Part shown: one piece after another, positions 1-64,000 of the stretch
How positions within the stretch are numbered: the first letter of the stretch is position 1
Layout of the letters: every line of letters starts with the position of its first letter
DNA from: Halarcobacter sp.
GTDB taxonomy: Bacteria > Campylobacterota > Campylobacteria > Campylobacterales > Arcobacteraceae
Direction: 5' to 3'
DNA: 64,000 nucleotides
Assembly: GCA_048571215.1 (NCBI GenBank)
Contig: CP182352.1
Span: forward strand, 2,176,001 to 2,240,000
Made by a program: the position numbers and the translations under genes
Notes under the pieces: model-generated
Database searches by the model: none
Seen by the model: only the letters and a program-made list of their open reading frames with translations
Told to the model about the DNA's origin: nothing

Positions 1-82
1 AGGTGTGGCTTTGCCATACTGATAAAAGAAATTATAAAAGAAAAAGTTCCCTTAAAAATGGGACATTTTTGAAGGAAATATT

Positions 83-826
83 ATGTTAAGTATAAATAAT
101 TTGAAAGTTAATATAAATGAAAAAGAGATTTTAAAAGGACTTAACCTTGATATAAATGAGGGAGAAGTTCATGTTATTATGGGACAAAATGGTTCAGGTA
201 AATCTACTTTAGTAAAAACTATATCTTCCCATTATGATTGTGATATCACTGAGGGAAAGATGATTTATAAAGATAAGGATTTATTAGAATTAGATGCAAG
301 TTCTAGAGCAAATGAGGGTATATTTTTGAGTTTTCAAAACCCTGTTGAAATACCAGGGGTAAATAATAGCTATTTTTTAAAAACAGCTATAAATGAAAAA
401 AAAGCATACCACAAGGAAGAGCAACTTGATTCTATGGAGTTTTTAAAACTAAGTAAACAAGAATTAGAAAAATATGGTATCGATAAAAAACTTCTTCAAA
501 GGGATTTAAATGATGGCTTTAGTGGTGGTGAGAAAAAAAGAAATGAACTTATTCAACTGCTACTTTTAAAACCTGATTTAATTATGCTTGATGAGATTGA
601 CTCAGGTTTGGATATTGATGCCATTAAAACAGTGGCAACGGTAATAAACGATTTATTAAAGGACAAAAAAAGATCCCTACTTATGATTACCCACTATGAT
701 AAATTGCTAAATCTTATAAAACCTGATTTTGTACATATCTTAGAAGATGGGAAAATTATCAAAAGTGGAGATGCCTCTTTAGCTAAACAAATAAATGAAA
801 AAGGTTTTAAAAATGAGACCAATTGA
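83..826 (+). CDS. sufC: Fe-S cluster assembly ATPase SufC
   Basis: Walker A GQNGSGKST, FSGGEKKRNE signature, LDEIDSGLD; suf context. Confidence 0.95.
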   Translation: MLSINNLKVNINEKEILKGLNLDINEGEVHVIMGQNGSGKSTLVKTISSHYDCDITEGKMIYKDKDLLELDASSRANEGIFLSFQNPVEIPGVNNSYFLKTAINEKKAYHKEEQLDSMEFLKLSKQELEKYGIDKKLLQRDLNDGFSGGEKKRNELIQLLLLKPDLIMLDEIDSGLDIDAIKTVATVINDLLKDKKRSLLMITHYDKLLNLIKPDFVHILEDGKIIKSGDASLAKQINEKGFKNETN

Positions 827-1838
827 TTTAAAAAATATAAACTTTCCAACAAAAAAAGATGAAGAGTTTAGAAAAATAGATTTATCGAAACTTTTAAATG
901 ATGAGTATGATAAAACAAAAGATTATGCTCTTGATTTAACTTTAGTTGATAAAAAACTAAAAGGTTTAGGTGAGTTTTCAAAGATAAATGAAACACTTGA
1001 ATCTAAAACCTATCAACTAAAGATTAGCAAAGATACAAAAGAACCTATAGTTTTAGTTCATAAACTAGATGAAGATAAAACTATATATACTAACTCTTTA
1101 GAGATAATTGTAGAAGAAGGTGTAAATGCTGATGTTATAGAGATTTTTCTATCAAAATGCCAAGAATCATTTTATAGTATAAATAGAAGTTTGCAAGTAA
1201 AACAAGCTGGAAATTTAAACTATATAAAATATCAAGATATACAACAATCAAATAAAATCATATACAACTGTGATACAAATTTAAAAAAAGAAGCAAGTTT
1301 GTATAAAACAAACTTTGAAATAGGAGATGGAATAAATCTAAACCTATATAATACAAACCTAAATGAAGAGGATTCAAAATATAATCTTTTTGGTCTAGTT
1401 AGATTAAAAAATAGTGCAAATAGTTCAAGCATATTTAATACTTTGCATAACACAAAAAATGCCCTTAGTAATATTAAATATAAACACTCTTTGCATGATA
1501 AGAGTAAAGCTGTATATGAAGCTAAATCAATAGTAAATCAAAAAGCTTTAAACTCTAAGGTATTTCAAGCTTCAAATACTATTTTATTGAGTAATGATGC
1601 CACAATCTTTGCTAAACCTCATCTTGAAATCTCAATAGATGAGCTTGAAGCTAGCCATGCAGCTACAACAGGAGGTTTAGATAAAGACCAACTACACTAT
1701 TTACAAACAAGGGGAATACCAAAAGATATGGCTTTTGGGATGTTATTAAAAGCTTTTGAGAATGAAATATTTGATACTATTGTAAACGAAAAAGCAAAAG
1801 AGCTTATACTAGGTTTTAAAAGGAGCGATTATGTTTAA
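813..1838 (+). CDS. sufD: SufD-family Fe-S assembly protein
   Basis: C-terminal KPHLEI..DELEASHAAT..LDKDQLHYLQTRGIP; start moved to MRPI at 813. Confidence 0.9.
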   Translation: MRPIDLKNINFPTKKDEEFRKIDLSKLLNDEYDKTKDYALDLTLVDKKLKGLGEFSKINETLESKTYQLKISKDTKEPIVLVHKLDEDKTIYTNSLEIIVEEGVNADVIEIFLSKCQESFYSINRSLQVKQAGNLNYIKYQDIQQSNKIIYNCDTNLKKEASLYKTNFEIGDGINLNLYNTNLNEEDSKYNLFGLVRLKNSANSSSIFNTLHNTKNALSNIKYKHSLHDKSKAVYEAKSIVNQKALNSKVFQASNTILLSNDATIFAKPHLEISIDELEASHAATTGGLDKDQLHYLQTRGIPKDMAFGMLLKAFENEIFDTIVNEKAKELILGFKRSDYV

Positions 1839-3012
1839 AAAAGATTTTCCATATTTTAAAAATAGTAAAACCATATATTTAGACAATGCAGCTACAACAC
1901 AAAAACCTCAAAGTGTTATTGATTCACAATTAGAATATTATACATTTTATTGTGCAAATACCCATAGAAGTAGTTTTGGTGATGCAAACAAAGCTACAAT
2001 GGCTTATGAAAATGCTAGAAAAACACTAAAAAATTTTATAAATGCAGCAAAAGATGAAGAGATTATTTTCACAAAAGGTGTTACAGAGTCTATAAACTTT
2101 ATCGCTTCAAGTTTTGCAAAAGATTACAAAACAGTAATCATCTCTTCTTTAGAGCATCACTCAAATATTGTTCCATGGCATATGCAAGGAAGAGTATTAC
2201 ATAAAGGTTTGGAAGTAGTAAGTTGTAATGAAAATTTAGATTTTGATTTCAATCACTTCACCCAACTTTTGAAAAAATATCCAAACTCTTTTGTAAGTAT
2301 TACTCACATCTCAAATGCCTTTGGAAAAATCCATGATATAGAAGCTATTATCAATCTAGCTCATAAATACAATAGTGTTGTGATGATTGATGCTGCTCAA
2401 AGTTTAGCACATATGAGTGTTGATGTACAACAATTAGATGTGGACTTTTGTGCAATATCGGGGCATAAAACCTTTGGACCAACAGGAGTTGGCGCTATTT
2501 ATGTAAAAGATAAATTTTTAAAAGATTTGAAACCATATCAAACAGGTGGTGCTACCATACATGAAGTTGATTTTGAGGGTTCTAGCTTACTTGACTCTCC
2601 CTATAAGTTTGAAGCTGGAACTCAAAATATTGCAGGAGTTATTGGTTTTGCAAAAGCTTTAGAGTATATTTCATCTATAGGGTATGAAAATATAGAAGCA
2701 GTGGAAAAAGATGTTTACAATTATTTAGATGAAGAGTTAAGTAAACTTCCTAATATTGTTTTTTATAATGATATTGAAAATTGTATTGGGAGTAGAAGTT
2801 TTAATTTTAAAGGTATAAGTCATGATGATATAGGTATCTTAGTTGATAAGATGAATATAGCTTTAAGGGTAGGACATCATTGTGCCCAACCTATTATGAA
2901 AATGCTGGAAATTAAAGGAACAATAAGAGTTTCAATAGCTTTTTACAATGATTATAATGATGTAAATGAATTAATAAAAGCATTAAAAAAAGCTTTAAAT
3001 ATGTTAAGTTAA
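1831..3012 (+). CDS. sufS: Cysteine desulfurase SufS
   Basis: YLDNAATTQKP, SGHK PLP lysine, RVGHHCAQP. Confidence 0.95.
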   Translation: MFKKDFPYFKNSKTIYLDNAATTQKPQSVIDSQLEYYTFYCANTHRSSFGDANKATMAYENARKTLKNFINAAKDEEIIFTKGVTESINFIASSFAKDYKTVIISSLEHHSNIVPWHMQGRVLHKGLEVVSCNENLDFDFNHFTQLLKKYPNSFVSITHISNAFGKIHDIEAIINLAHKYNSVVMIDAAQSLAHMSVDVQQLDVDFCAISGHKTFGPTGVGAIYVKDKFLKDLKPYQTGGATIHEVDFEGSSLLDSPYKFEAGTQNIAGVIGFAKALEYISSIGYENIEAVEKDVYNYLDEELSKLPNIVFYNDIENCIGSRSFNFKGISHDDIGILVDKMNIALRVGHHCAQPIMKMLEIKGTIRVSIAFYNDYNDVNELIKALKKALNMLS

Positions 3013-3021
3013 GGGTTAGAT

Positions 3022-3429
3022 TTGAGTATAAAACAAAGAGTTGAAAAAATAAAAGAGGATTTAGACTTTTTTGAAGATGAGTTACAAAAATATGAGTTTA
3101 TTATTGATTTGGGTAAAAAGTTGGAACCCTTTGATGAAAAAGATAAAATCCCAGAAAATATTGTGCATGGATGTACCTCGCAAGTTTGGTTAACTTGTGA
3201 AAAAAAAGATGATAAACTTTTTTTCTATGGTACTTCTGATACAGTAATAGTTAGAGGTTTAGTTTATATTATTTTAAATATTTTTTCCGATTCAACTATA
3301 AAAGAATTAAAAGAAGTTGATATGGATATAGTATATGAACTAGGTCTTAGTGAAGTTATAACTCCTAATAGACAAAGTGGAGTTATAGGAATGATGAAAA
3401 AAATAAAAGAGTATGCACATAAAGCCTAA
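3022..3429 (+). CDS. sufE: SufE sulfur acceptor
   Basis: VHGCTSQVWL motif; TTG start. Confidence 0.92.
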   Translation: MSIKQRVEKIKEDLDFFEDELQKYEFIIDLGKKLEPFDEKDKIPENIVHGCTSQVWLTCEKKDDKLFFYGTSDTVIVRGLVYIILNIFSDSTIKELKEVDMDIVYELGLSEVITPNRQSGVIGMMKKIKEYAHKA

Positions 3430-3441
3430 GAAGGAGATATT

Positions 3442-3783
3442 ATGTTAAATATTGATGAAGACAGCCTAAAAGAAAAAGTAATACACAATCTAAAACATGT
3501 TTTTGACCCAGAAATTCCAGTAAATATTTATGATTTGGGACTTATTTATAAAATCGAATTTGAAGTAAAAGAGAACTATATTTATTGTTATATTGATATG
3601 ACCCTAACCTCACCTGCTTGTCCTGTGGCAGAAAGTTTACTAGATCAAGTTAAATATGTCTCATTAAGTGTAGATGAGATAGATGAAGCACAAGTTAACT
3701 TAGTATTTGATCCAGTCTGGACTCCTGAAATGATGAGTGAAGAAGCAAGAGAAGTTATGGGATCATCAGGTGCAATCATCTAA
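3442..3783 (+). CDS. DUF59/SufT-like Fe-S assembly protein
   Basis: DPEIPVNIYDLGLIY, MTLTSPACP. Confidence 0.9.
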   Translation: MLNIDEDSLKEKVIHNLKHVFDPEIPVNIYDLGLIYKIEFEVKENYIYCYIDMTLTSPACPVAESLLDQVKYVSLSVDEIDEAQVNLVFDPVWTPEMMSEEAREVMGSSGAII

Positions 3784-3784
3784 G

Positions 3785-4459
3785 ATGTCTAAAAATAAGA
3801 ATATCAAAATTTTATATGTGGAAGATGATGAAATCACAAGAGAAAATGCGGTTGAATACTTAGAAAACTATTTTGAAAATATTTATGAGGCAGATAATGC
3901 AATAGATGCCCTTAAACTTTATAACCAAATTGACCCACATATAATAATCACTGATATTCAAATGCCTAAAATAAATGGTTTGGAGTTTATAAGAAAAATT
4001 AGACAAAAAAATAAAAGCACTCAAGTTATTGTTTTGAGTGCTTACTCAAACAAAGAATATCTTTTTGAAGCTATTGAATTACAATTGATAAAGTACCTAA
4101 CAAAACCTATAAAAGAGTTTGAACTAAAAAATGCATTAGATACTTGTGTAGCAAATTTAGAAAATGATAATACAAATATTATAAAACTAAAAGAGAACTG
4201 CTATTATGATATTTATAATAATACTCTAAAATTAGATGGAGAACTAGTAGCCTTAAGAGCAAAAGAGATTGATTTGCTAAACTTACTTCTAAAAAATCAA
4301 AATAGGTATGTAAGTTATGAAGAGATTGAAAACTATGTTTGGAAAGAAGCTGTGATGACTAAAGATGCTTTAAAAACTTTGATAAAAAATATAAAACAAA
4401 AAATTCCAAAAGAGATTATCTCAAATCTTACTGGGCATGGGTATAAGATTGAATTATGA
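3785..4459 (+). CDS. OmpR-family response regulator
   Basis: Receiver motifs VEDD, TDIQMP, KP plus winged-helix C-terminus; start moved to MSKNK. Confidence 0.9.
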   Translation: MSKNKNIKILYVEDDEITRENAVEYLENYFENIYEADNAIDALKLYNQIDPHIIITDIQMPKINGLEFIRKIRQKNKSTQVIVLSAYSNKEYLFEAIELQLIKYLTKPIKEFELKNALDTCVANLENDNTNIIKLKENCYYDIYNNTLKLDGELVALRAKEIDLLNLLLKNQNRYVSYEEIENYVWKEAVMTKDALKTLIKNIKQKIPKEIISNLTGHGYKIEL

Positions 4460-5771
4460 TTTATATATGATACTAACCTATGGTATCATCTTTGGCATAC
4501 TTATTATGACTATTATTTATACTCTTATTAGATATATCTATTCAAAAGAGTTAATGTATATTGCTTATTGTTTTATGCAGTTTTTTTCTTTGATTTTTAT
4601 CTACTCTTATAGTAAACTATTTGAAACAAGTAAACTTATTGAAGATCTTTCACTATTATTTGCAACCCTTAGTGCCCTTGTTTTTGCCATATCATTTTAT
4701 GAGGGTAGATTTTTCCCTATAATAAAAAACAACAAAGAGTTATTTATAAATACTATACTTTTAAATATAGTTATCTTAACCTCTTTTTATCATTATATGC
4801 TTTTTGAGTATATACCTTATACTATCATATATGCAATACTTTTTATCTCTGTTATATTTAATATAAAGCAAGGATATAAACCCACTTTGATATATGTAAT
4901 TGGCTGGTCTATATTTTGTCTTTTGTTATTTATATTTGATTTTAAAACATATTACCAAAGTATGGGGCATATAGACATCGTTCTTTTAGCTTTTGCAATT
5001 GAGGCTGTTTTATTTACCCTATCTGTTTCATATAAATATGCAGAGCAAAAAAAACATAATATCAAAATAGAAAATATGCTTTTACACCAATCAAAACTTG
5101 CAAAAACTGGAGAACTAATAGCAAATATCACCCACCAATTTAGACAACCTTTAAACAATATCTCATATATTTTAATAAATATAAAAAAGCGTTTTGAAAA
5201 CGAAAAACTTGACAAAAAATACTTAGAAAGAAAAATCAATCAAGCAAATGAACAACTAAACTTTTTATCAAATACAGTTGAAAACTTCAAAGAGTTTTAT
5301 GCCCCTTCAAAACAAAAAGAGAATTTTTCTATAAATGAGTGTATAAAAAACACCCTGTCAATTCTTAGTTCAGATTTGAAAAAACAAGGAACCTTAGTAA
5401 ATACAAAATTTAATACCCACGAAGATATAAAAGTATATGGGGTCAAAAATGAACTTTCGCAAGTTTTATTAGCTTTGATATCAAATGCAAATGAAGCACT
5501 AAAAGATACTTTTCAGCCATATATAAACATAAGTGTTGATTCAACTTCTGCTGAAGTTATAATAAATATAGAAGACAATGCAGGTGGTATAAATAAAAAA
5601 AATATGCAAAAGATTTTTGAACCATATTTTACAACTAAACAGATGGGTTCAGGTATTGGATTATATCTTGCAAAAACAATTATAGAGAATAGTTTTGCTG
5701 GCAAGATAGAGCATAAAAATACTAAAAAGGGAGCTTGTTTCTCCCTTTTTATAGAAAAAAGTTTTGATTAG
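4437..5771 (+). CDS. Multi-TM sensor histidine kinase
   Basis: H-box ITHQFRQPL, DNAGG, GSGIGL; hydrophobic N-half; start uncertain. Confidence 0.9.
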   Translation: MGIRLNYDLYMILTYGIIFGILIMTIIYTLIRYIYSKELMYIAYCFMQFFSLIFIYSYSKLFETSKLIEDLSLLFATLSALVFAISFYEGRFFPIIKNNKELFINTILLNIVILTSFYHYMLFEYIPYTIIYAILFISVIFNIKQGYKPTLIYVIGWSIFCLLLFIFDFKTYYQSMGHIDIVLLAFAIEAVLFTLSVSYKYAEQKKHNIKIENMLLHQSKLAKTGELIANITHQFRQPLNNISYILINIKKRFENEKLDKKYLERKINQANEQLNFLSNTVENFKEFYAPSKQKENFSINECIKNTLSILSSDLKKQGTLVNTKFNTHEDIKVYGVKNELSQVLLALISNANEALKDTFQPYINISVDSTSAEVIINIEDNAGGINKKNMQKIFEPYFTTKQMGSGIGLYLAKTIIENSFAGKIEHKNTKKGACFSLFIEKSFD

Positions 5772-7102
5772 ATTTCGTTTTTATTATAGATAAAAGCTAA
5801 CTCTTTTATCATACTAACACGCATATCCTCTTTTGCATACACTTGTACTTTTATTTTTTTAATAGAGTCTTTATTTAAAGTTTTTAATTTATTTTTAGAA
5901 ATACCAACAATAAGAACAGATTTTTCTCTTTTTTGAGACTCTAATTTTAGGGGTCTAAATCTTTTTAGATAAAAACCTTCACTTAATACTTTTAATTCAT
6001 AAGTATATTTCTCTTTACTTTTATTTTGTATGGTAAGCAGATAATTATTTAAAGTATTTCCTTTGCTATCTACTTTATAAAGGTTTGTTGTTCTATTTAC
6101 ATTTAATAAAAAAGGCTCTTTTTCAGTGATATAATAGGTTGTAAATAGGAAACAAACTATTAGTGATGCCATATAAAATAGATTTCTTTTTGATAACAAT
6201 TTTGAGATTCTATTTTTTAGAACACTATTTGTACTTCCCCAATATATTAAAGATTTTTTTCCAAGTTTTCCCATAACAGTTGCACAAGCATCAGAACACT
6301 CTAAACAGTTTATACATTCAACTTGTAAACCTTTTCTAATATCAATATGGGTTGGACAAATCTTTACACAAGCTTCACAGGTGGTACACTCTTCATTGGC
6401 ACTAAACTGCTTTATATCAAAAATAGATTTTTCACCATTTTGATAAATATTACCACCTCTATTTGTATTATAAACTACTTGTTTTGTGTCATCATCATAA
6501 AGTGCTGATTGGATTCTAGAATATGGACAAACATAGGTACAAAAATTTTCTTTCATAAAAACTATATCATATATTAAAAAAACTGCAATACTTATAACAA
6601 ACATAATTAAAACTGGATGTTCTTTTGGTTCTTGAATATATTTGAAAAAATCTTCAGGTGGAACAAAATACCACATAAAATTTGTTGCAATTATCAAAGA
6701 TAATATACCCCATAAAATAAGTGAAATATATTTTCTTATTTTATTGCTGTTTTTATTATAATCTATATCTTTTTGTTTATTTTTAATTCTTCTAAGTTTT
6801 AAAACAAAAGTTTCTATTAAATCCCTATAAATTACTCTAAATATTGTTTGAGGACATGCCCAACCACACCAAACCCTACCAAATATTGCAGTCATTGCAA
6901 AAATACCAATAAATAAAATCATAAGTAAAAATGGCATAATAAATAGCTCATTCATACTATATGATACCCCTAAAAAGTGAAACTCAAATTTATCAAACGA
7001 TAAAAGTAATAGGTGATTCCCATTTATAGTAATAAACGGTACAACAAGTGTAAATATCGTAAAAACTGCATAAGTTAGATATCTTTGTTTTGCATAATTC
7101 AT
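5768..7102 (-). CDS. ccoG: Cytochrome c oxidase accessory ferredoxin CcoG/FixG
   Basis: GRVWCGWACPQT, FCTYVCPY, CTTCEACVKICP; start moved to MNYAK. Confidence 0.92.
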   Translation of the reverse strand: MNYAKQRYLTYAVFTIFTLVVPFITINGNHLLLLSFDKFEFHFLGVSYSMNELFIMPFLLMILFIGIFAMTAIFGRVWCGWACPQTIFRVIYRDLIETFVLKLRRIKNKQKDIDYNKNSNKIRKYISLILWGILSLIIATNFMWYFVPPEDFFKYIQEPKEHPVLIMFVISIAVFLIYDIVFMKENFCTYVCPYSRIQSALYDDDTKQVVYNTNRGGNIYQNGEKSIFDIKQFSANEECTTCEACVKICPTHIDIRKGLQVECINCLECSDACATVMGKLGKKSLIYWGSTNSVLKNRISKLLSKRNLFYMASLIVCFLFTTYYITEKEPFLLNVNRTTNLYKVDSKGNTLNNYLLTIQNKSKEKYTYELKVLSEGFYLKRFRPLKLESQKREKSVLIVGISKNKLKTLNKDSIKKIKVQVYAKEDMRVSMIKELAFIYNKNEI

Positions 7103-7196
7103 AAAATTTCCTTTTTTTATTTTTTGTAGTTTATTTTCTTTTGGTGTCCCTTTGGTGGTATGCAAAAAAAAATCTAAATTTAGATATAATTTAAAA

Positions 7197-8342
7197 ATGA
7201 AAAAAAGTGAATTACTTATAATTATCTATACAATTACTGTACTTTTATCAGTGATGTATGCAACCCAACCTTTACAACCACTTTTAGCAAATGAGTTTGA
7301 AATATCTATAGTCAAAGCCTCATCATTTACAGCGGTTATTATGTTATTTTTAGCAATCTCGCCAATAGTTTACGGATATATTTTAGAATCTGTAAAAGCT
7401 AAAACTGTATTAATTACAGCATCAATTTTATTGTTTTTTACAAACTTGGCATTAAGCTTTTCTAACTCATATGAGATGTTTTTAACTATTAGAACTATTG
7501 AAGCTATAATAATCCCTGCCATATTGACAGGATGTATGGCTGTTTTAGCCAATGATAAAGAAAAAACAAAAGTTAATATGTCTATATATGTAGCTTCTAC
7601 CGTATTTGGTGGTTTAGTAGGAAGGGTGTTTTCAGGTTTTATTGCTGAACATTTTGGCTGGAGAATGGTGTTTTTTTCACTTTCATTAGCTTTATTATTG
7701 GTTTTATTTTTTATACAAAAACTAAAACTAAAAGCAGAGGCAAATTTAGTAAAACCAACACTTAAGGATATAACAAATATTTTAAAAGACAAAAGGTTTA
7801 TTGTTATTTATACCCTTATGTTTACCATATTTTTCGTATTTGCAGGACTTTTAAATATCTTGCCATTTAGGGTAAAAGAGCTTATACCAGAAACTTCAGA
7901 AACCCAAATCGGACTACTTTATTTGGGTTATGGTATGGGGATTATTGTTTCTTTAACTATTCATAAAATTGTAAACTTTTTCAAAAAAGAGCTTAGAGCT
8001 ATAATATTTGGTATATCTATATTTATAGTTTCAACCATATGTTTTTTTAGCTTAAATGCCCTATTTTTATTTGCGTCAGTATTTATTTTTTGTGTTGGTA
8101 TGTTTATTATTCATACCCTATCAACCAGAATTGCAAACTCCCTAAGAGCTTCACAAAAAGCATTGACCTCGGGTATGTATTTGACTTTTTATTATATAGG
8201 TGGAACTGTGGGTTCTATACTACCATCTATAGTATATGAAAAATTTGGTTGGAACAGCACGATTTTAATGTTTAGTTTACTTTTAGTGTTTATTTTGATA
8301 TTTGTACATTTAAATAGAAAACTATTTAAAGCTTTTAATTAA
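7197..8342 (+). CDS. MFS transporter (YnfM-like)
   Basis: ~12 hydrophobic segments, YATQPLQPLL, GGLVGR. Confidence 0.85.
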   Translation: MKKSELLIIIYTITVLLSVMYATQPLQPLLANEFEISIVKASSFTAVIMLFLAISPIVYGYILESVKAKTVLITASILLFFTNLALSFSNSYEMFLTIRTIEAIIIPAILTGCMAVLANDKEKTKVNMSIYVASTVFGGLVGRVFSGFIAEHFGWRMVFFSLSLALLLVLFFIQKLKLKAEANLVKPTLKDITNILKDKRFIVIYTLMFTIFFVFAGLLNILPFRVKELIPETSETQIGLLYLGYGMGIIVSLTIHKIVNFFKKELRAIIFGISIFIVSTICFFSLNALFLFASVFIFCVGMFIIHTLSTRIANSLRASQKALTSGMYLTFYYIGGTVGSILPSIVYEKFGWNSTILMFSLLLVFILIFVHLNRKLFKAFN

Positions 8343-8362
8343 TAGTTCAAGATTTAAAATCA

Positions 8363-8683
8363 TTAATTAGACACTAGTTTTAAGCCTATAATTGAAGCAA
8401 TTAGTGTAAAAAGAAAAAATAATCTCAATAAAGTTGCCGGTTCATTAAAAAAAACAATTCCTATAATAATTGTTCCAAAAGCACCAATTCCTGTCCAAAC
8501 AGAATACGCTGTACCAACAGGTATTGTCTCAATAGCTTTAGTCAAACTATAAAAACTTAAAATGGCAAAAATAATAAAAACAACTGTAGGGATAAGTTTA
8601 GTAAAATTTTCAGTTAATTTAAGCATCAAGGCAAATCCAATCTCTAAGATACCTGCCAATAATAAATATATCCATGCTGACAC
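8363..8683 (-). CDS. sugE: SMR-family exporter, Gdx/SugE type
   Basis: 4 TM, membrane Glu in AGILEI, GTAYSVWTGIGA; follows guanidine operon. Confidence 0.8.
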   Translation of the reverse strand: MSAWIYLLLAGILEIGFALMLKLTENFTKLIPTVVFIIFAILSFYSLTKAIETIPVGTAYSVWTGIGAFGTIIIGIVFFNEPATLLRLFFLFTLIASIIGLKLVSN

Positions 8684-8750
8684 TACAACTCCTTTTATTT
8701 TTTGCCAATAAACTCTTCTAATCTAGTAATAATTAAAAAAAATGTTAATC

Positions 8751-9149
8751 TCATAAATTTTGTGAGATAAAGGTTCTCCAGCTTTTAAACCCACTAATCT
8801 CTTTTGTATCTTTTACAAAATCACTCTCACATAAAAACCCATAAACTACACTTTCATCTTCTAAATAAACACTACCAATTCCAAGAGGGGAAGCAATCTG
8901 TTTCATAAACTTCCCAAAGTTTTCTACTGGCATTGACCATACCTCCACATCTATTTGATATTTACTTAAACTATCATATATCATTCCAGGTCTTATGGGG
9001 TCTTTGTTTTCGAGTACAAATAATCTATAACCTACTTTTGTTTTTGTTTTTTTAACTAGAACCGCATCTAAATTAGTTAGTTGCCAATTAAGGGGCAAAC
9101 CACTCATATGAGCTCCACAAACACCTACTAATATTTCATTTTCATCCAT
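8751..9149 (-). CDS. Allophanate hydrolase C-terminal domain, stand-alone
   Basis: VCGAHMSGLPLNWQL motif. Confidence 0.85.
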   Translation of the reverse strand: MDENEILVGVCGAHMSGLPLNWQLTNLDAVLVKKTKTKVGYRLFVLENKDPIRPGMIYDSLSKYQIDVEVWSMPVENFGKFMKQIASPLGIGSVYLEDESVVYGFLCESDFVKDTKEISGFKSWRTFISQNL

Positions 9150-9150
9150 A

Positions 9151-10479
9151 TTAGGCCTTTAAATACTTACTTGAATAAGATAGCAGTTTCTCTTCTTCAA
9201 ACTTATCAGCAACAATTGTCACACCAAAAGGGAGTCCATTTTCTCTAAAACCAGCAGGTACAGCAATAGCTGATAGATCAAGAAGATTCATATAATTTGT
9301 ATAATATCCTAGATTTGTATTTAATTGTATTGGATCATTATTTACTTCATCAATCTTATAAATAGTTCCTGTAGTTGGAGTAAGCATAAACTCAAACTCA
9401 TTAAATATCTTATCTGCAATTTTTCTATTTTTCTTTAGAGTATATTCTGATTCAAAATAGTTCACAGCATCTATTTTATCTCCACCACTTATGATGGCTC
9501 TTACTGTTTTTTCTACAACTTCAGGTGTTTTTGTAATAACATCTTTTATAGCGATATATCTCTCAGTTACCCAAGGTCCACTATAAAGTAAATTTGCACT
9601 TTCATTAAATGGTTCATAATCAATCTCTACAGCTTTTCCACCAAGTGATTCAAACTTTTCAATTGCATCAAAAAATAGTTTTTGTGCTTGCTCATCTCCA
9701 AAAAATTTCAACTGCGACTTCCTAGGAGTTGCAAACAAAAACTCATCTTTTGCTTTTTTTGTTGTAGCTTTATATTTACGACTGTAGATATCCTCTTCAT
9801 CATATTTATTTACAACTTCAAAAACTGCTTCAATAGAGTCTAAACTTTTAGCAAACACAGTAACACAATCCAAACTTCTACAAGCAGGAACTACTCCACT
9901 AGTACTTACTACCCCTTTTGTTGCTTTTAATCCTATTAAATTATTAAAAGCAGCTGGAACTCTTCCAGAACCTGCGGTATCAGTTCCAAGTGAAAAAGAA
10001 ACCATATCAAGGGCAACACTTACTGCACTTCCTGAGCTTGAACCTCCTGAGATATATTCTGGGTCAATAGAGTTTTTACACTCCCCATAAGGGCTTCTAG
10101 TTCCTACTAATCCTGTAGCAAATTGATCTAAGTTTGTTTTTCCAATGGGAATGGCACCTGCTTCAATTAGTTTTTGAACCACAAAAGCAGATTTGCTTGG
10201 AGTATACTCATACTCTTTACACCCAGCAGTTGTAGGGATATTTGCTAAGTCTATATTATCTTTGATAGCAAAAGGGATTCCATATAGTGGTAAATCGTTT
10301 ATATTTTTAGACTCCAAATCTTTTATATATACCTCAAGCTCTTCATCACTTAAGGTATATATCCAGATATTTGAATCTTTATTTTCTTCAATACTTTTTT
10401 TGATATTTTCAATAACTTCTCTTATTGTTACCCTATTATCAAGATAGTTTTGTTTTAAGCTTTCAATATTTAAATTCAT
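9151..10479 (-). CDS. atzF: Allophanate hydrolase (amidase domain)
   Basis: KDNID, GGSSSGS, GTDTAGSGRVPA amidase signature. Confidence 0.92.
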   Translation of the reverse strand: MNLNIESLKQNYLDNRVTIREVIENIKKSIEENKDSNIWIYTLSDEELEVYIKDLESKNINDLPLYGIPFAIKDNIDLANIPTTAGCKEYEYTPSKSAFVVQKLIEAGAIPIGKTNLDQFATGLVGTRSPYGECKNSIDPEYISGGSSSGSAVSVALDMVSFSLGTDTAGSGRVPAAFNNLIGLKATKGVVSTSGVVPACRSLDCVTVFAKSLDSIEAVFEVVNKYDEEDIYSRKYKATTKKAKDEFLFATPRKSQLKFFGDEQAQKLFFDAIEKFESLGGKAVEIDYEPFNESANLLYSGPWVTERYIAIKDVITKTPEVVEKTVRAIISGGDKIDAVNYFESEYTLKKNRKIADKIFNEFEFMLTPTTGTIYKIDEVNNDPIQLNTNLGYYTNYMNLLDLSAIAVPAGFRENGLPFGVTIVADKFEEEKLLSYSSKYLKA

Positions 10480-13400
10480 TTTTCATCCTTTCTTATCACA
10501 ACCAAGACATCACCACTTTCAATATTGTCACCCTCTTTATATAAGATTTGAGATACTGTTCCAGCAACTTCGGTTTCAATATCCACTTCCATTTTCATAG
10601 ATTCTAAGATAACTAAAACATCTCCAGCTTGAACCTCATCACCCACTTTAACCTCTATCTTCCAGATATTTCCAGACATAATAGACTCAACTACCTCTTC
10701 ATCATCTGCAAGTATTAGTTCATCTTTATCATCAACGGCTACAACTTTTGTATCAAAGCTATCAAGCCCTTTTTCTTTCCACATCAATCTTTCATCTTCA
10801 AAAGCTTTTTGGCGTTTTGTTTGGAAAGTATCAGATACCTCTTTGTTCTTCTGTAAAAACTCTTTGTACTCTTTTAATTTAAATGTTTTATCTTCAATAG
10901 TAAGTGGAAATTTTCCATATAAAAACTTCTCTCTTATATCATGTAACTCATCTGTTGTCACAGGATAAAATTTTACTTGATCAAAAAATCTAAGTAACCA
11001 AGGTTTTGTAAACTCATTGGTTTGTCTATATCTATTCCACATTTGAAGAGTTCTACCAAATAGTTGATATCCTCCTGGTCCTTCCATACCATATACACAC
11101 ATATAAGCTCCACCAATACCCACTGAGTTTTGTGCTGTCCAGGTTCTTGCTGGATTGTATTTTGTTGTTACAACTCTATGTGAGGGGTCAAGTGGAGTTG
11201 CTACAGGAGCTCCTAAATATACATCACCTAATCCCATTACAAGATAATCAGCATCAAATACAATATTTTTAACCTCATTGGTATCTTTTAATCCATTGAT
11301 TCTTCTAATAAAATCTATATTTGATGGACACCAAGGTGCATTTGGTCTTACACCTTGTTGGTACTTGTCAATTGCAATTTGGATTGATGGGTCATTCCAT
11401 GATAGTGGAAGCCATACTGTTCTTGAATCAACTTCAAGGTTTTCAATATCTTTTAATCCATTTACAGCTTTTTTAATAGTCTTTAACAATTTAACTCTAC
11501 TAATAATTTGTGAGTCAAAATGTATCTGTAAACTTCTAATACCTGGGGTTAAATCAACTATGCCATCTAAATCACTATCTTCAATATAACCCATAAGTGC
11601 ATGGATAAAAAATCTAAGCTCAATATCAAGTTTAAGTTCACCCGCTTCAATTAAAAGAAATTCATTTCCTGCAGCTCTTATTGCAATATTAATATCAAGT
11701 TCATCATGCTTTAATATATCAATAATTGGTGTTGCACTTTCTACTTCAAAATCAATAGTATAATCTTCAAGTTTAGGTAAAGTTGAGTTTCTTAATATAG
11801 CTTCTTCATAAGCTTTACTCATGGCATCTGCATTTTCTAAACTGATTGGCTTAAACTTTATCTTATCACCAGCTTTTAACTGTCCCACCTTATATAACTC
11901 ACAAGAGATAATAGTAACAGGACAAACAAATCCCCCTAAGCTAGGACCATCAGGTCCAAGAATTACTGGCATATCTCCTGTAAAGTCAATAGTACCAAAA
12001 GCATAAGCATTGTCATGGATATTTGATGGATGAAGTCCAGCTTCTCCCCCATCATTTCTAGCCCATTTTGGTGCAGGTCCTATTAGTCTTACACCAGTAC
12101 GACTTGAGTTAAAGTGCACTTCCCATGAAGCTTCAAAAAACTCTTTTATATCATCATTTGTAAAAAAATCAGGTGCTCCATGTGGTCCATAAACTACACC
12201 TATCTCCCACTCATTTGATAAACTTGGAATTTGTGCAAGTGGCGTAAATGTTTGTTCTTTTGCAGCATTGAAACTAAGTACATCTCCAGCTTTTAAAGCT
12301 CGTCCACCATGTCCACCAAACTCACCTAAAGTAAAGGTTGAAGCACTCCCAAGATATTTAGCAGTATCAAAACCACCCTCAATTGCTAGATAAGTTCTAT
12401 TCCCATCTCCTATGATTTTTTTAAACTCTAAAGTATCTCCACTCTTTACAGATAAAGGCTCATACATACTTACAAATTCACCATTGATTTTAGCTTGCAT
12501 ATCAGCCCCACCAATAGCGATAATGGTATCTTGTCTAAATTTATAACTTGCTCCCATAAAAGTCATCTCTATAAAGGGTGCATCTTTTTTATTATTTAAA
12601 AGTTGGTTTAAAAGTCTTGGAGTTAAACTATCCATTGCACCAGATGGTGGAATACCTACAGCCCAATACCCCTGACGTGCTGGAAAATCTTGAATTGTGG
12701 TCATTGTTCCAGATTTAATAATATCTACTTTATAAGGTTTATATTCAAAGCTATCTAATACTTTTGTATAAAAAGTAGAGTCTACAAAAAACTCTTGTTT
12801 TGAGATCTCTTCAAGATATGAAAAGTTAGATTCTATTCCATAGATTCTACTTTTCTTTAGTGCATTTTGAAGTTTTAGAACATTCTCTTCTCTTGTATTG
12901 CTTACTGTTATTATTTTTACTAAAAGTGGATCATAAAAAGGGCTAACTTCACAACCATCTTCTATCCAAGTATCACATCTAGTGTCATTTGGTAGCTCAA
13001 CTTTTGTGATAAGTCCAGTACTTGGTTGAAAGTTTTTCCCACCATCTTCTGCATAAACTCTTACTTCAAAAGCATGACCTTTTGGATTGTGCTTATATTC
13101 TAATAAAGGTTTATTATCCCCCGCTGCAACTCTTATCATCCACTCAACTAAATCAACACCACAAACCTCTTCGGTGATACCATGTTCAACTTGAAGTCTT
13201 GTGTTTACCTCTAAGAAATAAAACTTTTCACTTTGGGTATCGTAGATATACTCAACAGTTCCCGCACTTTTATAGTTTACTGCCTTAGCTAATTTATAAG
13301 AAGCTTCAAAAAGCTGAATTCTAAGTTCATCAGATATATTTGGTGCAGGAGTTTCCTCTATAACTTTTTGGTTTCTTCTTTGGATTGAACAATCCCTCTC

Positions 13401-14072
13401 ACCTAAAGTTTTAACATTTCCAAGTCCATCCCCAAAGATTTGTACCTCTATGTGTCTTGCCGTTTGAATATATTTTTCTAAAAATACTCCACTATTACTA
13501 AAGTTTGAACCAGCAAGTTTAATAACTCCATCATAAGCATCAACTAGCTCTTGTTCGCTAAAACATAGTTTCATACCAATACCACCACCTCCAGCAGTAC
13601 TTTTTAACATAACTGGATATCCAATATTTAAAGCAGTCTGTTTTGCTTCATCTATACTATTTAATAGTTCACTTCCTTCAAGTAATGGTACATCATTATC
13701 TTTTGCAATTTGACGTGCTGTATGTTTAAGTCCAAAATCCTCAATATGTTTTGAGTTTGGTCCAATAAATACAATTCCATTATCCTCACAAGCTTGTACA
13801 AAATTTACATTTTCACTTAAAAACCCATATCCTGGATGAATTGCATCTATATCATACTCTTTGCAGATATTTATAATCTTTTCATAATCTAAATATGTCT
13901 CATCTAAAGATACCCCATGCAAAGGAACTGAAATATCTGAATTGATTACAAAAGAGGCATGTTTATCAGCTTCACTATAAATAGTTACAGACTCAATATC
14001 CATCTTTTTTAAAGTTTTTATGATTCTATTTGCAATCTCAGCACGATTTGCAATTAAAACTCTTTTAAACAT
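10476..14072 (-). CDS. uca: Urea/guanidine carboxylase
   Basis: Biotin carboxylase N-terminus, carboxyltransferase domains, ESMKM biotinyl motif. Confidence 0.95.
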   Translation of the reverse strand: MFKRVLIANRAEIANRIIKTLKKMDIESVTIYSEADKHASFVINSDISVPLHGVSLDETYLDYEKIINICKEYDIDAIHPGYGFLSENVNFVQACEDNGIVFIGPNSKHIEDFGLKHTARQIAKDNDVPLLEGSELLNSIDEAKQTALNIGYPVMLKSTAGGGGIGMKLCFSEQELVDAYDGVIKLAGSNFSNSGVFLEKYIQTARHIEVQIFGDGLGNVKTLGERDCSIQRRNQKVIEETPAPNISDELRIQLFEASYKLAKAVNYKSAGTVEYIYDTQSEKFYFLEVNTRLQVEHGITEEVCGVDLVEWMIRVAAGDNKPLLEYKHNPKGHAFEVRVYAEDGGKNFQPSTGLITKVELPNDTRCDTWIEDGCEVSPFYDPLLVKIITVSNTREENVLKLQNALKKSRIYGIESNFSYLEEISKQEFFVDSTFYTKVLDSFEYKPYKVDIIKSGTMTTIQDFPARQGYWAVGIPPSGAMDSLTPRLLNQLLNNKKDAPFIEMTFMGASYKFRQDTIIAIGGADMQAKINGEFVSMYEPLSVKSGDTLEFKKIIGDGNRTYLAIEGGFDTAKYLGSASTFTLGEFGGHGGRALKAGDVLSFNAAKEQTFTPLAQIPSLSNEWEIGVVYGPHGAPDFFTNDDIKEFFEASWEVHFNSSRTGVRLIGPAPKWARNDGGEAGLHPSNIHDNAYAFGTIDFTGDMPVILGPDGPSLGGFVCPVTIISCELYKVGQLKAGDKIKFKPISLENADAMSKAYEEAILRNSTLPKLEDYTIDFEVESATPIIDILKHDELDINIAIRAAGNEFLLIEAGELKLDIELRFFIHALMGYIEDSDLDGIVDLTPGIRSLQIHFDSQIISRVKLLKTIKKAVNGLKDIENLEVDSRTVWLPLSWNDPSIQIAIDKYQQGVRPNAPWCPSNIDFIRRINGLKDTNEVKNIVFDADYLVMGLGDVYLGAPVATPLDPSHRVVTTKYNPARTWTAQNSVGIGGAYMCVYGMEGPGGYQLFGRTLQMWNRYRQTNEFTKPWLLRFFDQVKFYPVTTDELHDIREKFLYGKFPLTIEDKTFKLKEYKEFLQKNKEVSDTFQTKRQKAFEDERLMWKEKGLDSFDTKVVAVDDKDELILADDEEVVESIMSGNIWKIEVKVGDEVQAGDVLVILESMKMEVDIETEVAGTVSQILYKEGDNIESGDVLVVIRKDEK

Positions 14073-14094
14073 TTTTTATATCCTTAAATCTAAT

Positions 14095-14142
14095 TGTGGG
14101 CCGTCCCGATTGTTTATATTTTATAAGTCGTCCTATAAAATA
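14095..14142 (-). ncRNA. Guanidine-II (mini-ykkC) riboswitch
   Basis: Minus strand has two hairpins with ACGR loops (TTTTATAGG-ACGA-CTTATAAAA and GGG-ACGG-CCC) just before the uca RBS. Confidence 0.8.
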
Positions 14143-14174
14143 AAGAGAAGAGGATCTCTTAATCCTTTATTAGT

Positions 14175-14798
14175 TTAGTCTTCCCAAATAATAAGTTGTA
14201 TTGGCGTTGGGTTATAACCATTACAAGGGTTATTAAGTTGTGGACAATTTGAGATAAGTACCAAAGTATCCATATGTGCTACCATCTCTACATAATCACC
14301 TTTTGATGATATCCCATCTACGATTGCAAGGTGTCCATCCTCTTCAACTGGTACATTCATAAAAAAGTTAATATTGTTTGATATATCTTTTGGATTCATC
14401 TCTAATTCGCCAACTAAAGTAAGATAGTTATCTCTACAAGAATGCATATATCTTTTATCAAGTCCAAATCTAACAGAATTACTCTCTGCACTACAATGTC
14501 CACCTAAAGTATCATGGTTTCCACAAGTATCTTCAATCACTTCCATTAATACATTATCATCAGAGCTTATTAGTTTTGTACCCTTAGTGATAAAAATACT
14601 TCCTTGTTCTCTTATTGTATCGTTTGGACTGTATCTTTCTGAATAATCATTGTTGTTGTAAAAAAGTGTATCAACTGCTTGACACCCTTCTAAGTCTACG
14701 ATTCTAAATCTTTGACCTTTTTTAACTACACCAGACCAAGGAAGTCCTGATAAAATTTTTTCATTATAAACTGCATTTTCAATATTTTTTGACATCAT
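14175..14798 (-). CDS. cgdB: Urea carboxylase-associated protein (DUF1989), carboxyguanidine deiminase subunit
   Basis: DTCGNHDTLGGHC, SNCPQLNNPCN; A/B assignment by order only. Confidence 0.8.
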   Translation of the reverse strand: MMSKNIENAVYNEKILSGLPWSGVVKKGQRFRIVDLEGCQAVDTLFYNNNDYSERYSPNDTIREQGSIFITKGTKLISSDDNVLMEVIEDTCGNHDTLGGHCSAESNSVRFGLDKRYMHSCRDNYLTLVGELEMNPKDISNNINFFMNVPVEEDGHLAIVDGISSKGDYVEMVAHMDTLVLISNCPQLNNPCNGYNPTPIQLIIWED

Positions 14799-14805
14799 TT
14801 ACCCC

Positions 14806-15522
14806 TTATACAAAATATCTGTTAGTATTTTGGAAACCTCTTTTAGCTTCCTCTGAAAAATTCACATAATCTTCATCTTTGAATTCAACTGCTTCAAAAA
14901 TTGAGATTTCAATATCACTTGGATTATATTCACCCTTATCCATTGCATGTGGTGTATTTGAAAGAATAAGAAGTACATCCATATGGGCTGTTAATTCTAT
15001 AATATCACCCTTTTTTGCACATCTAGGATTTAGTTCTAAAAGTGAACCCTCTTTTACATCTACTTTTCTAAATAGATTAAGAGCAGGAATCATATCTTTT
15101 TTACCCATCCCATATTTTCCAAGTTCAATTAAAAAATTCTCTCTATCACTTTTATGGTAAGCATTTCTACAACTCTCAAATGTTGCTTCATTTGAAAAGT
15201 TTTCTTTGATAAGTCTATCATTGCTAATACCTCCTAAGGTATCAAATAAACCATCAGTAGTATCTTCAGTAATAGCAAATAAAACTCTTCCCATCTCTGA
15301 AAATAGAACTTTTCCTTTATTTAAAAAAGCATTCCATTGTATCTTTACAGTATCAGCACTATTAAATCGCTCTGCACTATTTGAAGCATTATAAAACATA
15401 GCTGATAAACTTGCATTGTCACCACTTGCTTTTAACTGAATTGTTTGTCCTCTTTTTATAATCTTTGACCATTTCACACTTGAAGGCAAAATTTCATTTA
15501 ATATAATATTTTCACTTTTCAT
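14806..15522 (-). CDS. cgdA: Urea carboxylase-associated protein (DUF1989), carboxyguanidine deiminase subunit
   Basis: ERFNSADTVKIQW, LFSEMGRVL, SNTPH; paralog of neighbour. Confidence 0.8.
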   Translation of the reverse strand: MKSENIILNEILPSSVKWSKIIKRGQTIQLKASGDNASLSAMFYNASNSAERFNSADTVKIQWNAFLNKGKVLFSEMGRVLFAITEDTTDGLFDTLGGISNDRLIKENFSNEATFESCRNAYHKSDRENFLIELGKYGMGKKDMIPALNLFRKVDVKEGSLLELNPRCAKKGDIIELTAHMDVLLILSNTPHAMDKGEYNPSDIEISIFEAVEFKDEDYVNFSEEAKRGFQNTNRYFV

Positions 15523-15529
15523 AATTTTG

Positions 15530-16258
15530 TTATTTCCTTTCTTTACTTGCATCTATATCATTTACTATTGTTGACCCATATCTATTTGGGAAATCTTTAT
15601 CAACTTTCACTTTATCAAAAACCAATACTCTTGTACCTAATTTAAAAGCCTCTGAAATATCATGAGTTACCATCACTACACCAAAATTCAGTTTTGAATG
15701 AATCTCTAAAAGAAGATCATGCATATCCTGACTAATCCCAGGATCAAGAGCACCAAAAGGCTCATCCAAAAGTAAAAGTTTTGGCTCTTTTACAAGTGAT
15801 TGAGCTATGGATAATCTTTGTTTCATTCCACCTGATAATTCATGGGGATACTTGTTTTTAGCATCCTCTAAACCAACTGCTTTTAAAATTTCAGTAGCTT
15901 TATCTCTTGCTTCATTTTTCTCTTTTCCAAAAAGTTTTCCAAGGAGTTTTGACTTTTCAAACTCTAAGCCAATAACCACATTATCAATCACATTTAAATG
16001 ACTTAAAGTTGAATATCTTTGAAAAACAATCCCTCTTTCGTCACTAGGTTCCTTAGGATAATCGTTTCCTTCAAAAAAAAGTTTTCCTCGTGTTGGTTCA
16101 TCTACACCCAATAGCATTCTCAAAAAAGTTGTTTTACCACACCCAGAAGGACCTACTAAAGTACAAAATTCACCATCTTTCATTGAAAAATTTAAATTTT
16201 CTAAAATGATATTATTGCCATACTCTTTCCAAATATTTTTTGCATTTACTAAGTTCAT
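15530..16258 (-). CDS. ABC transporter ATP-binding subunit (guanidine/urea-type)
   Basis: GPSGCGKT, LSGGMKQR, LDEPFGALD. Confidence 0.9.
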   Translation of the reverse strand: MNLVNAKNIWKEYGNNIILENLNFSMKDGEFCTLVGPSGCGKTTFLRMLLGVDEPTRGKLFFEGNDYPKEPSDERGIVFQRYSTLSHLNVIDNVVIGLEFEKSKLLGKLFGKEKNEARDKATEILKAVGLEDAKNKYPHELSGGMKQRLSIAQSLVKEPKLLLLDEPFGALDPGISQDMHDLLLEIHSKLNFGVVMVTHDISEAFKLGTRVLVFDKVKVDKDFPNRYGSTIVNDIDASKERK

Positions 16259-16260
16259 TT

Positions 16261-17073
16261 CTACTCCTTCCCAAACCAAGGAAATAGTCTTTGATTAAAT
16301 TGTCTTAAAACAAAATCAATCAAAAATGCTAAAAGTGTAATCCAAATAACATAAGGTAAAATCACATCCATAGCAAGATATCTTCTTACTAAAAAGATTC
16401 TATATCCTAAACCTTCAGTTGCAGCAATTGCTTCAGCTGAGATCAAAAAAATCCAAGCTGTTCCAAGTGTCAATCTAATAGAATCAATCAACCTTGGTAA
16501 GATTTGAGGTGTAACTACTCTGGTAATAATTTGCCAAGTATTAGCACCTAAGGTTTGAACTTTAATAATCTGTTCACTTGGTATCTCTTTTACTCTTTGG
16601 TAAATATCTCTTGTCATAATAGGTGCAACACCTATAATTATAAGTACCACTTTTGAAACTTCACCTAATCCAAAAACAATAAACAAAATTGGCAACAATG
16701 CCATAGTTGGTATCAGTGAAAAAAACCATATCAAAGGAGAAATGGTAGATGTTACATAAGGAACAACTCCAATAGCAATCCCAACTGCTAAAGCAAATAC
16801 AGCACTTATTAAAATACCCATAGCTAATCTTTTTAGACTTGATAAAGTATCATTTAGTAAAATATATTCACCACTTCGTTTACTCTTTTCAAATGCCAAT
16901 TTACTCATAGAATCAATACACTTTTCAATAGAAGGGAGTAGTTTATCATTTGGATTTTGGGCAAGTCTTGCACTTGAAGATCCAATATAAACTACTGCAA
17001 TCAAAAGAAAAGGTAGAAGCCCCAAAAACAAATTTGTTGTTTTTGACGGGACTTGATTAATTAACCTTTTCAT
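16261..17073 (-). CDS. ABC transporter permease
   Basis: Multi-TM NitT/TauT-type permease in operon. Confidence 0.9.
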   Translation of the reverse strand: MKRLINQVPSKTTNLFLGLLPFLLIAVVYIGSSSARLAQNPNDKLLPSIEKCIDSMSKLAFEKSKRSGEYILLNDTLSSLKRLAMGILISAVFALAVGIAIGVVPYVTSTISPLIWFFSLIPTMALLPILFIVFGLGEVSKVVLIIIGVAPIMTRDIYQRVKEIPSEQIIKVQTLGANTWQIITRVVTPQILPRLIDSIRLTLGTAWIFLISAEAIAATEGLGYRIFLVRRYLAMDVILPYVIWITLLAFLIDFVLRQFNQRLFPWFGKE

Positions 17074-17086
17074 TTTAATATCCTAA

Positions 17087-18166
17087 CTACAGCTTACCAT
17101 CCGCTGCCATTTTCATATATGTATCATCAAATCTTAATTTGATATTTCCTTTATCTCCTACAACTTTTCCATTTGGAAATTCAATCCCAACAAAACCATA
17201 ATCACTTGCACCTTCCCCATATAAACCGTGATTAAATGAGAATTTAGCAACAAACTCCATAGTCTTCATAATCTCTTTTGAGTTATTAAATTTAACAGCA
17301 TCTTTTGCATCATAAAACATATTTGTAGTTTTTAATTGGTCTTCAAAACCAGCTAAGTCAGTACCTGAAGCTTTTGCCATGGCAGTTTTAACCTCTTTAG
17401 CTTTTTTTGAATCTGAATTCATTAAACCCATCATTTCATACCAAGCTCCAGCCATTGCTTTACCAAATGCAGGATTATCTTTTAGTGTTTGAGTATTTAC
17501 AACCATTAAATCGATAATTTCCCCTGGAATCTTAGAACTGTCAAATAAATTGTTTGCCTTTGGCATAGCCATGATTTCACTTACTTGTGGTTTCCAAGTA
17601 ACAACCGAACTTACATCAGCAGTTGTATAAGCGGAAACAATATCTGCATCACTTGTATTTACAATAGTTAAATCTTTTTCAGCCAGTCCATTTAGTTCTA
17701 AACCACGTGCTAATAAATAGTGAGAAATAGATAATTCAACTAAATTTACTCTAGTACCTTTTAAGTCTTTAATTGATTTTGCATTTTTAGAAATAACTAC
17801 ATCATTTCCATTTGAGAAGTCTCCAATGATTAAAGAAGTAGAATCAACTCCACCAGCAGCAGGAATTCCTAAAGCATCAGTATTTGCCATAGTACAACCA
17901 TCAAATTGACCTGAAGTGAATTGATTGATTGATTCAATATAATCGTTGATTTGTACAATTTCAATATTTATATTGTATTTTTTAGCCCATTTGTCCATTA
18001 TTTTTTGAGATTCCATTACATCCCAAGGCATCCAACCTACATAAATACTCCATGCAACTTTGAAGTCTTTTTTAGTCTCAGCGTAAAGAGAACTTGTTGT
18101 TAATCCCATAAACAGAACAGACAGGGTAAGTACTTTAATAAATTTTGTGAAAGTAGATGATTTCAT
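17087..18166 (-). CDS. ABC substrate-binding protein (putative guanidine)
   Basis: Signal peptide, AWSIYVGWMPW; first gene after guanidine-I riboswitch. Confidence 0.88.
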   Translation of the reverse strand: MKSSTFTKFIKVLTLSVLFMGLTTSSLYAETKKDFKVAWSIYVGWMPWDVMESQKIMDKWAKKYNINIEIVQINDYIESINQFTSGQFDGCTMANTDALGIPAAGGVDSTSLIIGDFSNGNDVVISKNAKSIKDLKGTRVNLVELSISHYLLARGLELNGLAEKDLTIVNTSDADIVSAYTTADVSSVVTWKPQVSEIMAMPKANNLFDSSKIPGEIIDLMVVNTQTLKDNPAFGKAMAGAWYEMMGLMNSDSKKAKEVKTAMAKASGTDLAGFEDQLKTTNMFYDAKDAVKFNNSKEIMKTMEFVAKFSFNHGLYGEGASDYGFVGIEFPNGKVVGDKGNIKLRFDDTYMKMAADGKL

Positions 18167-18211
18167 CTTGTTTTCTCCTAAATAGAATTTGAAACACATT
18201 AAGAGGTATTT

Positions 18212-18308
18212 AACCTCCCGGGCTTTTATCCCTCCGTGTAACTCTATTCAAGAGTCGGTTGCTCTCGGACCAGACATCTAATAAAAGATCGGAACCCTAG
18301 CTACCATT
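18212..18308 (-). ncRNA. Guanidine-I (ykkC-yxkD) riboswitch
   Basis: Minus strand CTAGGGTTCCG...CTGGTCCGAGAG...ACACGGAGGGATAAAAGCCCGGGAGG. Confidence 0.95.
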
Positions 18309-18442
18309 ATGTAGTTGTTTAAGTGAGGTAAAATACCTCTAATATGTTTTCGTTGTAAGCATTATAAAAGTTTTTTTACAAATTATCAAGAACAAAACTA
18401 TATAAAAAATATACAGCTATATTAATAAACCCATATTTTCAA

Positions 18443-18871
18443 CTATAAAATTGATTCTCCCATTATCGTAACAACAATATTTCTACTAGTTGCAAAATCT
18501 CTATGTTCACCCAAATATATCCCTTGCCAAGTACCAAGGTTTAATTTTCCATTAGTTATTGGAATAGTTAAGGAAGATCCAAAAAGTGAGGATTTTATAT
18601 GTGCAGGCATATCATCTTCCCCCTCATATGTATGTTTGAAATAATCTTTATTTGATACTATATCATTTATAAAATTTTCCATATCACTTCTAACTAAACT
18701 GTCACAATTTTCATTTATTGTTAAGCTTGCACTTGTATGTTTTATAAATAAATTTATTGTTCCATGTTCAAACTCTTTTATTTGGGGTATTTTTGTTATT
18801 ATTTCATCTGTGACTAAATGAAAACCCCTATTCTTTTTGGCTAAACTGATTTCTAGTTGAATTATTTTCAT
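18443..18871 (-). CDS. yjbQ: YjbQ/UPF0047 protein
   Basis: HTSASLTINEN, PAHIK, LGTWQGIYLGE. Confidence 0.9.
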   Translation of the reverse strand: MKIIQLEISLAKKNRGFHLVTDEIITKIPQIKEFEHGTINLFIKHTSASLTINENCDSLVRSDMENFINDIVSNKDYFKHTYEGEDDMPAHIKSSLFGSSLTIPITNGKLNLGTWQGIYLGEHRDFATSRNIVVTIMGESIL

Positions 18872-18935
18872 TCCTAATAATATTTAAAATTTAAATAAAA
18901 AGCAATAAAATCTTAATAAATATTATGTCATAATT

Positions 18936-19250
18936 GTGATTATGGCAAAAAATGAATCATTACAAAAAAAGAAAACCTTAGGGAATACTCTACTAAGAGT
19001 TGGTATAAAAACTGCAATAGGTCTTGGGATTATTGTATTTATCTATGTTTTTTATGAAAAAATAGATTTCTCAGCAAATAGTTTCTCACCTAAGAGTAGT
19101 GGCAAGACTAGTAGTGCGGCTCCATCAGAATTAAAGTGGTTTAATGACTTTAAAGGGGTAGAGAATGTACCCGTTCAAAACTCTAAACAAAAAGAAAAGA
19201 GTTCAAGTGGTGGTAACTTTTTACAATATGAGGCAGCTAAAAATAAATAA
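18936..19250 (+). CDS. Hypothetical single-TM protein
   Basis: ORF with one hydrophobic segment. Confidence 0.6.
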   Translation: MIMAKNESLQKKKTLGNTLLRVGIKTAIGLGIIVFIYVFYEKIDFSANSFSPKSSGKTSSAAPSELKWFNDFKGVENVPVQNSKQKEKSSSGGNFLQYEAAKNK

Positions 19251-19433
19251 TAGTTGAAAAATTATGGAAACAGTTTTTATCATTTTATCTATATTATTAT
19301 TTATAGTTTTTATTGTACTGTCATATTCTAGTATAAAATATTTTACTACAATGTGGAAGTTTAAAAATAGAAAAAAAGATGGTAGTGAAGATGATGACTT
19401 TAAATATTTCGATTAAGAAATAGAAGATAACCT

Positions 19434-20681
19434 CTATTTCTCAAATACTCTATCTAAAGCAGCTTTTGCTAAATACCTATCATAATAAGCACTATCAAAA
19501 CTTTGTTTTGCACTTGTTAAAAGATAATTTGCATTTATCAAATCAGTACTTGTTGATAAGCCCTCTTTAAATCTATTGTTTACTATTTTATAGTTTTCAT
19601 ATGATTGTTCTAAAGAGACTTTTGCAGTTTCATAGTTTAGTTTTGATACATTAAACTCCTCTATAGCTTTTTCATATTGAAGATTTATAGATAATTTCAA
19701 CTCTTCTAATTGCTCTTTATATTGCATCATTCTTTTTTGATAAATTATATCTTGAGAGTTGTCTCTTCCACCATTAAATAGATTCCAACTCATTTTTACA
19801 GTTGCAGCTTGTTGTTCATCTATCCCTGGCTCATCTACACTTAATGTGGCATCTTCACCAAGTTTTGTATACGATAGACTTAAATCTACACTAGGAAGAT
19901 AATTTCCATTATTTGCTTTCTTTTGGCTAACTATTGATTCAATAGAATTTTTTAACGCTTTTATCTCACTTCTATTATCTAAATAGTTTTCATCATTTTC
20001 ATCAAAAGATATCTCTTTTTTTACTAAATCTTCTATTGGTTCAGCCTTATCAAGCTTACCACCAAGTATATTTTTTAACTCAAATCTTGCAATCTTCGAA
20101 TCAGCTTCTGCTCTTGATAATGCTTGTTTTGCTTGAAGCATCTGTGCATTTACTTGAAGTAAATCATTTTTTGCTAAAAGCCCTTGTTCAAATCTATTTT
20201 TTGAATCCTCATATTGTTGCTTTAGTAATTTATATGCATTTTGTTTAGTCTCAATATTTTTTAAACTCTTTAGATAATTTATATAATATACTTTTGTATT
20301 GTATATCAAATCATTTTTTCTTGCCTCATAGGTAAAAAATGAGTTCTTTTCTAAAAACTTTGAACTATTTAATGTATAAAAATCTTTAAGTCCATTAAAA
20401 AGATTATAAGAGACTATTGCACTAGCAGATGAGTTATCTTTTCCATTACCATTTAAATCCTCTTTGTTTGCATCATATTCATAAGAAAGATTTAAAGTAG
20501 GAAGGTAAGATCCCTTTGAATAATTTACCCCCTCTTTTGCCTCATCTAAAACATAACTTTGTTTTTTCAAACCATTATTGTTTTTTAATGCCATATCTAT
20601 AGCTTTATTTAAATCTAATGCATAAAGATTTATACCTAAAAATGGAACAATCAAAATATTTAATAAACTTTTTTTCATCAT
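19434..20681 (-). CDS. TolC-family outer membrane efflux protein
   Basis: Signal peptide, repeated YLPTLNL/YLPSVDL and YNLFNG/WNLFNG. Confidence 0.9.
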   Translation of the reverse strand: MMKKSLLNILIVPFLGINLYALDLNKAIDMALKNNNGLKKQSYVLDEAKEGVNYSKGSYLPTLNLSYEYDANKEDLNGNGKDNSSASAIVSYNLFNGLKDFYTLNSSKFLEKNSFFTYEARKNDLIYNTKVYYINYLKSLKNIETKQNAYKLLKQQYEDSKNRFEQGLLAKNDLLQVNAQMLQAKQALSRAEADSKIARFELKNILGGKLDKAEPIEDLVKKEISFDENDENYLDNRSEIKALKNSIESIVSQKKANNGNYLPSVDLSLSYTKLGEDATLSVDEPGIDEQQAATVKMSWNLFNGGRDNSQDIIYQKRMMQYKEQLEELKLSINLQYEKAIEEFNVSKLNYETAKVSLEQSYENYKIVNNRFKEGLSTSTDLINANYLLTSAKQSFDSAYYDRYLAKAALDRVFEK

Positions 20682-20689
20682 TTTCTCCT

Positions 20690-23600
20690 TTATGCTTTAC
20701 TTACATCAACAGGTTCTTTATTTAAACCTTTTGATACTCTTTGTTCTAATTTTATAAAAAACATCAATAGTGCAGGAGTAACAAAGATTGTAAAGATTGT
20801 TGAAAAGGCTAATCCACCTGTAATAACAGAACCTAAACCTCTATAAAATTCACTTCCAGGTCCTGGAATCAATACAAGTGGTAACATACCAAATACAGAG
20901 GTCATTGATGACATATAAATAGGTCTAACTCTTGTTCTTGTAGCCTCTATAACTGCTTGTTTATGATTCATACCACCTTCTCGAATATAGTTCAAACTTT
21001 GATGTACAATCAAAATTGCATTGTTTACAACAATACCAACTAAAATAATAAACCCAAGCATAGTTAAAATATCTAAAGGTTGTGGGGCTATAAACCAGTT
21101 TGTCATTTGTAAACCTATAAATCCACCTGCTGTTGCTAAAGGCACTGTAAACATGATAACAATTGGATATAAAAAGTTCCCAAATAACGATGCCATAAGT
21201 AAATATACAATTACAAGTGCTAAGATAAAGTTACCCATAAGTAAACCAATAGTCTCACTAAGTTTATCAGCAGTTCCAGAGATGCCAATATTTACATCTT
21301 TTGATATCATACCTTTTGCTTCCATCCCCTTTAACATTCCACCAACTATTTTCATAGCTTCATCTATGGTCATACCTTGTTTTGGAGTAATTTGTAAGGT
21401 AATAGTTCTTTTTCCATTTAGGTGTCTAATTTCACTAATACCAGTTGTATTTTCATAACTTGCTAAAGAACTTATAGGTAATAAATCCTTATTTGGCAAA
21501 GCAATTTGTGTAGCTAAGATATCTTCAGGAGTTTTTATAATATTTTCATCTGCTTTTAAAACTAAATCAATTTTCTTTTTACCCTCTTGCTCATAATCAC
21601 CAATTTTTCTACCACTCATCAAGACATCAATAGTAACCCCTAAATCTCGTGAACTCATATTAAGAGCTTTAAGTGCATCTTGGTTTGGCTTTATTCTAAC
21701 TTCGGGATATAACAACTCTACAGATGGCACAGGTCTAATTTGACTACCTTTTAAAGTTTGCATAGTTGCACCATATAACATCGCACCTGTATTTGCAATC
21801 TCTTCAATCTTTTCACCACTAATATCAACATTTACTGTATTTCCTTCACCAATACCACTTTCAAATACTCCTGATTGTAAGGATACTCCAAATATTGAAG
21901 GCATTGAGTTTACAAGTGGTGCAAACATTGGGATTAAATCCCTCGCTCTATCTTCATGCATAGAGGTACCACCAAAAATATTAAAATCACCAAAAGATAC
22001 AAAAAATGCTCGACTTAAACCAGGTATATTTCCTACATCTTTATTGATATGAGGTTCAATACTTTTCATCAAATATGCACCCATATCGTATCTCTCTTGA
22101 TATGATAATCCAGGAGGTGTTATCAAGATATTAAAAATTAAGTTCTTATTACCTTGAGGTAGATAATCAAGTTTTGGGAAAAGTGCATATATTGTAAATA
22201 CTGAAAAAACTGCCAAAGAGACAATTGTCACTATTTTTGATAAGGTACTTTTTAATGACAATTTAACAATTGACATAATTAAATTAACCATTTTATGACC
22301 AAAATTAGCTATAGGTCCTGCATCTTTAGGTTCTTTTTTAGATACACTTGCAAATTTTTTCCAAAGCATTGGTATAACTGAGATTGAAACAAAAAGAGAA
22401 AATGTAACTGCTGATGTAACAGCAATTGCAATATCTTTAAACAGTTGTCCTGCTTCATCTTGTAAAAATACAATTGGTAAAAAAACTGCAATAGTAGTAA
22501 GTGCTGAGGCAATTAATGCACCCCAAACTTCACTTGTACCAACATATGCAGCTTCTGCTATACTCATTCCCTCTTTTCTATGCCTATCAATATTTTCTAA
22601 AACAACGATGGCGGAGTCAACGAGCATACCAACGGCAAAGGAGATTCCAGCTAATGAAATAGTGTTTAAACTTCTTCCCATAGCACTTAGAATAATAAAT
22701 GTCCCAATAATTGAAATTGGAATAGCAACAGATACTACAGCAGTAGGTGAAATACTTCTTAAAAAAACAATCAAAATAATAACAGCTAAAATACCACCTA
22801 TAAGGATGTTTTTTTGTACTAAATCAACAGAACCAACAATATATGGTCTTTGGTCATACAACCATTGAATCTTTAGTTTTTTCTCTTTTAGTATTCCATC
22901 ATTTAACTCATTTACAACTTTTTCAACATCATTTGTAAGTTTTACAACATTTACATCAGAACTTGGCTGAACTCCAAGAAAGATACCATCTTTTCCCAAG
23001 AACATTGCAACAGTACTAGGTGTTTCATAACCAAAATCAACCTTTGCAATATCTGCAACAGTAACTCTTTGTTCCCTATTTGAAATAAGTACAACATTTT
23101 CAATATCTTTAGGGGTTTTAAACTTACTTACTGTTCTAATTCTATATGCTCGTCTTTCAATATTTTGAATACCTGCAGATACATCAATATTCTCATTTTG
23201 TAAGGTATTTATAACTTGTGCAGTTGTTAAACCATAAGAAGCTAGTTTATTTGTATCAAAAACAATTTGCATCTGTTGTTCACGACCACCGCCACCCATA
23301 GTTCCAGCAACTCCGTCAACCCTTTTGATTACAGGTTTAATCTCATCATCAAAAAATGTTTTGTATTCATCTACATGTCTTGGATTATCTTCTAAAGTTT
23401 GAAGCATCATCCAAATAACAGGACTTGCCGTCGCTGTTTCAATTATAGGTTCTTCAACTCTATCGGGATAAGAACTTACCTCATTTAATTTATTTGAAAC
23501 ATCTTGTAATGCTGCTCTTAAATCAGTACCTAAAGCAAAGGTTAGAGTTATCTCTCCTGCATTATCTTTAGCAGAAGATTCATATTCTACTAGATTATTC

Positions 23601-23821
23601 AAACTCTTTAAGGCATCTTCTTGCTCTTCAATAATCTCTCTTTCAACCTCATAAGGAGTAGCTCCAGGCCAAGTTGTTGTAATCTTAATCTCAGGTTTAG
23701 TTACAGAGGGAGTTAATTGATAAGGTAATTTACTCAATGATAAAAACCCAAACAGTACAACAATAAGTACAGAAACAATTATTGTAACTGGGTTTTTAAT
23801 CGAAAATTTTATAATATCCAT
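20690..23821 (-). CDS. RND (AcrB-family) efflux permease
   Basis: GMLVDSAIVVLENI, RVRPIYM; 1043 aa. Confidence 0.95.
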   Translation of the reverse strand: MDIIKFSIKNPVTIIVSVLIVVLFGFLSLSKLPYQLTPSVTKPEIKITTTWPGATPYEVEREIIEEQEDALKSLNNLVEYESSAKDNAGEITLTFALGTDLRAALQDVSNKLNEVSSYPDRVEEPIIETATASPVIWMMLQTLEDNPRHVDEYKTFFDDEIKPVIKRVDGVAGTMGGGGREQQMQIVFDTNKLASYGLTTAQVINTLQNENIDVSAGIQNIERRAYRIRTVSKFKTPKDIENVVLISNREQRVTVADIAKVDFGYETPSTVAMFLGKDGIFLGVQPSSDVNVVKLTNDVEKVVNELNDGILKEKKLKIQWLYDQRPYIVGSVDLVQKNILIGGILAVIILIVFLRSISPTAVVSVAIPISIIGTFIILSAMGRSLNTISLAGISFAVGMLVDSAIVVLENIDRHRKEGMSIAEAAYVGTSEVWGALIASALTTIAVFLPIVFLQDEAGQLFKDIAIAVTSAVTFSLFVSISVIPMLWKKFASVSKKEPKDAGPIANFGHKMVNLIMSIVKLSLKSTLSKIVTIVSLAVFSVFTIYALFPKLDYLPQGNKNLIFNILITPPGLSYQERYDMGAYLMKSIEPHINKDVGNIPGLSRAFFVSFGDFNIFGGTSMHEDRARDLIPMFAPLVNSMPSIFGVSLQSGVFESGIGEGNTVNVDISGEKIEEIANTGAMLYGATMQTLKGSQIRPVPSVELLYPEVRIKPNQDALKALNMSSRDLGVTIDVLMSGRKIGDYEQEGKKKIDLVLKADENIIKTPEDILATQIALPNKDLLPISSLASYENTTGISEIRHLNGKRTITLQITPKQGMTIDEAMKIVGGMLKGMEAKGMISKDVNIGISGTADKLSETIGLLMGNFILALVIVYLLMASLFGNFLYPIVIMFTVPLATAGGFIGLQMTNWFIAPQPLDILTMLGFIILVGIVVNNAILIVHQSLNYIREGGMNHKQAVIEATRTRVRPIYMSSMTSVFGMLPLVLIPGPGSEFYRGLGSVITGGLAFSTIFTIFVTPALLMFFIKLEQRVSKGLNKEPVDVSKA

Positions 23822-23829
23822 AATCTATC

Positions 23830-24870
23830 CTATTTATTTAAGATTTTCACAGGTGAGTTAGGGAAAACTCTTTCATTTCCTTTACTAACTATATCCATAC
23901 CAACTTTTAAGTTATCACTTGCAACTGCAACCTTATCATCAAGAAAACCTATTATTTTAACTGGTACCATTTGAGCAGTATTTTTGCTATCTATGAAAAA
24001 TACTACAGTTTGTCCAAACCTTTTAATAACTGCATCTCTAGGTAAAATAAGTGCTTGTGTTTTTTCTTCTTTTGATAAACTCACCTTTGCTTGCTGACCT
24101 TCAAAAGCAAAATTATCTTTTGGTAAGTTTGCTTTAAATTTTATAGGGAAAGTTCTTGTTAACTTATCTCCACTTGGAATAATAGCAGTCAATTTTCCCA
24201 TTACGCTATTTTTACCTATTTGTATCTCATAAGTATCATCTAATCTTAAACCAGCATAAATACTATATGGAACATTGAAAGTGATTTCAGCTTTTGTAGT
24301 ATCTACAATAGAAACAACAGCAGTTCCTGCACTAACCCATTCTCCAAGATTTATCTTTTTTTCTGATATAACACCTGAATAAGGAGCTTTTATTCTCTTT
24401 TTTGAAGCTTCAATTTGAAGTTGTGCTAAGGTAGCTTTTAGGGCTTTTACACTACTTTTTGAAGAATCTTTTTTCAACAATGCATCATCATACTCTTTTT
24501 GAGTAATCGATTTTGATTCCAAAAGTTTTTTATATCTAGAATAATCTTTTGAAGAGTTTTCCTCTTGATCTAAGGCTGCTTGTAAATTTGCTTTTGCTGC
24601 ATCAATTTGTGCATTTAATACATCGGCATCAATTTGAACTAAAGTTTTACCTTTTTTAACCCTATCACCCACATCAAAATTTATAGCTTTTACTACACCA
24701 GAATTTTGTGCTGCAAGAACTGAACTTCTATCAAACTTAACTGTTCCAACAAACTCTTGCAAAGGATTAACCTCCCCCTTTACAAGTTTTGTAACCTCAA
24801 CCAATGATGGCTTCCCAGCTGCAAAAACTGCAATTACTGAAAATACAAAAATTAAAATCTTTTTTATCAT
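23830..24870 (-). CDS. RND membrane fusion protein
   Basis: Lipoyl-like GDRVKKG, IKAPYSG, coiled coil. Confidence 0.92.
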   Translation of the reverse strand: MIKKILIFVFSVIAVFAAGKPSLVEVTKLVKGEVNPLQEFVGTVKFDRSSVLAAQNSGVVKAINFDVGDRVKKGKTLVQIDADVLNAQIDAAKANLQAALDQEENSSKDYSRYKKLLESKSITQKEYDDALLKKDSSKSSVKALKATLAQLQIEASKKRIKAPYSGVISEKKINLGEWVSAGTAVVSIVDTTKAEITFNVPYSIYAGLRLDDTYEIQIGKNSVMGKLTAIIPSGDKLTRTFPIKFKANLPKDNFAFEGQQAKVSLSKEEKTQALILPRDAVIKRFGQTVVFFIDSKNTAQMVPVKIIGFLDDKVAVASDNLKVGMDIVSKGNERVFPNSPVKILNK

Positions 24871-24879
24871 CCTCTATCC

Positions 24880-25104
24880 TTATTCTTTTATTAATCTACT
24901 AGTGATTTTTTGCACTGCTGGTGCCACAAAAAAGATAATTGGAAAAGCTATTACAAAAGCTTTCCAATAAGCTTCAAACCATATAGAGATAAAACCATCT
25001 ACTAAACCTAGATTTATAAAGGTGATAACTCCACTCATTAAGCAACTCATAAATAAAGACATAAAAAATGCAAAAACTACCCTAGCATATTTTTTAGGTA
25101 TCAT
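24880..25104 (-). CDS. DUF2798-like small membrane protein
   Basis: FFMSLFMSCLMSG, AFVIAFP. Confidence 0.75.
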   Translation of the reverse strand: MIPKKYARVVFAFFMSLFMSCLMSGVITFINLGLVDGFISIWFEAYWKAFVIAFPIIFFVAPAVQKITSRLIKE

Positions 25105-25703
25105 TTTTTCACCTCTATTAAATCAAAAACAGTATTTAAAAACTGTTCACAAGTTTTATTTGCATCAAAATCAATTTGTGTCATCTTCATCAAAACAATA
25201 CCTTTTTCAAAAACCATAATGGGCTCTACAAATTTTTTGGCAATAGGTAATAACTCATTTTTTTCTATCCCTTCTTCTATTATCAGTTCTAGTTGATCCT
25301 TAAAAAAAGAGTTGCAAGAACTATTAAAAGTACACATTTCATCATTTGTCTCTGCCAAAACAGTAGACAAATACTCCCTATAACCATTAAAATGTTTTTT
25401 ATTTTCTTCTGTATCATTCATAACAAAATCTAAAAAATAAAATAGTTTCTCTTTTGTTGTTTCTACATTTTCTATATTTTTTAAAAACTTTTGATGATGA
25501 TACTCTATATGCATATTTACAATCTCAAATATAATGTCATCTTTATTTTCAAAATACTCATAAATGGTACCTTTCCCAATCCCTGCAGCTTGAGCAACTT
25601 GTGCTACTGTAAGATTTTTCATACCAACTTTATGAATCAAATCAAAGCAAGATATAGCTATCTCTCTTCTCTTTTCATATTTATCTACTACTTTTGGAGC
25701 CAC
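25101..25703 (-). CDS. TetR-family regulator
   Basis: VAQAAGIGKGTIYEYFENK HTH. Confidence 0.92.
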   Translation of the reverse strand: MAPKVVDKYEKRREIAISCFDLIHKVGMKNLTVAQVAQAAGIGKGTIYEYFENKDDIIFEIVNMHIEYHHQKFLKNIENVETTKEKLFYFLDFVMNDTEENKKHFNGYREYLSTVLAETNDEMCTFNSSCNSFFKDQLELIIEEGIEKNELLPIAKKFVEPIMVFEKGIVLMKMTQIDFDANKTCEQFLNTVFDLIEVKK

Positions 25704-25734
25704 TTTTTTCCTTTGAAATTTAAAATATATTTTA

Positions 25735-25830
25735 TGACTGACCGTCGGTCAATAAATTTATTTTGAAATTATATTGAAGGAAACTTAAAACTATTTTAAA
25801 ATTTTTATGTAAGTTGACCACTGGTCAGTT
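25735..25830. promoter_or_regulatory. Two palindromic TetR-type operators
   Basis: TGACCGTCGGTCA and TGACCACTGGTCA upstream of the tetR gene. Confidence 0.7.
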
Positions 25831-25911
25831 AATTTATTTTGCAATAATTTTTTAATCTAAAACTGAAAGTAAAGAGATGTTTTCTTTTTTAAAAGAAAAT
25901 ATCTCTTTTGA

Positions 25912-26538
25912 TTATTTTGTCCAACTATTGGTAATGTTAGAAAAATTTGGAACTACTAAATTTATAGTATCATTTGTTTGATATAAACTATCTAACTGAG
26001 CATATCCTAAATAGTTACCATCACTAGCACATCCATTAGCAGTCATATCAAAATAAGGAAGCTTATTAACATCAACTACTCCTGTCAATCTACAAGCATT
26101 TGTATCATTATAAATATTAACTACCCCACTTAATATATCCATTGTCCAAATATTATTTAGTGAATCTGCTGTTTTATATGTACCATCTAAGCTAGACTTG
26201 TCTATAGTACTATTAATTTCTGTTGGAGTTAATATAAAACCATCACACACTAAGTTATCCTTAGATTGTGTACAAGAGATGTTATTAAAAGTTGCTGATG
26301 TATTTTCACTATTAAATTTTCCTGTGTAGATTATATCTTCATCATTAACATTACTTGTTTTCATAATTGATACACTATCATTTATAAGTACATTTGCAAA
26401 CATATAAGCTCCACTTGCATCTTCAATATAACCAGAATAATCATTTGCTTTTATTTTTTCAGCATCATTACTGTTTCCACATCCATCCAATAAGAAAATT
26501 AATACAATAAATAGAATTGGTATTTTAAAATAATTCAT
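25912..26538 (-). CDS. Hypothetical lipoprotein
   Basis: Lipobox-like LLDGC. Confidence 0.65.
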   Translation of the reverse strand: MNYFKIPILFIVLIFLLDGCGNSNDAEKIKANDYSGYIEDASGAYMFANVLINDSVSIMKTSNVNDEDIIYTGKFNSENTSATFNNISCTQSKDNLVCDGFILTPTEINSTIDKSSLDGTYKTADSLNNIWTMDILSGVVNIYNDTNACRLTGVVDVNKLPYFDMTANGCASDGNYLGYAQLDSLYQTNDTINLVVPNFSNITNSWTK

Positions 26539-26549
26539 TCTATCTTTCC

Positions 26550-27539
26550 TTATTTAACTAAAGCATTTAATCTATAAGCAATATGTGTAGATTTAGCTCT
26601 AGGTGCATTTTCTGTAGCATCTATTGTACTTATAGCTATGTAAGTATTTGCAACTACACCTTCTGATTTTGTATCAGTATTATCAATTGAAGTGGGGAAA
26701 AAATTTAATCCATATAGATTCATACTTGTATTATAACCATAAGCAGCACCATAACCTTCACCTAAATTTGACCATTTTAGCGCCATTCCCGATTCCCAAT
26801 TTACTTCTGTAAATTTAAATGCTGTTTGTGATGTTAATACATCTGCATCAGGAAGATTTACATTTAGACCCATATTTGGTGCTAAAATTGCCTCATCAGC
26901 TTTTTTTGTAGTTTCAAGTGTTTCTACAATTTTAACTACTTTATCAGCTACTAATTTTGCATAACTTAATGCTTCAGCATCATTTTTTGGAGTACTACCA
27001 GCACTTACAGCAATGGCTGGTATATTATTTACAATTGCTTCATGTGTAGCACCAAGTGTACCAGAAACAAATACTGAAAAACCAATATTTCTTCCTTCAT
27101 TAGGACCTGAAATTACTAAATCTGGATTTTTATTCCAAGTTTCATTTGCTTTAAAAATACCATGTGCTGAAGCCATAAGTGGTGAACCGTTTTTATAATC
27201 TTTGAATGTCTTAGTAGCCTTATCTGCTTCACTATCTCCTACACAATAACCATCTGTACCATTTTGATCATCTATAGTTAAAACACCCTGTGCATCTGCA
27301 CTTAACTTATGAACAGGAACAGCTTGTAAATAAGACCCCATATTACCACCTGTTCCACTTTGATGGGCACAAGGAACAGAAACAAGTACATTATGACCTG
27401 CTGTTTCCAATTTTAATTTTAATTGTTGAATATTTTTAGTTTCATAACTATCGTCATTAACTAAAACAATATTTAAAGCAGATGCTTGAGTTGATAATGC
27501 TAGTAGTGTAGCAACTAAACTTACAGATTTTCTTAACAT
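26550..27539 (-). CDS. Secreted SurE-family nucleotidase/acid phosphatase
   Basis: Signal peptide, LVNDD, QSGTG, PDLVISGPNEGRN, SGTLGA. Confidence 0.85.
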   Translation of the reverse strand: MLRKSVSLVATLLALSTQASALNIVLVNDDSYETKNIQQLKLKLETAGHNVLVSVPCAHQSGTGGNMGSYLQAVPVHKLSADAQGVLTIDDQNGTDGYCVGDSEADKATKTFKDYKNGSPLMASAHGIFKANETWNKNPDLVISGPNEGRNIGFSVFVSGTLGATHEAIVNNIPAIAVSAGSTPKNDAEALSYAKLVADKVVKIVETLETTKKADEAILAPNMGLNVNLPDADVLTSQTAFKFTEVNWESGMALKWSNLGEGYGAAYGYNTSMNLYGLNFFPTSIDNTDTKSEGVVANTYIAISTIDATENAPRAKSTHIAYRLNALVK

Positions 27540-27796
27540 ATTTAACCTTTTTCTAAAATATATATCTATATCTACATATAGAGTTATTTATATTCTAATT
27601 GAAAAAAATTACTATATAATTTCAAAATAAACTATGTAAACATACTGTAATATATATTCTTTTTCTAGATTTATGTATGAAAGTGTTATTTATAAATTGG
27701 GTTATTTCAATGAAAAGGAGTTTTTCTAAAGTTATTCTTCTTTTTATTATAGCTTTTTGCTATATTTGTATTATACGAGATTTATCATCTAAAGTG

Positions 27797-28633
27797 TTAT
27801 TTTTCCCTAAAATTACCAACTAAATTTATTAAAGTGTTTGGTTCAAGTTTATCTTTTACTGCCATCAACTTTTCAACAATCTCTATTCTTTTTTCAAGAA
27901 TTTCTAATGATTTTTGTTCTCTATCAAGAGCAGCATTTTTCAATTCAGAGTATCTTCTTTCAGAAATATCTCTAACTTGTTCTAAAATTAAAACTGTCTC
28001 TGCTTCAACTTTTTCATTTGAAACTTTTTTCCCTTTTAACCATTCTTTTACATGACTTATTGCTTCTTGTCCTATTTCACCTATTTCATCTCTAACTGTT
28101 GTTTTATTTTCTGTATCAATTACAGTATTTAATAAATTGTTTACAGCTTTATAAATCTTCTTAGTTATTTGTTCTAATTCATCTGTAGGTTGTTTAGGTA
28201 ACAATTTTGATGTTGAGACTATTTCAATATTCTTTTGGTTATGATAAAGTTGTTCTAGAACTTCATCTAATACATCAATAAATATTGCAAAAGTTTTCAT
28301 AGCTTTTTTAGTATTCATTTTTGCAATAGATAAAAGAAGACCTTTTCTAGTTACAACCCATATTTCTTTTCTATTACCACCATGTGTTCCACTTGATGTC
28401 ACTCCTAGTGACATCAAAATTTTATCTTCTTCTTTAGTTGTTTGAAAAGCATAATTTTCATCAAAAATATCTTGATGCCTAGTAAAGTTTTGAACATAAC
28501 TTGAAGTTCTTCTATCAAAGACTTTTGCAATATCTGATGCTAACATTACATATTTGTCTCTTAATCTAAAAACCTTTATATTTGGAAATACATTAGAATT
28601 TGTAGTTATTACTTTATTTTGATTCACCTTCAT
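27797..28633 (-). CDS. ORF6N/KilA-N-like phage DNA-binding protein
   Basis: N-terminal LRDKYVMLASDIAKVF..YAFQTTKEE resembles ORF6N. Confidence 0.65.
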   Translation of the reverse strand: MKVNQNKVITTNSNVFPNIKVFRLRDKYVMLASDIAKVFDRRTSSYVQNFTRHQDIFDENYAFQTTKEEDKILMSLGVTSSGTHGGNRKEIWVVTRKGLLLSIAKMNTKKAMKTFAIFIDVLDEVLEQLYHNQKNIEIVSTSKLLPKQPTDELEQITKKIYKAVNNLLNTVIDTENKTTVRDEIGEIGQEAISHVKEWLKGKKVSNEKVEAETVLILEQVRDISERRYSELKNAALDREQKSLEILEKRIEIVEKLMAVKDKLEPNTLINLVGNFREK

Positions 28634-28785
28634 CCTTAGAAACTTGATGTTATTAGTAGTGATATCAAGTTTATTATATATTTTATCATTATTTTATTTA
28701 CAATTATATATAATTAAAATCTCTTTTTTTAGAAACTTTAATTTATTGACTTATACTTAAAAGTGGAGATTCATCCTCTGGGGTG

Positions 28786-28923
28786 TTATCCAATTAACTT
28801 ATCTGTATCAAGATGATGGTTTATTTCAAGAGCTGTTGCAATATCTTTATCAAATATTTTTTTATTTCCTAATTCATTTGACAATATATCTTTTAATTTA
28901 TCTATTATTTCGTTATAATTCAT
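28786..28923 (-). pseudogene. Truncated phage CI/S24-type repressor N-terminus
   Basis: MNYNEIIDKLKDILSNELGNKKIFDKDIATALEIN, ends after 45 aa; divergent from small ORF. Confidence 0.55.
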
Positions 28924-28960
28924 TTGCTTATTTTAACTAAAAAAACTAAAAAGGATTGAT

Positions 28961-29164
28961 ATGGCATCAACAGGAGAATTAGAAGGTCTAGTAAATAAAA
29001 AAGATGATTTATCATTTGAAGTATTAAAAAGAAAAGCACTTGCTTTAGGTGTAAAATGTGAGCATTGCACTAATAAGGAGTGTGTAATTCTTGCAATAGA
29101 AGATTTAATAGAATATAAACTAGAAAATTCACGCTCTCAAGGATTTAGTGGACCAAGTATGTGA
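28961..29164 (+). CDS. Small hypothetical protein
   Basis: AAGGA RBS, followed by hairpin GATAAGACC-TAATT-GGTCTTATC. Confidence 0.65.
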   Translation: MASTGELEGLVNKKDDLSFEVLKRKALALGVKCEHCTNKECVILAIEDLIEYKLENSRSQGFSGPSM

Positions 29165-29185
29165 TAAGACCTAATTGGTCTTATC

Positions 29186-29509
29186 TTAATAATTAGTTAT
29201 AAAAACCTCCTTAACACTCTTCCTCTTTTTATGCATATTAGCCCCAAGTGTATAGGGTATCTCTTTTGTAGTTCTTATATTGAAGTCCTTATATAGCTCT
29301 CTTACTAGTTCACAATCATTATAACTCAATAAAAATCTACCTTTTACTTTTGACAACAGTGCTGCTAACTCTTCATGCTCTTTTAGTCCAAATCCACCTG
29401 TATTTTTATAGTAGCTTTCTGTTGATACATATGGAGGATCTACATAAAAGAATGCATCTTCTTTATCGTATAAAGGGATTAAGTTTTGGAAAGACTTATT
29501 TTCAATTAT
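29186..29509 (-). pseudogene. C-terminal half of Dam/D12-class adenine methyltransferase
   Basis: IENKSFQNLIPLYDKEDAFFYVDPPY...GRFLLSYND...EVFITNY; no start codon, N-half missing. Confidence 0.85.
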
Positions 29510-29929
29510 AATAAATATTTTAGATAATTTAAATTGTATGTACTCTCTTGAAGAGCGATGCTCTAGGCTTTCTCACTTTTTAGTTGTAAAAGTAAGACAA
29601 AAAGCAACCAGACGCGTTGTTGAAGCTAAAGTTCCCTCCAAGCTTTCTAATTATTTTCTGACCTGTGGGACTTGATATAAAACGTGACAAACTCACGTTT
29701 TAGCAAGTTTTTAGGCACTCAAAAGAGATAAATAAAAAGCGAGGGAACCTTCGGCGCCGAAACAGAAAAAAACGTTATTTTCATATCTCATCAAAGCTTG
29801 TCAAATCACCTACAAAGCCCTTTATATCGATATTTTATGCTATAATTACATTATTCAAATTTTAGCAAAAAAAGTTATATTTTTGCATAAATGGTATCAC
29901 ATAGGTATCACTAAATTGAAGGAATTATA

Positions 29930-31030
29930 ATGTCAAAGTTTATAAAATCTAAGAAATATGTAGGTGTAAGTTATTGTCTTTTAAAGAACAAAGACAAAAG
30001 TTATTATATCAGTTATAAGCTAAATGGTAAATATAAGAGACTACATATAGGAAAACAAAGTGAAGGTGTTAATGAATCTTTTTGCCATCAAAAAAGAATA
30101 GAAGCTATTAATAATATCAAATTTGGAGATGATAGCCCTATTGTGAATACAAAGAAAAAAGAAAAACTTTTTGATGAAATTGCTGAAATATATTTTGAAT
30201 ATAGTGAAGTTCATAATAAAGATTACAAAAACCAACGTGCTAGATATGAGAAACATATAAAGCCATATACAAGAGATTTAGCAATTGATGAAATCACACC
30301 TGAACTAATAGAAAAGATGATGCAAGATAAAAAGAAAAAACTTGCATTAAAAACAATTAATCATTTAGTTCAAGCAATAGGTACCATTTATAACCATGCA
30401 TTTAATAGAGACGTAATTAAAATTCCTAGTCCTACAAGACTTGTAAAAAAATTTAAAACAAATAATGAAAGACTTAGATATCTATGTTTAGAAGAGATTC
30501 ATGAACTATATGAAGAACTAAAAGACAATGAGCAATTATATTTGTTCACAAGACTAGCTTTAAATACGGGAGCAAGATTAAAAGCTATCACAACTATCAA
30601 AAAGAAAGATTTAGATTTAGAAAACAAGATAGTATCATTGCGTGATTATAAAAATGAATCATATTACAGAGGATTTCTACAAGATGATATAGTTAATATA
30701 TTAAAAAAAAGAGCTTCTAAATTAAGAAGTAATGATTACATTCTAATGTATGATACTAAAGTTATTGGTAACCTTGATGACTATATAAGCAGAAAAATGA
30801 AGCCTGTCTTAGATGGACTTTTTAACAAAGACTTAGACATAAAAGATACTCGAAATAGAGTTGTAATACATACTTTACGCCATACTTTTGCCTCACACCT
30901 TGCAATAAATGGTACTCCCATATTTACAATTCAAAAATTAATGAATCACAAAGATATAAAACAAACTATGAGATATGCAAAACTAAGTCCTGATAGTGGT
31001 AAAGAGTTTATTAATAGGCTATACAAATAA
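29930..31030 (+). CDS. Tyrosine integrase
   Basis: TGAR, HTLRHTFASHL, MNHKDIKQTMRY. Confidence 0.95.
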   Translation: MSKFIKSKKYVGVSYCLLKNKDKSYYISYKLNGKYKRLHIGKQSEGVNESFCHQKRIEAINNIKFGDDSPIVNTKKKEKLFDEIAEIYFEYSEVHNKDYKNQRARYEKHIKPYTRDLAIDEITPELIEKMMQDKKKKLALKTINHLVQAIGTIYNHAFNRDVIKIPSPTRLVKKFKTNNERLRYLCLEEIHELYEELKDNEQLYLFTRLALNTGARLKAITTIKKKDLDLENKIVSLRDYKNESYYRGFLQDDIVNILKKRASKLRSNDYILMYDTKVIGNLDDYISRKMKPVLDGLFNKDLDIKDTRNRVVIHTLRHTFASHLAINGTPIFTIQKLMNHKDIKQTMRYAKLSPDSGKEFINRLYK

Positions 31031-31164
31031 TAAAGAGAATTAGAGCTTTTTAAAATAAACTTGATTTTAAGTAATAAATTCGTATTATATAGATTGTAAA
31101 TCCGTATTTTATATTTAGTAAATTCGTAAAATACTGATATTTATTTCGTAAAAAGGATTATATT

Positions 31165-32415
31165 ATGGTACATAGAAAGATTGAACCAACAATAGTTGAA
31201 ATGCTTAAATACTTTAGAGTTGTTGCAATAAATGGACCGAGACAATCAGGAAAAACTACTCTTCAAAAGAAAATAGCAAAAAGTAAAGAAATGGACTATT
31301 ACACTTTTGATGATAGTGAAACTTTTGATACAGTAACAAATGATACAAATGGATTCATTGATTATATCTCAAAAGAAAAGAATGTAGCTATTGATGAAGT
31401 TCAAATGATACCAAGAGTAATACCTGCAATAAAAATGGCGGTAGATAGTGAAAATAGAAAAGGCATGTTTTTATTAACGGGTTCTTCTGATATGTTTAAG
31501 AACTCAAAGATAAAAGAATCTTTAGCAGGGAGAATGGCAAGTTTTAATCTATTTCCTTTATCTTACGCAGAGATAAACAAAAGAGATATAAATATTATAG
31601 ATAAACTTTTTAGTGATGATTTTAATGATTTTGAAATTTATAAGGACACATCAAGAGAATCTTTTATAAGTGCAGTTATAAATGGTGGTTACCCTGAAGT
31701 TTATGAGTTACCAACTAAAGCAAAAAAAGCATGGTTCGATTTTTATATAAAATCAAGAATTACAAAAGATATAGCAGATTTTGAAAATGTGCATTTAGAT
31801 AAAATAATTCACTTAGATAAATTACTAAAAGTTTTAGCTTCACAAGTAGGCTCAATTGTAAATTACACAAGTATTGCTAATTCTATTGGACTTGCAGATA
31901 AAACAGTTAGAAAATATATAGGACTTTTAGAAGCTTTATATATCGTAAAACTAATTCCTGCATATTCAAATAATATGCTAAAAAGAGTAATAAAAAGTCC
32001 AAAAGTTCATTTTATAGATTCAGGGTTAGCAAGTTACCTTTTAAACTCAAGTGTTGAGGCTTCTTTAGTAGGTAAAAATGAGCATTTAGGAAATCTAGTT
32101 GAAACCTTTGTATATAGTGAACTAATTAAACATCAATCATACTCAGAAGAAAATATAGAAATTTATCACTATAGAGACCAACAACAAAAAGAAGTTGATT
32201 TTGTAATTGAATCAAATTCAGGTGATATTGTAGCACTTGAAATCAAATCAGGTTCAACCATTAAAAAAGAACAATTTAAAGGTCTTCTAGCTCTAGCTCA
32301 AACAATTAAAAAGAAAAATTTTAAAGGTATTGTTTTATATGGTGGAGATAAGATATTGCCTTTCAAAATTGAAGAATATCAATTTTGGGCAATTCCTTTA
32401 AGAGTATTAATTTAA
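31165..32415 (+). CDS. AAA-family ATPase with DUF4143 domain
   Basis: GPRQSGKTT, IDEVQ, LTGSS, LAGR, EVDFVIE..ALEIK. Confidence 0.9.
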   Translation: MVHRKIEPTIVEMLKYFRVVAINGPRQSGKTTLQKKIAKSKEMDYYTFDDSETFDTVTNDTNGFIDYISKEKNVAIDEVQMIPRVIPAIKMAVDSENRKGMFLLTGSSDMFKNSKIKESLAGRMASFNLFPLSYAEINKRDINIIDKLFSDDFNDFEIYKDTSRESFISAVINGGYPEVYELPTKAKKAWFDFYIKSRITKDIADFENVHLDKIIHLDKLLKVLASQVGSIVNYTSIANSIGLADKTVRKYIGLLEALYIVKLIPAYSNNMLKRVIKSPKVHFIDSGLASYLLNSSVEASLVGKNEHLGNLVETFVYSELIKHQSYSEENIEIYHYRDQQQKEVDFVIESNSGDIVALEIKSGSTIKKEQFKGLLALAQTIKKKNFKGIVLYGGDKILPFKIEEYQFWAIPLRVLI

Positions 32416-32433
32416 TTAAATATATTATACTTT

Positions 32434-32577
32434 ATGCATAAATATCAAGAATTAAAATATCTTGAAAAATATAATATATGTGAAGAAGAAAAAATAAAAC
32501 TAATAGAAAACTTATATAGATTAGCACATATTAATTTCAATAATTTTATTGAGAATAATTGAAAAATTATATATTAG
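32434..32577 (+). CDS. 47-aa ORF preceding the recoded recombinase (one TGA, probably Gly)
   Basis: MHKYQELKYLEKYNICEEEKIKLIENLYRLAHINFNNFIENN(TGA)KIIY-TAG. Confidence 0.45.
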
Positions 32578-32594
32578 TATTTAAATACAGAGAT

Positions 32595-34400
32595 ATGAAT
32601 AAAAATGTAATTATTTATTGTAGAGTATCTACCGATAAACAATCTAAAACTTGAGAAAGTTTAGAAGAACAAGAAAGGCAATGTAGGGAATATTGTAAAA
32701 ATAATGGTTACCAAGTTTTAGCAGTATTTTCAGAACAATTTACTTGAACAAAAGATAGAAGACCAAAAGTTCAAGAAGCTCTAGAGTTTATAAAAAACTC
32801 TGAGCTTCAAATTAATCACATCATAGTATTAAAAATAGATAGAGTTAGTAGATGATGAATTTTAATACACGATAGCTTTAAAAATCAATTTAAAGCATTA
32901 TGAGTAACATTAAAAGATACATACTGAGTTATATGAGAAGATAAAAATGTAGTTAAAATAGATTGAATTAATACGGATAAATATAATTGGGCAAAAAGTA
33001 ACTCAAATCAAATTGCAGAAAATGTAACTGTAATGATGAGTGAAAATGAAAGAAATACTATACTACAAAGGCTTTTATGACAAGCTATAAAAAATAATAT
33101 GAGATGATACAAAGTTAGAGATTCTGAGTATGGTTATAAAAATGCAAGAATTATGACTGAGTTTTGAAAAAAAACAATACAAGTTGAAAATACAGAAGAG
33201 AGTATTTATATTAAAAAACTATTTGAGTTAAAAGCTAGATGAGATTTAAGTGATAAAAAAATTGTAGATGAAATTAATTTAATGTGATATAAATCTAGAA
33301 AAAGAGTTAAATGGAATAAAGAAAAAACACAGCCAGTATGAAGTATATGATGAAAACCTCTTAGTGTTGAGCAATTGCAAAGGTATTTAAAAATGACTAT
33401 TTATGCTTGAATTGTTTGTGAGGAATGGACTTGAAATAAACCTATTAAAGCACCTTATAATTGATTAGTTAGTTTAGATGTATGGAATAAAGCTAATAGG
33501 GGAAAGTATAGGTTAACAGAAGTAGAAGATTGAATATTTAAAATAGAGTATTTTAATGGAGAAGAAAAAATTGAAGCTCCAATTATTCAAAAACACAAAA
33601 ACTATAATCCTGAGTATCCTTATTGAAAAGTTTTAGAATGTCCTATATGTTGATGACACTTAACAGCTGAAAAATCTAAATCTAAAAATTGAAGCTATCA
33701 TCATTACTATAGTTGTAGATGAAAAAAATGAGTTAGGCACAAAAATTATTGACTAAGAAGAGATGAGATTAATGAATATATTATAGAGACTTTTTCAAAT
33801 ATTAAATTTGATAAAAATATATTAAAAATATTTAATTTAATATCAAAAGATGTTTTTGAAGATAGAAAAAAAGAGCTACAAGAGAAAGATTTATTAATAA
33901 TTCAAAATATAAAAGATTTAGAAGTAAGAAAAGAATCTATTTTAAATAATATCCCAAATATAATAAACTATCCTGATATTTTAGAAGCACAAAATAATGA
34001 GCTTCAAAAAATAAAACACACTATTTGAGAATTACAAATTAAACAAAAAAACAATACTAAGTCTTTATGATTAAAAAGATTTCAAGATTGTTCTAAAAAA
34101 ATTCTCGAACACCTTGATAAACTAGTATTACAAAGGGATAATCCAGAATTAATACAGCTTGCTTTTGATGTAGTTTTTGATTGAAAAGTAAAGTTTGAAA
34201 ATTTAAAATCTCGAACACCAATTAATAAGGAGTTTTTGGCTTTAAATACAAAAAAAGATTTTCAAAAAAATTGAAAATCTTCATTAAATCTCAAATGGTC
34301 GGAAACAAATAAAAGTTACCACACAATAAAGGATTGGATTGTTAAATTAATAGACAAAATTGATAAGTGGCAGTATGTAATTGAGTGAATAAATATTTAA
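32595..34400 (+). CDS. Large serine recombinase, 601 aa, TGA=Gly (table 25)
   Basis: Open ATG to TAA except ~32 TGA; YCRVSTDKQ, EQFT*TKDRRP, IDRVSR**, IYA*, CPIC**HL, YYSCR*. Confidence 0.93.
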
Positions 34401-34797
34401 CATACTCAGGTGCTCTGAGAAATTTGATATTAGAACTTTTTTAAATTATTTATCAATAGTTGACTTGGAGGAATTAGATGAGTTTAAAAAAACTATAATG
34501 AAAGAATGTTAATTCTTTTTAAATCAATAATAAAAATACTTCTTTATATTTTGTGACACTTAATGAGGTGCATTTGTAGTAAAATAAATATTTTACTATT
34601 AAGTTATAAAATAGTTTCTAACATAAAAAATAAAAAACTTAAATATTTTAATAAAAATTCGTTATTATATAAATAATATAATTATTAAATATCTAATTTA
34701 CTAATTATTAAGTTAATAAAATTACATTTTGTAATATTTCTGCTAAATAATATTTTTATAATATATAATAGAAAAAAAAATGAAAGAAGAGTGAATA

Positions 34798-36328
34798 ATG
34801 TCAAATAATTATGAAACCATAGAAACTTTTTTAAATAACTTTGTGGAATCAATAAGAATTACTGATTCTGCACTTGAAAAAGCAGAAGCTCGTTATAAAA
34901 GTATAGGTAATTGGCTTAATAGGGAAGAATCTGCACTTGTTAAATTTGAACCTGAAATTTATTCTCAAGGTTCAATAAGATTAAATATTGCAATTAAACC
35001 TATACATGACGATGAAGAATATGATTTAGATGCAGTTTGTTTATTAAATAGATTAGCAGTAAATATTATAAGCCAAGAAAAATTAAAAAAAATAGTTGGA
35101 GAAGAATTAGACTTATATGTAAAAGAAAATGGGTTTAAAAAACCTTTACATGAGGGAAAAAGATGTTGGACTATAAAATATTCTGATTCTGCACAATTTC
35201 ATATGGATATATTACCATCCGTCCCAGATGAAGAAGGTTTTAGACAAAAGTTATTTGAAAATAATATTACGTTAGATAGTATTAATAAATTACACACATC
35301 AAGTGCAATCTCAATCACAGATAATACTTCTTCAAACTACCCATATATTCATCATGATTGGAATAAGAGTAACCCTAAGGGCTATCATGAATGGTTTAAA
35401 GAAAAATGTAAAGTTACACAATTAACAAAAAGATTTAATTCTTTGATGGTTGCAACTGAAAGCGTTGAAGAGATACCTAGTCAAGGATATAGTTTTACCT
35501 TTACAAAAAGCAATTATGATTTTAAAAAGACATAGAGATATAATGTTTAAAGGTGATAGTGAACATAAACCTATTTCTGTAATTATAACTACTCTAGCAG
35601 CCAAAGCTTATAAAGGAACAAAAGACTTAAAAGAAACTCTAGATGATATTGTTTTTGGGATGGAAAGAGAAATTGACTGCAATGAAAAATGTATAGTTTT
35701 AAATCCAATAAATCCAAATGAAAATTTTGCAGATAAATGGGAAAACGAACCAATAAAAAAAGAAGTTTTTTTTAGATGGTTAGAACAACTTAAAATTGAT
35801 TATAAATATTTGTCATCAGATAACTATGGTAATACAAAAAATTTACTTGAAAATAGTTTTGGAACAAATGCAATACAAAAAACTTATAATGATAGCTTTG
35901 GGGTAGTTAAAAATTTAGCTATAAGAGCTAAGGAATTATTATCTTTATCTCATGTTCAAAAACCAAAATGGGAAAATAATATAAAATATAGAGTTGATAT
36001 TATTTGTATGAAAAGTAAAAATGGATGGATGTCAAAAGATTTAAAAAGTGGTGAACCAATTGAAAAAAATTGGAATTTAAGATTTGAAGCAAAGATACAA
36101 AATATAGGTTCAGGAAGAAAATTTTATTGGCAAGTTGCAAATAGTGGATTAGAAGCTAAAGATGCAAATTGTTTAAGAGGTAGCTTTTATGAAGGAGTAA
36201 TATCTAAAGGTGGAAAAGTTAGAGAAGAATCAACTAGTTACAGTGGCTCACATTTTGTAAGATGTTTTGTTATTCAAGATAATAAATGTGTTGCAATTAG
36301 TGAACCATTTATTGTAAATATTATTTAA
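34798..36328 (+). pseudogene. CBASS CD-NTase with C-terminal AGS-C-like domain, split by a single frameshift
   Basis: YSQGS, EYDLD, HMDILP, SNPKGY in ORF1; PLQKAIMILKRHRD, NPNENFADKW, ESTSYSGSHFVRC in ORF2; extra T at 35493-35496. Confidence 0.88.
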
Positions 36329-36337
36329 GGAAAAAAT

Positions 36338-37378
36338 ATGAAGTCAGTAATGAATTTTATCTTAAAAATTTTTGAACTTTTAAAGAGTGACCCAAAAACT
36401 ACAATAGCGAAATATATTTTTTTTGGAGGTATTGGACTTCGAGGTATTGGACAAATAGTTTATGAATTTTCCGATAAAGATGTTTCTCATACTCTTACAT
36501 TTTCTGATGGTATTGATTATACTGGATATCTTTTAGTCTTTATAGGTATTGTATTATTAATGATTAGATTTTTTACTATAAAAAACAATTCTCCTACTTT
36601 AGCTTATGGTATTGGCATGGAAAATATGGATATACATTTACCGTTAAAAGCAATTCCTAGTTATGAAAGATATGATTGTATAGAGTTAAGTATTCCTGAA
36701 ATAAATTCATATGATAAAAATGAAGTACTTGAAATTTATAAATTTATTAAAACACTAATTAATTCAAGAGTAGAAAATAAAAACTCACAAAAGGTTTATA
36801 TTGGAGCATTAGGAAGTTTTCCATATCTTTTTTTATTAGGAACCTTATTTAGAAATGCATATTCTCATATACAGTTACTAGATTATGATAGACATGCTAG
36901 TGGCGGAGGGAAATGGTATAAGTTACCACCATATAATGAAAGTACAGAAAAGCTATTTCACAAATTAACGTATGAAGATAAATCTATCGAAGAGAAAATA
37001 CATGAGTTAATAGAAAATGAATTAGATGAAGTAGGTATTGCATTATCATATACTTTTCCTATTAATAAAAAGGCTATTCCTGAATACTTAAGAACCAATA
37101 TACTTTATTTAGAGCATACTTATGGTATAGGGCATGACAAATTATCAAATGAGGAAGCACAAAGAAATTTAATTAATGAATTATCTAAATATATATCTTT
37201 ATTTGCTGATAATGGTAAAAAAATTCATTTATTTGTATCTGCACAATCTTCAATATGTATTAATATAGGGAAATCTTATATGAATAATTCTCATGGAACT
37301 TTAATATTACATAATTATGATAGTTCTACAATAAAATATAATTGGAATATTAAGTTTAATAAAAATAATATAGATTAA
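36338..37378 (+). CDS. 2TM-SAVED CBASS effector (Cap14-like)
   Basis: Two N-terminal TM segments; SAVED-like IHLFVSAQSSICINIG; directly after CD-NTase. Confidence 0.85.
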   Translation: MKSVMNFILKIFELLKSDPKTTIAKYIFFGGIGLRGIGQIVYEFSDKDVSHTLTFSDGIDYTGYLLVFIGIVLLMIRFFTIKNNSPTLAYGIGMENMDIHLPLKAIPSYERYDCIELSIPEINSYDKNEVLEIYKFIKTLINSRVENKNSQKVYIGALGSFPYLFLLGTLFRNAYSHIQLLDYDRHASGGGKWYKLPPYNESTEKLFHKLTYEDKSIEEKIHELIENELDEVGIALSYTFPINKKAIPEYLRTNILYLEHTYGIGHDKLSNEEAQRNLINELSKYISLFADNGKKIHLFVSAQSSICINIGKSYMNNSHGTLILHNYDSSTIKYNWNIKFNKNNID

Positions 37379-37423
37379 TTTTTTTGAAATAATACAACAA
37401 TATAATAAAAAAGGATAAATTAA

Positions 37424-38074
37424 ATGACAATAGATTCATATTTTAAAGAATTAAACGAAGCAATTGATTTCACTGATAGTATGGGGTTAAAATTGCCTAA
37501 AAAAATTAATTTTGACTATGATAAACGATATTTTACGGAAGAAGGCAACTATAAACTAATCAAAGTATATAATGATATTTTTCAGTCTAAATTAATTAAT
37601 GTCTCTGATATGTATGAATTTGCATTAGGGATGATTGCAAACTGTAGTCCTCTTCATTATTTTTTAAAAAAATATTTAGATAAAGAGTTAGGTTGCAAAT
37701 CATATTTTACAATAGGATATATATTATTTGACGATGAAAAGGGAAATTCTTATCATAAAATAACTCAAGAAATTGTTAAAGATTGTCTAAATAATTCTAA
37801 GTTTCCTAAGGATCATCATGTATGGTTAACTTTAGATAGTGGTGAAATTCTTGATTTAACATTTCCTTTAACATATTCTAGTATTCATGATAAAAATTTT
37901 AATAATAGTCTAGAGCAAGGTAAAATTGGAATAAGCTTCATAAATCGGCACATTAATGACTTTCAACATTCAATGACATATAAACCAATACTTATAGGTG
38001 AAAATTTTTTTAGTAAAATCGGATTTGATTTAGAAGATATCTCGTATGTTATGTATAATAAATATATAATATAG
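37424..38074 (+). CDS. Hypothetical protein
   Basis: AAGGA RBS; HVWLTLDSGEILDLT. Confidence 0.75.
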   Translation: MTIDSYFKELNEAIDFTDSMGLKLPKKINFDYDKRYFTEEGNYKLIKVYNDIFQSKLINVSDMYEFALGMIANCSPLHYFLKKYLDKELGCKSYFTIGYILFDDEKGNSYHKITQEIVKDCLNNSKFPKDHHVWLTLDSGEILDLTFPLTYSSIHDKNFNNSLEQGKIGISFINRHINDFQHSMTYKPILIGENFFSKIGFDLEDISYVMYNKYII

Positions 38075-38173
38075 TTTATATTATTATTTAAATGTATAAA
38101 TTCTTATTAATTGTGACGCATTTGTGACAAAATGTTTATATAATTTACTAGAAATTCAATATAAGGAAAAAAA

Positions 38174-38515
38174 ATGGCATTATCAGAAATTGATTGTAGT
38201 AAAGTAAAAAACCTTGGTGATATTCAAGGTAGTGGAACAATAGACCAAACTGGAGAAAATAAAGGTATAGATAAAGGAAAAGTTGCTTGTATGCAAAAAT
38301 ATTATCTTGATGATAAAAAAAATAAAAAAGAAGCTAATGAAATAAAAATGATGATTAGCAAATATTATAAAAAATATGAGGCTGATGAAAACTTTTATAA
38401 AGCTCTTTGCAATTGTTGTCAAGAAAAAGTCAAAGGTTTTCCAGGTATTGAAGGAAGTAATCAATGGGAAAAGTTATATAAATGCTTATCCAATAAGGGT
38501 TACAAAAAAAGTTAA
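38174..38515 (+). CDS. Hypothetical Cys-containing protein
   Basis: AAGGA RBS; bidirectional hairpin at 38531-38552. Confidence 0.7.
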   Translation: MALSEIDCSKVKNLGDIQGSGTIDQTGENKGIDKGKVACMQKYYLDDKKNKKEANEIKMMISKYYKKYEADENFYKALCNCCQEKVKGFPGIEGSNQWEKLYKCLSNKGYKKS

Positions 38516-38550
38516 TTATACAAACTAAAATAGGTATAGATTATCTATAC

Positions 38551-39723
38551 CTATTTACAAAATGCTTCATCAAAACTTGGTTTGCCTAGAAACTTAACAT
38601 TACTTATCTCAGTAATATCTCTTCTTTGATTTTCTATTATGTGTAAATATCCTATTTCTTTTTTTCTCTCATTATCTATATAGTCTTTTCCTGTAAGTTG
38701 CAATAAATTTATTACAGCATCAATATAAGAAATTTTTTTATCATCTAAATCTTTGCATATTGAATTATGTGTTTCTTCTATAATTTTTTTAATAATATCT
38801 TTTTTTAGGTAATAAATATATTTTGTATCTTTTCCTAAATAAAATATAAAGTCTTTATTTGAGTTTATTTCTACTTCTCTAACAGATGGCACTCTTATTA
38901 TTGCAATATATTTTTTTGAAATTAAATCAATAATATCAATTTTATAACTTGAATTAAAAAGCTCTAAAGTAATTATTAAAGAGTATGCTATAAAAATAAA
39001 TGAAATTGTAGATAAAAACATCCTTTTTAAATGTTCTTTAAAATTGAATCTAGCAATCTTATCAAAAATTAGTATTATAAATAAAACTGCTAAGAAAAGT
39101 CCTCCCACTATTAAAAATGCTTTTATCATATTTTTTATATACAAGTAAGTGATTAAACTTAAGGTATCAAGAGAGAGATTCTCAATAATAACACCTATAT
39201 TTAATAGGTTTTCACTTACTAAAATAGTTACGATAAAAGAAGTTACTACTATAAAGTAATGTATATTTTTTAAAAATAATCCTGTTATCTTATCAAAATT
39301 AAACTCTTTGTTTTTTTCTTTAAACAATTTTTTTAAATAAAAAAATTCTTTCTCAAATCTTTTTAAAATAGTATTGTTTTCTTCTTTATGTTCAATAATC
39401 AAACACTTTATTATTATTTTTTCTTTATTCTCATGAGATACATTAGAAATTTTGTTTTTTAGTCTCTTTAAAAAGCCCTCTAAATTCTTATTTGAATATA
39501 TATTAAAGTGTTCGTATTCTATAATATTTTCATTTGAAACAATTATTGCAAATGCAGAATATTGTTTTTGAGTAGAAAACATAATCTGAAAACTACTAGG
39601 ATCATTTTCATATCTAAAACTTTCTACATACTCATCTATTTTCTGAATATTCTCTAAGTTACATTCAGTAAATAGTCCACTATATAATTTAAAATCTTCA
39701 TTTTCTTTAATCAAAATTGACAA
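38551..39723 (-). CDS. Hypothetical membrane protein
   Basis: 390 aa, central hydrophobic segments, AAGGAG RBS with TTG start. Confidence 0.75.
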   Translation of the reverse strand: MSILIKENEDFKLYSGLFTECNLENIQKIDEYVESFRYENDPSSFQIMFSTQKQYSAFAIIVSNENIIEYEHFNIYSNKNLEGFLKRLKNKISNVSHENKEKIIIKCLIIEHKEENNTILKRFEKEFFYLKKLFKEKNKEFNFDKITGLFLKNIHYFIVVTSFIVTILVSENLLNIGVIIENLSLDTLSLITYLYIKNMIKAFLIVGGLFLAVLFIILIFDKIARFNFKEHLKRMFLSTISFIFIAYSLIITLELFNSSYKIDIIDLISKKYIAIIRVPSVREVEINSNKDFIFYLGKDTKYIYYLKKDIIKKIIEETHNSICKDLDDKKISYIDAVINLLQLTGKDYIDNERKKEIGYLHIIENQRRDITEISNVKFLGKPSFDEAFCK

Positions 39724-40232
39724 GTTTTACTCCTTATAATAATTTCTAGTATATAAAAAATATGTCACAATCGACGTCACAAAAAGTATAAATTTTTAAA
39801 TTTATTATTTTAAAGCCATTTCCTGCTATTCATTATAATTAAATGGAAGATTAATTCTACTACTATTAGGACTATCCTACAAAGATAAACACTCTGTTCA
39901 TTGTTCAATAATTAATCGTCTAGTCAATCAACCAACTAATCAATTCTACAATAAGCAATTTTAAGGAAGTGTTTTTATGCACTTCTTTTTTTGTCTAAAC
40001 ACCTCTCTTAAAAGCTAATACCCATAAAATGTTTTTTGAAAATATTTAACTTCTAAAAATCAAGGATTATAAGGAGGGTCAGCAATTACAATATCCAATT
40101 TTTTCAAAAACCATATTTTGCACAAAAGATTATATAAGTGGCAAAATATTACATTTGACAGCTATTACTTGCATTGTTGATTAATTAGTGGGATTAATCG
40201 TCCTACTATTTTATATTCTTAACTTATATACT

Positions 40233-40406
40233 ATGAGTAAGATAATACATCTATCAGAAAAAGATAGAGAACAAATCGGTAAACTAAAATGTAAAATAAC
40301 CAGTTTACGAAATGAGATAAGCGATTATGAATGGGAATTAAGAAGCATTTATAAAAGCAAGAACTTAAGTAGGTTTGAAATAGAATCTACACTGCAAAAT
40401 TTATAG
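40233..40406 (+). CDS. Small coiled-coil hypothetical protein, probably part of the recoded block
   Basis: MSKIIHLSEKDREQ...; no SD; followed by hairpin AGAGGAA-TTT-TTCCTCT. Confidence 0.5.
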   Translation: MSKIIHLSEKDREQIGKLKCKITSLRNEISDYEWELRSIYKSKNLSRFEIESTLQNL

Positions 40407-40446
40407 AGGAATTTTTCCTCTTTTTTTAATACTTAATTTTTATATT

Positions 40447-41193
40447 ATGAAAAATATTACACACAAAGTTATTCAAGGAGGTTGTCTTGAAGTTATGAGA
40501 AAAATACCTAATAATTCAATAGATTTTATTTGTTCTGATTTTCCTTATAACATATCTTGAAAATGAGGTCTTACAATAAAGTGAGACAAAATAGTTAAAG
40601 CTGATTTTTGAGAATGGGATAAATGGGATTCGCAAGATGAATATTTAAACTTTGTATTTGAAATTTGTAACGAATACAAAAGAATATTAAAACCAAATGC
40701 TAGTTTAGTTTTATTCTTCTCTTATCATTATGCAGGATGGTTAGCTTATGAGTTACAAAGAAGATGATTATTTACATTTAGAAATCAAATTATCTTTAAC
40801 AAAGTAAATCCGCAAGTTCATTATAGAAAAAATGGTTTTAGATCATGTCATGAAGTTTGAGTTTGGTTAGTCAATGATTGATGAAATTTTAGTAAGCCAA
40901 GAGTATTTAACTTTTTGTGACAATCTAAAATGAAAAATGTTTTAAATTATGAGATTGGCAAAAATAAGCAATCTAATCATCCTACTGAAAAACCTGAATT
41001 TTTAATATGAGGTTTAATTGAAGTTTTTACAAATATTTGAGATATTGTTTTAGATAGTTTTGCAGGTGGTGGTACTACAGGAGTTGCTGCTTATAAAAAG
41101 AATAGAAGTTGTATTTCTATTGAAAAAGAAGCAGGATTTATTAATACTATTAGAAAAAGGCAAGAAAAAGCCAAAAATAAAAAGGGATATTAG
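40447..41193 (+). CDS. Beta-class N4/N6 DNA methyltransferase, 248 aa, TGA=Gly
   Basis: Open ATG to TAG except ~11 TGA; SIDFICSDFPYN, RILKP, HPTEKP, TNI*DIVLDSFAGGGTT. Confidence 0.92.
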
Positions 41194-41256
41194 TCCCTTT
41201 TTTGTTTCTTTATCTAATAAATAATACAATTATATATTTATATCTAGGTTTATACA

Positions 41257-41715
41257 ATGAAAAAAACAATAATATTTTTATCAACACTAAGTATCTTATC
41301 TTTTGCAAATGATGTTTATACAGATAGTAAAAACAAACTAATGTGGCAAGATAGCAAAGATGTAATGAGTATTCAAAAGCCTTATGTTACAAGAGATAAT
41401 TTTAGTAGTGGAAAATATACTAAACTTTCTGGTGATACTGCTTTTAATTATTGTGATACTTTAGTATTAAATGGTTTTAATGATTGGAGACTTCCAACAA
41501 TTGAAGAGCTTAAGGAACTAAATAAAATACAAGATGATTTATCTTTTAATAAAAGAGGTTCTTATTATTGGAGTTCAACATATAATTTAAAAGATAGTAT
41601 GAAAAATCGTTCTGTTATGGTTGGGCACGATATGAGTTTAAAAAGTCCTTTATGGGATAGAAGTTTAATAGTTGGAAATTATACAAATGTTAGGTGTGTT
41701 AGGGATATTAAATAA
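41257..41715 (+). CDS. DUF1566 (Lcl C-terminal) secreted protein
   Basis: Signal peptide, LMWQ, GFNDWRLPTIEEL, YYWSST, VRCVR. Confidence 0.88.
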   Translation: MKKTIIFLSTLSILSFANDVYTDSKNKLMWQDSKDVMSIQKPYVTRDNFSSGKYTKLSGDTAFNYCDTLVLNGFNDWRLPTIEELKELNKIQDDLSFNKRGSYYWSSTYNLKDSMKNRSVMVGHDMSLKSPLWDRSLIVGNYTNVRCVRDIK

Positions 41716-42268
41716 GACTAAACATTTGCTCACCGCGAAAGCTTATAATTTATTATAAGTCGTGGATGAGCCAACAACTGCAAGGTGTTAGTTTTTTATA
41801 GAGCCAATTCCTGCTATCCATTCCAATCAAATCAAAGATTTAATTCCATTACTATCAGGGCTATCCTGCGGAGCTAAACACCCTCTTCTATTTTTAAATT
41901 TTTATTTCATAACAGAATAAAAACAACAAACATTTCTTTTATTAGATTTTGCAAACTCAATTGTTCATAAGCTTTTTAGTCGCTATATTCTAATATCTTA
42001 TTTACTGACTCTAAAATTAAATTCTCAATATTTCAAATTCTAATTTTATACCAAGCAAAAAGCTATTTCATTTCACTTTGAAAAAAGCCCAATGAACTAA
42101 CTAAAGAGGCAAAAGCCTAAAAAAGATAAAGAGTTTAGTTTTTCTCTTCTTAAAATTAAAAAGAAGAGTTAAAAACCCTTCTGAATCTTCAAAAGAAGCA
42201 AATGCGGTTTTGCGTCGCTTAGCAAAATCTTTCTTTAGAAAAAAGGCAAAACTTTTAAAGGATATGAG

Positions 42269-42733
42269 ATGACAAAGTTAGAGATAGAAAATGAGTTTAG
42301 AGATGTAGTAGGTATAAATGAAGCTAAAAAGGTATATAAAACATTAGCTAAAAAACTTCATCCTGATGTTGGAGGAAGTGATGAAGAGTTTAAAATATTA
42401 AATGCTGTATATAATGATTTTATAGAGAATAAAATACATTTTTCAAATGATAGTAAAATTGATATTGAATTAGAGAAGATTATAAGTCAAATATTACATT
42501 ATGAGGATATTACAATAGAATTAGTAGGTTCTTGGATTTGGGTTAGTGGAAATACTAAAGAGATAAAAGATAAATTAAAAGAGCTTGGTTTTAAATGGGC
42601 TAGTAAAAAGAAGATGTGGTACTATGGAGAGATGAAAGCTAAAAATCCTAATCCTAAATCTATGGATGAGATTAAAGCTAAATATGGGAGTAAGGCTTTT
42701 AAGGATAAGGAGAGAGGTAGTATAGCAGGTTGA
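42269..42733 (+). CDS. J-domain-like protein
   Basis: YKTLAKKLHPDVGG; ends in TGA stop. Confidence 0.8.
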   Translation: MTKLEIENEFRDVVGINEAKKVYKTLAKKLHPDVGGSDEEFKILNAVYNDFIENKIHFSNDSKIDIELEKIISQILHYEDITIELVGSWIWVSGNTKEIKDKLKELGFKWASKKKMWYYGEMKAKNPNPKSMDEIKAKYGSKAFKDKERGSIAG

Positions 42734-42913
42734 TTTCTGCTATGTTATAAATTTCAAAATTTTTAAATTGTTATTTAAATTTATATTATAAGAAAGTTTG
42801 ATATTTATAAAGGTTATTACAAATAATAAGTGCATATACTAATAATTCTATAATTTATATTTAAGTAAATACTAGATAAATTTATCATTTAAGTTCTATT
42901 TAAAGGAAACACT

Positions 42914-45900
42914 TTGAATTTTTTTAAAATCTTCTTAGCTCTATTTATATTTAATATTTACTCTTTTGCAGGAGTCACATTTTATGATTTTTGGATTAAA
43001 GATTCTCCTTATCTCGAAGGTAAAACAAATAACTTTGATGCACAGTTTAAAATTAAAAATACAGGAAGTTCCTCTTTATATATTCAGCAGGTTGAAGTAA
43101 CAATATTAAATTCTAATGGTAGTTATAACAGTAATTGTTGGTATAAAAATGTCAATAAAACTTTGTATCCAAATAGTTCTTATTCATCAGGTATTGGGTA
43201 TTGTACATTAAATTCCACTGGTGATTTTAAAGTTGTAGCAAAAGTTAAATATGGAAATAATTATTATGATAGTCCAACAAAACATTCTATTACAGTAACA
43301 GCTCCTGTAAATAATGCACCCACAATAGAAAAGAGTGGAACACAACCAACAACAGTTGAAGTTGGGAAACCAATAGCATTTGCATTAAGAGCAAAAGATA
43401 GTGATGGAAATCTTTCAAGTGTAGATTTTGACTGGAATGATGGTTCTTCAAATGAAGTTGTTGGAAAAAGTGCAGCAGGAACATATGAGAATTTAGTATT
43501 TAGTAGAACATTTAATAAAACAGGAAATTTTACAGCAAGTGCAACTGCATATGATAAAGATGGTGCAAAGAGTGGAAGAATACAATTTAGTTTTTCTGTA
43601 ACAGCTCCTGTAAATAATGCACCCACAATAGAAAAGAGTGGAACACAACCAACAACAGTTGAAGTTGGGAAACCAATAGCATTTGCATTAAGAGCAAAAG
43701 ATAGTGATGGAAATCTTTCAAGTGTAGATTTTGACTGGAATGATGGTTCTTCAAATGAAGTTGTTGGAAAAAGTGCAGCAGGAACATATGAGAATTTAGT
43801 ATTTAGTAGAACATTTAATAAAACAGGAAATTTTACAGCAAGTGCAACTGCATATGATAAAGATGGTGCAAAGAGTGGAAGAATACAATTTAGTTTTTCT
43901 GTAACAGCTCCTGTAAATAATGCACCAACAATAGAAAAGAGTGGAACACAACCAACAACAGTTGAAGTTGGGAAACCAATAGCATTTGCATTAAGAGCAA
44001 AAGATAGTGATGGAAATCTTTCAAGTGTAGATTTTGACTGGAATGATGGTTCTTCAAATGAAGTTGTTGGAAAAAGTGCAGCAGGAACATATGAGAATTT
44101 AGTATTTAGTAGAACATTTAATAAAACAGGAAATTTTACAGCAAGTGCAACTGCATATGATAAAGATGGTGCAAAGAGTGGAAGAATACAATTTAGTTTT
44201 TCTGTAACAGCTCCTGTAAATAATGCACCAACAATAGAAAAGAGTGGAACACAACCAACAACAGTTGAAGTTGGGAAACCAATAGCATTTGCATTAAGAG
44301 CAAAAGATAGTGATGGAAATCTTTCAAGTGTAGATTTTGACTGGAATGATGGTTCTTCAAATGAAGTTGTTGGGAAAAGTGTAGCAGGAACATATGAGAA
44401 TTTAGTATTTAGTAGAACATTTAATAAAACAGGAAATTTTACAGCAAGTGCAACTGCATATGATAAAGATGGTGCAAAGAGTGGAAGAATACAATTTAGT
44501 TTTTCTGTAACAGCTCCTGTAAATAATGCACCAACAATAGAAAAGAGTGGAACACAACCAACAACAGTTGAAGTTGGGAAACCAATAGCATTTGCATTAA
44601 GAGCAAAAGATAGTGATGGAAATCTTTCAAATGTAGATTTTGACTGGAATGATGGTTCTTCAAATGAAGTTGTTGGGAAAAGTGCAGCAGGAACATATGA
44701 GAATTTAGTATTTAGTAGAACATTTAATAAAACAGGAAATTTTACAGCAAGTGCAACTGCATATGATAAAGATGGTGCAAAGAGTGGAAGAATACAATTT
44801 AGTTTTTCTGTAACAGCTCCTGTAAATAATGCACCAACCCACATATCTACAACAATTACACCTACACAAATTATTGAAGCAGAAGATATTAATATTAAAA
44901 CAATATTTAATGATGTTGATGGCGATTTTATTGTTAATGTAAAAGTAAGATACAAAAACATTAATTCTTTAAGTTGGACAGAATTAAATTTATCTCACTT
45001 ATCTACAGAATCAAATAATGAAATTTTTACAGGGACTATTAGTGGTGGTCTAGTAAGTGGAGAATATGAATTACAAGTTCAAGCAAGTGATAAAGAGAAT
45101 TTAACTGATAGTGATGTTTTACATACAACAGATTGGATTGCTGTTAATAGTTTTATTGTAAAAGAAAAAGGCAATAATATTCCAGAGATAATACATATCT
45201 CTACATCAGGTACAAGTACTTCTAATTCTATCAAAACTAATGAAGAAACATTAACTGTAACCCTTAAAATTAAAGATATAGATGGAAATATAGATAGATT
45301 AGAATTTGACTTTGATAAAGATTACGACTTGACAGAAGATAATGAGAAGCAAAATTTTTTCTTTAATACAACAGACAAAGAAATTACTCAAACTATTTCA
45401 TTTCAGTATACAGATGATTACTTAGAAAATTGTCCAAATTTATCAGGACAATTATATTCTGACATTTTATATGATGGCACTTGTTGGAAAAATCATAAGA
45501 GATGGAAAGCCATTGTATATGATAAAAAAGGGAATAGTACAACATTAATACAAGAAGGAGATGCCACACATATATATTCTTCAGATGGTTTAGAAAAATA
45601 TCAATTAGAAAAGAAGAATAAAGAAAAAAATGTAAAAGTTGAAGAATTAGAAAAAAATAAAAAAAATTATGATGATTATATTTCCAGCTTACTAGAAAAC
45701 ATAGATAAAACTTTAAAAGAAAATGATCCTAAACTTGGAAAATTTGAAGAGCAAGAACAAATTTTTGAGCTAAGTAAAGGTGGAGATATAATTAGTTCAA
45801 AATTAAGGATAACATATGTAGGTAGAGAAGATGAAAATGATACATCAAACTATCCTGCTAATGTTGTTCTTTCAATAAAAAGAAAAGATACACCTATATA

Positions 45901-47119
45901 TATTGGTAACAAGGAATTTAATTCAATAGCTTATAATTTAGAACATTTAAAAGCTATACTTGATCTAAGTAATAAATATATATATGATGAAATATTCTTT
46001 AAAAATATATGTTCAAAAGATGATAATCAAGTGATTGGAGTATGCCAAGCAGTTGAATTGGAATCAATAATTACTGAAGAAAGTGTAAAAGATATCGCAT
46101 CTGCAATTTCTGATAAAATGGGGAGTTCAGTTAGTGAAATTTCAAAAGCTACAAGAGATGGAGTACTAAAAGCAACTAAAGAAATTGTTTCAAGCTATGC
46201 AGAGACCCCACAAGATTTAGCTAATGCTGCAACAATAGTTTTTGGATTTACTAAAGATTTAATTAAAAATCCAAAAGAAACTATTAATAATAGCATTGAC
46301 AAGGTTAATGAAACAGCTGAAATATTAGGTATGTTTAAAGATGAATTATTAGAAGTAATACCTAATCTATCTGATATAATTAGTCATTTTACTCCTGTAG
46401 AGAAAGCATTTTTTACAGCATATATAACTACACATGTGGCACATGAATTAGCACCAACAAGTAAATTAAAACTTGCAAAATTAGCTAAAACTGATAAAAT
46501 AAAAAGAGCAAAATGGCTTAGAATTTCAAAACTTTTACAAATTTCAAAAGAACTTGGATATAAAATAAAATATTCCTATTTAATAAATTTTAATGATAAA
46601 GATTTTGATGTAATCGATCGTATTCTTACAAGAAAATATGAGAATAATCCATTAACTAAATCTGAGCATGTAATATTATCATTATTAGAAAAAGATAGAA
46701 AAAGTGAGTGGAGACCTTGGCTTTTAAATATGTGGTATGGAAATGTCTTTAATGATAAAAGAAGAGATAATTTTGATTATAATGAAGTATATATATTAGG
46801 TAAAAATGGAGATTATTATAGACTTGATTCATTCAATACTAAAAAACAACCTAAAGGAATCTTTTCGAGAAAAGATACACAAATGTCTGAACAACCTGAA
46901 CAAGCTATCAAGTATTTAGATGAGTTTGCAGAGAAATATCCTTCAGGTGCACAAATTGCTAATGTTCCAAGTAGTCAAAAAATGGGTATAACTGGAACAT
47001 TAAAAGGTCAGATGTATTTAGAAGTTCCAGTACAAAATAATAGTATACCTCAAAATATTTTAGACCATGCAAAAGATTTAAAAATTAAGATAAGAGATAT
47101 AGATGGAAAAATTTATTAA
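42914..47119 (+). CDS. Secreted polymorphic toxin with Ig/PKD-like repeats and C-terminal nuclease-like domain
   Basis: Signal peptide, five 101-aa repeats, C-terminal YRLDS..SRKDTQ..LEVPVQ..IRDIDG; overlapping small gene. Confidence 0.75.
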   Translation: MNFFKIFLALFIFNIYSFAGVTFYDFWIKDSPYLEGKTNNFDAQFKIKNTGSSSLYIQQVEVTILNSNGSYNSNCWYKNVNKTLYPNSSYSSGIGYCTLNSTGDFKVVAKVKYGNNYYDSPTKHSITVTAPVNNAPTIEKSGTQPTTVEVGKPIAFALRAKDSDGNLSSVDFDWNDGSSNEVVGKSAAGTYENLVFSRTFNKTGNFTASATAYDKDGAKSGRIQFSFSVTAPVNNAPTIEKSGTQPTTVEVGKPIAFALRAKDSDGNLSSVDFDWNDGSSNEVVGKSAAGTYENLVFSRTFNKTGNFTASATAYDKDGAKSGRIQFSFSVTAPVNNAPTIEKSGTQPTTVEVGKPIAFALRAKDSDGNLSSVDFDWNDGSSNEVVGKSAAGTYENLVFSRTFNKTGNFTASATAYDKDGAKSGRIQFSFSVTAPVNNAPTIEKSGTQPTTVEVGKPIAFALRAKDSDGNLSSVDFDWNDGSSNEVVGKSVAGTYENLVFSRTFNKTGNFTASATAYDKDGAKSGRIQFSFSVTAPVNNAPTIEKSGTQPTTVEVGKPIAFALRAKDSDGNLSNVDFDWNDGSSNEVVGKSAAGTYENLVFSRTFNKTGNFTASATAYDKDGAKSGRIQFSFSVTAPVNNAPTHISTTITPTQIIEAEDINIKTIFNDVDGDFIVNVKVRYKNINSLSWTELNLSHLSTESNNEIFTGTISGGLVSGEYELQVQASDKENLTDSDVLHTTDWIAVNSFIVKEKGNNIPEIIHISTSGTSTSNSIKTNEETLTVTLKIKDIDGNIDRLEFDFDKDYDLTEDNEKQNFFFNTTDKEITQTISFQYTDDYLENCPNLSGQLYSDILYDGTCWKNHKRWKAIVYDKKGNSTTLIQEGDATHIYSSDGLEKYQLEKKNKEKNVKVEELEKNKKNYDDYISSLLENIDKTLKENDPKLGKFEEQEQIFELSKGGDIISSKLRITYVGREDENDTSNYPANVVLSIKRKDTPIYIGNKEFNSIAYNLEHLKAILDLSNKYIYDEIFFKNICSKDDNQVIGVCQAVELESIITEESVKDIASAISDKMGSSVSEISKATRDGVLKATKEIVSSYAETPQDLANAATIVFGFTKDLIKNPKETINNSIDKVNETAEILGMFKDELLEVIPNLSDIISHFTPVEKAFFTAYITTHVAHELAPTSKLKLAKLAKTDKIKRAKWLRISKLLQISKELGYKIKYSYLINFNDKDFDVIDRILTRKYENNPLTKSEHVILSLLEKDRKSEWRPWLLNMWYGNVFNDKRRDNFDYNEVYILGKNGDYYRLDSFNTKKQPKGIFSRKDTQMSEQPEQAIKYLDEFAEKYPSGAQIANVPSSQKMGITGTLKGQMYLEVPVQNNSIPQNILDHAKDLKIKIRDIDGKIY
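43295..44838 (+). repeat. Five near-identical 303-bp tandem repeats plus a partial sixth
   Basis: Units start at 43295, 43598, 43901, 44204, 44507, 44810. Confidence 0.97.
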
Positions 47120-47687
47120 TAAAAAATATCACTACTATGATCATTGGTGGCAAGATGACAAAAAGCCTCAAGACAAACTTACTTTAGAAGAAGCTCAAAG
47201 AAGATTTAATGATAAAAAACCTACAGGAAATACATTTTATATATTAGTAGGAGAGGATGAAACTGACCCAAAATATATTATTAATTATGTTTCTATGGAC
47301 TTAATTTCAGTCTATAAATTAAATGATAATTTTGATGATATTGTACAAATTTCTTACATAATTATGCATAATTTAGATGATAATAAACTTTATTTGAATC
47401 AGTTCCACTTTAATAAATATGATGGAATAAATGCTATAAGCAATAATTTAATTATATGGTCTTTTATAAAAAATTATAATAATGGAAATCCTATATGGGA
47501 AGTTTTAGAAAAACAGAGAAATGAATATTTAGTTTTTGCTAACAACAAAGAAGAGTATAGTGATATAACTTTTACTATTAATGGTAATGAACAATGGAGA
47601 GAATATCCAAAATTTGGAAACTGGGATTGGATGATTGAAGATTTAGAGTTTTTATTAAATAAATATGAGGAGATGAAGAATGAATAA
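47103..47687 (+). CDS. Putative cognate immunity protein
   Basis: Overlaps toxin stop; cytoplasmic; YPKFGNWD tail. Confidence 0.65.
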   Translation: MEKFINKKYHYYDHWWQDDKKPQDKLTLEEAQRRFNDKKPTGNTFYILVGEDETDPKYIINYVSMDLISVYKLNDNFDDIVQISYIIMHNLDDNKLYLNQFHFNKYDGINAISNNLIIWSFIKNYNNGNPIWEVLEKQRNEYLVFANNKEEYSDITFTINGNEQWREYPKFGNWDWMIEDLEFLLNKYEEMKNE

Positions 47688-48750
47688 ATTACTTAATATT
47701 ATTTTATTATCTATTATAACAGTTTTTTTAGTATCTTGTGGAGGAGGTGGAGAAGATGGAGGAGATTCATCTTCATCATCGAATGTGGCAAGAGTTGAAT
47801 TAGGTCCTATCTCTAGTGCAACAGTAACTATATCATCTTTAAATGGTATAAAACTTGATGAGTACATAACAAATGAAAATGGATATTTTACTCCAAATAG
47901 AGAAAAATTATCAGAAGAAATTAACAATTATAACCCTGATATGAAATATGTAAGAATAATTTCAACTGGAGGAATTGATATTGACCCTAATGATGATGAG
48001 ATAATTGTGGAAAGTGAAAAGAATGAAGTTAAAGGGCAAGTTACTGGAATTCTTCCTATATCAAGACTCTTAGAAAATAAAGAATTTAGGATTAATGCTT
48101 TTACTTCAGTGGTTGAAAAATCTCTGAAGAATACTCTTAATATTGATGAAGAGATAATAAACAAAATTTTAGAAGAAAATAGTTTTGAAGACATAAATAA
48201 TGATGGTAATATTACTATAGATGACATAATTGATTACAAAATGTCAGAGCATGAAACAAATGCAGAAAAAACATTAATGGAATCTTGGGTACCAGTAATA
48301 ACAAGTGGTGATGAGGAAGAAGAAAATAATTTAATTAGTGAATATAAAACAACATATAATTTAATTTCACCAATTTCAGAATTACTTCGGAATGAAAAAC
48401 TTATAGTTTTCCCTTATTTAAAAAATGGTTACTACATTCAATATTCTATACAAAAAGATTATTCAGAAGCAAACTTCAAACCATATTATAATGGTGAAAA
48501 GTTAACTCTAAATAATTATGAAGTTATGTATTATCAAGAGTGTTCACTTTCAGAAGAATGTTCAAAAATTCAAAAAATATATTTTGATGGAGAAAGATAT
48601 TTTGTTGATTATTTAAAAGTAAAAAAAACATATTTTATTGATGAAGAAAAAATAACTGGATTTAGACAAAAAGAAGAAGATATAAAAAAAGAAATTGAAC
48701 AAATCGAAGAAGAAATTGAAAATATAAAAACTACTGAATTGTCTTTATAA
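47680..48750 (+). CDS. Hypothetical lipoprotein
   Basis: Lipobox LVSC followed by GGGG/S linker; DINNDGNITIDD Ca-binding-like loop. Confidence 0.8.
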   Translation: MNKLLNIILLSIITVFLVSCGGGGEDGGDSSSSSNVARVELGPISSATVTISSLNGIKLDEYITNENGYFTPNREKLSEEINNYNPDMKYVRIISTGGIDIDPNDDEIIVESEKNEVKGQVTGILPISRLLENKEFRINAFTSVVEKSLKNTLNIDEEIINKILEENSFEDINNDGNITIDDIIDYKMSEHETNAEKTLMESWVPVITSGDEEEENNLISEYKTTYNLISPISELLRNEKLIVFPYLKNGYYIQYSIQKDYSEANFKPYYNGEKLTLNNYEVMYYQECSLSEECSKIQKIYFDGERYFVDYLKVKKTYFIDEEKITGFRQKEEDIKKEIEQIEEEIENIKTTELSL

Positions 48751-48773
48751 AAAGACCTATTTAAAATAGGTCT

Positions 48774-49025
48774 TTATTTAAGTTCCCTAAAAAACTCACA
48801 TATATCAACATCTAAAATCTGGGCAATTTTATGAAGTTGAGTAATATTAAAATGCCTTTTATTTGTATATAATTCAGCAGAACTAATTAAACTTGGAGAT
48901 TTATTCCCCATTTCAAAAGATAAAGCCAATTGACTTAATTCAGCTTCTTTTCTAAGTCTAGCAACATTTTTACCAATCAAGATATGTAATTCATCTTCAC
49001 TTAAATTATTCAGTTTTTTATTCAT
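48774..49025 (-). CDS. XRE-family HTH regulator
   Basis: IGKNVARLRKEAELSQLAL..LHKIAQILDV. Confidence 0.9.
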   Translation of the reverse strand: MNKKLNNLSEDELHILIGKNVARLRKEAELSQLALSFEMGNKSPSLISSAELYTNKRHFNITQLHKIAQILDVDICEFFRELK

Positions 49026-49033
49026 TTTACCTC

Positions 49034-49097
49034 ACACTACTATTGTAATGTAAGTATAGATATGTAATAATCTTTTATCAAACTACAATTGTAGTGT
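49034..49097. promoter_or_regulatory. Paired palindromic operators in divergent promoter
   Basis: CACTACTATTGTAATG and AACTACAATTGTAGTG. Confidence 0.55.
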
Positions 49098-49112
49098 ACA
49101 AAGGAAAATATC

Positions 49113-49352
49113 ATGAAACCCATCCTCTCAATTCTACTAATAATCCTACTTTCAACATCACTTCTAAGTGATGAAACAAAAAAAGAAACTCAAAAAATAG
49201 AAGAAAAACAGGCAATGACAGATGAAGAGTTTTTAAAAAAATTTATGAAATTAGATAAAGAAGTAGAAGAAGCAAAAGCAAAAACTAAAGCTTTAGAAAA
49301 ACTTGAAAAAAAAGTTGATGAATTGGCAAAAACCCTTGGAGTAGATAAGTAA
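49113..49352 (+). CDS. Small secreted coiled-coil protein
   Basis: AAGGA RBS, signal peptide. Confidence 0.75.
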   Translation: MKPILSILLIILLSTSLLSDETKKETQKIEEKQAMTDEEFLKKFMKLDKEVEEAKAKTKALEKLEKKVDELAKTLGVDK

Positions 49353-49433
49353 TCTATTTTTTGCACTCATTTTAGAAATGTGATAAAATCTATATATCTC
49401 CTAAAAATAATTTATAAATCTAAATTATGGAAA

Positions 49434-51026
49434 ATGACTGAAATATCATGAGGTAATTTTGAATCAAATGAAAATATTCCAAAATTAAAACAAACAAGTC
49501 CAGAAGATATTCAAAAAGCGTGAGAAGATATAGAATATTCAAATCATTTACAAAAAGTAAATGATGTTTTAAATGTACTTAATTTTCCTAATAATGCTGA
49601 AAAAAAATTTAGAACTATTTTAGATAAGCAAGATGATAAAACTTTGATTGAACTATCAAAACAATCAAAATGAGATATTCAATCTTTTTTGCTAAATAAT
49701 AGAAAAACTGAAAAATCTACAGAAGAAGAAAAGCATTTAGATAAAAATGTAAATATAAACTCTAAAATTTCAAAAATCAAATCAACTTTTTCTCCTGAGA
49801 TTCTAAGTAATAATCCTGATATTGAAAACCTAATTAACTCTTTTGATTTACAAAAAGATGAATGAGAAAACATAAATATTATTGATAAAATTCTAAATCT
49901 TTTAAAAGAGCCTTGAAAACTAAAATCAATAGTTGATGATTTATGATGAGCAGATAAAAACAATCCAAAATATTTAGAATTCAAAGAAAGTTTAATTTGA
50001 ATAGATTCTAGTTTTGAAAACTATTTTAATGATCTTGAAAATATAAACTCAAAAGATGAGTTAAATACAAATAATATAGTTTGAGAGATAGAAAAAGAAT
50101 CTTGATGACTTGAAACAATTGATTTAAATAGTTCTAATCCTGTTTCAAAACTAAGTTTAATTTGAAGTGATTATAGTTTTGATGAAAAAATTGATAAAGG
50201 GGCGCTTTGAGAGTTAATGAATACAAGTGAAAATAAATTAAAAGAGATTCAAAATAGTATAACTATTTTGAAAAATGTATATACTCCCTTCGATAGTTTA
50301 TTAAATCAAATCAAAACTAACTGGCAAAAACAAGATTTAAAAGAGACATTAAAAAACCCTTTATCTAGATTTCCAAGCAGTACATTTGCAAATTTAGAAA
50401 AGGTTTATAAAGATATTTGAATTGATTCAAATATACAGCTAAAACAATTTGATATATCAAGTTTAGCTGATGTAAAAAATGCTAATGAATTAAGAGTTAA
50501 AATTGAAAATATCAAAACCAAATTTGAACAAATAAAACTTCAAATTCTAGAAAGAAAAGATGAGATTTTAAAAGATTATAAAGCAAATGTAAAAGAGCTT
50601 TTACAAAGAAAAGAAAAAGCCAAAGAAAAACAACTTGAAGTATTAAAATTTATGAAAGCTAGTTGATTTGATTTAATCCCAAAATCTATTACTGATAAAC
50701 TAATATTAAATCTTCAAAATAATTCATTTCAAATACAAGGTTTAGATTTAAATGTACAAAACATAGATTTAAAAAACTGACATTTTTGAGAATCATTAAA
50801 TATAGACAATGAAACTTGATTTAATACTCTAGCTAAAACAAATCTAGTTAAGTTTATGAATAAACTTATATCATGAAATATTGAAGAGCCTTTAAGTGTT
50901 GACGCTATCGCAAATTGAATTTCTGTAACTAATTCAGCAGATTTAAAAAATCAATTTAGAGAATCTTGAATTGTTGATTGATTGGGTTGGAAGTATATTA
51001 AGATTGTTGAGAATTTGAAAAGTTAA
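49434..51026 (+). CDS. Hypothetical protein, 530 aa, TGA read-through (Gly)
   Basis: 1593 bp free of TAA/TAG with ~22 in-frame TGA; includes track ORF 50217..50420; terminator follows. Confidence 0.88.
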
Positions 51027-51063
51027 TAAAAAAAGCAAGGTAAAACTACCTTGCTTTTTTATT
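51027..51063. terminator. Bidirectional intrinsic terminator
   Basis: AAAAAAGCAAGGTA-AAAC-TACCTTGCTTTTTT. Confidence 0.85.
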
Positions 51064-51075
51064 GATTAAGAAGAG

Positions 51076-51384
51076 TTAAGATTTAATACCCTTTTTTAGA
51101 ATATGGTAAATCTTTTTATAAGAAATCCAGATTAATACTACAACTCCTATTATTACATAAAGGAGAAACTCCATATTTTCTTTTTCAACAATTATTATAT
51201 AAAGCGTTGAAAAACATTTTAATAAAGACACTATAGATACTAAGACAATTATAATATCTTCTATATTTAACTCTCTTTTTAAAGATAGAGCAACAAAAAC
51301 GTATATAACCAATACAATTAAACTTATAATTTCAATTATCATAATAAAAACCTTATAAATAATTGAGCAATATAAATATAGCAA
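51076..51384 (-). CDS. Small membrane protein
   Basis: Three hydrophobic segments; real start probably MIIEII. Confidence 0.6.
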   Translation of the reverse strand: MLYLYCSIIYKVFIMIIEIISLIVLVIYVFVALSLKRELNIEDIIIVLVSIVSLLKCFSTLYIIIVEKENMEFLLYVIIGVVVLIWISYKKIYHILKKGIKS

Positions 51385-51407
51385 TAAATATTTTTATGTG
51401 TGTCTTA

Positions 51408-52737
51408 GAGACCGTTCAAAAATCTGTGTCAAGTCACCTAAAGTAACAAATCCATACTTGTTACAACTCTAAATAATTATCCAATCTCCCTTCGAAAAAT
51501 ATAGCAAGTTGGGAGATTGTTAAACTCCAATTATGCACTGGCTGAGTCCATTTTACTTTTGCATTTAATATTCCCATATACAACAATTTTAAAAGTGAAT
51601 TCTCATTAGGGAAAGCTCCTTTTGTTTTGGTTAATTTTCTAAATTGCCTATGTACAGATTCAATAATATTTGTAGTGTACATAATCTTTCTTATCTCTTT
51701 TGGATATTTAAAATAATAAGATAAATTCTCCCATTTATTTTGCCAAGATTGAAGTACTATGGGATATCTTTTCCCCCATTTTTCATCTAGTTTTAAAAGC
51801 TCATCTTCTGCAAGTTCTTTTGTTGTTGCTTGATAAACAAGTTTTAAATCTCTCATAAACTCTTTTTGGTCTTTAGAAGCTACATACTTCAATGAATTAC
51901 GAATTTGATGTACAACACAAAGTTGTACTTCGGTATTTGGATATATTGTTTTAATAGCTTCAGGAAAGCCTTTAAGACCATCTACTGATGCAATTAGTAT
52001 ATCTTCTAATCCTCTATTATTTAAATCAGTAAGAACACTAAGCCAGAAGTTTGCTCCTTCACTTTGGGATAAATATAATCCTAATATATCTTTTTTACCA
52101 TCAATTCCCATCCCTAAAACTGTGTAAACTGCTTTACTCACATACTTCCCACCATCTTTTATTTTATAATGTATCGCATCAAGCCATACAAATGGATAAA
52201 TAGCTTCTAAAGGTCTACTTTGCCAAGCTTTTACCTTATCTATAATTTTATCTGTAATAGTGCTTATTGTTGCACTTGATAATTGTATTTGATATATCTC
52301 TTCAATATGTTTTATAATATCTCTATAGCTTAATCCTAAGCCATACATAGATAATATCTTTTCTTCTATTTCATTAGACATTGTTGTTTGGTTTTTCTTT
52401 ACAAGTTGTGGTTCAAAAGAACCTGTTCTATCTCTTGGAGTATTCAATTCAAAGGAACCACTTGTTGATTTTATTGTTTTAGAGCTTTTACCATTCTTTC
52501 TATTTTTATTTCCTGCAAATACATCTTGAGTTATATGAGAATCTAATTCTGCTTCTAAAGCAGCTTCAACTAATTGTTTTACTAATGGAGCAAGTACTCC
52601 ATCTTTACCATTGATATTTTTACCTGCAAGTAAATCTTGTACAGCTTCATTAAAATCAAATTGTTTTTTCTTTTCCATCTATATCAATCCTTATAATATT
52701 TATTATATCAGACTGACACAGATTTTCTAACACTCCC
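51408..52737 (-). mobile_element. IS256-family insertion sequence
   Basis: Imperfect terminal IRs sharing AAAATCTGTGTCA; 8-bp target duplication GTGTCTTA at 51400-51407 and 52738-52745. Confidence 0.95.
51461..52678 (-). CDS. IS256 (Mutator) transposase
   Basis: PRDR, VWLDA, VDGLKG, QLCVVHQIRN, YTTNIIES. Confidence 0.97.
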   Translation of the reverse strand: MEKKKQFDFNEAVQDLLAGKNINGKDGVLAPLVKQLVEAALEAELDSHITQDVFAGNKNRKNGKSSKTIKSTSGSFELNTPRDRTGSFEPQLVKKNQTTMSNEIEEKILSMYGLGLSYRDIIKHIEEIYQIQLSSATISTITDKIIDKVKAWQSRPLEAIYPFVWLDAIHYKIKDGGKYVSKAVYTVLGMGIDGKKDILGLYLSQSEGANFWLSVLTDLNNRGLEDILIASVDGLKGFPEAIKTIYPNTEVQLCVVHQIRNSLKYVASKDQKEFMRDLKLVYQATTKELAEDELLKLDEKWGKRYPIVLQSWQNKWENLSYYFKYPKEIRKIMYTTNIIESVHRQFRKLTKTKGAFPNENSLLKLLYMGILNAKVKWTQPVHNWSLTISQLAIFFEGRLDNYLEL

Positions 52738-52745
52738 GTGTCTTA

Positions 52746-53040
52746 ATTTTATTTTGTATTTGTTTGTTGATTTTATTTTAGTGTTATTCGTTTTATCTTA
52801 GTTTTTTTAATTTAATTTTTTACTGTTTTTATTTATTTAGTTTTTAAATATTTTTTAGTTTTTATTTTGTTCTTTTAACTTTGTTTTACTATTTTTTATT
52901 TTAATGTTTTTGTAATTTTAATTTTGTTCTATTTTAATGTTTTTGTAATTTTTTTGATTCTTATTTTTTTAACTTTTGTTTTACTATTTTTATTTTTTCT
53001 TTAATTTTATTTTTTCTGTTTTTTATTTACTTAATTTAGA
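52746..53040. repeat. T-rich low-complexity tract with internal duplications
   Basis: Predominantly T on + strand; TTTTAATGTTTTTGTAATTTT twice, TTTGTTTTACTATTTTT twice. Confidence 0.8.
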
Positions 53041-53249
53041 TTGCTCTTAAATTAGCCAATTAAGACTAATCAAGAGTAGTATATCTTAATTATTTATCTT
53101 TGTCTAGTAAGTTCTAAAAAATATAAATTTATTCACAGAATAAAACAATAAAAAAAGCATTAATTTTTAAATTAATAACTTATTTTCTCTTCTAATCCTA
53201 TCTCAACAAACCAAGTGCTATTATTCTCCCCTAAAAAAAGGAGAATAGC

Positions 53250-54191
53250 ATGAAACTAACTGAAGTTATAAAAGATTTTAAATTTCATTGTGAATATGAA
53301 AAAAACTTAAGTGAAAAAACATTACAAGCGTATAATATAGATTTAAAACAATTTCAAGAGTTTAAAGATTATAAAAGTATAGATATTAAAGATTTTGATA
53401 AATACAAATTAAAAGATTATATTCAAAGTTTATATACACAAGACTTTAAAGCAAAAACTATAAAAAGGAAAGTTGCAGTTTTAAAAGCTCTTTTTACATA
53501 TTTAGAATTTGAAGAAATGATTTTAGTTAGTCCATTTAGAAAAATGAGAGTTTCGATTAAAGAACCTAAAAATCTACCTAAAACAATGGAACTAAAAGAG
53601 GTAAGAAAAGTTCTAAAATATTTATATAAATCAAAAGAAGAATTTTTAGATAAAGATGTTTATACATACAAAGCATTGGTAAGAGATATAGCAATAATAG
53701 AGATTTTATTTTCAACAGGTATAAGAGTATCTGAGTTATGCAGTATAAAACAAAAGAATATAAATTTACAAGCTGGGATTATCAAAATAAAAGGTAAAGG
53801 AGATAAAGAAAGGATAATACAAATATGTGATAATGAAGTAAAAAAAATACTTAGAGAATATATAAATTTATTTAGTATTCAAATGGAAAAAACAGAATAT
53901 TTTTTAGTTAATAGATTAGCAAATAAAACTTCAGAACAATCTGTTAGACTTATGATAAAAAAATATCAAAAGCTATGTGGTCTTGATAAACATATTACTC
54001 CCCATATGTTTAGACATAGCTTTGCTACTTTACTTTTAGAAGAAGGTGTTGATATACGATATATACAGCACATGTTGGGACATTCTTCAATCTCTACAAC
54101 CCAAATTTATACTCAAGTTAATATGAAACAACAGAAGAAGATACTGAATACAAAACATCCAAGGAGGGGTTTAAGTTTTGTAGATGAATGA
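53250..54191 (+). CDS. Xer-like tyrosine recombinase
   Basis: TGIRVSEL, KGKGDKER, TPHMFRHSFAT, LGHSSISTTQIY; TGA stop. Confidence 0.95.
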   Translation: MKLTEVIKDFKFHCEYEKNLSEKTLQAYNIDLKQFQEFKDYKSIDIKDFDKYKLKDYIQSLYTQDFKAKTIKRKVAVLKALFTYLEFEEMILVSPFRKMRVSIKEPKNLPKTMELKEVRKVLKYLYKSKEEFLDKDVYTYKALVRDIAIIEILFSTGIRVSELCSIKQKNINLQAGIIKIKGKGDKERIIQICDNEVKKILREYINLFSIQMEKTEYFLVNRLANKTSEQSVRLMIKKYQKLCGLDKHITPHMFRHSFATLLLEEGVDIRYIQHMLGHSSISTTQIYTQVNMKQQKKILNTKHPRRGLSFVDE

Positions 54192-54193
54192 TT

Positions 54194-54209
54194 GATAATA
54201 GGTAGTTAT
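54194..54209 (+). repeat. Putative recombination site, left
   Basis: GATAA-TAGGTAG-TTAT; exact inverted copy at 57447-57462. Confidence 0.75.
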
Positions 54210-56331
54210 GATTAAGAAATTATTTGACCGTGAACATGAAAGACATCTTTTAAAAACTTTTTTTGAGAGTAATGATTCCTTTTTTATTGTAATTGGAGAA
54301 AGTGGTGTTGGTAAAAGTTCTATTATCCAAAATACTTTAATAAAAAACTTTTCTTTATCAGAAATAATATCAATATCTTTTAAACCTGAAAATAATATAA
54401 ATAATTTTATTGAAGATGAAGATTTTCTTAAAAATCGGATACACAGTTTATATAGTGAATGTAGAAAAAGAAATATAAATATAGTAAAAAATATAACGAT
54501 AGATTTTAAAGATAAACTTTCAACAATATCGACTAGTGTAGGTATTTCAGGACCGGTAATAGGTTTGGGATTTTCAAATAAAAATATAACTGTTGATGAA
54601 GATTATATTATTCAGTTTGATAAAATAATATATGGTAAACCATATAAAATAATATATTTTTCTAATATAGAACTAGCTAATGCAAATGACTTAAAAATTG
54701 TTGAGCTTTTTTTTAAGTTAGTTAGAAATAAAAAATTAAATATAAAAATGATATTTGAAGTAGGTACATTAAGTGAAAATACAAATTCTACTTTTTTAAA
54801 AAAGCTTTTAGAAGAACATGATGTTTTAGTAAAGCCTTTTAATGAATATTTTACAAATGACTTTTATAAGTTCTATCATAAAGCTAATCCACCGATTGAG
54901 CTATTTGCAAAATCAAAGGGCAATCCCTTTTATATAGTTCACTATTCAAAAAGTATAAAAAATTTTGCAATATTTGATTTAATTAAATCAAAACTTGCTT
55001 CATTAGATATAGACTTATTAAATATAGTCTATACATTATATATACTTGGAGGTTCTGCATCTATTAAAGACTTCAAAGAATTAAGTGAAATTAAAATTGA
55101 TACATTATTATTTCAAATTGAACAATTAGAATTACTTGAAATTCTAACAATCTATAAAAATAAAGTTTCATTTTTTCACTCATTTTTTTCTATATTTTTA
55201 GATACGAAAGACTCAGTAGTTTTAACAGAAATTAGTATTAGAATTAAAAATAGGTTGTTAAATGATTTAGAAAATATTCAAGATGATAATATCCTTTTAC
55301 TGATAAATCTTTTATATAAAACTAATGAAATTAAGAAATTAAGAAAGGTTGGATGGGATTTAGCAAAAAAAACATATTTAGAGCAAAAATATAATTTAAC
55401 AATTTTTATTTGTAAGATACTAATAGAAAATATTTCTGAAAAAAAGTTAAAAACTTTTCCTTCTCTTTTACTAATTCAGTCTTCTATATTAATTGGTAAT
55501 GCTCAAAATTATTTAAAGTACCTAAAAAAATTTGTAAGTATAGATATTAATAATAAATATCTTGTTTCATGCATCAAATCACAGTTACTTTACCAAGAAA
55601 ATAAGTTTCAAGAATCAGTAAATGAAATAGAGAGAACTTTAAAAGAAATTAATAACCAAAGGCTTGAAATAATTCTTTTAGGACTGAATTGTAGTAATTA
55701 TATTGCACTAGGAAACTTTAAAGAAGCTAAAAGTAATTTCATACAAGCAAAAAGCCTTGCAGAAATATTAAATTATAAAGAAATTCTTTTTGAACTTTTA
55801 CGACTTAGTCCTAAGATATTTGGTTGGAAAGTGGGAAGTGAGCTAATATATAAATTTACTAACAATAAAATATCTAATAGTTATGAATATACTAAATACA
55901 AATCTAAACATAATTTAGGTTTTGCAAAAATTCTTACAACAGAAGGTAAAGAAGGACTTGATGAACTATTAGAATCCAAAAGTTATTTTGAAATAAACAG
56001 TATGCCAGAAGTCACTTATTCAGTTGTAGGATTGTCTGTTTATTTAATACTAAAAGAATCATTAGATGATGCAATGTTCTATTTATTAGATGCAAAAAAG
56101 TTTTATACTAAAGCTTTTAATATTTTAAATAATAGAGATAAACCTTTATCTGACCCTATACTTGTATATAAATCAAACTATAACTTATCTTTAATTTATT
56201 TAATTTTAGGAGATTATCCAAATGCAAAGAAGTTTTATAATAATATTTCTATACCAACTTCGGCTTCTTTCTATGAAGCAAGAATAAAGAAAAATGAATG
56301 GTTATATAAAACTATAAAAGAAAAAAGATAA
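54208..56331 (+). CDS. P-loop NTPase with helical/TPR-like C-terminus (STAND-like)
   Basis: FDREHE, GESGVGKS, SKGNPFY. Confidence 0.7.
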   Translation: MIKKLFDREHERHLLKTFFESNDSFFIVIGESGVGKSSIIQNTLIKNFSLSEIISISFKPENNINNFIEDEDFLKNRIHSLYSECRKRNINIVKNITIDFKDKLSTISTSVGISGPVIGLGFSNKNITVDEDYIIQFDKIIYGKPYKIIYFSNIELANANDLKIVELFFKLVRNKKLNIKMIFEVGTLSENTNSTFLKKLLEEHDVLVKPFNEYFTNDFYKFYHKANPPIELFAKSKGNPFYIVHYSKSIKNFAIFDLIKSKLASLDIDLLNIVYTLYILGGSASIKDFKELSEIKIDTLLFQIEQLELLEILTIYKNKVSFFHSFFSIFLDTKDSVVLTEISIRIKNRLLNDLENIQDDNILLLINLLYKTNEIKKLRKVGWDLAKKTYLEQKYNLTIFICKILIENISEKKLKTFPSLLLIQSSILIGNAQNYLKYLKKFVSIDINNKYLVSCIKSQLLYQENKFQESVNEIERTLKEINNQRLEIILLGLNCSNYIALGNFKEAKSNFIQAKSLAEILNYKEILFELLRLSPKIFGWKVGSELIYKFTNNKISNSYEYTKYKSKHNLGFAKILTTEGKEGLDELLESKSYFEINSMPEVTYSVVGLSVYLILKESLDDAMFYLLDAKKFYTKAFNILNNRDKPLSDPILVYKSNYNLSLIYLILGDYPNAKKFYNNISIPTSASFYEARIKKNEWLYKTIKEKR

Positions 56332-56456
56332 ATCTAATTAATGATGTTTATGACAAAAAAACTTGGCCTGTGAGTAAATTTAATTTTACACTTTCTAAGT
56401 TAAGTTTTTTTGACTTAAATTTAAAAATCATTACAAATGAGAATCTACCTAAAGAG

Positions 56457-57443
56457 CTATAGCTTTTTTTGTCTTTTTACTGAATATTTGATTAATTGTT
56501 CAAACATATCCTCAAAACTTTTAAAAAATGTATTAGCTACTTTTGAAAATGCAACTCCTGTTAAAAAAGGACCTGTATTTATTTCTAATAAATAAGCATC
56601 CCTATTTTTTATATCATATCTAAAATCCATACGACAATAATCTTTAATTTCTAAAAAATCGATTAGTTTTTTAGCTATATTTACAAGTGTGACATCCTTT
56701 ATACACTTTAATTCCCTAACAAATCCTGATTCTTTTTCTTTTGCATAAGAAGAAATATAGTTACCCTCATATTCTTGCCTTAAAGGTAAAATCTTCCAGT
56801 TATCAGTATGAATACATGCAACAGTAACCTCTTCGCCTAGTAATGCTTCTTCAATCAAAATATCATCAATACCATTTTCCAATAAAACTTTTATATTACC
56901 AATAGCTTCTTCATAAGAGTAAGCTAAAGGGTTTTTTACAAACTCCATTCCAATGCTATTATCAAACTTAGATGGTTTAATAAATAAAGGAAGAGAAAGG
57001 CTAGAAATAGAATCAAATGAAAAGTCATACTTATTACTAAATAATATTGAATTTGAAGTGGTTATACCTTTACTTGTCACAACTTTTTTTAATAAATCTT
57101 TATCTTGACATAACGTTTGAACAAAGGAAGAAGAACCTATATAGGGCTTTTTTATCAAGTGCAAAAATGAAGGAAGATGAGAACCAATAAATATATTAGA
57201 TCCATCTGTTAGATTCCAAAAAATTGAATTATCATATTTTTCTATAAGATTAAATATTTCTTTTCTATTTAATTTATGATAATCTAACAATATAACATTA
57301 AATCCTATACTTTCAAGAGAAGACTTTACTATATTAATTTCATCTAATGATGCTAAAAACCTTGAGAAAACATAAGGATTTTTCAATCCTTTATTTTTTT
57401 TAATCCAATCCTCTCTTGATTCAAAAAATAAAAATATATTCAT
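56457..57443 (-). CDS. ATP-grasp ligase (D-Ala-D-Ala ligase-like)
   Basis: PYIGSS, PLFIKP, LIEE, CRMDFR, LLEINTGP. Confidence 0.85.
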   Translation of the reverse strand: MNIFLFFESREDWIKKNKGLKNPYVFSRFLASLDEINIVKSSLESIGFNVILLDYHKLNRKEIFNLIEKYDNSIFWNLTDGSNIFIGSHLPSFLHLIKKPYIGSSSFVQTLCQDKDLLKKVVTSKGITTSNSILFSNKYDFSFDSISSLSLPLFIKPSKFDNSIGMEFVKNPLAYSYEEAIGNIKVLLENGIDDILIEEALLGEEVTVACIHTDNWKILPLRQEYEGNYISSYAKEKESGFVRELKCIKDVTLVNIAKKLIDFLEIKDYCRMDFRYDIKNRDAYLLEINTGPFLTGVAFSKVANTFFKSFEDMFEQLIKYSVKRQKKL

Positions 57444-57446
57444 TTG

Positions 57447-57462
57447 ATAACTACCTATTATC
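57447..57462 (-). repeat. Putative recombination site, right
   Basis: ATAACTACCTATTATC is the reverse complement of 54194-54209. Confidence 0.75.
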
Positions 57463-57573
57463 TATTGTTAAATTTAATAAATATTTTAGCAGGTTATTTA
57501 TTAAAACTTTTTGCTTATTATTGAAAAGTATGAGATAATATGAACATAGTTTACTTTACTATTAAATACTTCT

Positions 57574-57984
57574 ATGTTAAATAAATTAAATACAAATACT
57601 TTAAAAGAGTCTTATATCCTTTCTAATGAAGAAATAAAATTATCTAGACAATTCATTATAGAAAATCAAAATATAATGCAAAAAGATTTTGAAGAAAGTC
57701 TATCGGAAAACAAATTATTAATTTTAATTAACCCTATACATGTACCAATAAAAGAAAATTATATACTTGCTATGAAAGCAATAGTTATTATGAAAGAAAA
57801 TTGAGCAAAAAGATTAGATGAATTTGATAATTATTTCAATATAACAGATAATAAACTATCTGATTATCATGATAAAATAAATAAATTAAAAAAGGAAGTG
57901 GATAAACAACAGAAACTTGATGAGAAAAAAGCAAATACATTAATGAATAAGATTAAGAGTTGAGATTATTTAGATGAAAAATAA
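57574..57984 (+). CDS. Hypothetical protein, 136 aa if TGA=Gly
   Basis: Track ORF continues through two TGA to TAA; terminator at ~58012-58052. Confidence 0.65.
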
Positions 57985-58104
57985 AAATCAGCAATTCTAA
58001 AAAACAAAGCAAAAAAATCAAGGTAGTATAAATCTCCACCTTGATTTTTTTTAGCTAATTGTTTTTTGCCCTTAAATCACTTTTATTTTTTAATATTTGT
58101 GATT

Positions 58105-58437
58105 ATGAATACAAATATACTTATGGATTTATCAAGAAATACTCTTTGAGCTTGATATTTAGATGTTCAATTTTTAGTTGAACTTGTTGAAAAATACAAT
58201 CTTGATATAGATGATATATCTGAAAATATTGAATTCTGTTTTTGAAAAGAGTTTAAAACAGATATAAACTATTTCATTTATGAAGCTTTAACTCAAATTG
58301 CTTCAAAATTTATTGAATCAAATATTGAATTATTTGAATCTGAAAGTAATGAATTTGAAATCTATACAAATTTTTTTGATAGTCATATATATTTCACTTC
58401 GGAAATTGTTCAAAGTGAATTTGAGAACTTTTATTAA
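58105..58437 (+). CDS. Acidic hypothetical protein, 110 aa if TGA=Gly
   Basis: MNTNILMDLSRNTL*A*YLDVQFL...; three TGA, no GGN codons seen. Confidence 0.75.
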
Positions 58438-58456
58438 AAAGTTCTCTTTTTAAACT

Positions 58457-58627
58457 TTAATAATACCTCTTCAAACACTCTTCACACATCTTATGAGAAA
58501 TAGAATAACCTTTAGCATCCCATTTCTCAGTAAATTCATCTAAACTATCACATCAAGGACATAGCTCAATATATTTTCTATCTTCATCTATATATAAAAT
58601 ATTCTCTTTTGCTTCTCTATAAAACAT
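58457..58627 (-). CDS. 56-aa putative Zn-binding protein, TGA=Gly
   Basis: MFYREAKENILYIDEDRKYIELCP*CDSL...ISHKMCEECLKRYY. Confidence 0.65.
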
Positions 58628-59047
58628 ATAAATATAAATTAATTGGTATTTTAATTGAGTGCTTTGGCGAACAAAAAAAGCGGAGAAAGCTATCACCGCA
58701 AAACCAAACATATTAGATGTATCAATCACATAAAATAAGTGGAAATGATAACTTCCTCCACTCTTTAAATGATTGATTTAAAATAATTCTATTATGTATG
58801 ATTTTGCTTTTTTACTATAAACATTTTTCTAAATATTTCAAATATATTTTAGAACTTCTAAAATGTTTGTACAACACATTTATACAAAAAAATAGTATTT
58901 TAAAATTTAAAGACAATTACTATATTGATGGTATATTAAATTAGCATTAAAGAGCCTAAAAATAGTATTTTTTTGACAAAAAATAAAATTTTATGCTTTA
59001 ATTAATTTCGTTGCGCAACGACTTTAAAATTTAAATAAAATATTATA

Positions 59048-59413
59048 TTGAATACATTTGAAACCCTTTTAGAGATAAAAACAGCAAAAAAGAATTTATC
59101 TCTAAAAGCAATATATATAAAACATCCAAGTAAAAAATTAAAATGAACCTTTTATATTTACTACTTTGATAAAATTAGTCACTCTTTACATATCAACTGA
59201 ATAAATAAAAAAACTATTTCAGAAAGTTCGCTAGAAGAGATTATAAATAGAGTATTTAAAAAAGAAGAAAATAAAAATAAAAAACCAAGTGTTTTTTACT
59301 TTTCTATGCAAGATGATATTGTGTATATTGATAGAGTTAAATTAAAAGCTCAAACAAATAAAAAATGAGAAATTATAAAACTACTTATTGATAGTTCAAA
59401 ATTATACTCTTAA
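59048..59413 (+). CDS. Basic hypothetical protein, ~121 aa if TGA=Gly
   Basis: TTG start; three TGA, no TAA/TAG in 366 bp; start uncertain. Confidence 0.6.
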
Positions 59414-59419
59414 GAAATC

Positions 59420-59640
59420 TAGAGATTATCATCTATTGGTTTTACCAATAGAGCAAGTTTGCACATTTTCTAGAATTCTTAAGAATTCATCGAAAAAGTG
59501 CGAAACTTGTTCAGGGAAATTAAATTAAAAATTTATCCCTAAAAACCCTTATCAAAAAAATAAAAAACTTGTGATTATAAATTAAAAATTGATAGTTTTT
59601 TATGAAGTCGCAAAACTATAAAGTTTTACTCAAAATGAGA
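59420..59640. other. Candidate oriT / inverted-repeat cluster
   Basis: TCTATTGG-TTTTA-CCAATAGA; CAAGTTTGCAC...GTGCGAAACTTG enclosing GAATTCTTAAGAATTC; upstream of mob genes. Confidence 0.45.
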
Positions 59641-59658
59641 GATAAAAATAAGCGTATT

Positions 59659-59889
59659 TTATCTCCCTAATAAGAAATCCTCTCTTACAGCTTCTCTACC
59701 CCTTTCTATAAAATATAGAATTGTAGAAGTAAGAGTATTTCTATTTAAAAGCTCTTGCAATTTCTTTAACTCATCATATTCCCTTTGAGTGAAAGAAAGC
59801 ATAACCTTTTTTTCTCTTGATTCTTCTTTTTCAAGTTTAGGTCTTCCGACCACTCTATTTTTTCTTCGTTCTAGTTCTTCTTTATCCAT
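59659..59889 (-). CDS. Small DNA-binding protein (RHH/CopG-like)
   Basis: GRPK..KKVMLSFTQREYDEL; AAGGA RBS. Confidence 0.65.
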   Translation of the reverse strand: MDKEELERRKNRVVGRPKLEKEESREKKVMLSFTQREYDELKKLQELLNRNTLTSTILYFIERGREAVREDFLLGR

Positions 59890-60065
59890 AGTAAAATTCC
59901 TTTAAAAGAATTATATATCAAAAAATATTAAATTACTATGCTTAAACTATTTAAATCTAGTTAAATCTATTTTTTCTTACTTTTTATTAATTAATACTAA
60001 GTATTTATTATAAAATTTAAGTAAAAATACTTTAAAATTAGTTTATATCAAATAAGGAGCCTGTT

Positions 60066-60293
60066 ATGACTAGTGATGAAAGAGTGATATTTGAAACCCT
60101 ATATTCAAAACATAAAAAAATTGCCTTAAGTAAAAAAGAAATGTCTTTGGAGTGCGGGATTAGTGTATCAACCCTAGACAGACTTAGAAAAAATGGCTTA
60201 GGATGTGCATATAAAAAAGAGCGAAATGGAGATATTTTTTATCCCTTAACAGAACTTGCAAAATATTACACACAAGTAGTACAAACTTATTAA
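60066..60293 (+). CDS. Excisionase/AlpA-like HTH protein
   Basis: LSKKEMSLECGISVSTLDRLRKNG. Confidence 0.75.
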   Translation: MTSDERVIFETLYSKHKKIALSKKEMSLECGISVSTLDRLRKNGLGCAYKKERNGDIFYPLTELAKYYTQVVQTY

Positions 60294-60307
60294 TTAAAGA
60301 GTTAATT

Positions 60308-60670
60308 ATGAGTAACTATCAAAAAGAGTATAAGAAACAATATAATGAAAAGAATAAAATAGTAACCTTTCCATTATCAAATGCCTTTTACAGCGAACTA
60401 AAAAAAAGAGCATATTATCTTGATGTAAAAACAAACTCTTATGCAAAAAATATTGTAACAGAGTATTTAAATGACAATGTTTTTAGAACTCTTACAAGTG
60501 AGAAAAAAGAGATTATCAAGGAGTATATACATATATCAAGAGGTATTGCTAATAACATCAATCAAATAGCTCATAAAACAAATATTGAATCAACAGTAGA
60601 TATTAATATTTTAATATCTTCATTAAAAAACTATGAAGATGAGTTTAAAAAATTCATAACCAAGATTTAA
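60308..60670 (+). CDS. mobC: Mobilisation accessory protein MobC
   Basis: IANNINQIAHKTN; directly before relaxase. Confidence 0.85.
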   Translation: MSNYQKEYKKQYNEKNKIVTFPLSNAFYSELKKRAYYLDVKTNSYAKNIVTEYLNDNVFRTLTSEKKEIIKEYIHISRGIANNINQIAHKTNIESTVDINILISSLKNYEDEFKKFITKI

Positions 60671-60671
60671 T

Positions 60672-61520
60672 ATGATAATTAAATCAATGAGTAGAAAGAG
60701 TAAATCTTTTTCACAACTATATGACTATTTAATGAGAGAAGAGCAATCATTCTGTTTTACAAGAAATGCTTACTCAAATCCCAAAAACAAAAAAGAACTA
60801 ATAAAAGAGTTTATGCAAAATAGCTATTATCTAAAAAATGCAAGAGGTAAAAACTATTTATACCATGAACTATTATCATTAGAGCAAAACAACTTATCAA
60901 TAAAAAGACAAAAAGAGATACTTTTAGATCTAGCAGATAAATTTCTAAAACTTAGAGCTAGTAATCATATAGCTTTTGGTGTAGTTCATGAAGATAAACA
61001 ACATATACATCTTCATCTAATGCTTAGTGCCAATGAAATTGAAGGACAAAAACGAGTAAGACTATCAAAGCAAGAACTAGCTTCAATACAAGCTACACTA
61101 GAGCATTATAAAAATGGAAAATATTTAGAACTTTCTCAATCTGAATTTTATCAAAAAAGAAAAGACCTTTCAAAGATGTACCAAAAAGAACAAGAGATGA
61201 AGCATAGAAGAAATAAACAGCCTAAAAAAGAGATGATAAAAGAAGAATTAGAAAAAATCTTTAAAACAGCAACATCAAGAAAATATTTAGAAAACTATCT
61301 AAAAAATAGAGGTTTTACACTTGATAAATCAAGAGGGCAAACTATAAAAATCATCTATGAAAACAAGCCCTATAGATTAAAAACACTTGGACTTGAAAAG
61401 GAATATAAAGAATTAGAAAAAAGACTAGAACAAATACAAGAAAGAGAGATGAAACGGCAAAGAGCAAAAGAAGAAAGAATCCAAACTAGAAAAAACCAAG
61501 AACAAACATTTGAAAGATGA
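60672..61520 (+). CDS. Relaxase (MOBP-like)
   Basis: LYDYL, YHELLS, VHEDKQHIHLH; TGA stop. Confidence 0.88.
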   Translation: MIIKSMSRKSKSFSQLYDYLMREEQSFCFTRNAYSNPKNKKELIKEFMQNSYYLKNARGKNYLYHELLSLEQNNLSIKRQKEILLDLADKFLKLRASNHIAFGVVHEDKQHIHLHLMLSANEIEGQKRVRLSKQELASIQATLEHYKNGKYLELSQSEFYQKRKDLSKMYQKEQEMKHRRNKQPKKEMIKEELEKIFKTATSRKYLENYLKNRGFTLDKSRGQTIKIIYENKPYRLKTLGLEKEYKELEKRLEQIQEREMKRQRAKEERIQTRKNQEQTFER

Positions 61521-61617
61521 AAAAGGAAAAAGAGATGAATACATCAAAAAAAGAAAAGTTCATAAAGTAAATGATAACCTTATTTTATATAAAATAAATA
61601 TACATAAAAGGTTATTA

Positions 61618-63141
61618 ATGGAATCTCTTGCTTCACTGATTTTACTTATATTATTTAGTATATTAATTATTTCATTTATGAATAAATATTTAAGAGGATT
61701 TGGACTTGGATTTTTAAATCCAGTTTCAATACTACTATCATACATCACAAAACCACCATTAAAAGATGATGGAATGATGAATAAACAAGATGAATTAAAA
61801 CTCTTTTCAAGATTTAATTCAGGGCTTTTAATTGATGTAAAAAACAAAAGGCTTTCAGAAGATGAAAGTTGTAAACACTTAGCTTTAATTTCTAGAACAG
61901 GTGGAGGTAAAACCACCTCATACGTTCTACCTAATATCTATAAACTATCAGAAGAAAAATGCTCAATGGTTATCACTGATTTAAGTGGAGAAATATTTGA
62001 TAAAACAAGTGGTTATCTAGAAAAAAAAGGTTATAAAATTTATGTTTTAGACCCAAATAATCTCGATGAATCCATAAGATACAACCCTTTAGAGTTTTCA
62101 AATACTTCAGTTGAAATTGATACCCTTAGTGAAATATTACTTGCTTCAGCAGGATTAAGGGTAACCAGTTCTGAAGACAGAATTTGGAGTGATGGGGCGA
62201 AAAGCCTTATATCAATTTTAATAAAAGTTTTAAAAGGAACAGAAGATAAGAAGTTTATCAATTTAGCAAACGTAAGATATATGATAAATCAATTTGGAGC
62301 AGATGGAAAAGCATTAAATGAGTTTATAAAAAGATATGCAGATGATAAAACATTAAATGAATATAATGGTTTTGTTAGTGGCTATGATAGAACTCTTCAA
62401 TCCTTTGTATCTAATGCAAGTGTAGCCTTAAGTCCTATTGGAATAAATGATAATTTAGAAAAACTCACATATTCAAATACTATTGATTTTAAAAAGATAA
62501 GAGAAGAAAAATCAGTAGTATATATAAGAATTAAAGAGACAGAACAAGAACAATACAGCTTTCTTTTAAATTTATTTTATACTCAACTATTTAACACCAT
62601 GCTAAATAAAATCCCCGCAAAAAATGACTTACCAATTTATTGTTTACTTGATGAATTTGGTAATATGAATATTCCTAAATTTCCATCTATAATTACAACC
62701 ATTAGAAAGTATAAAGTTTCAATATCAATTATCTTGCAAAATATTAGTCAGTTAAACGAAGTATATTCACCAAATAAAGCTAAAACTATCTTAGATGGTG
62801 GGATAGCTAGTAAACTAATTTTAAGTGGTGCAGATTTAGATTTAGCCTCATCTTTAGAAAGGATGTTTGGTAAAAGGAAAAAGCTAGAAGAAACAGCAGA
62901 TGGAAATTATGTATATGAAAATATAGATGTAATGAGTGCTAGTGAGATTAGAACAATGAAAGACAATGAAGCTTTATTTGTTTATGCAAATAAAAGACCT
63001 TTAAAAATGGATATAAAACCATACTATAAAGATTTTATGTTTAATAGTTTTTCAAAAATAAATCCAAGTAAACAAAAACTTCAAAGTCACGATGACAATA
63101 TTGTTTATGTTGACTTGAACAATATAGATTGGGGTGAGTAA
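61618..63141 (+). CDS. Type IV coupling protein (VirD4/TraG)
   Basis: RTGGGKT, TDLSGE, YNPL, LLDEFGN, IILQNISQL; start moved to MESLA. Confidence 0.92.
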   Translation: MESLASLILLILFSILIISFMNKYLRGFGLGFLNPVSILLSYITKPPLKDDGMMNKQDELKLFSRFNSGLLIDVKNKRLSEDESCKHLALISRTGGGKTTSYVLPNIYKLSEEKCSMVITDLSGEIFDKTSGYLEKKGYKIYVLDPNNLDESIRYNPLEFSNTSVEIDTLSEILLASAGLRVTSSEDRIWSDGAKSLISILIKVLKGTEDKKFINLANVRYMINQFGADGKALNEFIKRYADDKTLNEYNGFVSGYDRTLQSFVSNASVALSPIGINDNLEKLTYSNTIDFKKIREEKSVVYIRIKETEQEQYSFLLNLFYTQLFNTMLNKIPAKNDLPIYCLLDEFGNMNIPKFPSIITTIRKYKVSISIILQNISQLNEVYSPNKAKTILDGGIASKLILSGADLDLASSLERMFGKRKKLEETADGNYVYENIDVMSASEIRTMKDNEALFVYANKRPLKMDIKPYYKDFMFNSFSKINPSKQKLQSHDDNIVYVDLNNIDWGE

Positions 63142-63891
63142 ATGGGATTTTTTGAACAATTAAATGCTGAAATAACAAGAATGACAATAGAAAACTTTAT
63201 AGCATTATCTTTAATGTTTTATATCCCTTTTCACTTTTCAAGAAAAGCAGAGAGTTTATTTTTACATCTAGTGTATTCATTTTTAGGATTATATATGATT
63301 CTTTTTACGCAGGATACAAGAATATTAAATGATCCTAAATTACTTGTGGGATTAGGCTTGATTATTCCTCAAATTAGATTTATAATCCAGTTTGTAAAAG
63401 ATTCTATATTTACAATAAAAATGATGACTGCAAATACTTATTATTTCTTTGTAACCATATATTACAAAATTCTTAGATTTAAAGCATGGGTTGAAGATGT
63501 AATCTTGATGTTTAAAAACTTTGAATTTAAACATGAAAAGAAAAACTATTCTTACCATGAAGAAAATAACTATCAAGAAAAAAAGCAAGAACAAAACTAT
63601 AATGAAAAAGATAGCTATGAATATGAAGAATCATCAAAGCAAGAAGAACAACAAACATCTTATGAAGAGCCTAAAAAAGACTATGGAGAGCATGAAAGGT
63701 TTTATAGTTCAAATGCTTATATAGTTTTGGGTGTTAGTGTAGATGATGATTATAATGAAATTAAAAAAGCATATAAAATGCTTGTGAAGATTTATCATCC
63801 TGATTTACATCTTGATGAATTCAAACTATATAATGAGATTATGCAAAATATAAATCAGGCACATGACAAGCTTAAAAAAATCCATAATTAG
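63142..63891 (+). CDS. Membrane protein with C-terminal J domain
   Basis: N-terminal TMs; YIVLGV..IKKAY..YHPD. Confidence 0.85.
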   Translation: MGFFEQLNAEITRMTIENFIALSLMFYIPFHFSRKAESLFLHLVYSFLGLYMILFTQDTRILNDPKLLVGLGLIIPQIRFIIQFVKDSIFTIKMMTANTYYFFVTIYYKILRFKAWVEDVILMFKNFEFKHEKKNYSYHEENNYQEKKQEQNYNEKDSYEYEESSKQEEQQTSYEEPKKDYGEHERFYSSNAYIVLGVSVDDDYNEIKKAYKMLVKIYHPDLHLDEFKLYNEIMQNINQAHDKLKKIHN

Positions 63892-63899
63892 GAATATAA

Positions 63900-64000
63900 A
63901 TGTTTAATAGAAATAAATTTACCGATGATGATTTTAGAGACTTAGAAAGACAAGAAGCGTATGAGAGAAGAAAAAATGAACAGATGGTTAAAGGTGTTGG
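63900..64000 (+). CDS. Hypothetical protein, runs off window
   Basis: AGGA RBS, MFNRNKFTDDDFRDLERQEAYE... Confidence 0.55.
   Translation, partial: MFNRNKFTDDDFRDLERQEAYERRKNEQMVKGV

Follow-up and report, generated by a model that had tools for sequence, protein, structure and literature searches.

The DNA analysed here (the window, 64,000 nucleotides of a complete 3.6-Mb Campylobacterales genome) carries, from about 29.9 kb to just beyond its end, a single integrative mobilizable element about 34 kb long. The following features were found:

29893..29912: 20-bp exact direct repeat, with its partner at window-equivalent 64268-64287 (L050:1268-1287), just past the window end
29930..31030 (+): tyrosine integrase (PF00589, 2e-22), TGA-free, stop codon TAA, at the left edge of the island
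31165..32415 (+): AAA_14/DUF4143 ATPase (Pfam), TGA-free
32595..34400 (+): large serine recombinase read with TGA as Gly (PF00239, 5e-19; PF13408), TGA in 32 of 36 Gly codons
34798..37378 (+): CBASS-like cargo of three TGA-free ORFs (Pfam), namely a CD-NTase (SMODS, 34798-35535) overlapping an AGS-C ORF (35450-36328), and a SAVED-domain effector (36338-37378)
37424-38074 (+), 38174-38515 (+) and 38551-39723 (-): TGA-free ORFs without family match
40447..41193 (+): N6/N4 DNA methyltransferase (CcrM/DpnA-like) read with TGA as Gly (PF01555, 3e-38), TGA in 11 of 24 Gly codons
41257..41715 (+): Lcl_C-domain protein, TGA-free
42269..42733 (+): small DnaJ-like backbone gene, no internal TGA, stop codon TGA
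42914..48750 (+): cargo without TGA, comprising a PKD-repeat protein of 1401 aa with 303-bp tandem repeats and two ORFs without assignment
48774..49025 (-): HTH_3 regulator of the backbone, TGA-free, upstream of the 530-aa gene
49434..51026 (+): 530-aa protein P0005 without assigned function, read with TGA as Gly, TGA in 22 of 26 Gly codons
51076..57443: TGA-free segment between blocks 3 and 4, with five ORFs: a small ORF (51076-51384, -), an IS256/Mutator transposase (51461-52678, -), a XerC-like integrase (53250-54191, +; stop codon TGA; 74% identical to a gene of the related locus L020), a STAND/TPR NTPase (54208-56331, +) and an ATP-grasp protein (56457-57443, -)
57574-57984, 58066-58437 and 59048-59413 (+): three short ORFs read with TGA as Gly, directly upstream of mobC
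60308..60670 (+): MobC-like relaxosome accessory protein, TGA-free
60672..61520 (+): MobA/VirD2-type relaxase, body TGA-free, stop codon TGA
61618..63141 (+): type IV coupling protein (VirD4/TraG-like), TGA-free; the CD1115 family is closest, scoring 233.8 bits where the cut-off is 250
63142..63891 (+): TGA-free membrane protein of the backbone with a DnaJ domain; no conserved gene follows it before the right end of the island

The 20-bp repeat pair is a candidate att core flanking the island, and a 3' fragment of tRNA-Arg(tcg) sits just outside the right edge. Two same-genus genomes without the island join ~28698 to 64395 (G402) and ~25092 to 64886 (G406). The island of G417 has the same layout and ends at tRNA-Arg(tcg); genes of 377 and 416 aa occupy the positions of the tyrosine integrase and the ATPase, assigned by position and length only. 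In the related loci L019 and L023 a homologue of the tyrosine integrase (59% identity in L019) adjoins a DUF4143 gene and a serine recombinase, and the ATPase homologues (75–78% identity) lie directly upstream of the recombinase. The left-edge tyrosine integrase is likely the one used in the code-11 host; as integration there looks to be driven by a tyrosine integrase, the serine recombinase would not be needed in that host.

Under table 11 all six TGA-bearing stretches, which form four blocks, were gaps in the ORF map. When table 25 was used, the recombinase frame spanned 32559..34400 (613 aa, 32 in-frame TGA), the methyltransferase frame 40447..41193 (248 aa, 11 TGA) and that of the 530-aa protein 49380..51026 (22 TGA), and block 4 contained short ORFs at 57574..57984, 58066..58437 and 59048..59413 with 2, 3 and 3 TGA codons, respectively. 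The original prediction of TGA-rich frames free of TAA and TAG in 32434-34400, 40447-41193 and 49434-51026 was thereby sustained, except that 32434 is the out-of-frame start of a gap (the likeliest start is ATG 32595) and that block 4 (57574-59413), which does need TGA as a sense codon, consists of three short ORFs and not of one long frame. Such open frames are not accounted for by chance: given the base composition, TAA and TAG would be lacking with a probability of 10^-23.4 in the recombinase, 10^-8.5 in the methyltransferase and 10^-20.1 in the 530-aa gene, and the other five frames contained 15–67, 7–25 and 4–56 such stops, respectively. A scan of the complete host genome found four TGA-rich frames in ORF gaps, three of them the long ones of the island. 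The fourth (genome positions 963761-964336) lies within an array of a ~98-nt repeat.

TGA accounted for 73 of the 94 Gly codons in the six TGA ORFs (46–89% in the three long genes) versus 0 of 337 in 21 neighbouring genes of the island, in agreement with the proposal that two codes coexist in it. The genes at 42269, 53250 and 60672 do stop at TGA, as had been stated, and a TGA near the relaxase 3' end was seen in four of five elements compared. TGA is the stop codon of 3 of the 21 TGA-free island genes, against 14% of host stops; being at the host rate, these TGA stops indicate that the genes are not tuned for dual-code use.

The genome derives from a sediment metagenome, a source that would suit a chimeric assembly or bin contamination joining the DNA of two organisms. 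This explanation is, however, extremely improbable. Logan contigs of 13,656 and 5,930 bp, from four runs (two samples of one study, possibly the source data of the assembly), cover 31500-43351 and 44809-50738 without a single difference and at even depth. Of the eight junctions for which read support had been sought, six fell in the stretch compared and five were bridged; the contigs are interrupted by the 303-bp tandem repeats, and beyond 50738 only short overlapping pieces precede the right end of block 3 (51026). Moreover, the mixed-code layout recurs in independent assemblies, one of them a 1.05-Mb contig.

The meaning of TGA was assessed by comparison with standard-code homologues. At the TGA columns of the recombinase, G occupied 135 of 328 cells in homologues of 27–40% identity and 51 of 142 at ≤24% identity, W being present in one of the latter 142, whereas the background of G at non-G columns was 2–4% (131/5834 and 112/2846, respectively). 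W was retained in the homologues at the true Trp columns. At the 22 TGA columns of the 530-aa gene, seven other copies showed TGA 65 times, GGN 41 times, other codons 47 times and TGG never. In the methyltransferase, which matched CcrM (6pbd) at 1.7e-29, the TGA codons G107 and G198 stand opposite G. These alignments indicate that TGA means Gly in the TGA genes of the island and that TGG stays Trp, as originally proposed.

The host uses code 11, as anticipated. Its prfB is intact (509 bits), 14% of its stops are TGA and neither ARAGORN nor Infernal detected a tRNA-Gly(UCA) in the complete genome, where tRNA-Sec is the sole tRNA with a UCA anticodon; therefore, the host alone cannot make the products of the TGA genes. 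The tRNA scan found no tRNA in the 64-kb window, consistent with the earlier remark that no suppressor was visible there. For the island, ARAGORN gave no UCA tRNA even when run at 90% thresholds; none was detected either in the whole G417 island or in 18 other related loci (L001-L010; L012, L013, L018-L023, L025).

The main rival explanation is that the TGA genes are conditionally read within this host, a suppressor tRNA-Gly(UCA) being supplied in trans by a helper conjugative element or phage, perhaps with blunting of RF2. Excision, methylation and the 530-aa protein might then, in an unlikely scenario, be confined to times when a helper capable of mobilising the T4SS-less element is in the cell. 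The element does encode a relaxase and a coupling protein, and no mating-pore gene was found among 29 proteins scanned, so it depends on a helper. In addition, recoded phages carrying their own suppressor tRNAs in standard-code hosts have been published (Borges et al., 10.1101/2021.08.26.457843), and all ten genome loci of the 530-aa gene lie in code-11 contexts (9/10 titled Campylobacterota). Still, we judge in-host reading improbable, since tRNA-Sec is the only UCA tRNA at hand, prfB is intact and 32 TGA codons in one gene demand near-complete suppression. Relatives of the element were found in none of the plasmid, phage and IMG/VR collections, which also counts against it.

Comparison of related islands, as had been recommended, revealed a mixed code with the same division of families in 17 of the 19 related loci, most of which bear Campylobacterota titles. 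The recombinase, the methylase, the 530-aa protein and two small ORFs are TGA-rich, and MobC, the relaxase, the coupling protein, the DnaJ-like proteins, the tyrosine integrases and the cargo are TGA-free; the same families fell on each side in the window, L004, L002, L018, L020 and L023. TGA-bearing methyltransferase homologues occur in L020 (78% identity, 9 TGA) and L023 (81%, 5 TGA), and TGA-bearing homologues of the short ORFs 58066-58437 and 59048-59413 in L004, L002 and L018; ORF 57574-57984 had a single weak match (33%, in L003). Homologues of the small DnaJ-like gene (67–95% identity) are present in L004, L002, L005, L020 and L022. The 530-aa protein, with 69 homologues, is a hallmark of the element family; it folds mainly into helices and matches no structure clearly. 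Among 400 further Campylobacterota genomes that were sampled, its gene was detected in three, in one case as a weak match. Part of the interleaving is due to secondary insertions: in L004 the genes of blocks 3 and 4, which in the window flank the TGA-free segment, lie about 1 kb from each other. From these comparisons, the TGA genes are conserved backbone genes of one integrative mobilizable element family. The recombinases of the mixed-code loci group in one old clade (SH-aLRT 97). In the tree this clade is placed, at a node that is not resolved, beside the one that includes the recombinase type of the code-25 chromosome.

Selection on the TGA genes was estimated from pairs of related loci. 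The recombinase had a dN/dS of 0.05 (L018 vs L023), the 530-aa gene one of 0.19 (L006 vs L018) and the methylase one of 0.15, those of TGA-free control genes being 0.23 and 0.15. Purifying selection thus acts on the TGA genes as strongly as on TGA-free genes, from which it follows that they are translated somewhere. The earlier idea of cargo repeatedly and recently captured from a code-25 organism and drifting untranslated does fit a host that cannot read these genes and a codon usage resembling that of a code-25 genome. It is nevertheless very unlikely in view of the low dN/dS, the shared code split and the single recombinase clade, which is not the outcome of repeated captures. Frames of 248–601 codons have stayed free of TAA and TAG in at least eight copies diverged to 46–66% identity (chance, 10^-8 to 10^-23), a divergence that excludes very recent copies, and TGA and GGN swap at the same columns. 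By comparison, a copy in this genome that has really decayed contains 7 TAA/TAG in 175 codons.

The suspected link to code-25 bacteria was substantiated by contig L021, which to judge from its coding is a genuine code-25 chromosome: with two settings of ORF length, code 11 gave a coding density of 0.11–0.19 and code 25 one of about 0.9, its DnaK, AlaRS and RuvA are TGA-rich, and 214 of its 350 Gly codons (61%) are TGA. Its recombinase is 64% identical to that of the island, and the ORF runs into the 3' end of a tRNA-Lys(ttt). The recombinase is all that L021 shares with the element, and a complete element was not seen within a code-25 genome. The mixed-element recombinases are ~20 aa longer than the L021 type and internal to the island, and no tRNA-like att mimic was found at the 3' end of their genes. 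Furthermore, 2 of 120 coupling-protein homologues have TGA-derived W (code 4 reading) at conserved Gly columns, P0239 (61% identity) at 10 of 21 and P0238 at 4 of 21. Neither the code-25 chromosomal recombinase nor these TGA-coded coupling proteins are predicted by reading of the TGA genes within the code-11 host.

A further rival is one-way delivery, in which the element resides in Campylobacterota and its TGA genes act after entry into a code-25 epibiont or predator, with no regular return. Donor-side DNA-processing genes are TGA-free, and the TGA genes are of recipient-acting kinds (one integrase, one orphan methylase and the short ORFs that directly precede mobC). In plasmids, oriT and the leading region are expected immediately upstream of mobC, and the same may apply to this element. 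Conjugation-type T4SS have been described in Patescibacteria, along with scattered relaxases that were interpreted as acquired mobile elements (PMC12102498). Entry might, with rather low probability, be by conjugation or by DNA uptake of the epibiont, and it is similarly doubtful whether the TGA genes serve establishment and anti-restriction in the recipient or are a host weapon against the epibiont. One-way delivery as a whole is slightly less probable than in-host reading, given that the copies in code-11 contexts show dN/dS of 0.05–0.19 and intact frames; if there is no way back, selection in the recipient has no purifying effect on the copies that remain in Campylobacterota.

Several known systems share features with the island. 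Recoded phages reportedly use TAG = Gln or TGA = Trp, usually have their own suppressor tRNAs and recode mostly late or lytic genes. Like the phages of Borges et al., the island has standard and recoded genes side by side, suggesting control of translation by code, but it uses TGA as Gly, is mobilizable and lacks phage genes and a suppressor tRNA. Code 25 (UGA = Gly) is known from Gracilibacteria, Absconditabacteria/SR1 and code-25 prophages (Liu et al. 2023, mBio, PMC10746230). As in code-25 genomes, TGA stands at conserved Gly and TGG for Trp, TGA makes up a comparable share of Gly codons, and a recombinase relative occupies a tRNA site of a code-25 chromosome; unlike them, the island lies in a chromosome reading TGA as stop and only a fixed subset of genes is recoded. 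Code-11-compatible phages are predicted to infect code-25 CPR bacteria (same source), so that the boundary between the codes can be crossed with genes free of in-frame TGA. Those phages, as described there, keep all their genes clear of in-frame TGA and stack stop codons of different kinds; the island is not a phage, has TGA-dense beside TGA-free genes and ends genes in TGA at the host rate. It resembles IMEs and tRNA-integrated islands in its edge integrase, mobC-relaxase-coupling protein set and cargo for defence (CBASS, STAND), in lacking mating-pore genes, in the tRNA-Arg gene or fragment at its other end and in being an insertion relative to same-genus genomes. It differs from them in that a second integrase (the large serine recombinase) and other backbone genes are unreadable in the carrying host. 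No comparable two-code element was found in the literature.

The best explanation, to which we give about an even chance, is a two-host element in which the genetic code decides where each gene is expressed. Of the two options in the original prediction, shuttling between differently coded hosts is thus the one favoured here, residence in code-25 cells having roughly equal odds of being right or wrong; we infer this residence, as well as the direction and route of transfer. It counts against this reading that the ten genome loci of the 530-aa gene all lie in code-11 contexts, that L021 has no more than the recombinase in common with the element, that the mixed-element recombinase genes end in no tRNA-like att mimic and that the TGA-free genes do not shun TGA as a stop. 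What the code-11 host has to express (the tyrosine integrases, MobC, the relaxase, the coupling protein, the DnaJ-like proteins and the cargo for defence) is free of in-frame TGA. The recombinase, the methyltransferase and the 530-aa protein, together with two or three mobC-adjacent small ORFs, can be made only where UGA is Gly, as it is in the code-25 bacteria (Gracilibacteria/Absconditabacteria), through which the element lineage would pass regularly. There the serine recombinase may integrate the element and the methylase may protect it. The data suggest that the island also lives in bacteria using the TGA = Gly code, and the genetic code itself would act as a host-specific expression switch.

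The stretches that the original prediction had described as long open frames rich in in-frame TGA appeared as ORF gaps when the window was translated with table 11, but as ORFs when it was translated with table 25, which confirms that description. In total, 73 in-frame TGA were found across six ORFs:

Table-25 ORFs of the window
32559..34400, serine recombinase, 613 aa, 32 in-frame TGA
40447..41193, methylase, 248 aa, 11 in-frame TGA
49380..51026, 22 in-frame TGA; 530-aa protein when read from the ATG at 49434
57574..57984, short ORF, 2 in-frame TGA
58066..58437, short ORF, 3 in-frame TGA
59048..59413, short ORF, 3 in-frame TGA

Two details of the prediction had to be corrected. Position 32434, proposed as the beginning of the recombinase block, is only where the gap opens and does not lie in the reading frame; the ATG at 32595 fits, and it is consistent with the 601 aa of the database homologues. 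The last block had been presented as one long frame and resolves into the three short ORFs under table 25. The probability of finding no TAA or TAG, given the base composition, was 10^-23.4 for the recombinase, 10^-8.5 for the methylase and 10^-20.1 for the 530-aa frame, and the remaining five frames of these stretches contained 15–67, 7–25 and 4–56 TAA/TAG codons, respectively. A scan of the whole genome (3,614,513 bp, single contig) detected four TGA-rich frames in ORF gaps, three of which were the recombinase, the methylase and the 530-aa gene. The fourth (genome positions 963761-964336, 5 TGA) falls in a region made up of ~98-nt repeat units and was therefore not counted as a gene.

The meaning of TGA was analysed by alignment of the recombinase with 28 homologues, scoring its 32 TGA columns. 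In homologues at 27–40% identity, glycine occupied 135 of 328 cells in these columns (non-glycine background, 131/5834), and in those at 24% identity or less it occupied 51 of 142 (background, 112/2846), with tryptophan in a single one of those 142 cells. The genuine tryptophan columns retained this residue in 62 of 64 cells of the close homologues. At the TGA columns, the close homologues showed tryptophan in 228 and glycine in 66 of 346 cells, which is explained by database translation of TGA as tryptophan and indicates that TGA is present in those genes also. The best match (P0006, 92% identity) clusters with a protein encoded on a 13,656-bp Logan contig; since a contig of this length matches the window exactly, P0006 is probably the window's own recombinase read under code 4 and would not count as a separate homologue. 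In the methylase, the TGA codons G107 and G198 align with glycine in CcrM (6pbd). For the 530-aa gene, codon alignment of the 22 TGA columns of the window with seven other DNA copies gave TGA in 65, GGN in 41, other codons in 47 and TGG in none of 153 cells, TGA and GGN being exchanged at the same columns, while the TGG columns kept TGG in 12 of 14 cells. Glycine was written as TGA in 73 of the 94 glycine codons of the six TGA ORFs versus 0 of 337 in 21 adjoining island genes. These alignments indicate that TGA encodes glycine in the recombinase, the methylase and the 530-aa gene. Tryptophan is still supplied by TGG, which speaks against code 4; on both points the original prediction was upheld.

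The chromosomal backbone was expected to use code 11, and this was borne out. The prfB gene was present (509 bits; cut-off, 370), 323 of 2310 long host ORFs (14%) end in TGA, and ARAGORN identified 45 tRNAs, among which the sole UCA anticodon belongs to tRNA-Sec; an Infernal tRNA model applied to the whole genome gave 44 matches, all of them already in the ARAGORN set. Of the 21 island genes free of in-frame TGA, three use it as their stop codon, a proportion equal to the rate of the host, and the next TAA/TAG is located 8–15 codons downstream. Because prfB is present, UCA occurs only in tRNA-Sec and there are only 3 real TGA-rich frames in 3.6 Mb, it is concluded that the host reads code 11 and that code 25 is restricted to the genes themselves. 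The host cell alone is unable to make the TGA-rich proteins. Within the window, where no suppressor tRNA had been seen initially, ARAGORN again reported 0 tRNAs, none at 90% thresholds and only noise at 80% or below (e.g. a 'SeC' call within the STAND gene), and tRNAs were likewise absent from the Rfam matches (E<=1) in the 27-64 kb region. Neither the complete genome of the host nor two complete islands nor 18 further related loci yielded a tRNA-Gly(UCA); the only tRNAs of the related loci were tRNA-Leu(caa), Lys(ttt), Asn, Met and Arg(tcg), plus tmRNA. This result stands against the main rival to the explanation favoured below, according to which a helper element or phage would supply a suppressor tRNA-Gly(UCA) in trans, licensing the TGA genes in Campylobacterota. 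Recoded phages are a precedent for it, but RF2 is present and 32 TGA per gene would demand almost complete suppression, and we consider it unlikely.

One important question is whether the alternation of codes could derive from a chimeric assembly. The stretch is present in four public runs (two samples of one study, possibly the source data), in which two independent Logan contigs, one of 13,656 bp and the other of 5,930 bp, cover 31500-43351 and 44809-50738, respectively, with zero differences and with even read depth over TGA-rich and TGA-free parts. One contig break coincides with the 303-bp tandem repeats inside the gene for the 1401-aa PKD-domain protein, which has at least five near-identical copies (98–99%) at 43290-44838 and a sixth beginning at 44805-44838. 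Beyond 50738, coverage consists of short overlapping pieces, so that 51026, the right end of the 530-aa block, is the one junction of six without a long contig. Thus, the junction check succeeded for five of the six, which are bridged at even depth, and at 51026 it was limited to the short overlapping pieces. Together with the same layout in independent assemblies, the identical contigs and flat depth contradict chimerism, whose probability we regard as negligible.

The TGA genes lie in an island with the following gene order:

Genes of the island
29930-31030, tyrosine integrase
DUF4143 ATPase (Pfam)
serine recombinase, TGA-coded
CBASS-like set
methylase, TGA-coded
Lcl_C protein
small DnaJ-like protein
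PKD-repeat giant and HTH regulator
530-aa protein, TGA-coded
IS256 transposase, XerC-like integrase, STAND NTPase and ATP-grasp enzyme
three short TGA ORFs
MobC, relaxase, VirD4-like coupling protein and membrane DnaJ protein

Comparison with two genomes of the same genus revealed an insertion, G402 joining ~28698 to ~64395 and G406 joining ~25092 to ~64886. A 20-bp exact repeat is located at 29893-29912 and 64268-64287, and the second copy is closely followed by a fragment of tRNA-Arg(tcg) comprising 48 nt of its 3' part. Together with ~50 nt of flank, this fragment occupies L050:1304-1406, outside the window (window-equivalent 64304-64406); it is 97% identical to the region of the real gene at genome positions 2904088-2904190, and it is adjoined by a ~98-nt repeat that recurs many times in this genome as well as in G402. 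The mobilization and integration families PF00589, PF03432, PF05713 and PF02534 were matched, and no mating-pore gene (VirB4-type) was detected among the 29 island proteins scanned with Pfam. Integrase, relaxase, coupling protein and an insertion with repeats are the features of a predicted integrative mobilizable element. We read the island as such an element of ~34 kb, for which the tyrosine integrase, itself TGA-free, would carry out entry into tRNA-Arg-type sites; the serine recombinase gene is internal. A search for repeats flanking the individual TGA blocks gave nothing persuasive.

The TGA-coded recombinase matched PF00239 (5e-19) and the zinc ribbon PF13408 (26.6 bits; cut-off, 25.3), with PF07508 slightly below its cut-off (19.4 versus 21.1 bits), and its residues R22, S24, R95 and R98 were invariant across 29 sequences. 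Large serine recombinases are characterized by an N-terminal resolvase catalytic domain with the nucleophilic serine, a recombinase domain and a zinc ribbon, and the protein is assigned to this class. The methylase was assigned to the N6/N4 DNA methyltransferases by PF01555 (3e-38, 132 bits; cut-off, 26.7) and by similarity to CcrM 6pbd (1.7e-29). Its translation shows 'DFPYN' and 'DSFAGGGTT', which we take to be a (D/S)PPY-type catalytic motif and an FxGxG SAM-binding motif, and it is assigned to the beta class. For the 530-aa protein no family was found in Pfam, PHROGs or NCBIfam. Its AlphaFold2 model (pLDDT 81.8) is largely helical; Foldseek against the PDB gave nothing at E<=0.001, and the top VIA-align Z of 10.1 (helical bundles, flagellin D1, T3SS tip proteins) is under the level that the tool treats as meaningful for helical folds.

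Two further features of the island were recorded. The CBASS cyclase is present as two overlapping ORFs within 34798-36328 (SMODS/DncV-like, 34798-35535; AGS-C, 35450-36328). The cause may be a frameshift, an indel introduced during assembly or a genuine division of the gene; the contigs of one run show 1-nt differences nearby (35427), but many such indels occur in that run. Rfam Flavo-1 RNA hairpins at 39815-39877 (-) (27 bits) and 41803-41866 (-) (41.7 bits; gathering score, 42; E 7e-7) flank the methylase and the Lcl_C gene, and no Flavo-1 match was obtained in the related loci L018, L020 and L023.

The distribution of the two codes was then compared among related islands. A profile search of species-representative genomes with the 530-aa protein retrieved 10 loci, all in code-11 contexts, nine of them titled as Campylobacterota (Sulfurimonadaceae, Arcobacter, Campylobacterales, four Sulfurimonas loci, Sulfuricurvum and Campylobacteraceae) and one as 'bacterium', and a recombinase-profile search of metagenomes retrieved 32, eight of them at 58–65% identity. 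Across the loci, the TGA-rich genes were the recombinase (20–28 TGA), the methylase (5–9), the 530-aa protein (5–22) and two small ORFs (2–4), and the TGA-free genes were those for the small DnaJ, HTH, MobC, relaxase body, coupling protein, DnaJ-TM, XerC-like integrase and DUF4143 proteins. TGA-rich ORFs were accompanied by TGA-free ORFs of 100 aa or more in 17 of 19 loci; of the other two, one (2.6 kb) had no ORF above the threshold and L021 was TGA-rich throughout. Since the same families recur consistently on each side, the partition appears, from the sequences compared, to be a trait of the family held gene by gene, rather than the result of capture. The gene order is circularly permuted: L018 and L020 show MobC-relaxase-coupling protein-DnaJ-recombinase, and the window, L019 and L023 show tyrosine integrase-DUF4143-recombinase. 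The latter order is also that of G417, the genome carrying L004 (a 1.05-Mb contig titled Campylobacterales), in which position, length and TGA count served to identify the tyrosine integrase, the DUF4143 ATPase and the serine recombinase (520 aa, 20 TGA); this matching layout ends with the genes for the coupling protein and the DnaJ protein and with a complete tRNA-Arg(tcg). Only ~1 kb separates the 530-aa gene from the small ORFs in L004, indicating that segment 51076-57443 (6.4 kb) is an addition in the window. The family is scarce in the phylum: the 530-aa gene was found in four of 401 sampled genomes, this one included and one of the others by a weak match (E 2e-4), and the recombinase in one of the 401. 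Relatives of either protein in PLSDB plasmids, GenBank phages and IMG/VR were limited to two distant recombinases (21–27% identity).

Some TGA-rich genes of the family are absent from the window, namely those encoding an HD-domain protein (L002:11722-12378 (-), 13 TGA) and a 298-aa protein (L004:5741-6637 (-), 14 TGA); the similarity of the latter to the TGA-free Lcl_C protein was not significant (E 0.11). In four of five elements, the relaxase frame (60672-61565 in the window; also L004, L020 and L018) has a TGA 11–31 codons ahead of the first TAA/TAG, so that a UGA=Gly cell would make a relaxase with a C-terminal extension; in the window this extension overlaps the coupling-protein ORF.

The state of the TGA genes was assessed by dN/dS (NG86 under table 25), comparing copies that were both in mixed-code contexts. 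Values of 0.05 were obtained for the recombinase (L018 versus L023; dS 1.06), 0.19 for the 530-aa gene (L006 versus L018) and 0.15 for the methylase (window versus L020), with 0.23 for the coupling protein and 0.15 for MobC among TGA-free genes of the same elements. Every full-length copy of the TGA genes keeps its open frame, and both lines of evidence indicate that these genes are alive. In a recombinase tree with G and W masked, 15 mixed-code-type recombinases (seven read from mixed-code loci, the rest being ~600-aa database proteins) formed one clade (SH-aLRT 97). A six-member clade (SH-aLRT 97) including the L021 type of 576–581 aa adjoins it, the joining fork being unsupported. The single clade indicates that the TGA-coded recombinase has long been inherited within the element lineage, which argues against silent cargo and, with the split conserved across the family, contradicts the repeated, recent capture that had been proposed. 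Dead cargo is in the same way contradicted by the clade, the open frames and the dN/dS values, and is very improbable. One-way delivery accounts for the gene classes but leaves unexplained the selection in copies sampled from code-11 hosts; we find it distinctly unlikely. In contrast to the intact copies, a decayed partial 530-aa gene was found elsewhere in this genome (720990-721514), with 56% identity over residues 357–529 and with 6 TGA and 7 TAA/TAG in 175 codons, ~3.5 kb from a tRNA-Asn pair (717370-717557); it is probably what remains of a previous insertion by a member of this family.

The explanation that we favour, to which we would give an even chance, is that the element lineage has two kinds of host cell and that the code decides where its genes are made. 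Genes required in the code-11 host would be kept TGA-free, and those needed solely where UGA is read as glycine would have the codon usage typical of that setting and be silent in the Campylobacterota host. An integrase, an orphan methylase and ORFs adjacent to mobC, where one would look for the leading region, fit arrival functions in a new cell. More specifically, and tentatively, with somewhat less than an even chance of being right, the element may alternate between a code-25 CPR epibiont (Gracilibacteria/Absconditabacteria) and a Campylobacterota host. The genetic code would then act as a host-specific switch, and the serine integrase, the methylase and the putative oriT-proximal genes, locked by TGA=Gly, would be made only in the recoded cell.

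A link to code-25 cells is given by L021, a 35-kb metagenome contig with 22% GC. Its coding density rises from 0.19 under code 11 to 0.90 under code 25 with a 60-aa floor (0.11 versus 0.89 with an 80-aa floor), its DnaK, AlaRS, RuvA, CofD and pilin genes have many TGA=Gly codons, and 214 of its 350 glycine codons are TGA, a share similar to that in the TGA genes of the window. The L021 recombinase is 64% identical to that of the window. It is the only component common to this code-25 contig and the element, which weighs against residence in two hosts, as do the code-11 contexts of all the 530-aa genome loci. The L021 recombinase ORF (L021:10022-11801) terminates inside the 3' end of a tRNA-Lys(ttt), and its adjoining element genes (primase, HTH protein) are all TGA-rich; a tRNA-like attP mimic 3' of the recombinase genes was not found in six mixed-code elements. 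Among the best 120 of 350 coupling-protein homologues (E<=1e-30), P0239 (61% identical) and P0238 have tryptophan at 10 and 4 of 21 conserved glycine columns, respectively, indicating that TGA-containing coupling proteins exist, although the gene is TGA-free in the Campylobacterota elements. Where a genus is given, the homologues belong to Poseidonibacter, Arcobacter, Sulfurimonas or Sulfuricurvum, and the host is taken to be a member of the Campylobacterales, probably Arcobacter-like as in the original prediction. The closest curated family of the coupling protein is the CD1115 type (233.8 bits; cut-off, 250), a family of monoderm conjugative elements. This likeness hints at a link, as a lead only, with the Patescibacteria, whose T4SS is of the monoderm conjugation type according to PMC12102498.

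The island was compared with published systems. Code-25 organisms (Gracilibacteria/Absconditabacteria) lack RF2 and have tRNA-Gly(UCA) and TGA-dense housekeeping genes, unlike this host. Such organisms and their prophages are a close published idea in Liu et al. 2023 (PMC10746230), but the island is non-phage and resides in a code-11 chromosome. Stop-codon-recoded phages of standard-code hosts, such as are the subject of Borges et al. (bioRxiv 10.1101/2021.08.26.457843), usually combine recoded structural or lysis genes with a phage suppressor tRNA. The island has neither: phage structural families were not found in it with Pfam and PHROGs, nor close relatives in phage and IMG/VR collections. 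The dual-compatible code-11/25 elements treated in Liu et al. 2023 have no in-frame TGA and stacked different stops, in contrast to the six ORFs with 73 TGA of the island. It thus differs from all three published ideas in being non-phage and mobilizable, with TGA=Gly, no suppressor tRNA and a split fixed family-wide. A search of full-text articles retrieved no account of mixed-code islands in Campylobacterota.

A difference in genetic code is usually taken as a barrier to gene flow, and this element family carries both codes gene by gene, with both gene sets kept under selection in ordinary-code chromosomes that are unable to read one of them. Under either reading, standard annotation overlooks a 601-aa integrase, a methylase and a conserved 530-aa protein. 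If a suppressor acts in trans, unrecorded UGA=Gly suppressor tRNAs would exist on helpers in standard-code bacteria. If the lineage lives in two kinds of host, DNA would pass regularly between candidate-phyla bacteria that use code 25 and Campylobacterota such as Arcobacter, Sulfurimonas and Sulfuricurvum, the genetic code would serve as an expression switch beyond phages, and the elements would mark likely host-epibiont pairs for code-25 lineages with almost no cultures.

Follow-up and report, generated by a model that had tools for sequence, protein, structure and literature searches.

A TGA-coded large serine recombinase in a mixed-code mobile element of Halarcobacter and its proposed role in a second host

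A 64,000-nucleotide stretch of a Halarcobacter sp. genome (G000; GCA_048571215.1, contig CP182352.1, positions 2,176,001 to 2,240,000 of the forward strand), here called the window, contains a gene that resembles a large serine recombinase (LSR) only if TGA is not read as a stop codon. The locus raises the question why a bacterium using the standard code (code 11) keeps such a gene, and in which cell it could be expressed. A preliminary description had regarded it as an integrase from a mobile element of a host using code 25, in which TGA stands for glycine.

Reading frame, code and domains of the recombinase

Under translation table 25 positions 32595 to 34400 (+) form a single frame of 601 codons ending with TAA. 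Under table 11 no open reading frame of at least 80 amino acids spans this interval, and the product of the gene would be 19 residues, followed by a stop. The longest run free of TAA and TAG in shuffled bases of the gene was 51 codons on average and 148 at most (2000 shuffles). The frame holds exactly 32 in-frame TGA codons, 4 GGN codons (2 GGT, 2 GGA) and 7 TGG codons. An intact 601-residue LSR hidden by about 32 TGA codons, with only four GGN glycines and TGA as the main glycine codon, is what the preliminary description had claimed, and both statements were confirmed by these counts.

At the 32 TGA positions five relatives compared at DNA level (160 cells) have TGA in 107 cells, GGN in 25, other codons in 26, a gap in 2 and TGG in none. 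The possibility that the closest homologs lack glycine at these positions had been raised earlier; in six code-11 homologs glycine was found in 100 of 192 cells and tryptophan in one. Since the DNA relatives show TGA or GGN and never TGG, and the code-11 homologs mostly glycine, the comparison indicates that TGA means glycine in this gene. A reading as tryptophan was ruled out by codon use at the 32 TGA positions and at the true tryptophan positions, where the relatives use TGG in 27 of 35 cells (8 gaps) and never TGA. Two proteins (P0001 and P0002) are missing from a collection of 15 billion proteins, and database relatives of the LSR are stored with tryptophan where glycine belongs. Standard annotation thus conceals TGA-coded genes.

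The protein carries the motifs YCRVST at residue 8 (with Ser12), DRVSR at 82, CPIC at 349 and YYSC at 371. Profile searches revealed the Resolvase domain (PF00239) at residues 5–110 with 69.3 bits (cut-off 23.3) and the zinc ribbon (PF13408, Zn_ribbon_recom) with 26.4 bits (cut-off 25.3). R10, S12, R83 and R86 are unchanged across 24 alignment rows, and the zinc-ribbon residues C349, C352 and C374 are invariant. An AlphaFold model (mean pLDDT 78, pTM 0.41) has long helices at residues 407–489, as in a coiled coil. The Recombinase domain (PF07508, residues 201–302) scored 19.5 bits, just below the cut-off of 21.1; 5 of the 24 alignment members match it at E ≤ 0.05, the best at 6e-8. A full-length LSR match, proposed earlier as a check, was obtained with the model: the nine PDB entries most similar to it are full-length serine integrases or their complexes (E 1e-14 to 5e-11), and these fold matches lend support to the Recombinase domain. 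Thus, the earlier statement that all LSR regions are present holds for the resolvase, zinc-ribbon and coiled-coil parts, while the Recombinase region falls just short by profile and is supported by fold. We class the enzyme as a new LSR.

In a quick tree the window LSR and the database protein P0006 form one clade with 99% support, and dN/dS among six LSRs is 0.09–0.31. As a query the LSR hit one of 401 genomes of the phylum and one of 184 of the family, in both cases G000 itself. The window LSR subfamily is rare, and the element family described below surfaced only through its transfer genes. Viral contigs yielded only distant code-11 relatives or nothing, and plasmid matches were only distant (about 22–27% for the LSR in the best 20 of 29 matches, 31–37% for the coupling protein).

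G000 consists of one contig of 3.6 Mb with 28.5% GC. TGA terminates 411 of its 2970 chromosomal open reading frames (13.8%), and its sole tRNA with a TCA anticodon is tRNA-Sec. No TCA-anticodon or TGA suppressor tRNA was detected by ARAGORN, which atypical tRNAs could escape, in the window or the element loci scanned. Judged from its sequence, the LSR would be unreadable in this host. A scan of G000 for ATG-started, TGA-interrupted frames outside code-11 genes gave 37 candidates. Every candidate longer than 164 amino acids lies in one 35-kb region around the LSR, and the longest of the 31 outside has 164 amino acids. Separately, a TAA/TAG-free frame of 1887 codons with 122 TGA was noticed in a repeated region (G000:C1:3570884-3576547); it was no candidate in a stricter scan and is probably an off-frame of a repeat protein.

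The mixed-code element around the recombinase

The LSR gene lies in an element of 34.6 kb with the following features (window positions):

29756..64000, on to window-equivalent 64400 (genome 2240400): putative integrative mobilizable element with an 8-bp direct repeat
29756..29763 (+): left crossover core; secondary site, within a dispersed repeat of the host
29893..29918 (+): GGTATCAC in tandem, found again at genome 2240268
29930..31030 (+): tyrosine integrase, code 11; PF00589, 80 bits; 92% identical to the integrase of G486
31165..32415 (+): AAA_14/DUF4143 ATPase, code 11; profile match
32595..34400 (+): large serine recombinase, 601 aa, code 25 (32 TGA)
34295..34301 (+): predicted attP crossover region TGGTCGG inside the LSR gene; reverse complement of a tRNA-Pro 3′ end (CCGACCA)
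34798..37378 (+): CBASS-like cargo, code 11; SMODS/DncV-like cyclase, AGS_C, SAVED-2TM
40447..41193 (+): N6/N4 DNA methyltransferase, code 25 (11 TGA); TGA-coded homologs in G275 and L014
49434..51026 (+): conserved, mostly helical 530-aa protein, code 25 (22 TGA); 118 relatives listed
53250..54191 (+): XerC/D-like tyrosine recombinase, code 11, TGA stop
58105..58437 (+): conserved protein of 110 aa without a Pfam match; code 25 (3 TGA)
59048..59413 (+): conserved protein of 121 aa without a Pfam match; code 25 (3 TGA)
60308..63141 (+): mobilization module, code 11: MobC, relaxase (TGA stop), VirD4-like coupling protein; PF03432, PF05713, PF02534

The element is bounded by the 8-bp direct repeat GCCGAAAC at window position 29756 and genome position 2240393, and its right end holds the 3′ half of a tRNA-Arg(TCG). 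A related copy in genome G486 lies in an intact tRNA-Arg(TCG) flanked by a 49-bp repeat; hence the window copy used a secondary site within a dispersed host repeat. This repeat (window 29520–29800) is AT-rich, about 250 bp long and has at least 40 blast hits across G000, one copy of which received the element. The tandem GGTATCAC repeats are likely arm-type binding sites of the integrase.

The TGA-coded genes at 40447, 49434, 58105 and 59048 are each flanked by code-11 genes. The ATPase stands before a TGA-coded LSR in the window and also in L001, L011, G486 and G550. Neither a Pfam or NCBIfam family nor a fold match at E ≤ 0.001 was obtained for the protein of 530 aa; its gene occurs in most elements with a visible middle part, where an HTH gene and a gene for a small secreted protein often precede it. 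With its integrase, direct repeats, relaxase and coupling protein, and with no mating channel found, the element appears to work like an integrative mobilizable element. The search for a channel covered the single family VirB4 (PF03135), which had no match in G000 and whose control was positive in 1 of 14 genomes.

Several further observations were made within the element. The CBASS-like cyclase (34798–36328; SMODS/DncV-like with AGS_C) is split by a frameshift into two frames near 35490, and a contig of sequencing run X2 is identical there. At 42914–47119 a 1401-aa code-11 protein with five near-identical PKD repeats of 101 aa is followed by a 194-aa gene; from the layout one might guess at a polymorphic toxin with its immunity protein. 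An IS256-family (Mutator) transposase is located at 51461–52678. The relaxase gene (60672–61520) ends with TGA in G000, G486, G487 and G492, and most of the other copies contain a TGA close to the end. Code 25 would lengthen the protein by about 9–33 residues, which might alter a C-terminal secretion signal depending on the host, or the TGA might reflect plain inheritance. An integron-like cassette array was considered and rejected, as the 20 largest direct-repeat families, out of 60 or more, included no inter-gene repeat family.

Related elements and code changes in the backbone

With the LSR as query the same mixed-code layout was found in L001, a Campylobacteraceae bin, and in the metagenome loci L011, L013 and L014; L012 and L015 are too short to judge the layout. 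Another relative, on contig L010, is 59% identical to the window LSR and lies at a tRNA-Lys; this contig is of Gracilibacteria type and all of its genes use code 25.

A second search was based on the transfer genes, which avoids selection on the LSR. The relaxase query matched 10 genomes among 184 of the family, G000 being one of them. For the coupling protein, 6 genomes among 251 from a second family gave matches, and one of these carried two copies. Close relatives of the coupling protein come from sources named Poseidonibacter, Arcobacter, Sulfurimonas and Sulfuricurvum; together with the size, the GC content and the tmRNA tag of G000, these names point to an Arcobacteraceae host. Each genome was counted with one region, except G712 with two, and G000 was excluded, which gave 16 related Campylobacterota elements for comparison. 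Conserved genes interrupted by TGA occur in 14 of them, the short pieces G174 and G581 having none. A TGA-coded recombinase is present in 9 of the 16. It is an LSR in G275, G486, G487, G541, G550, G766 and one copy of G712 (resolvase domain, 5 TGA), and an Xer-like tyrosine recombinase in G492 and the other copy of G712. None was found in the remaining seven, namely the short or cut contigs of G417, G439, G500, G174, G581 and G760, and 40 kb searched in G574. The LSRs of the elements belong to three families which are 23–28% identical to one another, and are located either a few genes from the tyrosine integrase or just past the end of the coupling-protein gene. Unrelated recombinases filling one slot look like the mark of a needed function.

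Downstream of the first TGA, dN/dS was 0.12–0.32 for nine pairs of code-25 genes and 0.07–0.21 for six code-11 pairs; the values are rough, with synonymous sites near saturation in some pairs, and do not indicate in which host selection acts. As the two ranges are close to each other, the TGA-coded genes of the elements appear to be under purifying selection. The code-11 genes of the elements do not avoid TGA stops (12 of 108, compared to 411 of 2970 on the chromosome).

Transfer genes themselves are TGA-coded in some elements. The second transfer module of G275 comprises a relaxase gene with 8 TGA and a coupling-protein gene with 23, and the module of G500 has 18 and 16 TGA in the respective genes. 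Two coupling proteins from databases have tryptophan where the window protein has glycine at 4 of 7 and 12 of 16 of their tryptophan positions. A FastTree phylogeny was calculated from 52 rows (the copies of nine genomes, every third of 120 listed hits and the two tryptophan-bearing proteins). The four code-25 coupling proteins are nested separately among the 48 code-11 rows, that of G500 on a long branch. The well-supported branches force four changes, so that in this tree the coupling proteins would have switched to code 25 four separate times. By this evidence the backbone has apparently lived in code-25 cells. Since G275 is a one-contig genome of the family of the host, its TGA-coded module would have entered a code-25 lineage and returned.

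Other features were seen in single elements. G275 seems to carry two stacked transfer modules, and the same code-11 genome has a TGA-coded cargo gene for a 592-aa protein with a prepilin-like N-terminus (L031; G275:C1:1801730-1803508). A DUF7222 gene of 113 aa with 2–3 TGA (L001:5748-6089; L011, G492, G712) stands beside the tyrosine integrase in several elements; none was seen in the window copy.

A proposed two-host cycle and its alternatives

In the L010 relative the LSR gene closes with codons that read tRNA-Lys in antisense; the tRNA sequence is entered at TGGT, which is complementary to its ACCA end. TGGT occurs at the same place in the LSR genes of the window, L001 and L014, where a conserved tail of about 30 residues follows. 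P0187, a member of the 90% cluster of P0006, shares 226 of 228 residues with P0006, after which it turns into an antisense reading of a tRNA-Pro which differs from the tRNA-Pro of G000. Reading these protein sequences, we take the tail form as the free attP and P0187 as a putative product of integration in a code-25 cell. TGGT is also found near the 3′ end in five of five printed LSRs of the other two families, which for so short a motif is weak evidence by itself. Tail-form and tRNA-form LSRs fall largely into separate groups of the quick tree (one change, support 43), and among the cluster members listed P0187 alone switches form within a cluster. As the two forms cluster apart, the integrated state of the window LSR clade is rarely sampled. 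The opposite end of the island in L010 showed no copy of the LSR tail in the listed part of the output for 20 kb searched.

We consider it likely that the element shuttles between Campylobacterota and Gracilibacteria and that the LSR is its integrase for the Gracilibacteria side; each host would have an integrase of its own, and the genetic code would be the switch. In this cycle the code-11 tyrosine integrase would insert the element in Campylobacterota, as the flanking repeats document for G486 and tRNA-Arg(TCG). There the LSR and the other TGA-coded genes would stay untranslated, TGA being a stop and no suppressor tRNA having been found. The excised circle may reach a code-25 cell by means of its relaxase and coupling protein together with a channel supplied by a helper, or as DNA taken up when cells are in contact. 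In that cell the LSR would be made, and attP in the 3′ end of its own gene would recombine with the 3′ end of a tRNA gene, here predicted to be tRNA-Pro, so that the last ~30 residues of the LSR would be replaced by tRNA antisense. Such a tail swap is seen at protein level in a sister-clade relative and at DNA level in a tRNA-form relative, and we infer it for the window LSR. Code-11 genes ending in TAA or TAG would be readable in both cells, allowing the element to return; a return trip is documented once, by the TGA-coded relaxase and coupling protein in the one-contig Arcobacteraceae-family genome G275. The code could thus act as a host sensor without any regulator. That a widespread element family follows this two-host life cycle, in Campylobacterota and in code-25 Gracilibacteria living on them, with one integrase for each host and TGA as stop or glycine for the switch, seems to us rather probable, if with more reserve than the role of the LSR itself.

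The origin proposed in the preliminary description can be judged in this light. A code-25 mobile origin is supported by the 59%-identical relative at tRNA-Lys on the all-code-25 contig L010. The stranded piece of donor DNA which it implied is too small a picture, as TGA-coded recombinases recur in a family of elements with a code-11 backbone, where several unrelated recombinase families fill the slot and the TGA-coded genes appear to stay under selection.

Campylobacterota elements might, alternatively, repeatedly capture Gracilibacteria genes which have no function from the moment of capture, their intact look being due only to recent and frequent captures. The TGA-coded genes are indeed untranslatable in this host, and much of the cargo is Gracilibacteria-like and differs between elements. 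Moreover, a complete element inside a code-25 chromosome was not encountered among the Campylobacterota genomes and metagenome contigs covered, the single Gracilibacteria island observed (L010) being code 25 throughout and thus no example of a code-11 backbone. Nevertheless, we regard one-way capture as unlikely. The same code-25 genes occupy the same places in elements that are 50–65% diverged and reside in at least two host families, a recombinase would have to be retaken into the same slot from unrelated families, and TGA-containing frames stay open while the adjacent code-11 cyclase is frameshifted. Backbone genes themselves became TGA-coded four times, and these four coupling proteins together with P0187 point to integration in a code-25 chromosome.

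The element could also make the Campylobacterota ribosome read TGA as glycine at some stage, with no second host involved. Several small conserved element genes without known function would leave room for such a mechanism, and odd suppressor tRNAs can escape ARAGORN. However, the window and the scanned loci contain no tRNA with a TCA anticodon and the only one of the genome is tRNA-Sec, the tRNA-Pro at the end of the putatively integrated form P0187 does not resemble that of this host, and the published recoded phages, where their code differs from that of the host, show only TAG as glutamine and TGA as tryptophan, with an integrase that avoids in-frame stops, as far as the available text of that preprint describes (bioRxiv 10.1101/2021.08.26.457843). 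We therefore hold in-host recoding to be quite improbable. Wrong joining of Gracilibacteria sequence into a Campylobacterota genome during assembly or binning has very little probability left and is already largely refuted. The best-matching runs are sediment metagenomes, and L001 and G500 are fragmented bins. Against this, a contig of 13.6 kb from run X2, which may be where the assembly comes from, covers 29696–42500 with zero differences, and contigs of X5, from another study, bridge the junctions between ATPase and LSR and between the methyltransferase and its code-11 neighbours. The X5 differences in the methyltransferase before 41171 lie at third codon positions in 10 of 11 cases among the 40 of 126 entries listed. 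In addition, the layout recurs in the one-contig genomes G275, G487 and G550, and the code switches between whole genes, several times per element.

The shuttle proposal bears on the partners of Gracilibacteria. The hosts of most CPR bacteria are described as unknown in the available text of Liu et al. 2023 (PMC10746230). Gracilibacteria are present in vent deposits (PMC9793634) and occur with dominant Campylobacterota in biofilms of sulfidic springs (PMC10811913). The accessible text of both studies does not name Campylobacterota as host, and for the springs Thiothrix is suggested as host of the small cells. An element which needs both cells would point to Campylobacterota as partners of Gracilibacteria and supplies sequence markers. 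If the proposal is true, these Gracilibacteria would have Campylobacterota as hosts or as prey, and the epibiont would be a regular carrier of genes, including defence systems, between its hosts. A difference in genetic code would serve as a host-specific switch acting on individual genes, with regular gene traffic between two phyla of different codes. Furthermore, a tRNA-targeting integrase that is predicted to be active only in code 25 and is kept in a standard-code bacterium offers a possible route to Gracilibacteria genetics. No description of a mixed-code mobile element was found in the literature covered, which comprised few subscription papers.

With integrative mobilizable elements as a class the window element shares an integrase, a direct repeat, MobC, relaxase, a coupling protein, the lack of a detected mating channel and variable defence cargo. 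What sets it apart is a second integrase, along with further genes, written in another code, and apparent traces of passage through another phylum. The LSR resembles the serine integrases of Bxb1, phiC31, Listeria LI and TP901-1 in its Ser12 catalytic domain, zinc ribbon and coiled coil and, by fold, in its probable recombinase region, but is written in code 25 inside a code-11 genome. Unlike in these integrases, its predicted attP lies in the 3′ end of its own gene, integration would swap the C-terminal tail, and the predicted target is the 3′ end of a tRNA gene.

Dual-host phages predicted to interact with Gracilibacteria or Absconditabacteria and with standard-code bacteria are compatible with code 11 (Liu et al. 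2023, PMC10746230) and, like the window element, represent mobile genomes spanning code-25 and code-11 cells. As far as described in the available text, these phages avoid in-frame TGA altogether and the integrated prophages are all code 25, whereas the window element is a gene-by-gene mosaic of codes, has transfer genes instead of phage genes and sits in a code-11 chromosome. In recoded phages and prophages of standard-code hosts (bioRxiv 10.1101/2021.08.26.457843) in-frame stops silence one set of genes and the code partitions functions, as here. According to the accessible part of that preprint, the prophage integrase is free of such stops, TGA means tryptophan and a switch within one cell by suppressor tRNAs is proposed. 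In the window element, in contrast, the integrase is the recoded gene, TGA means glycine and no suppressor was found.
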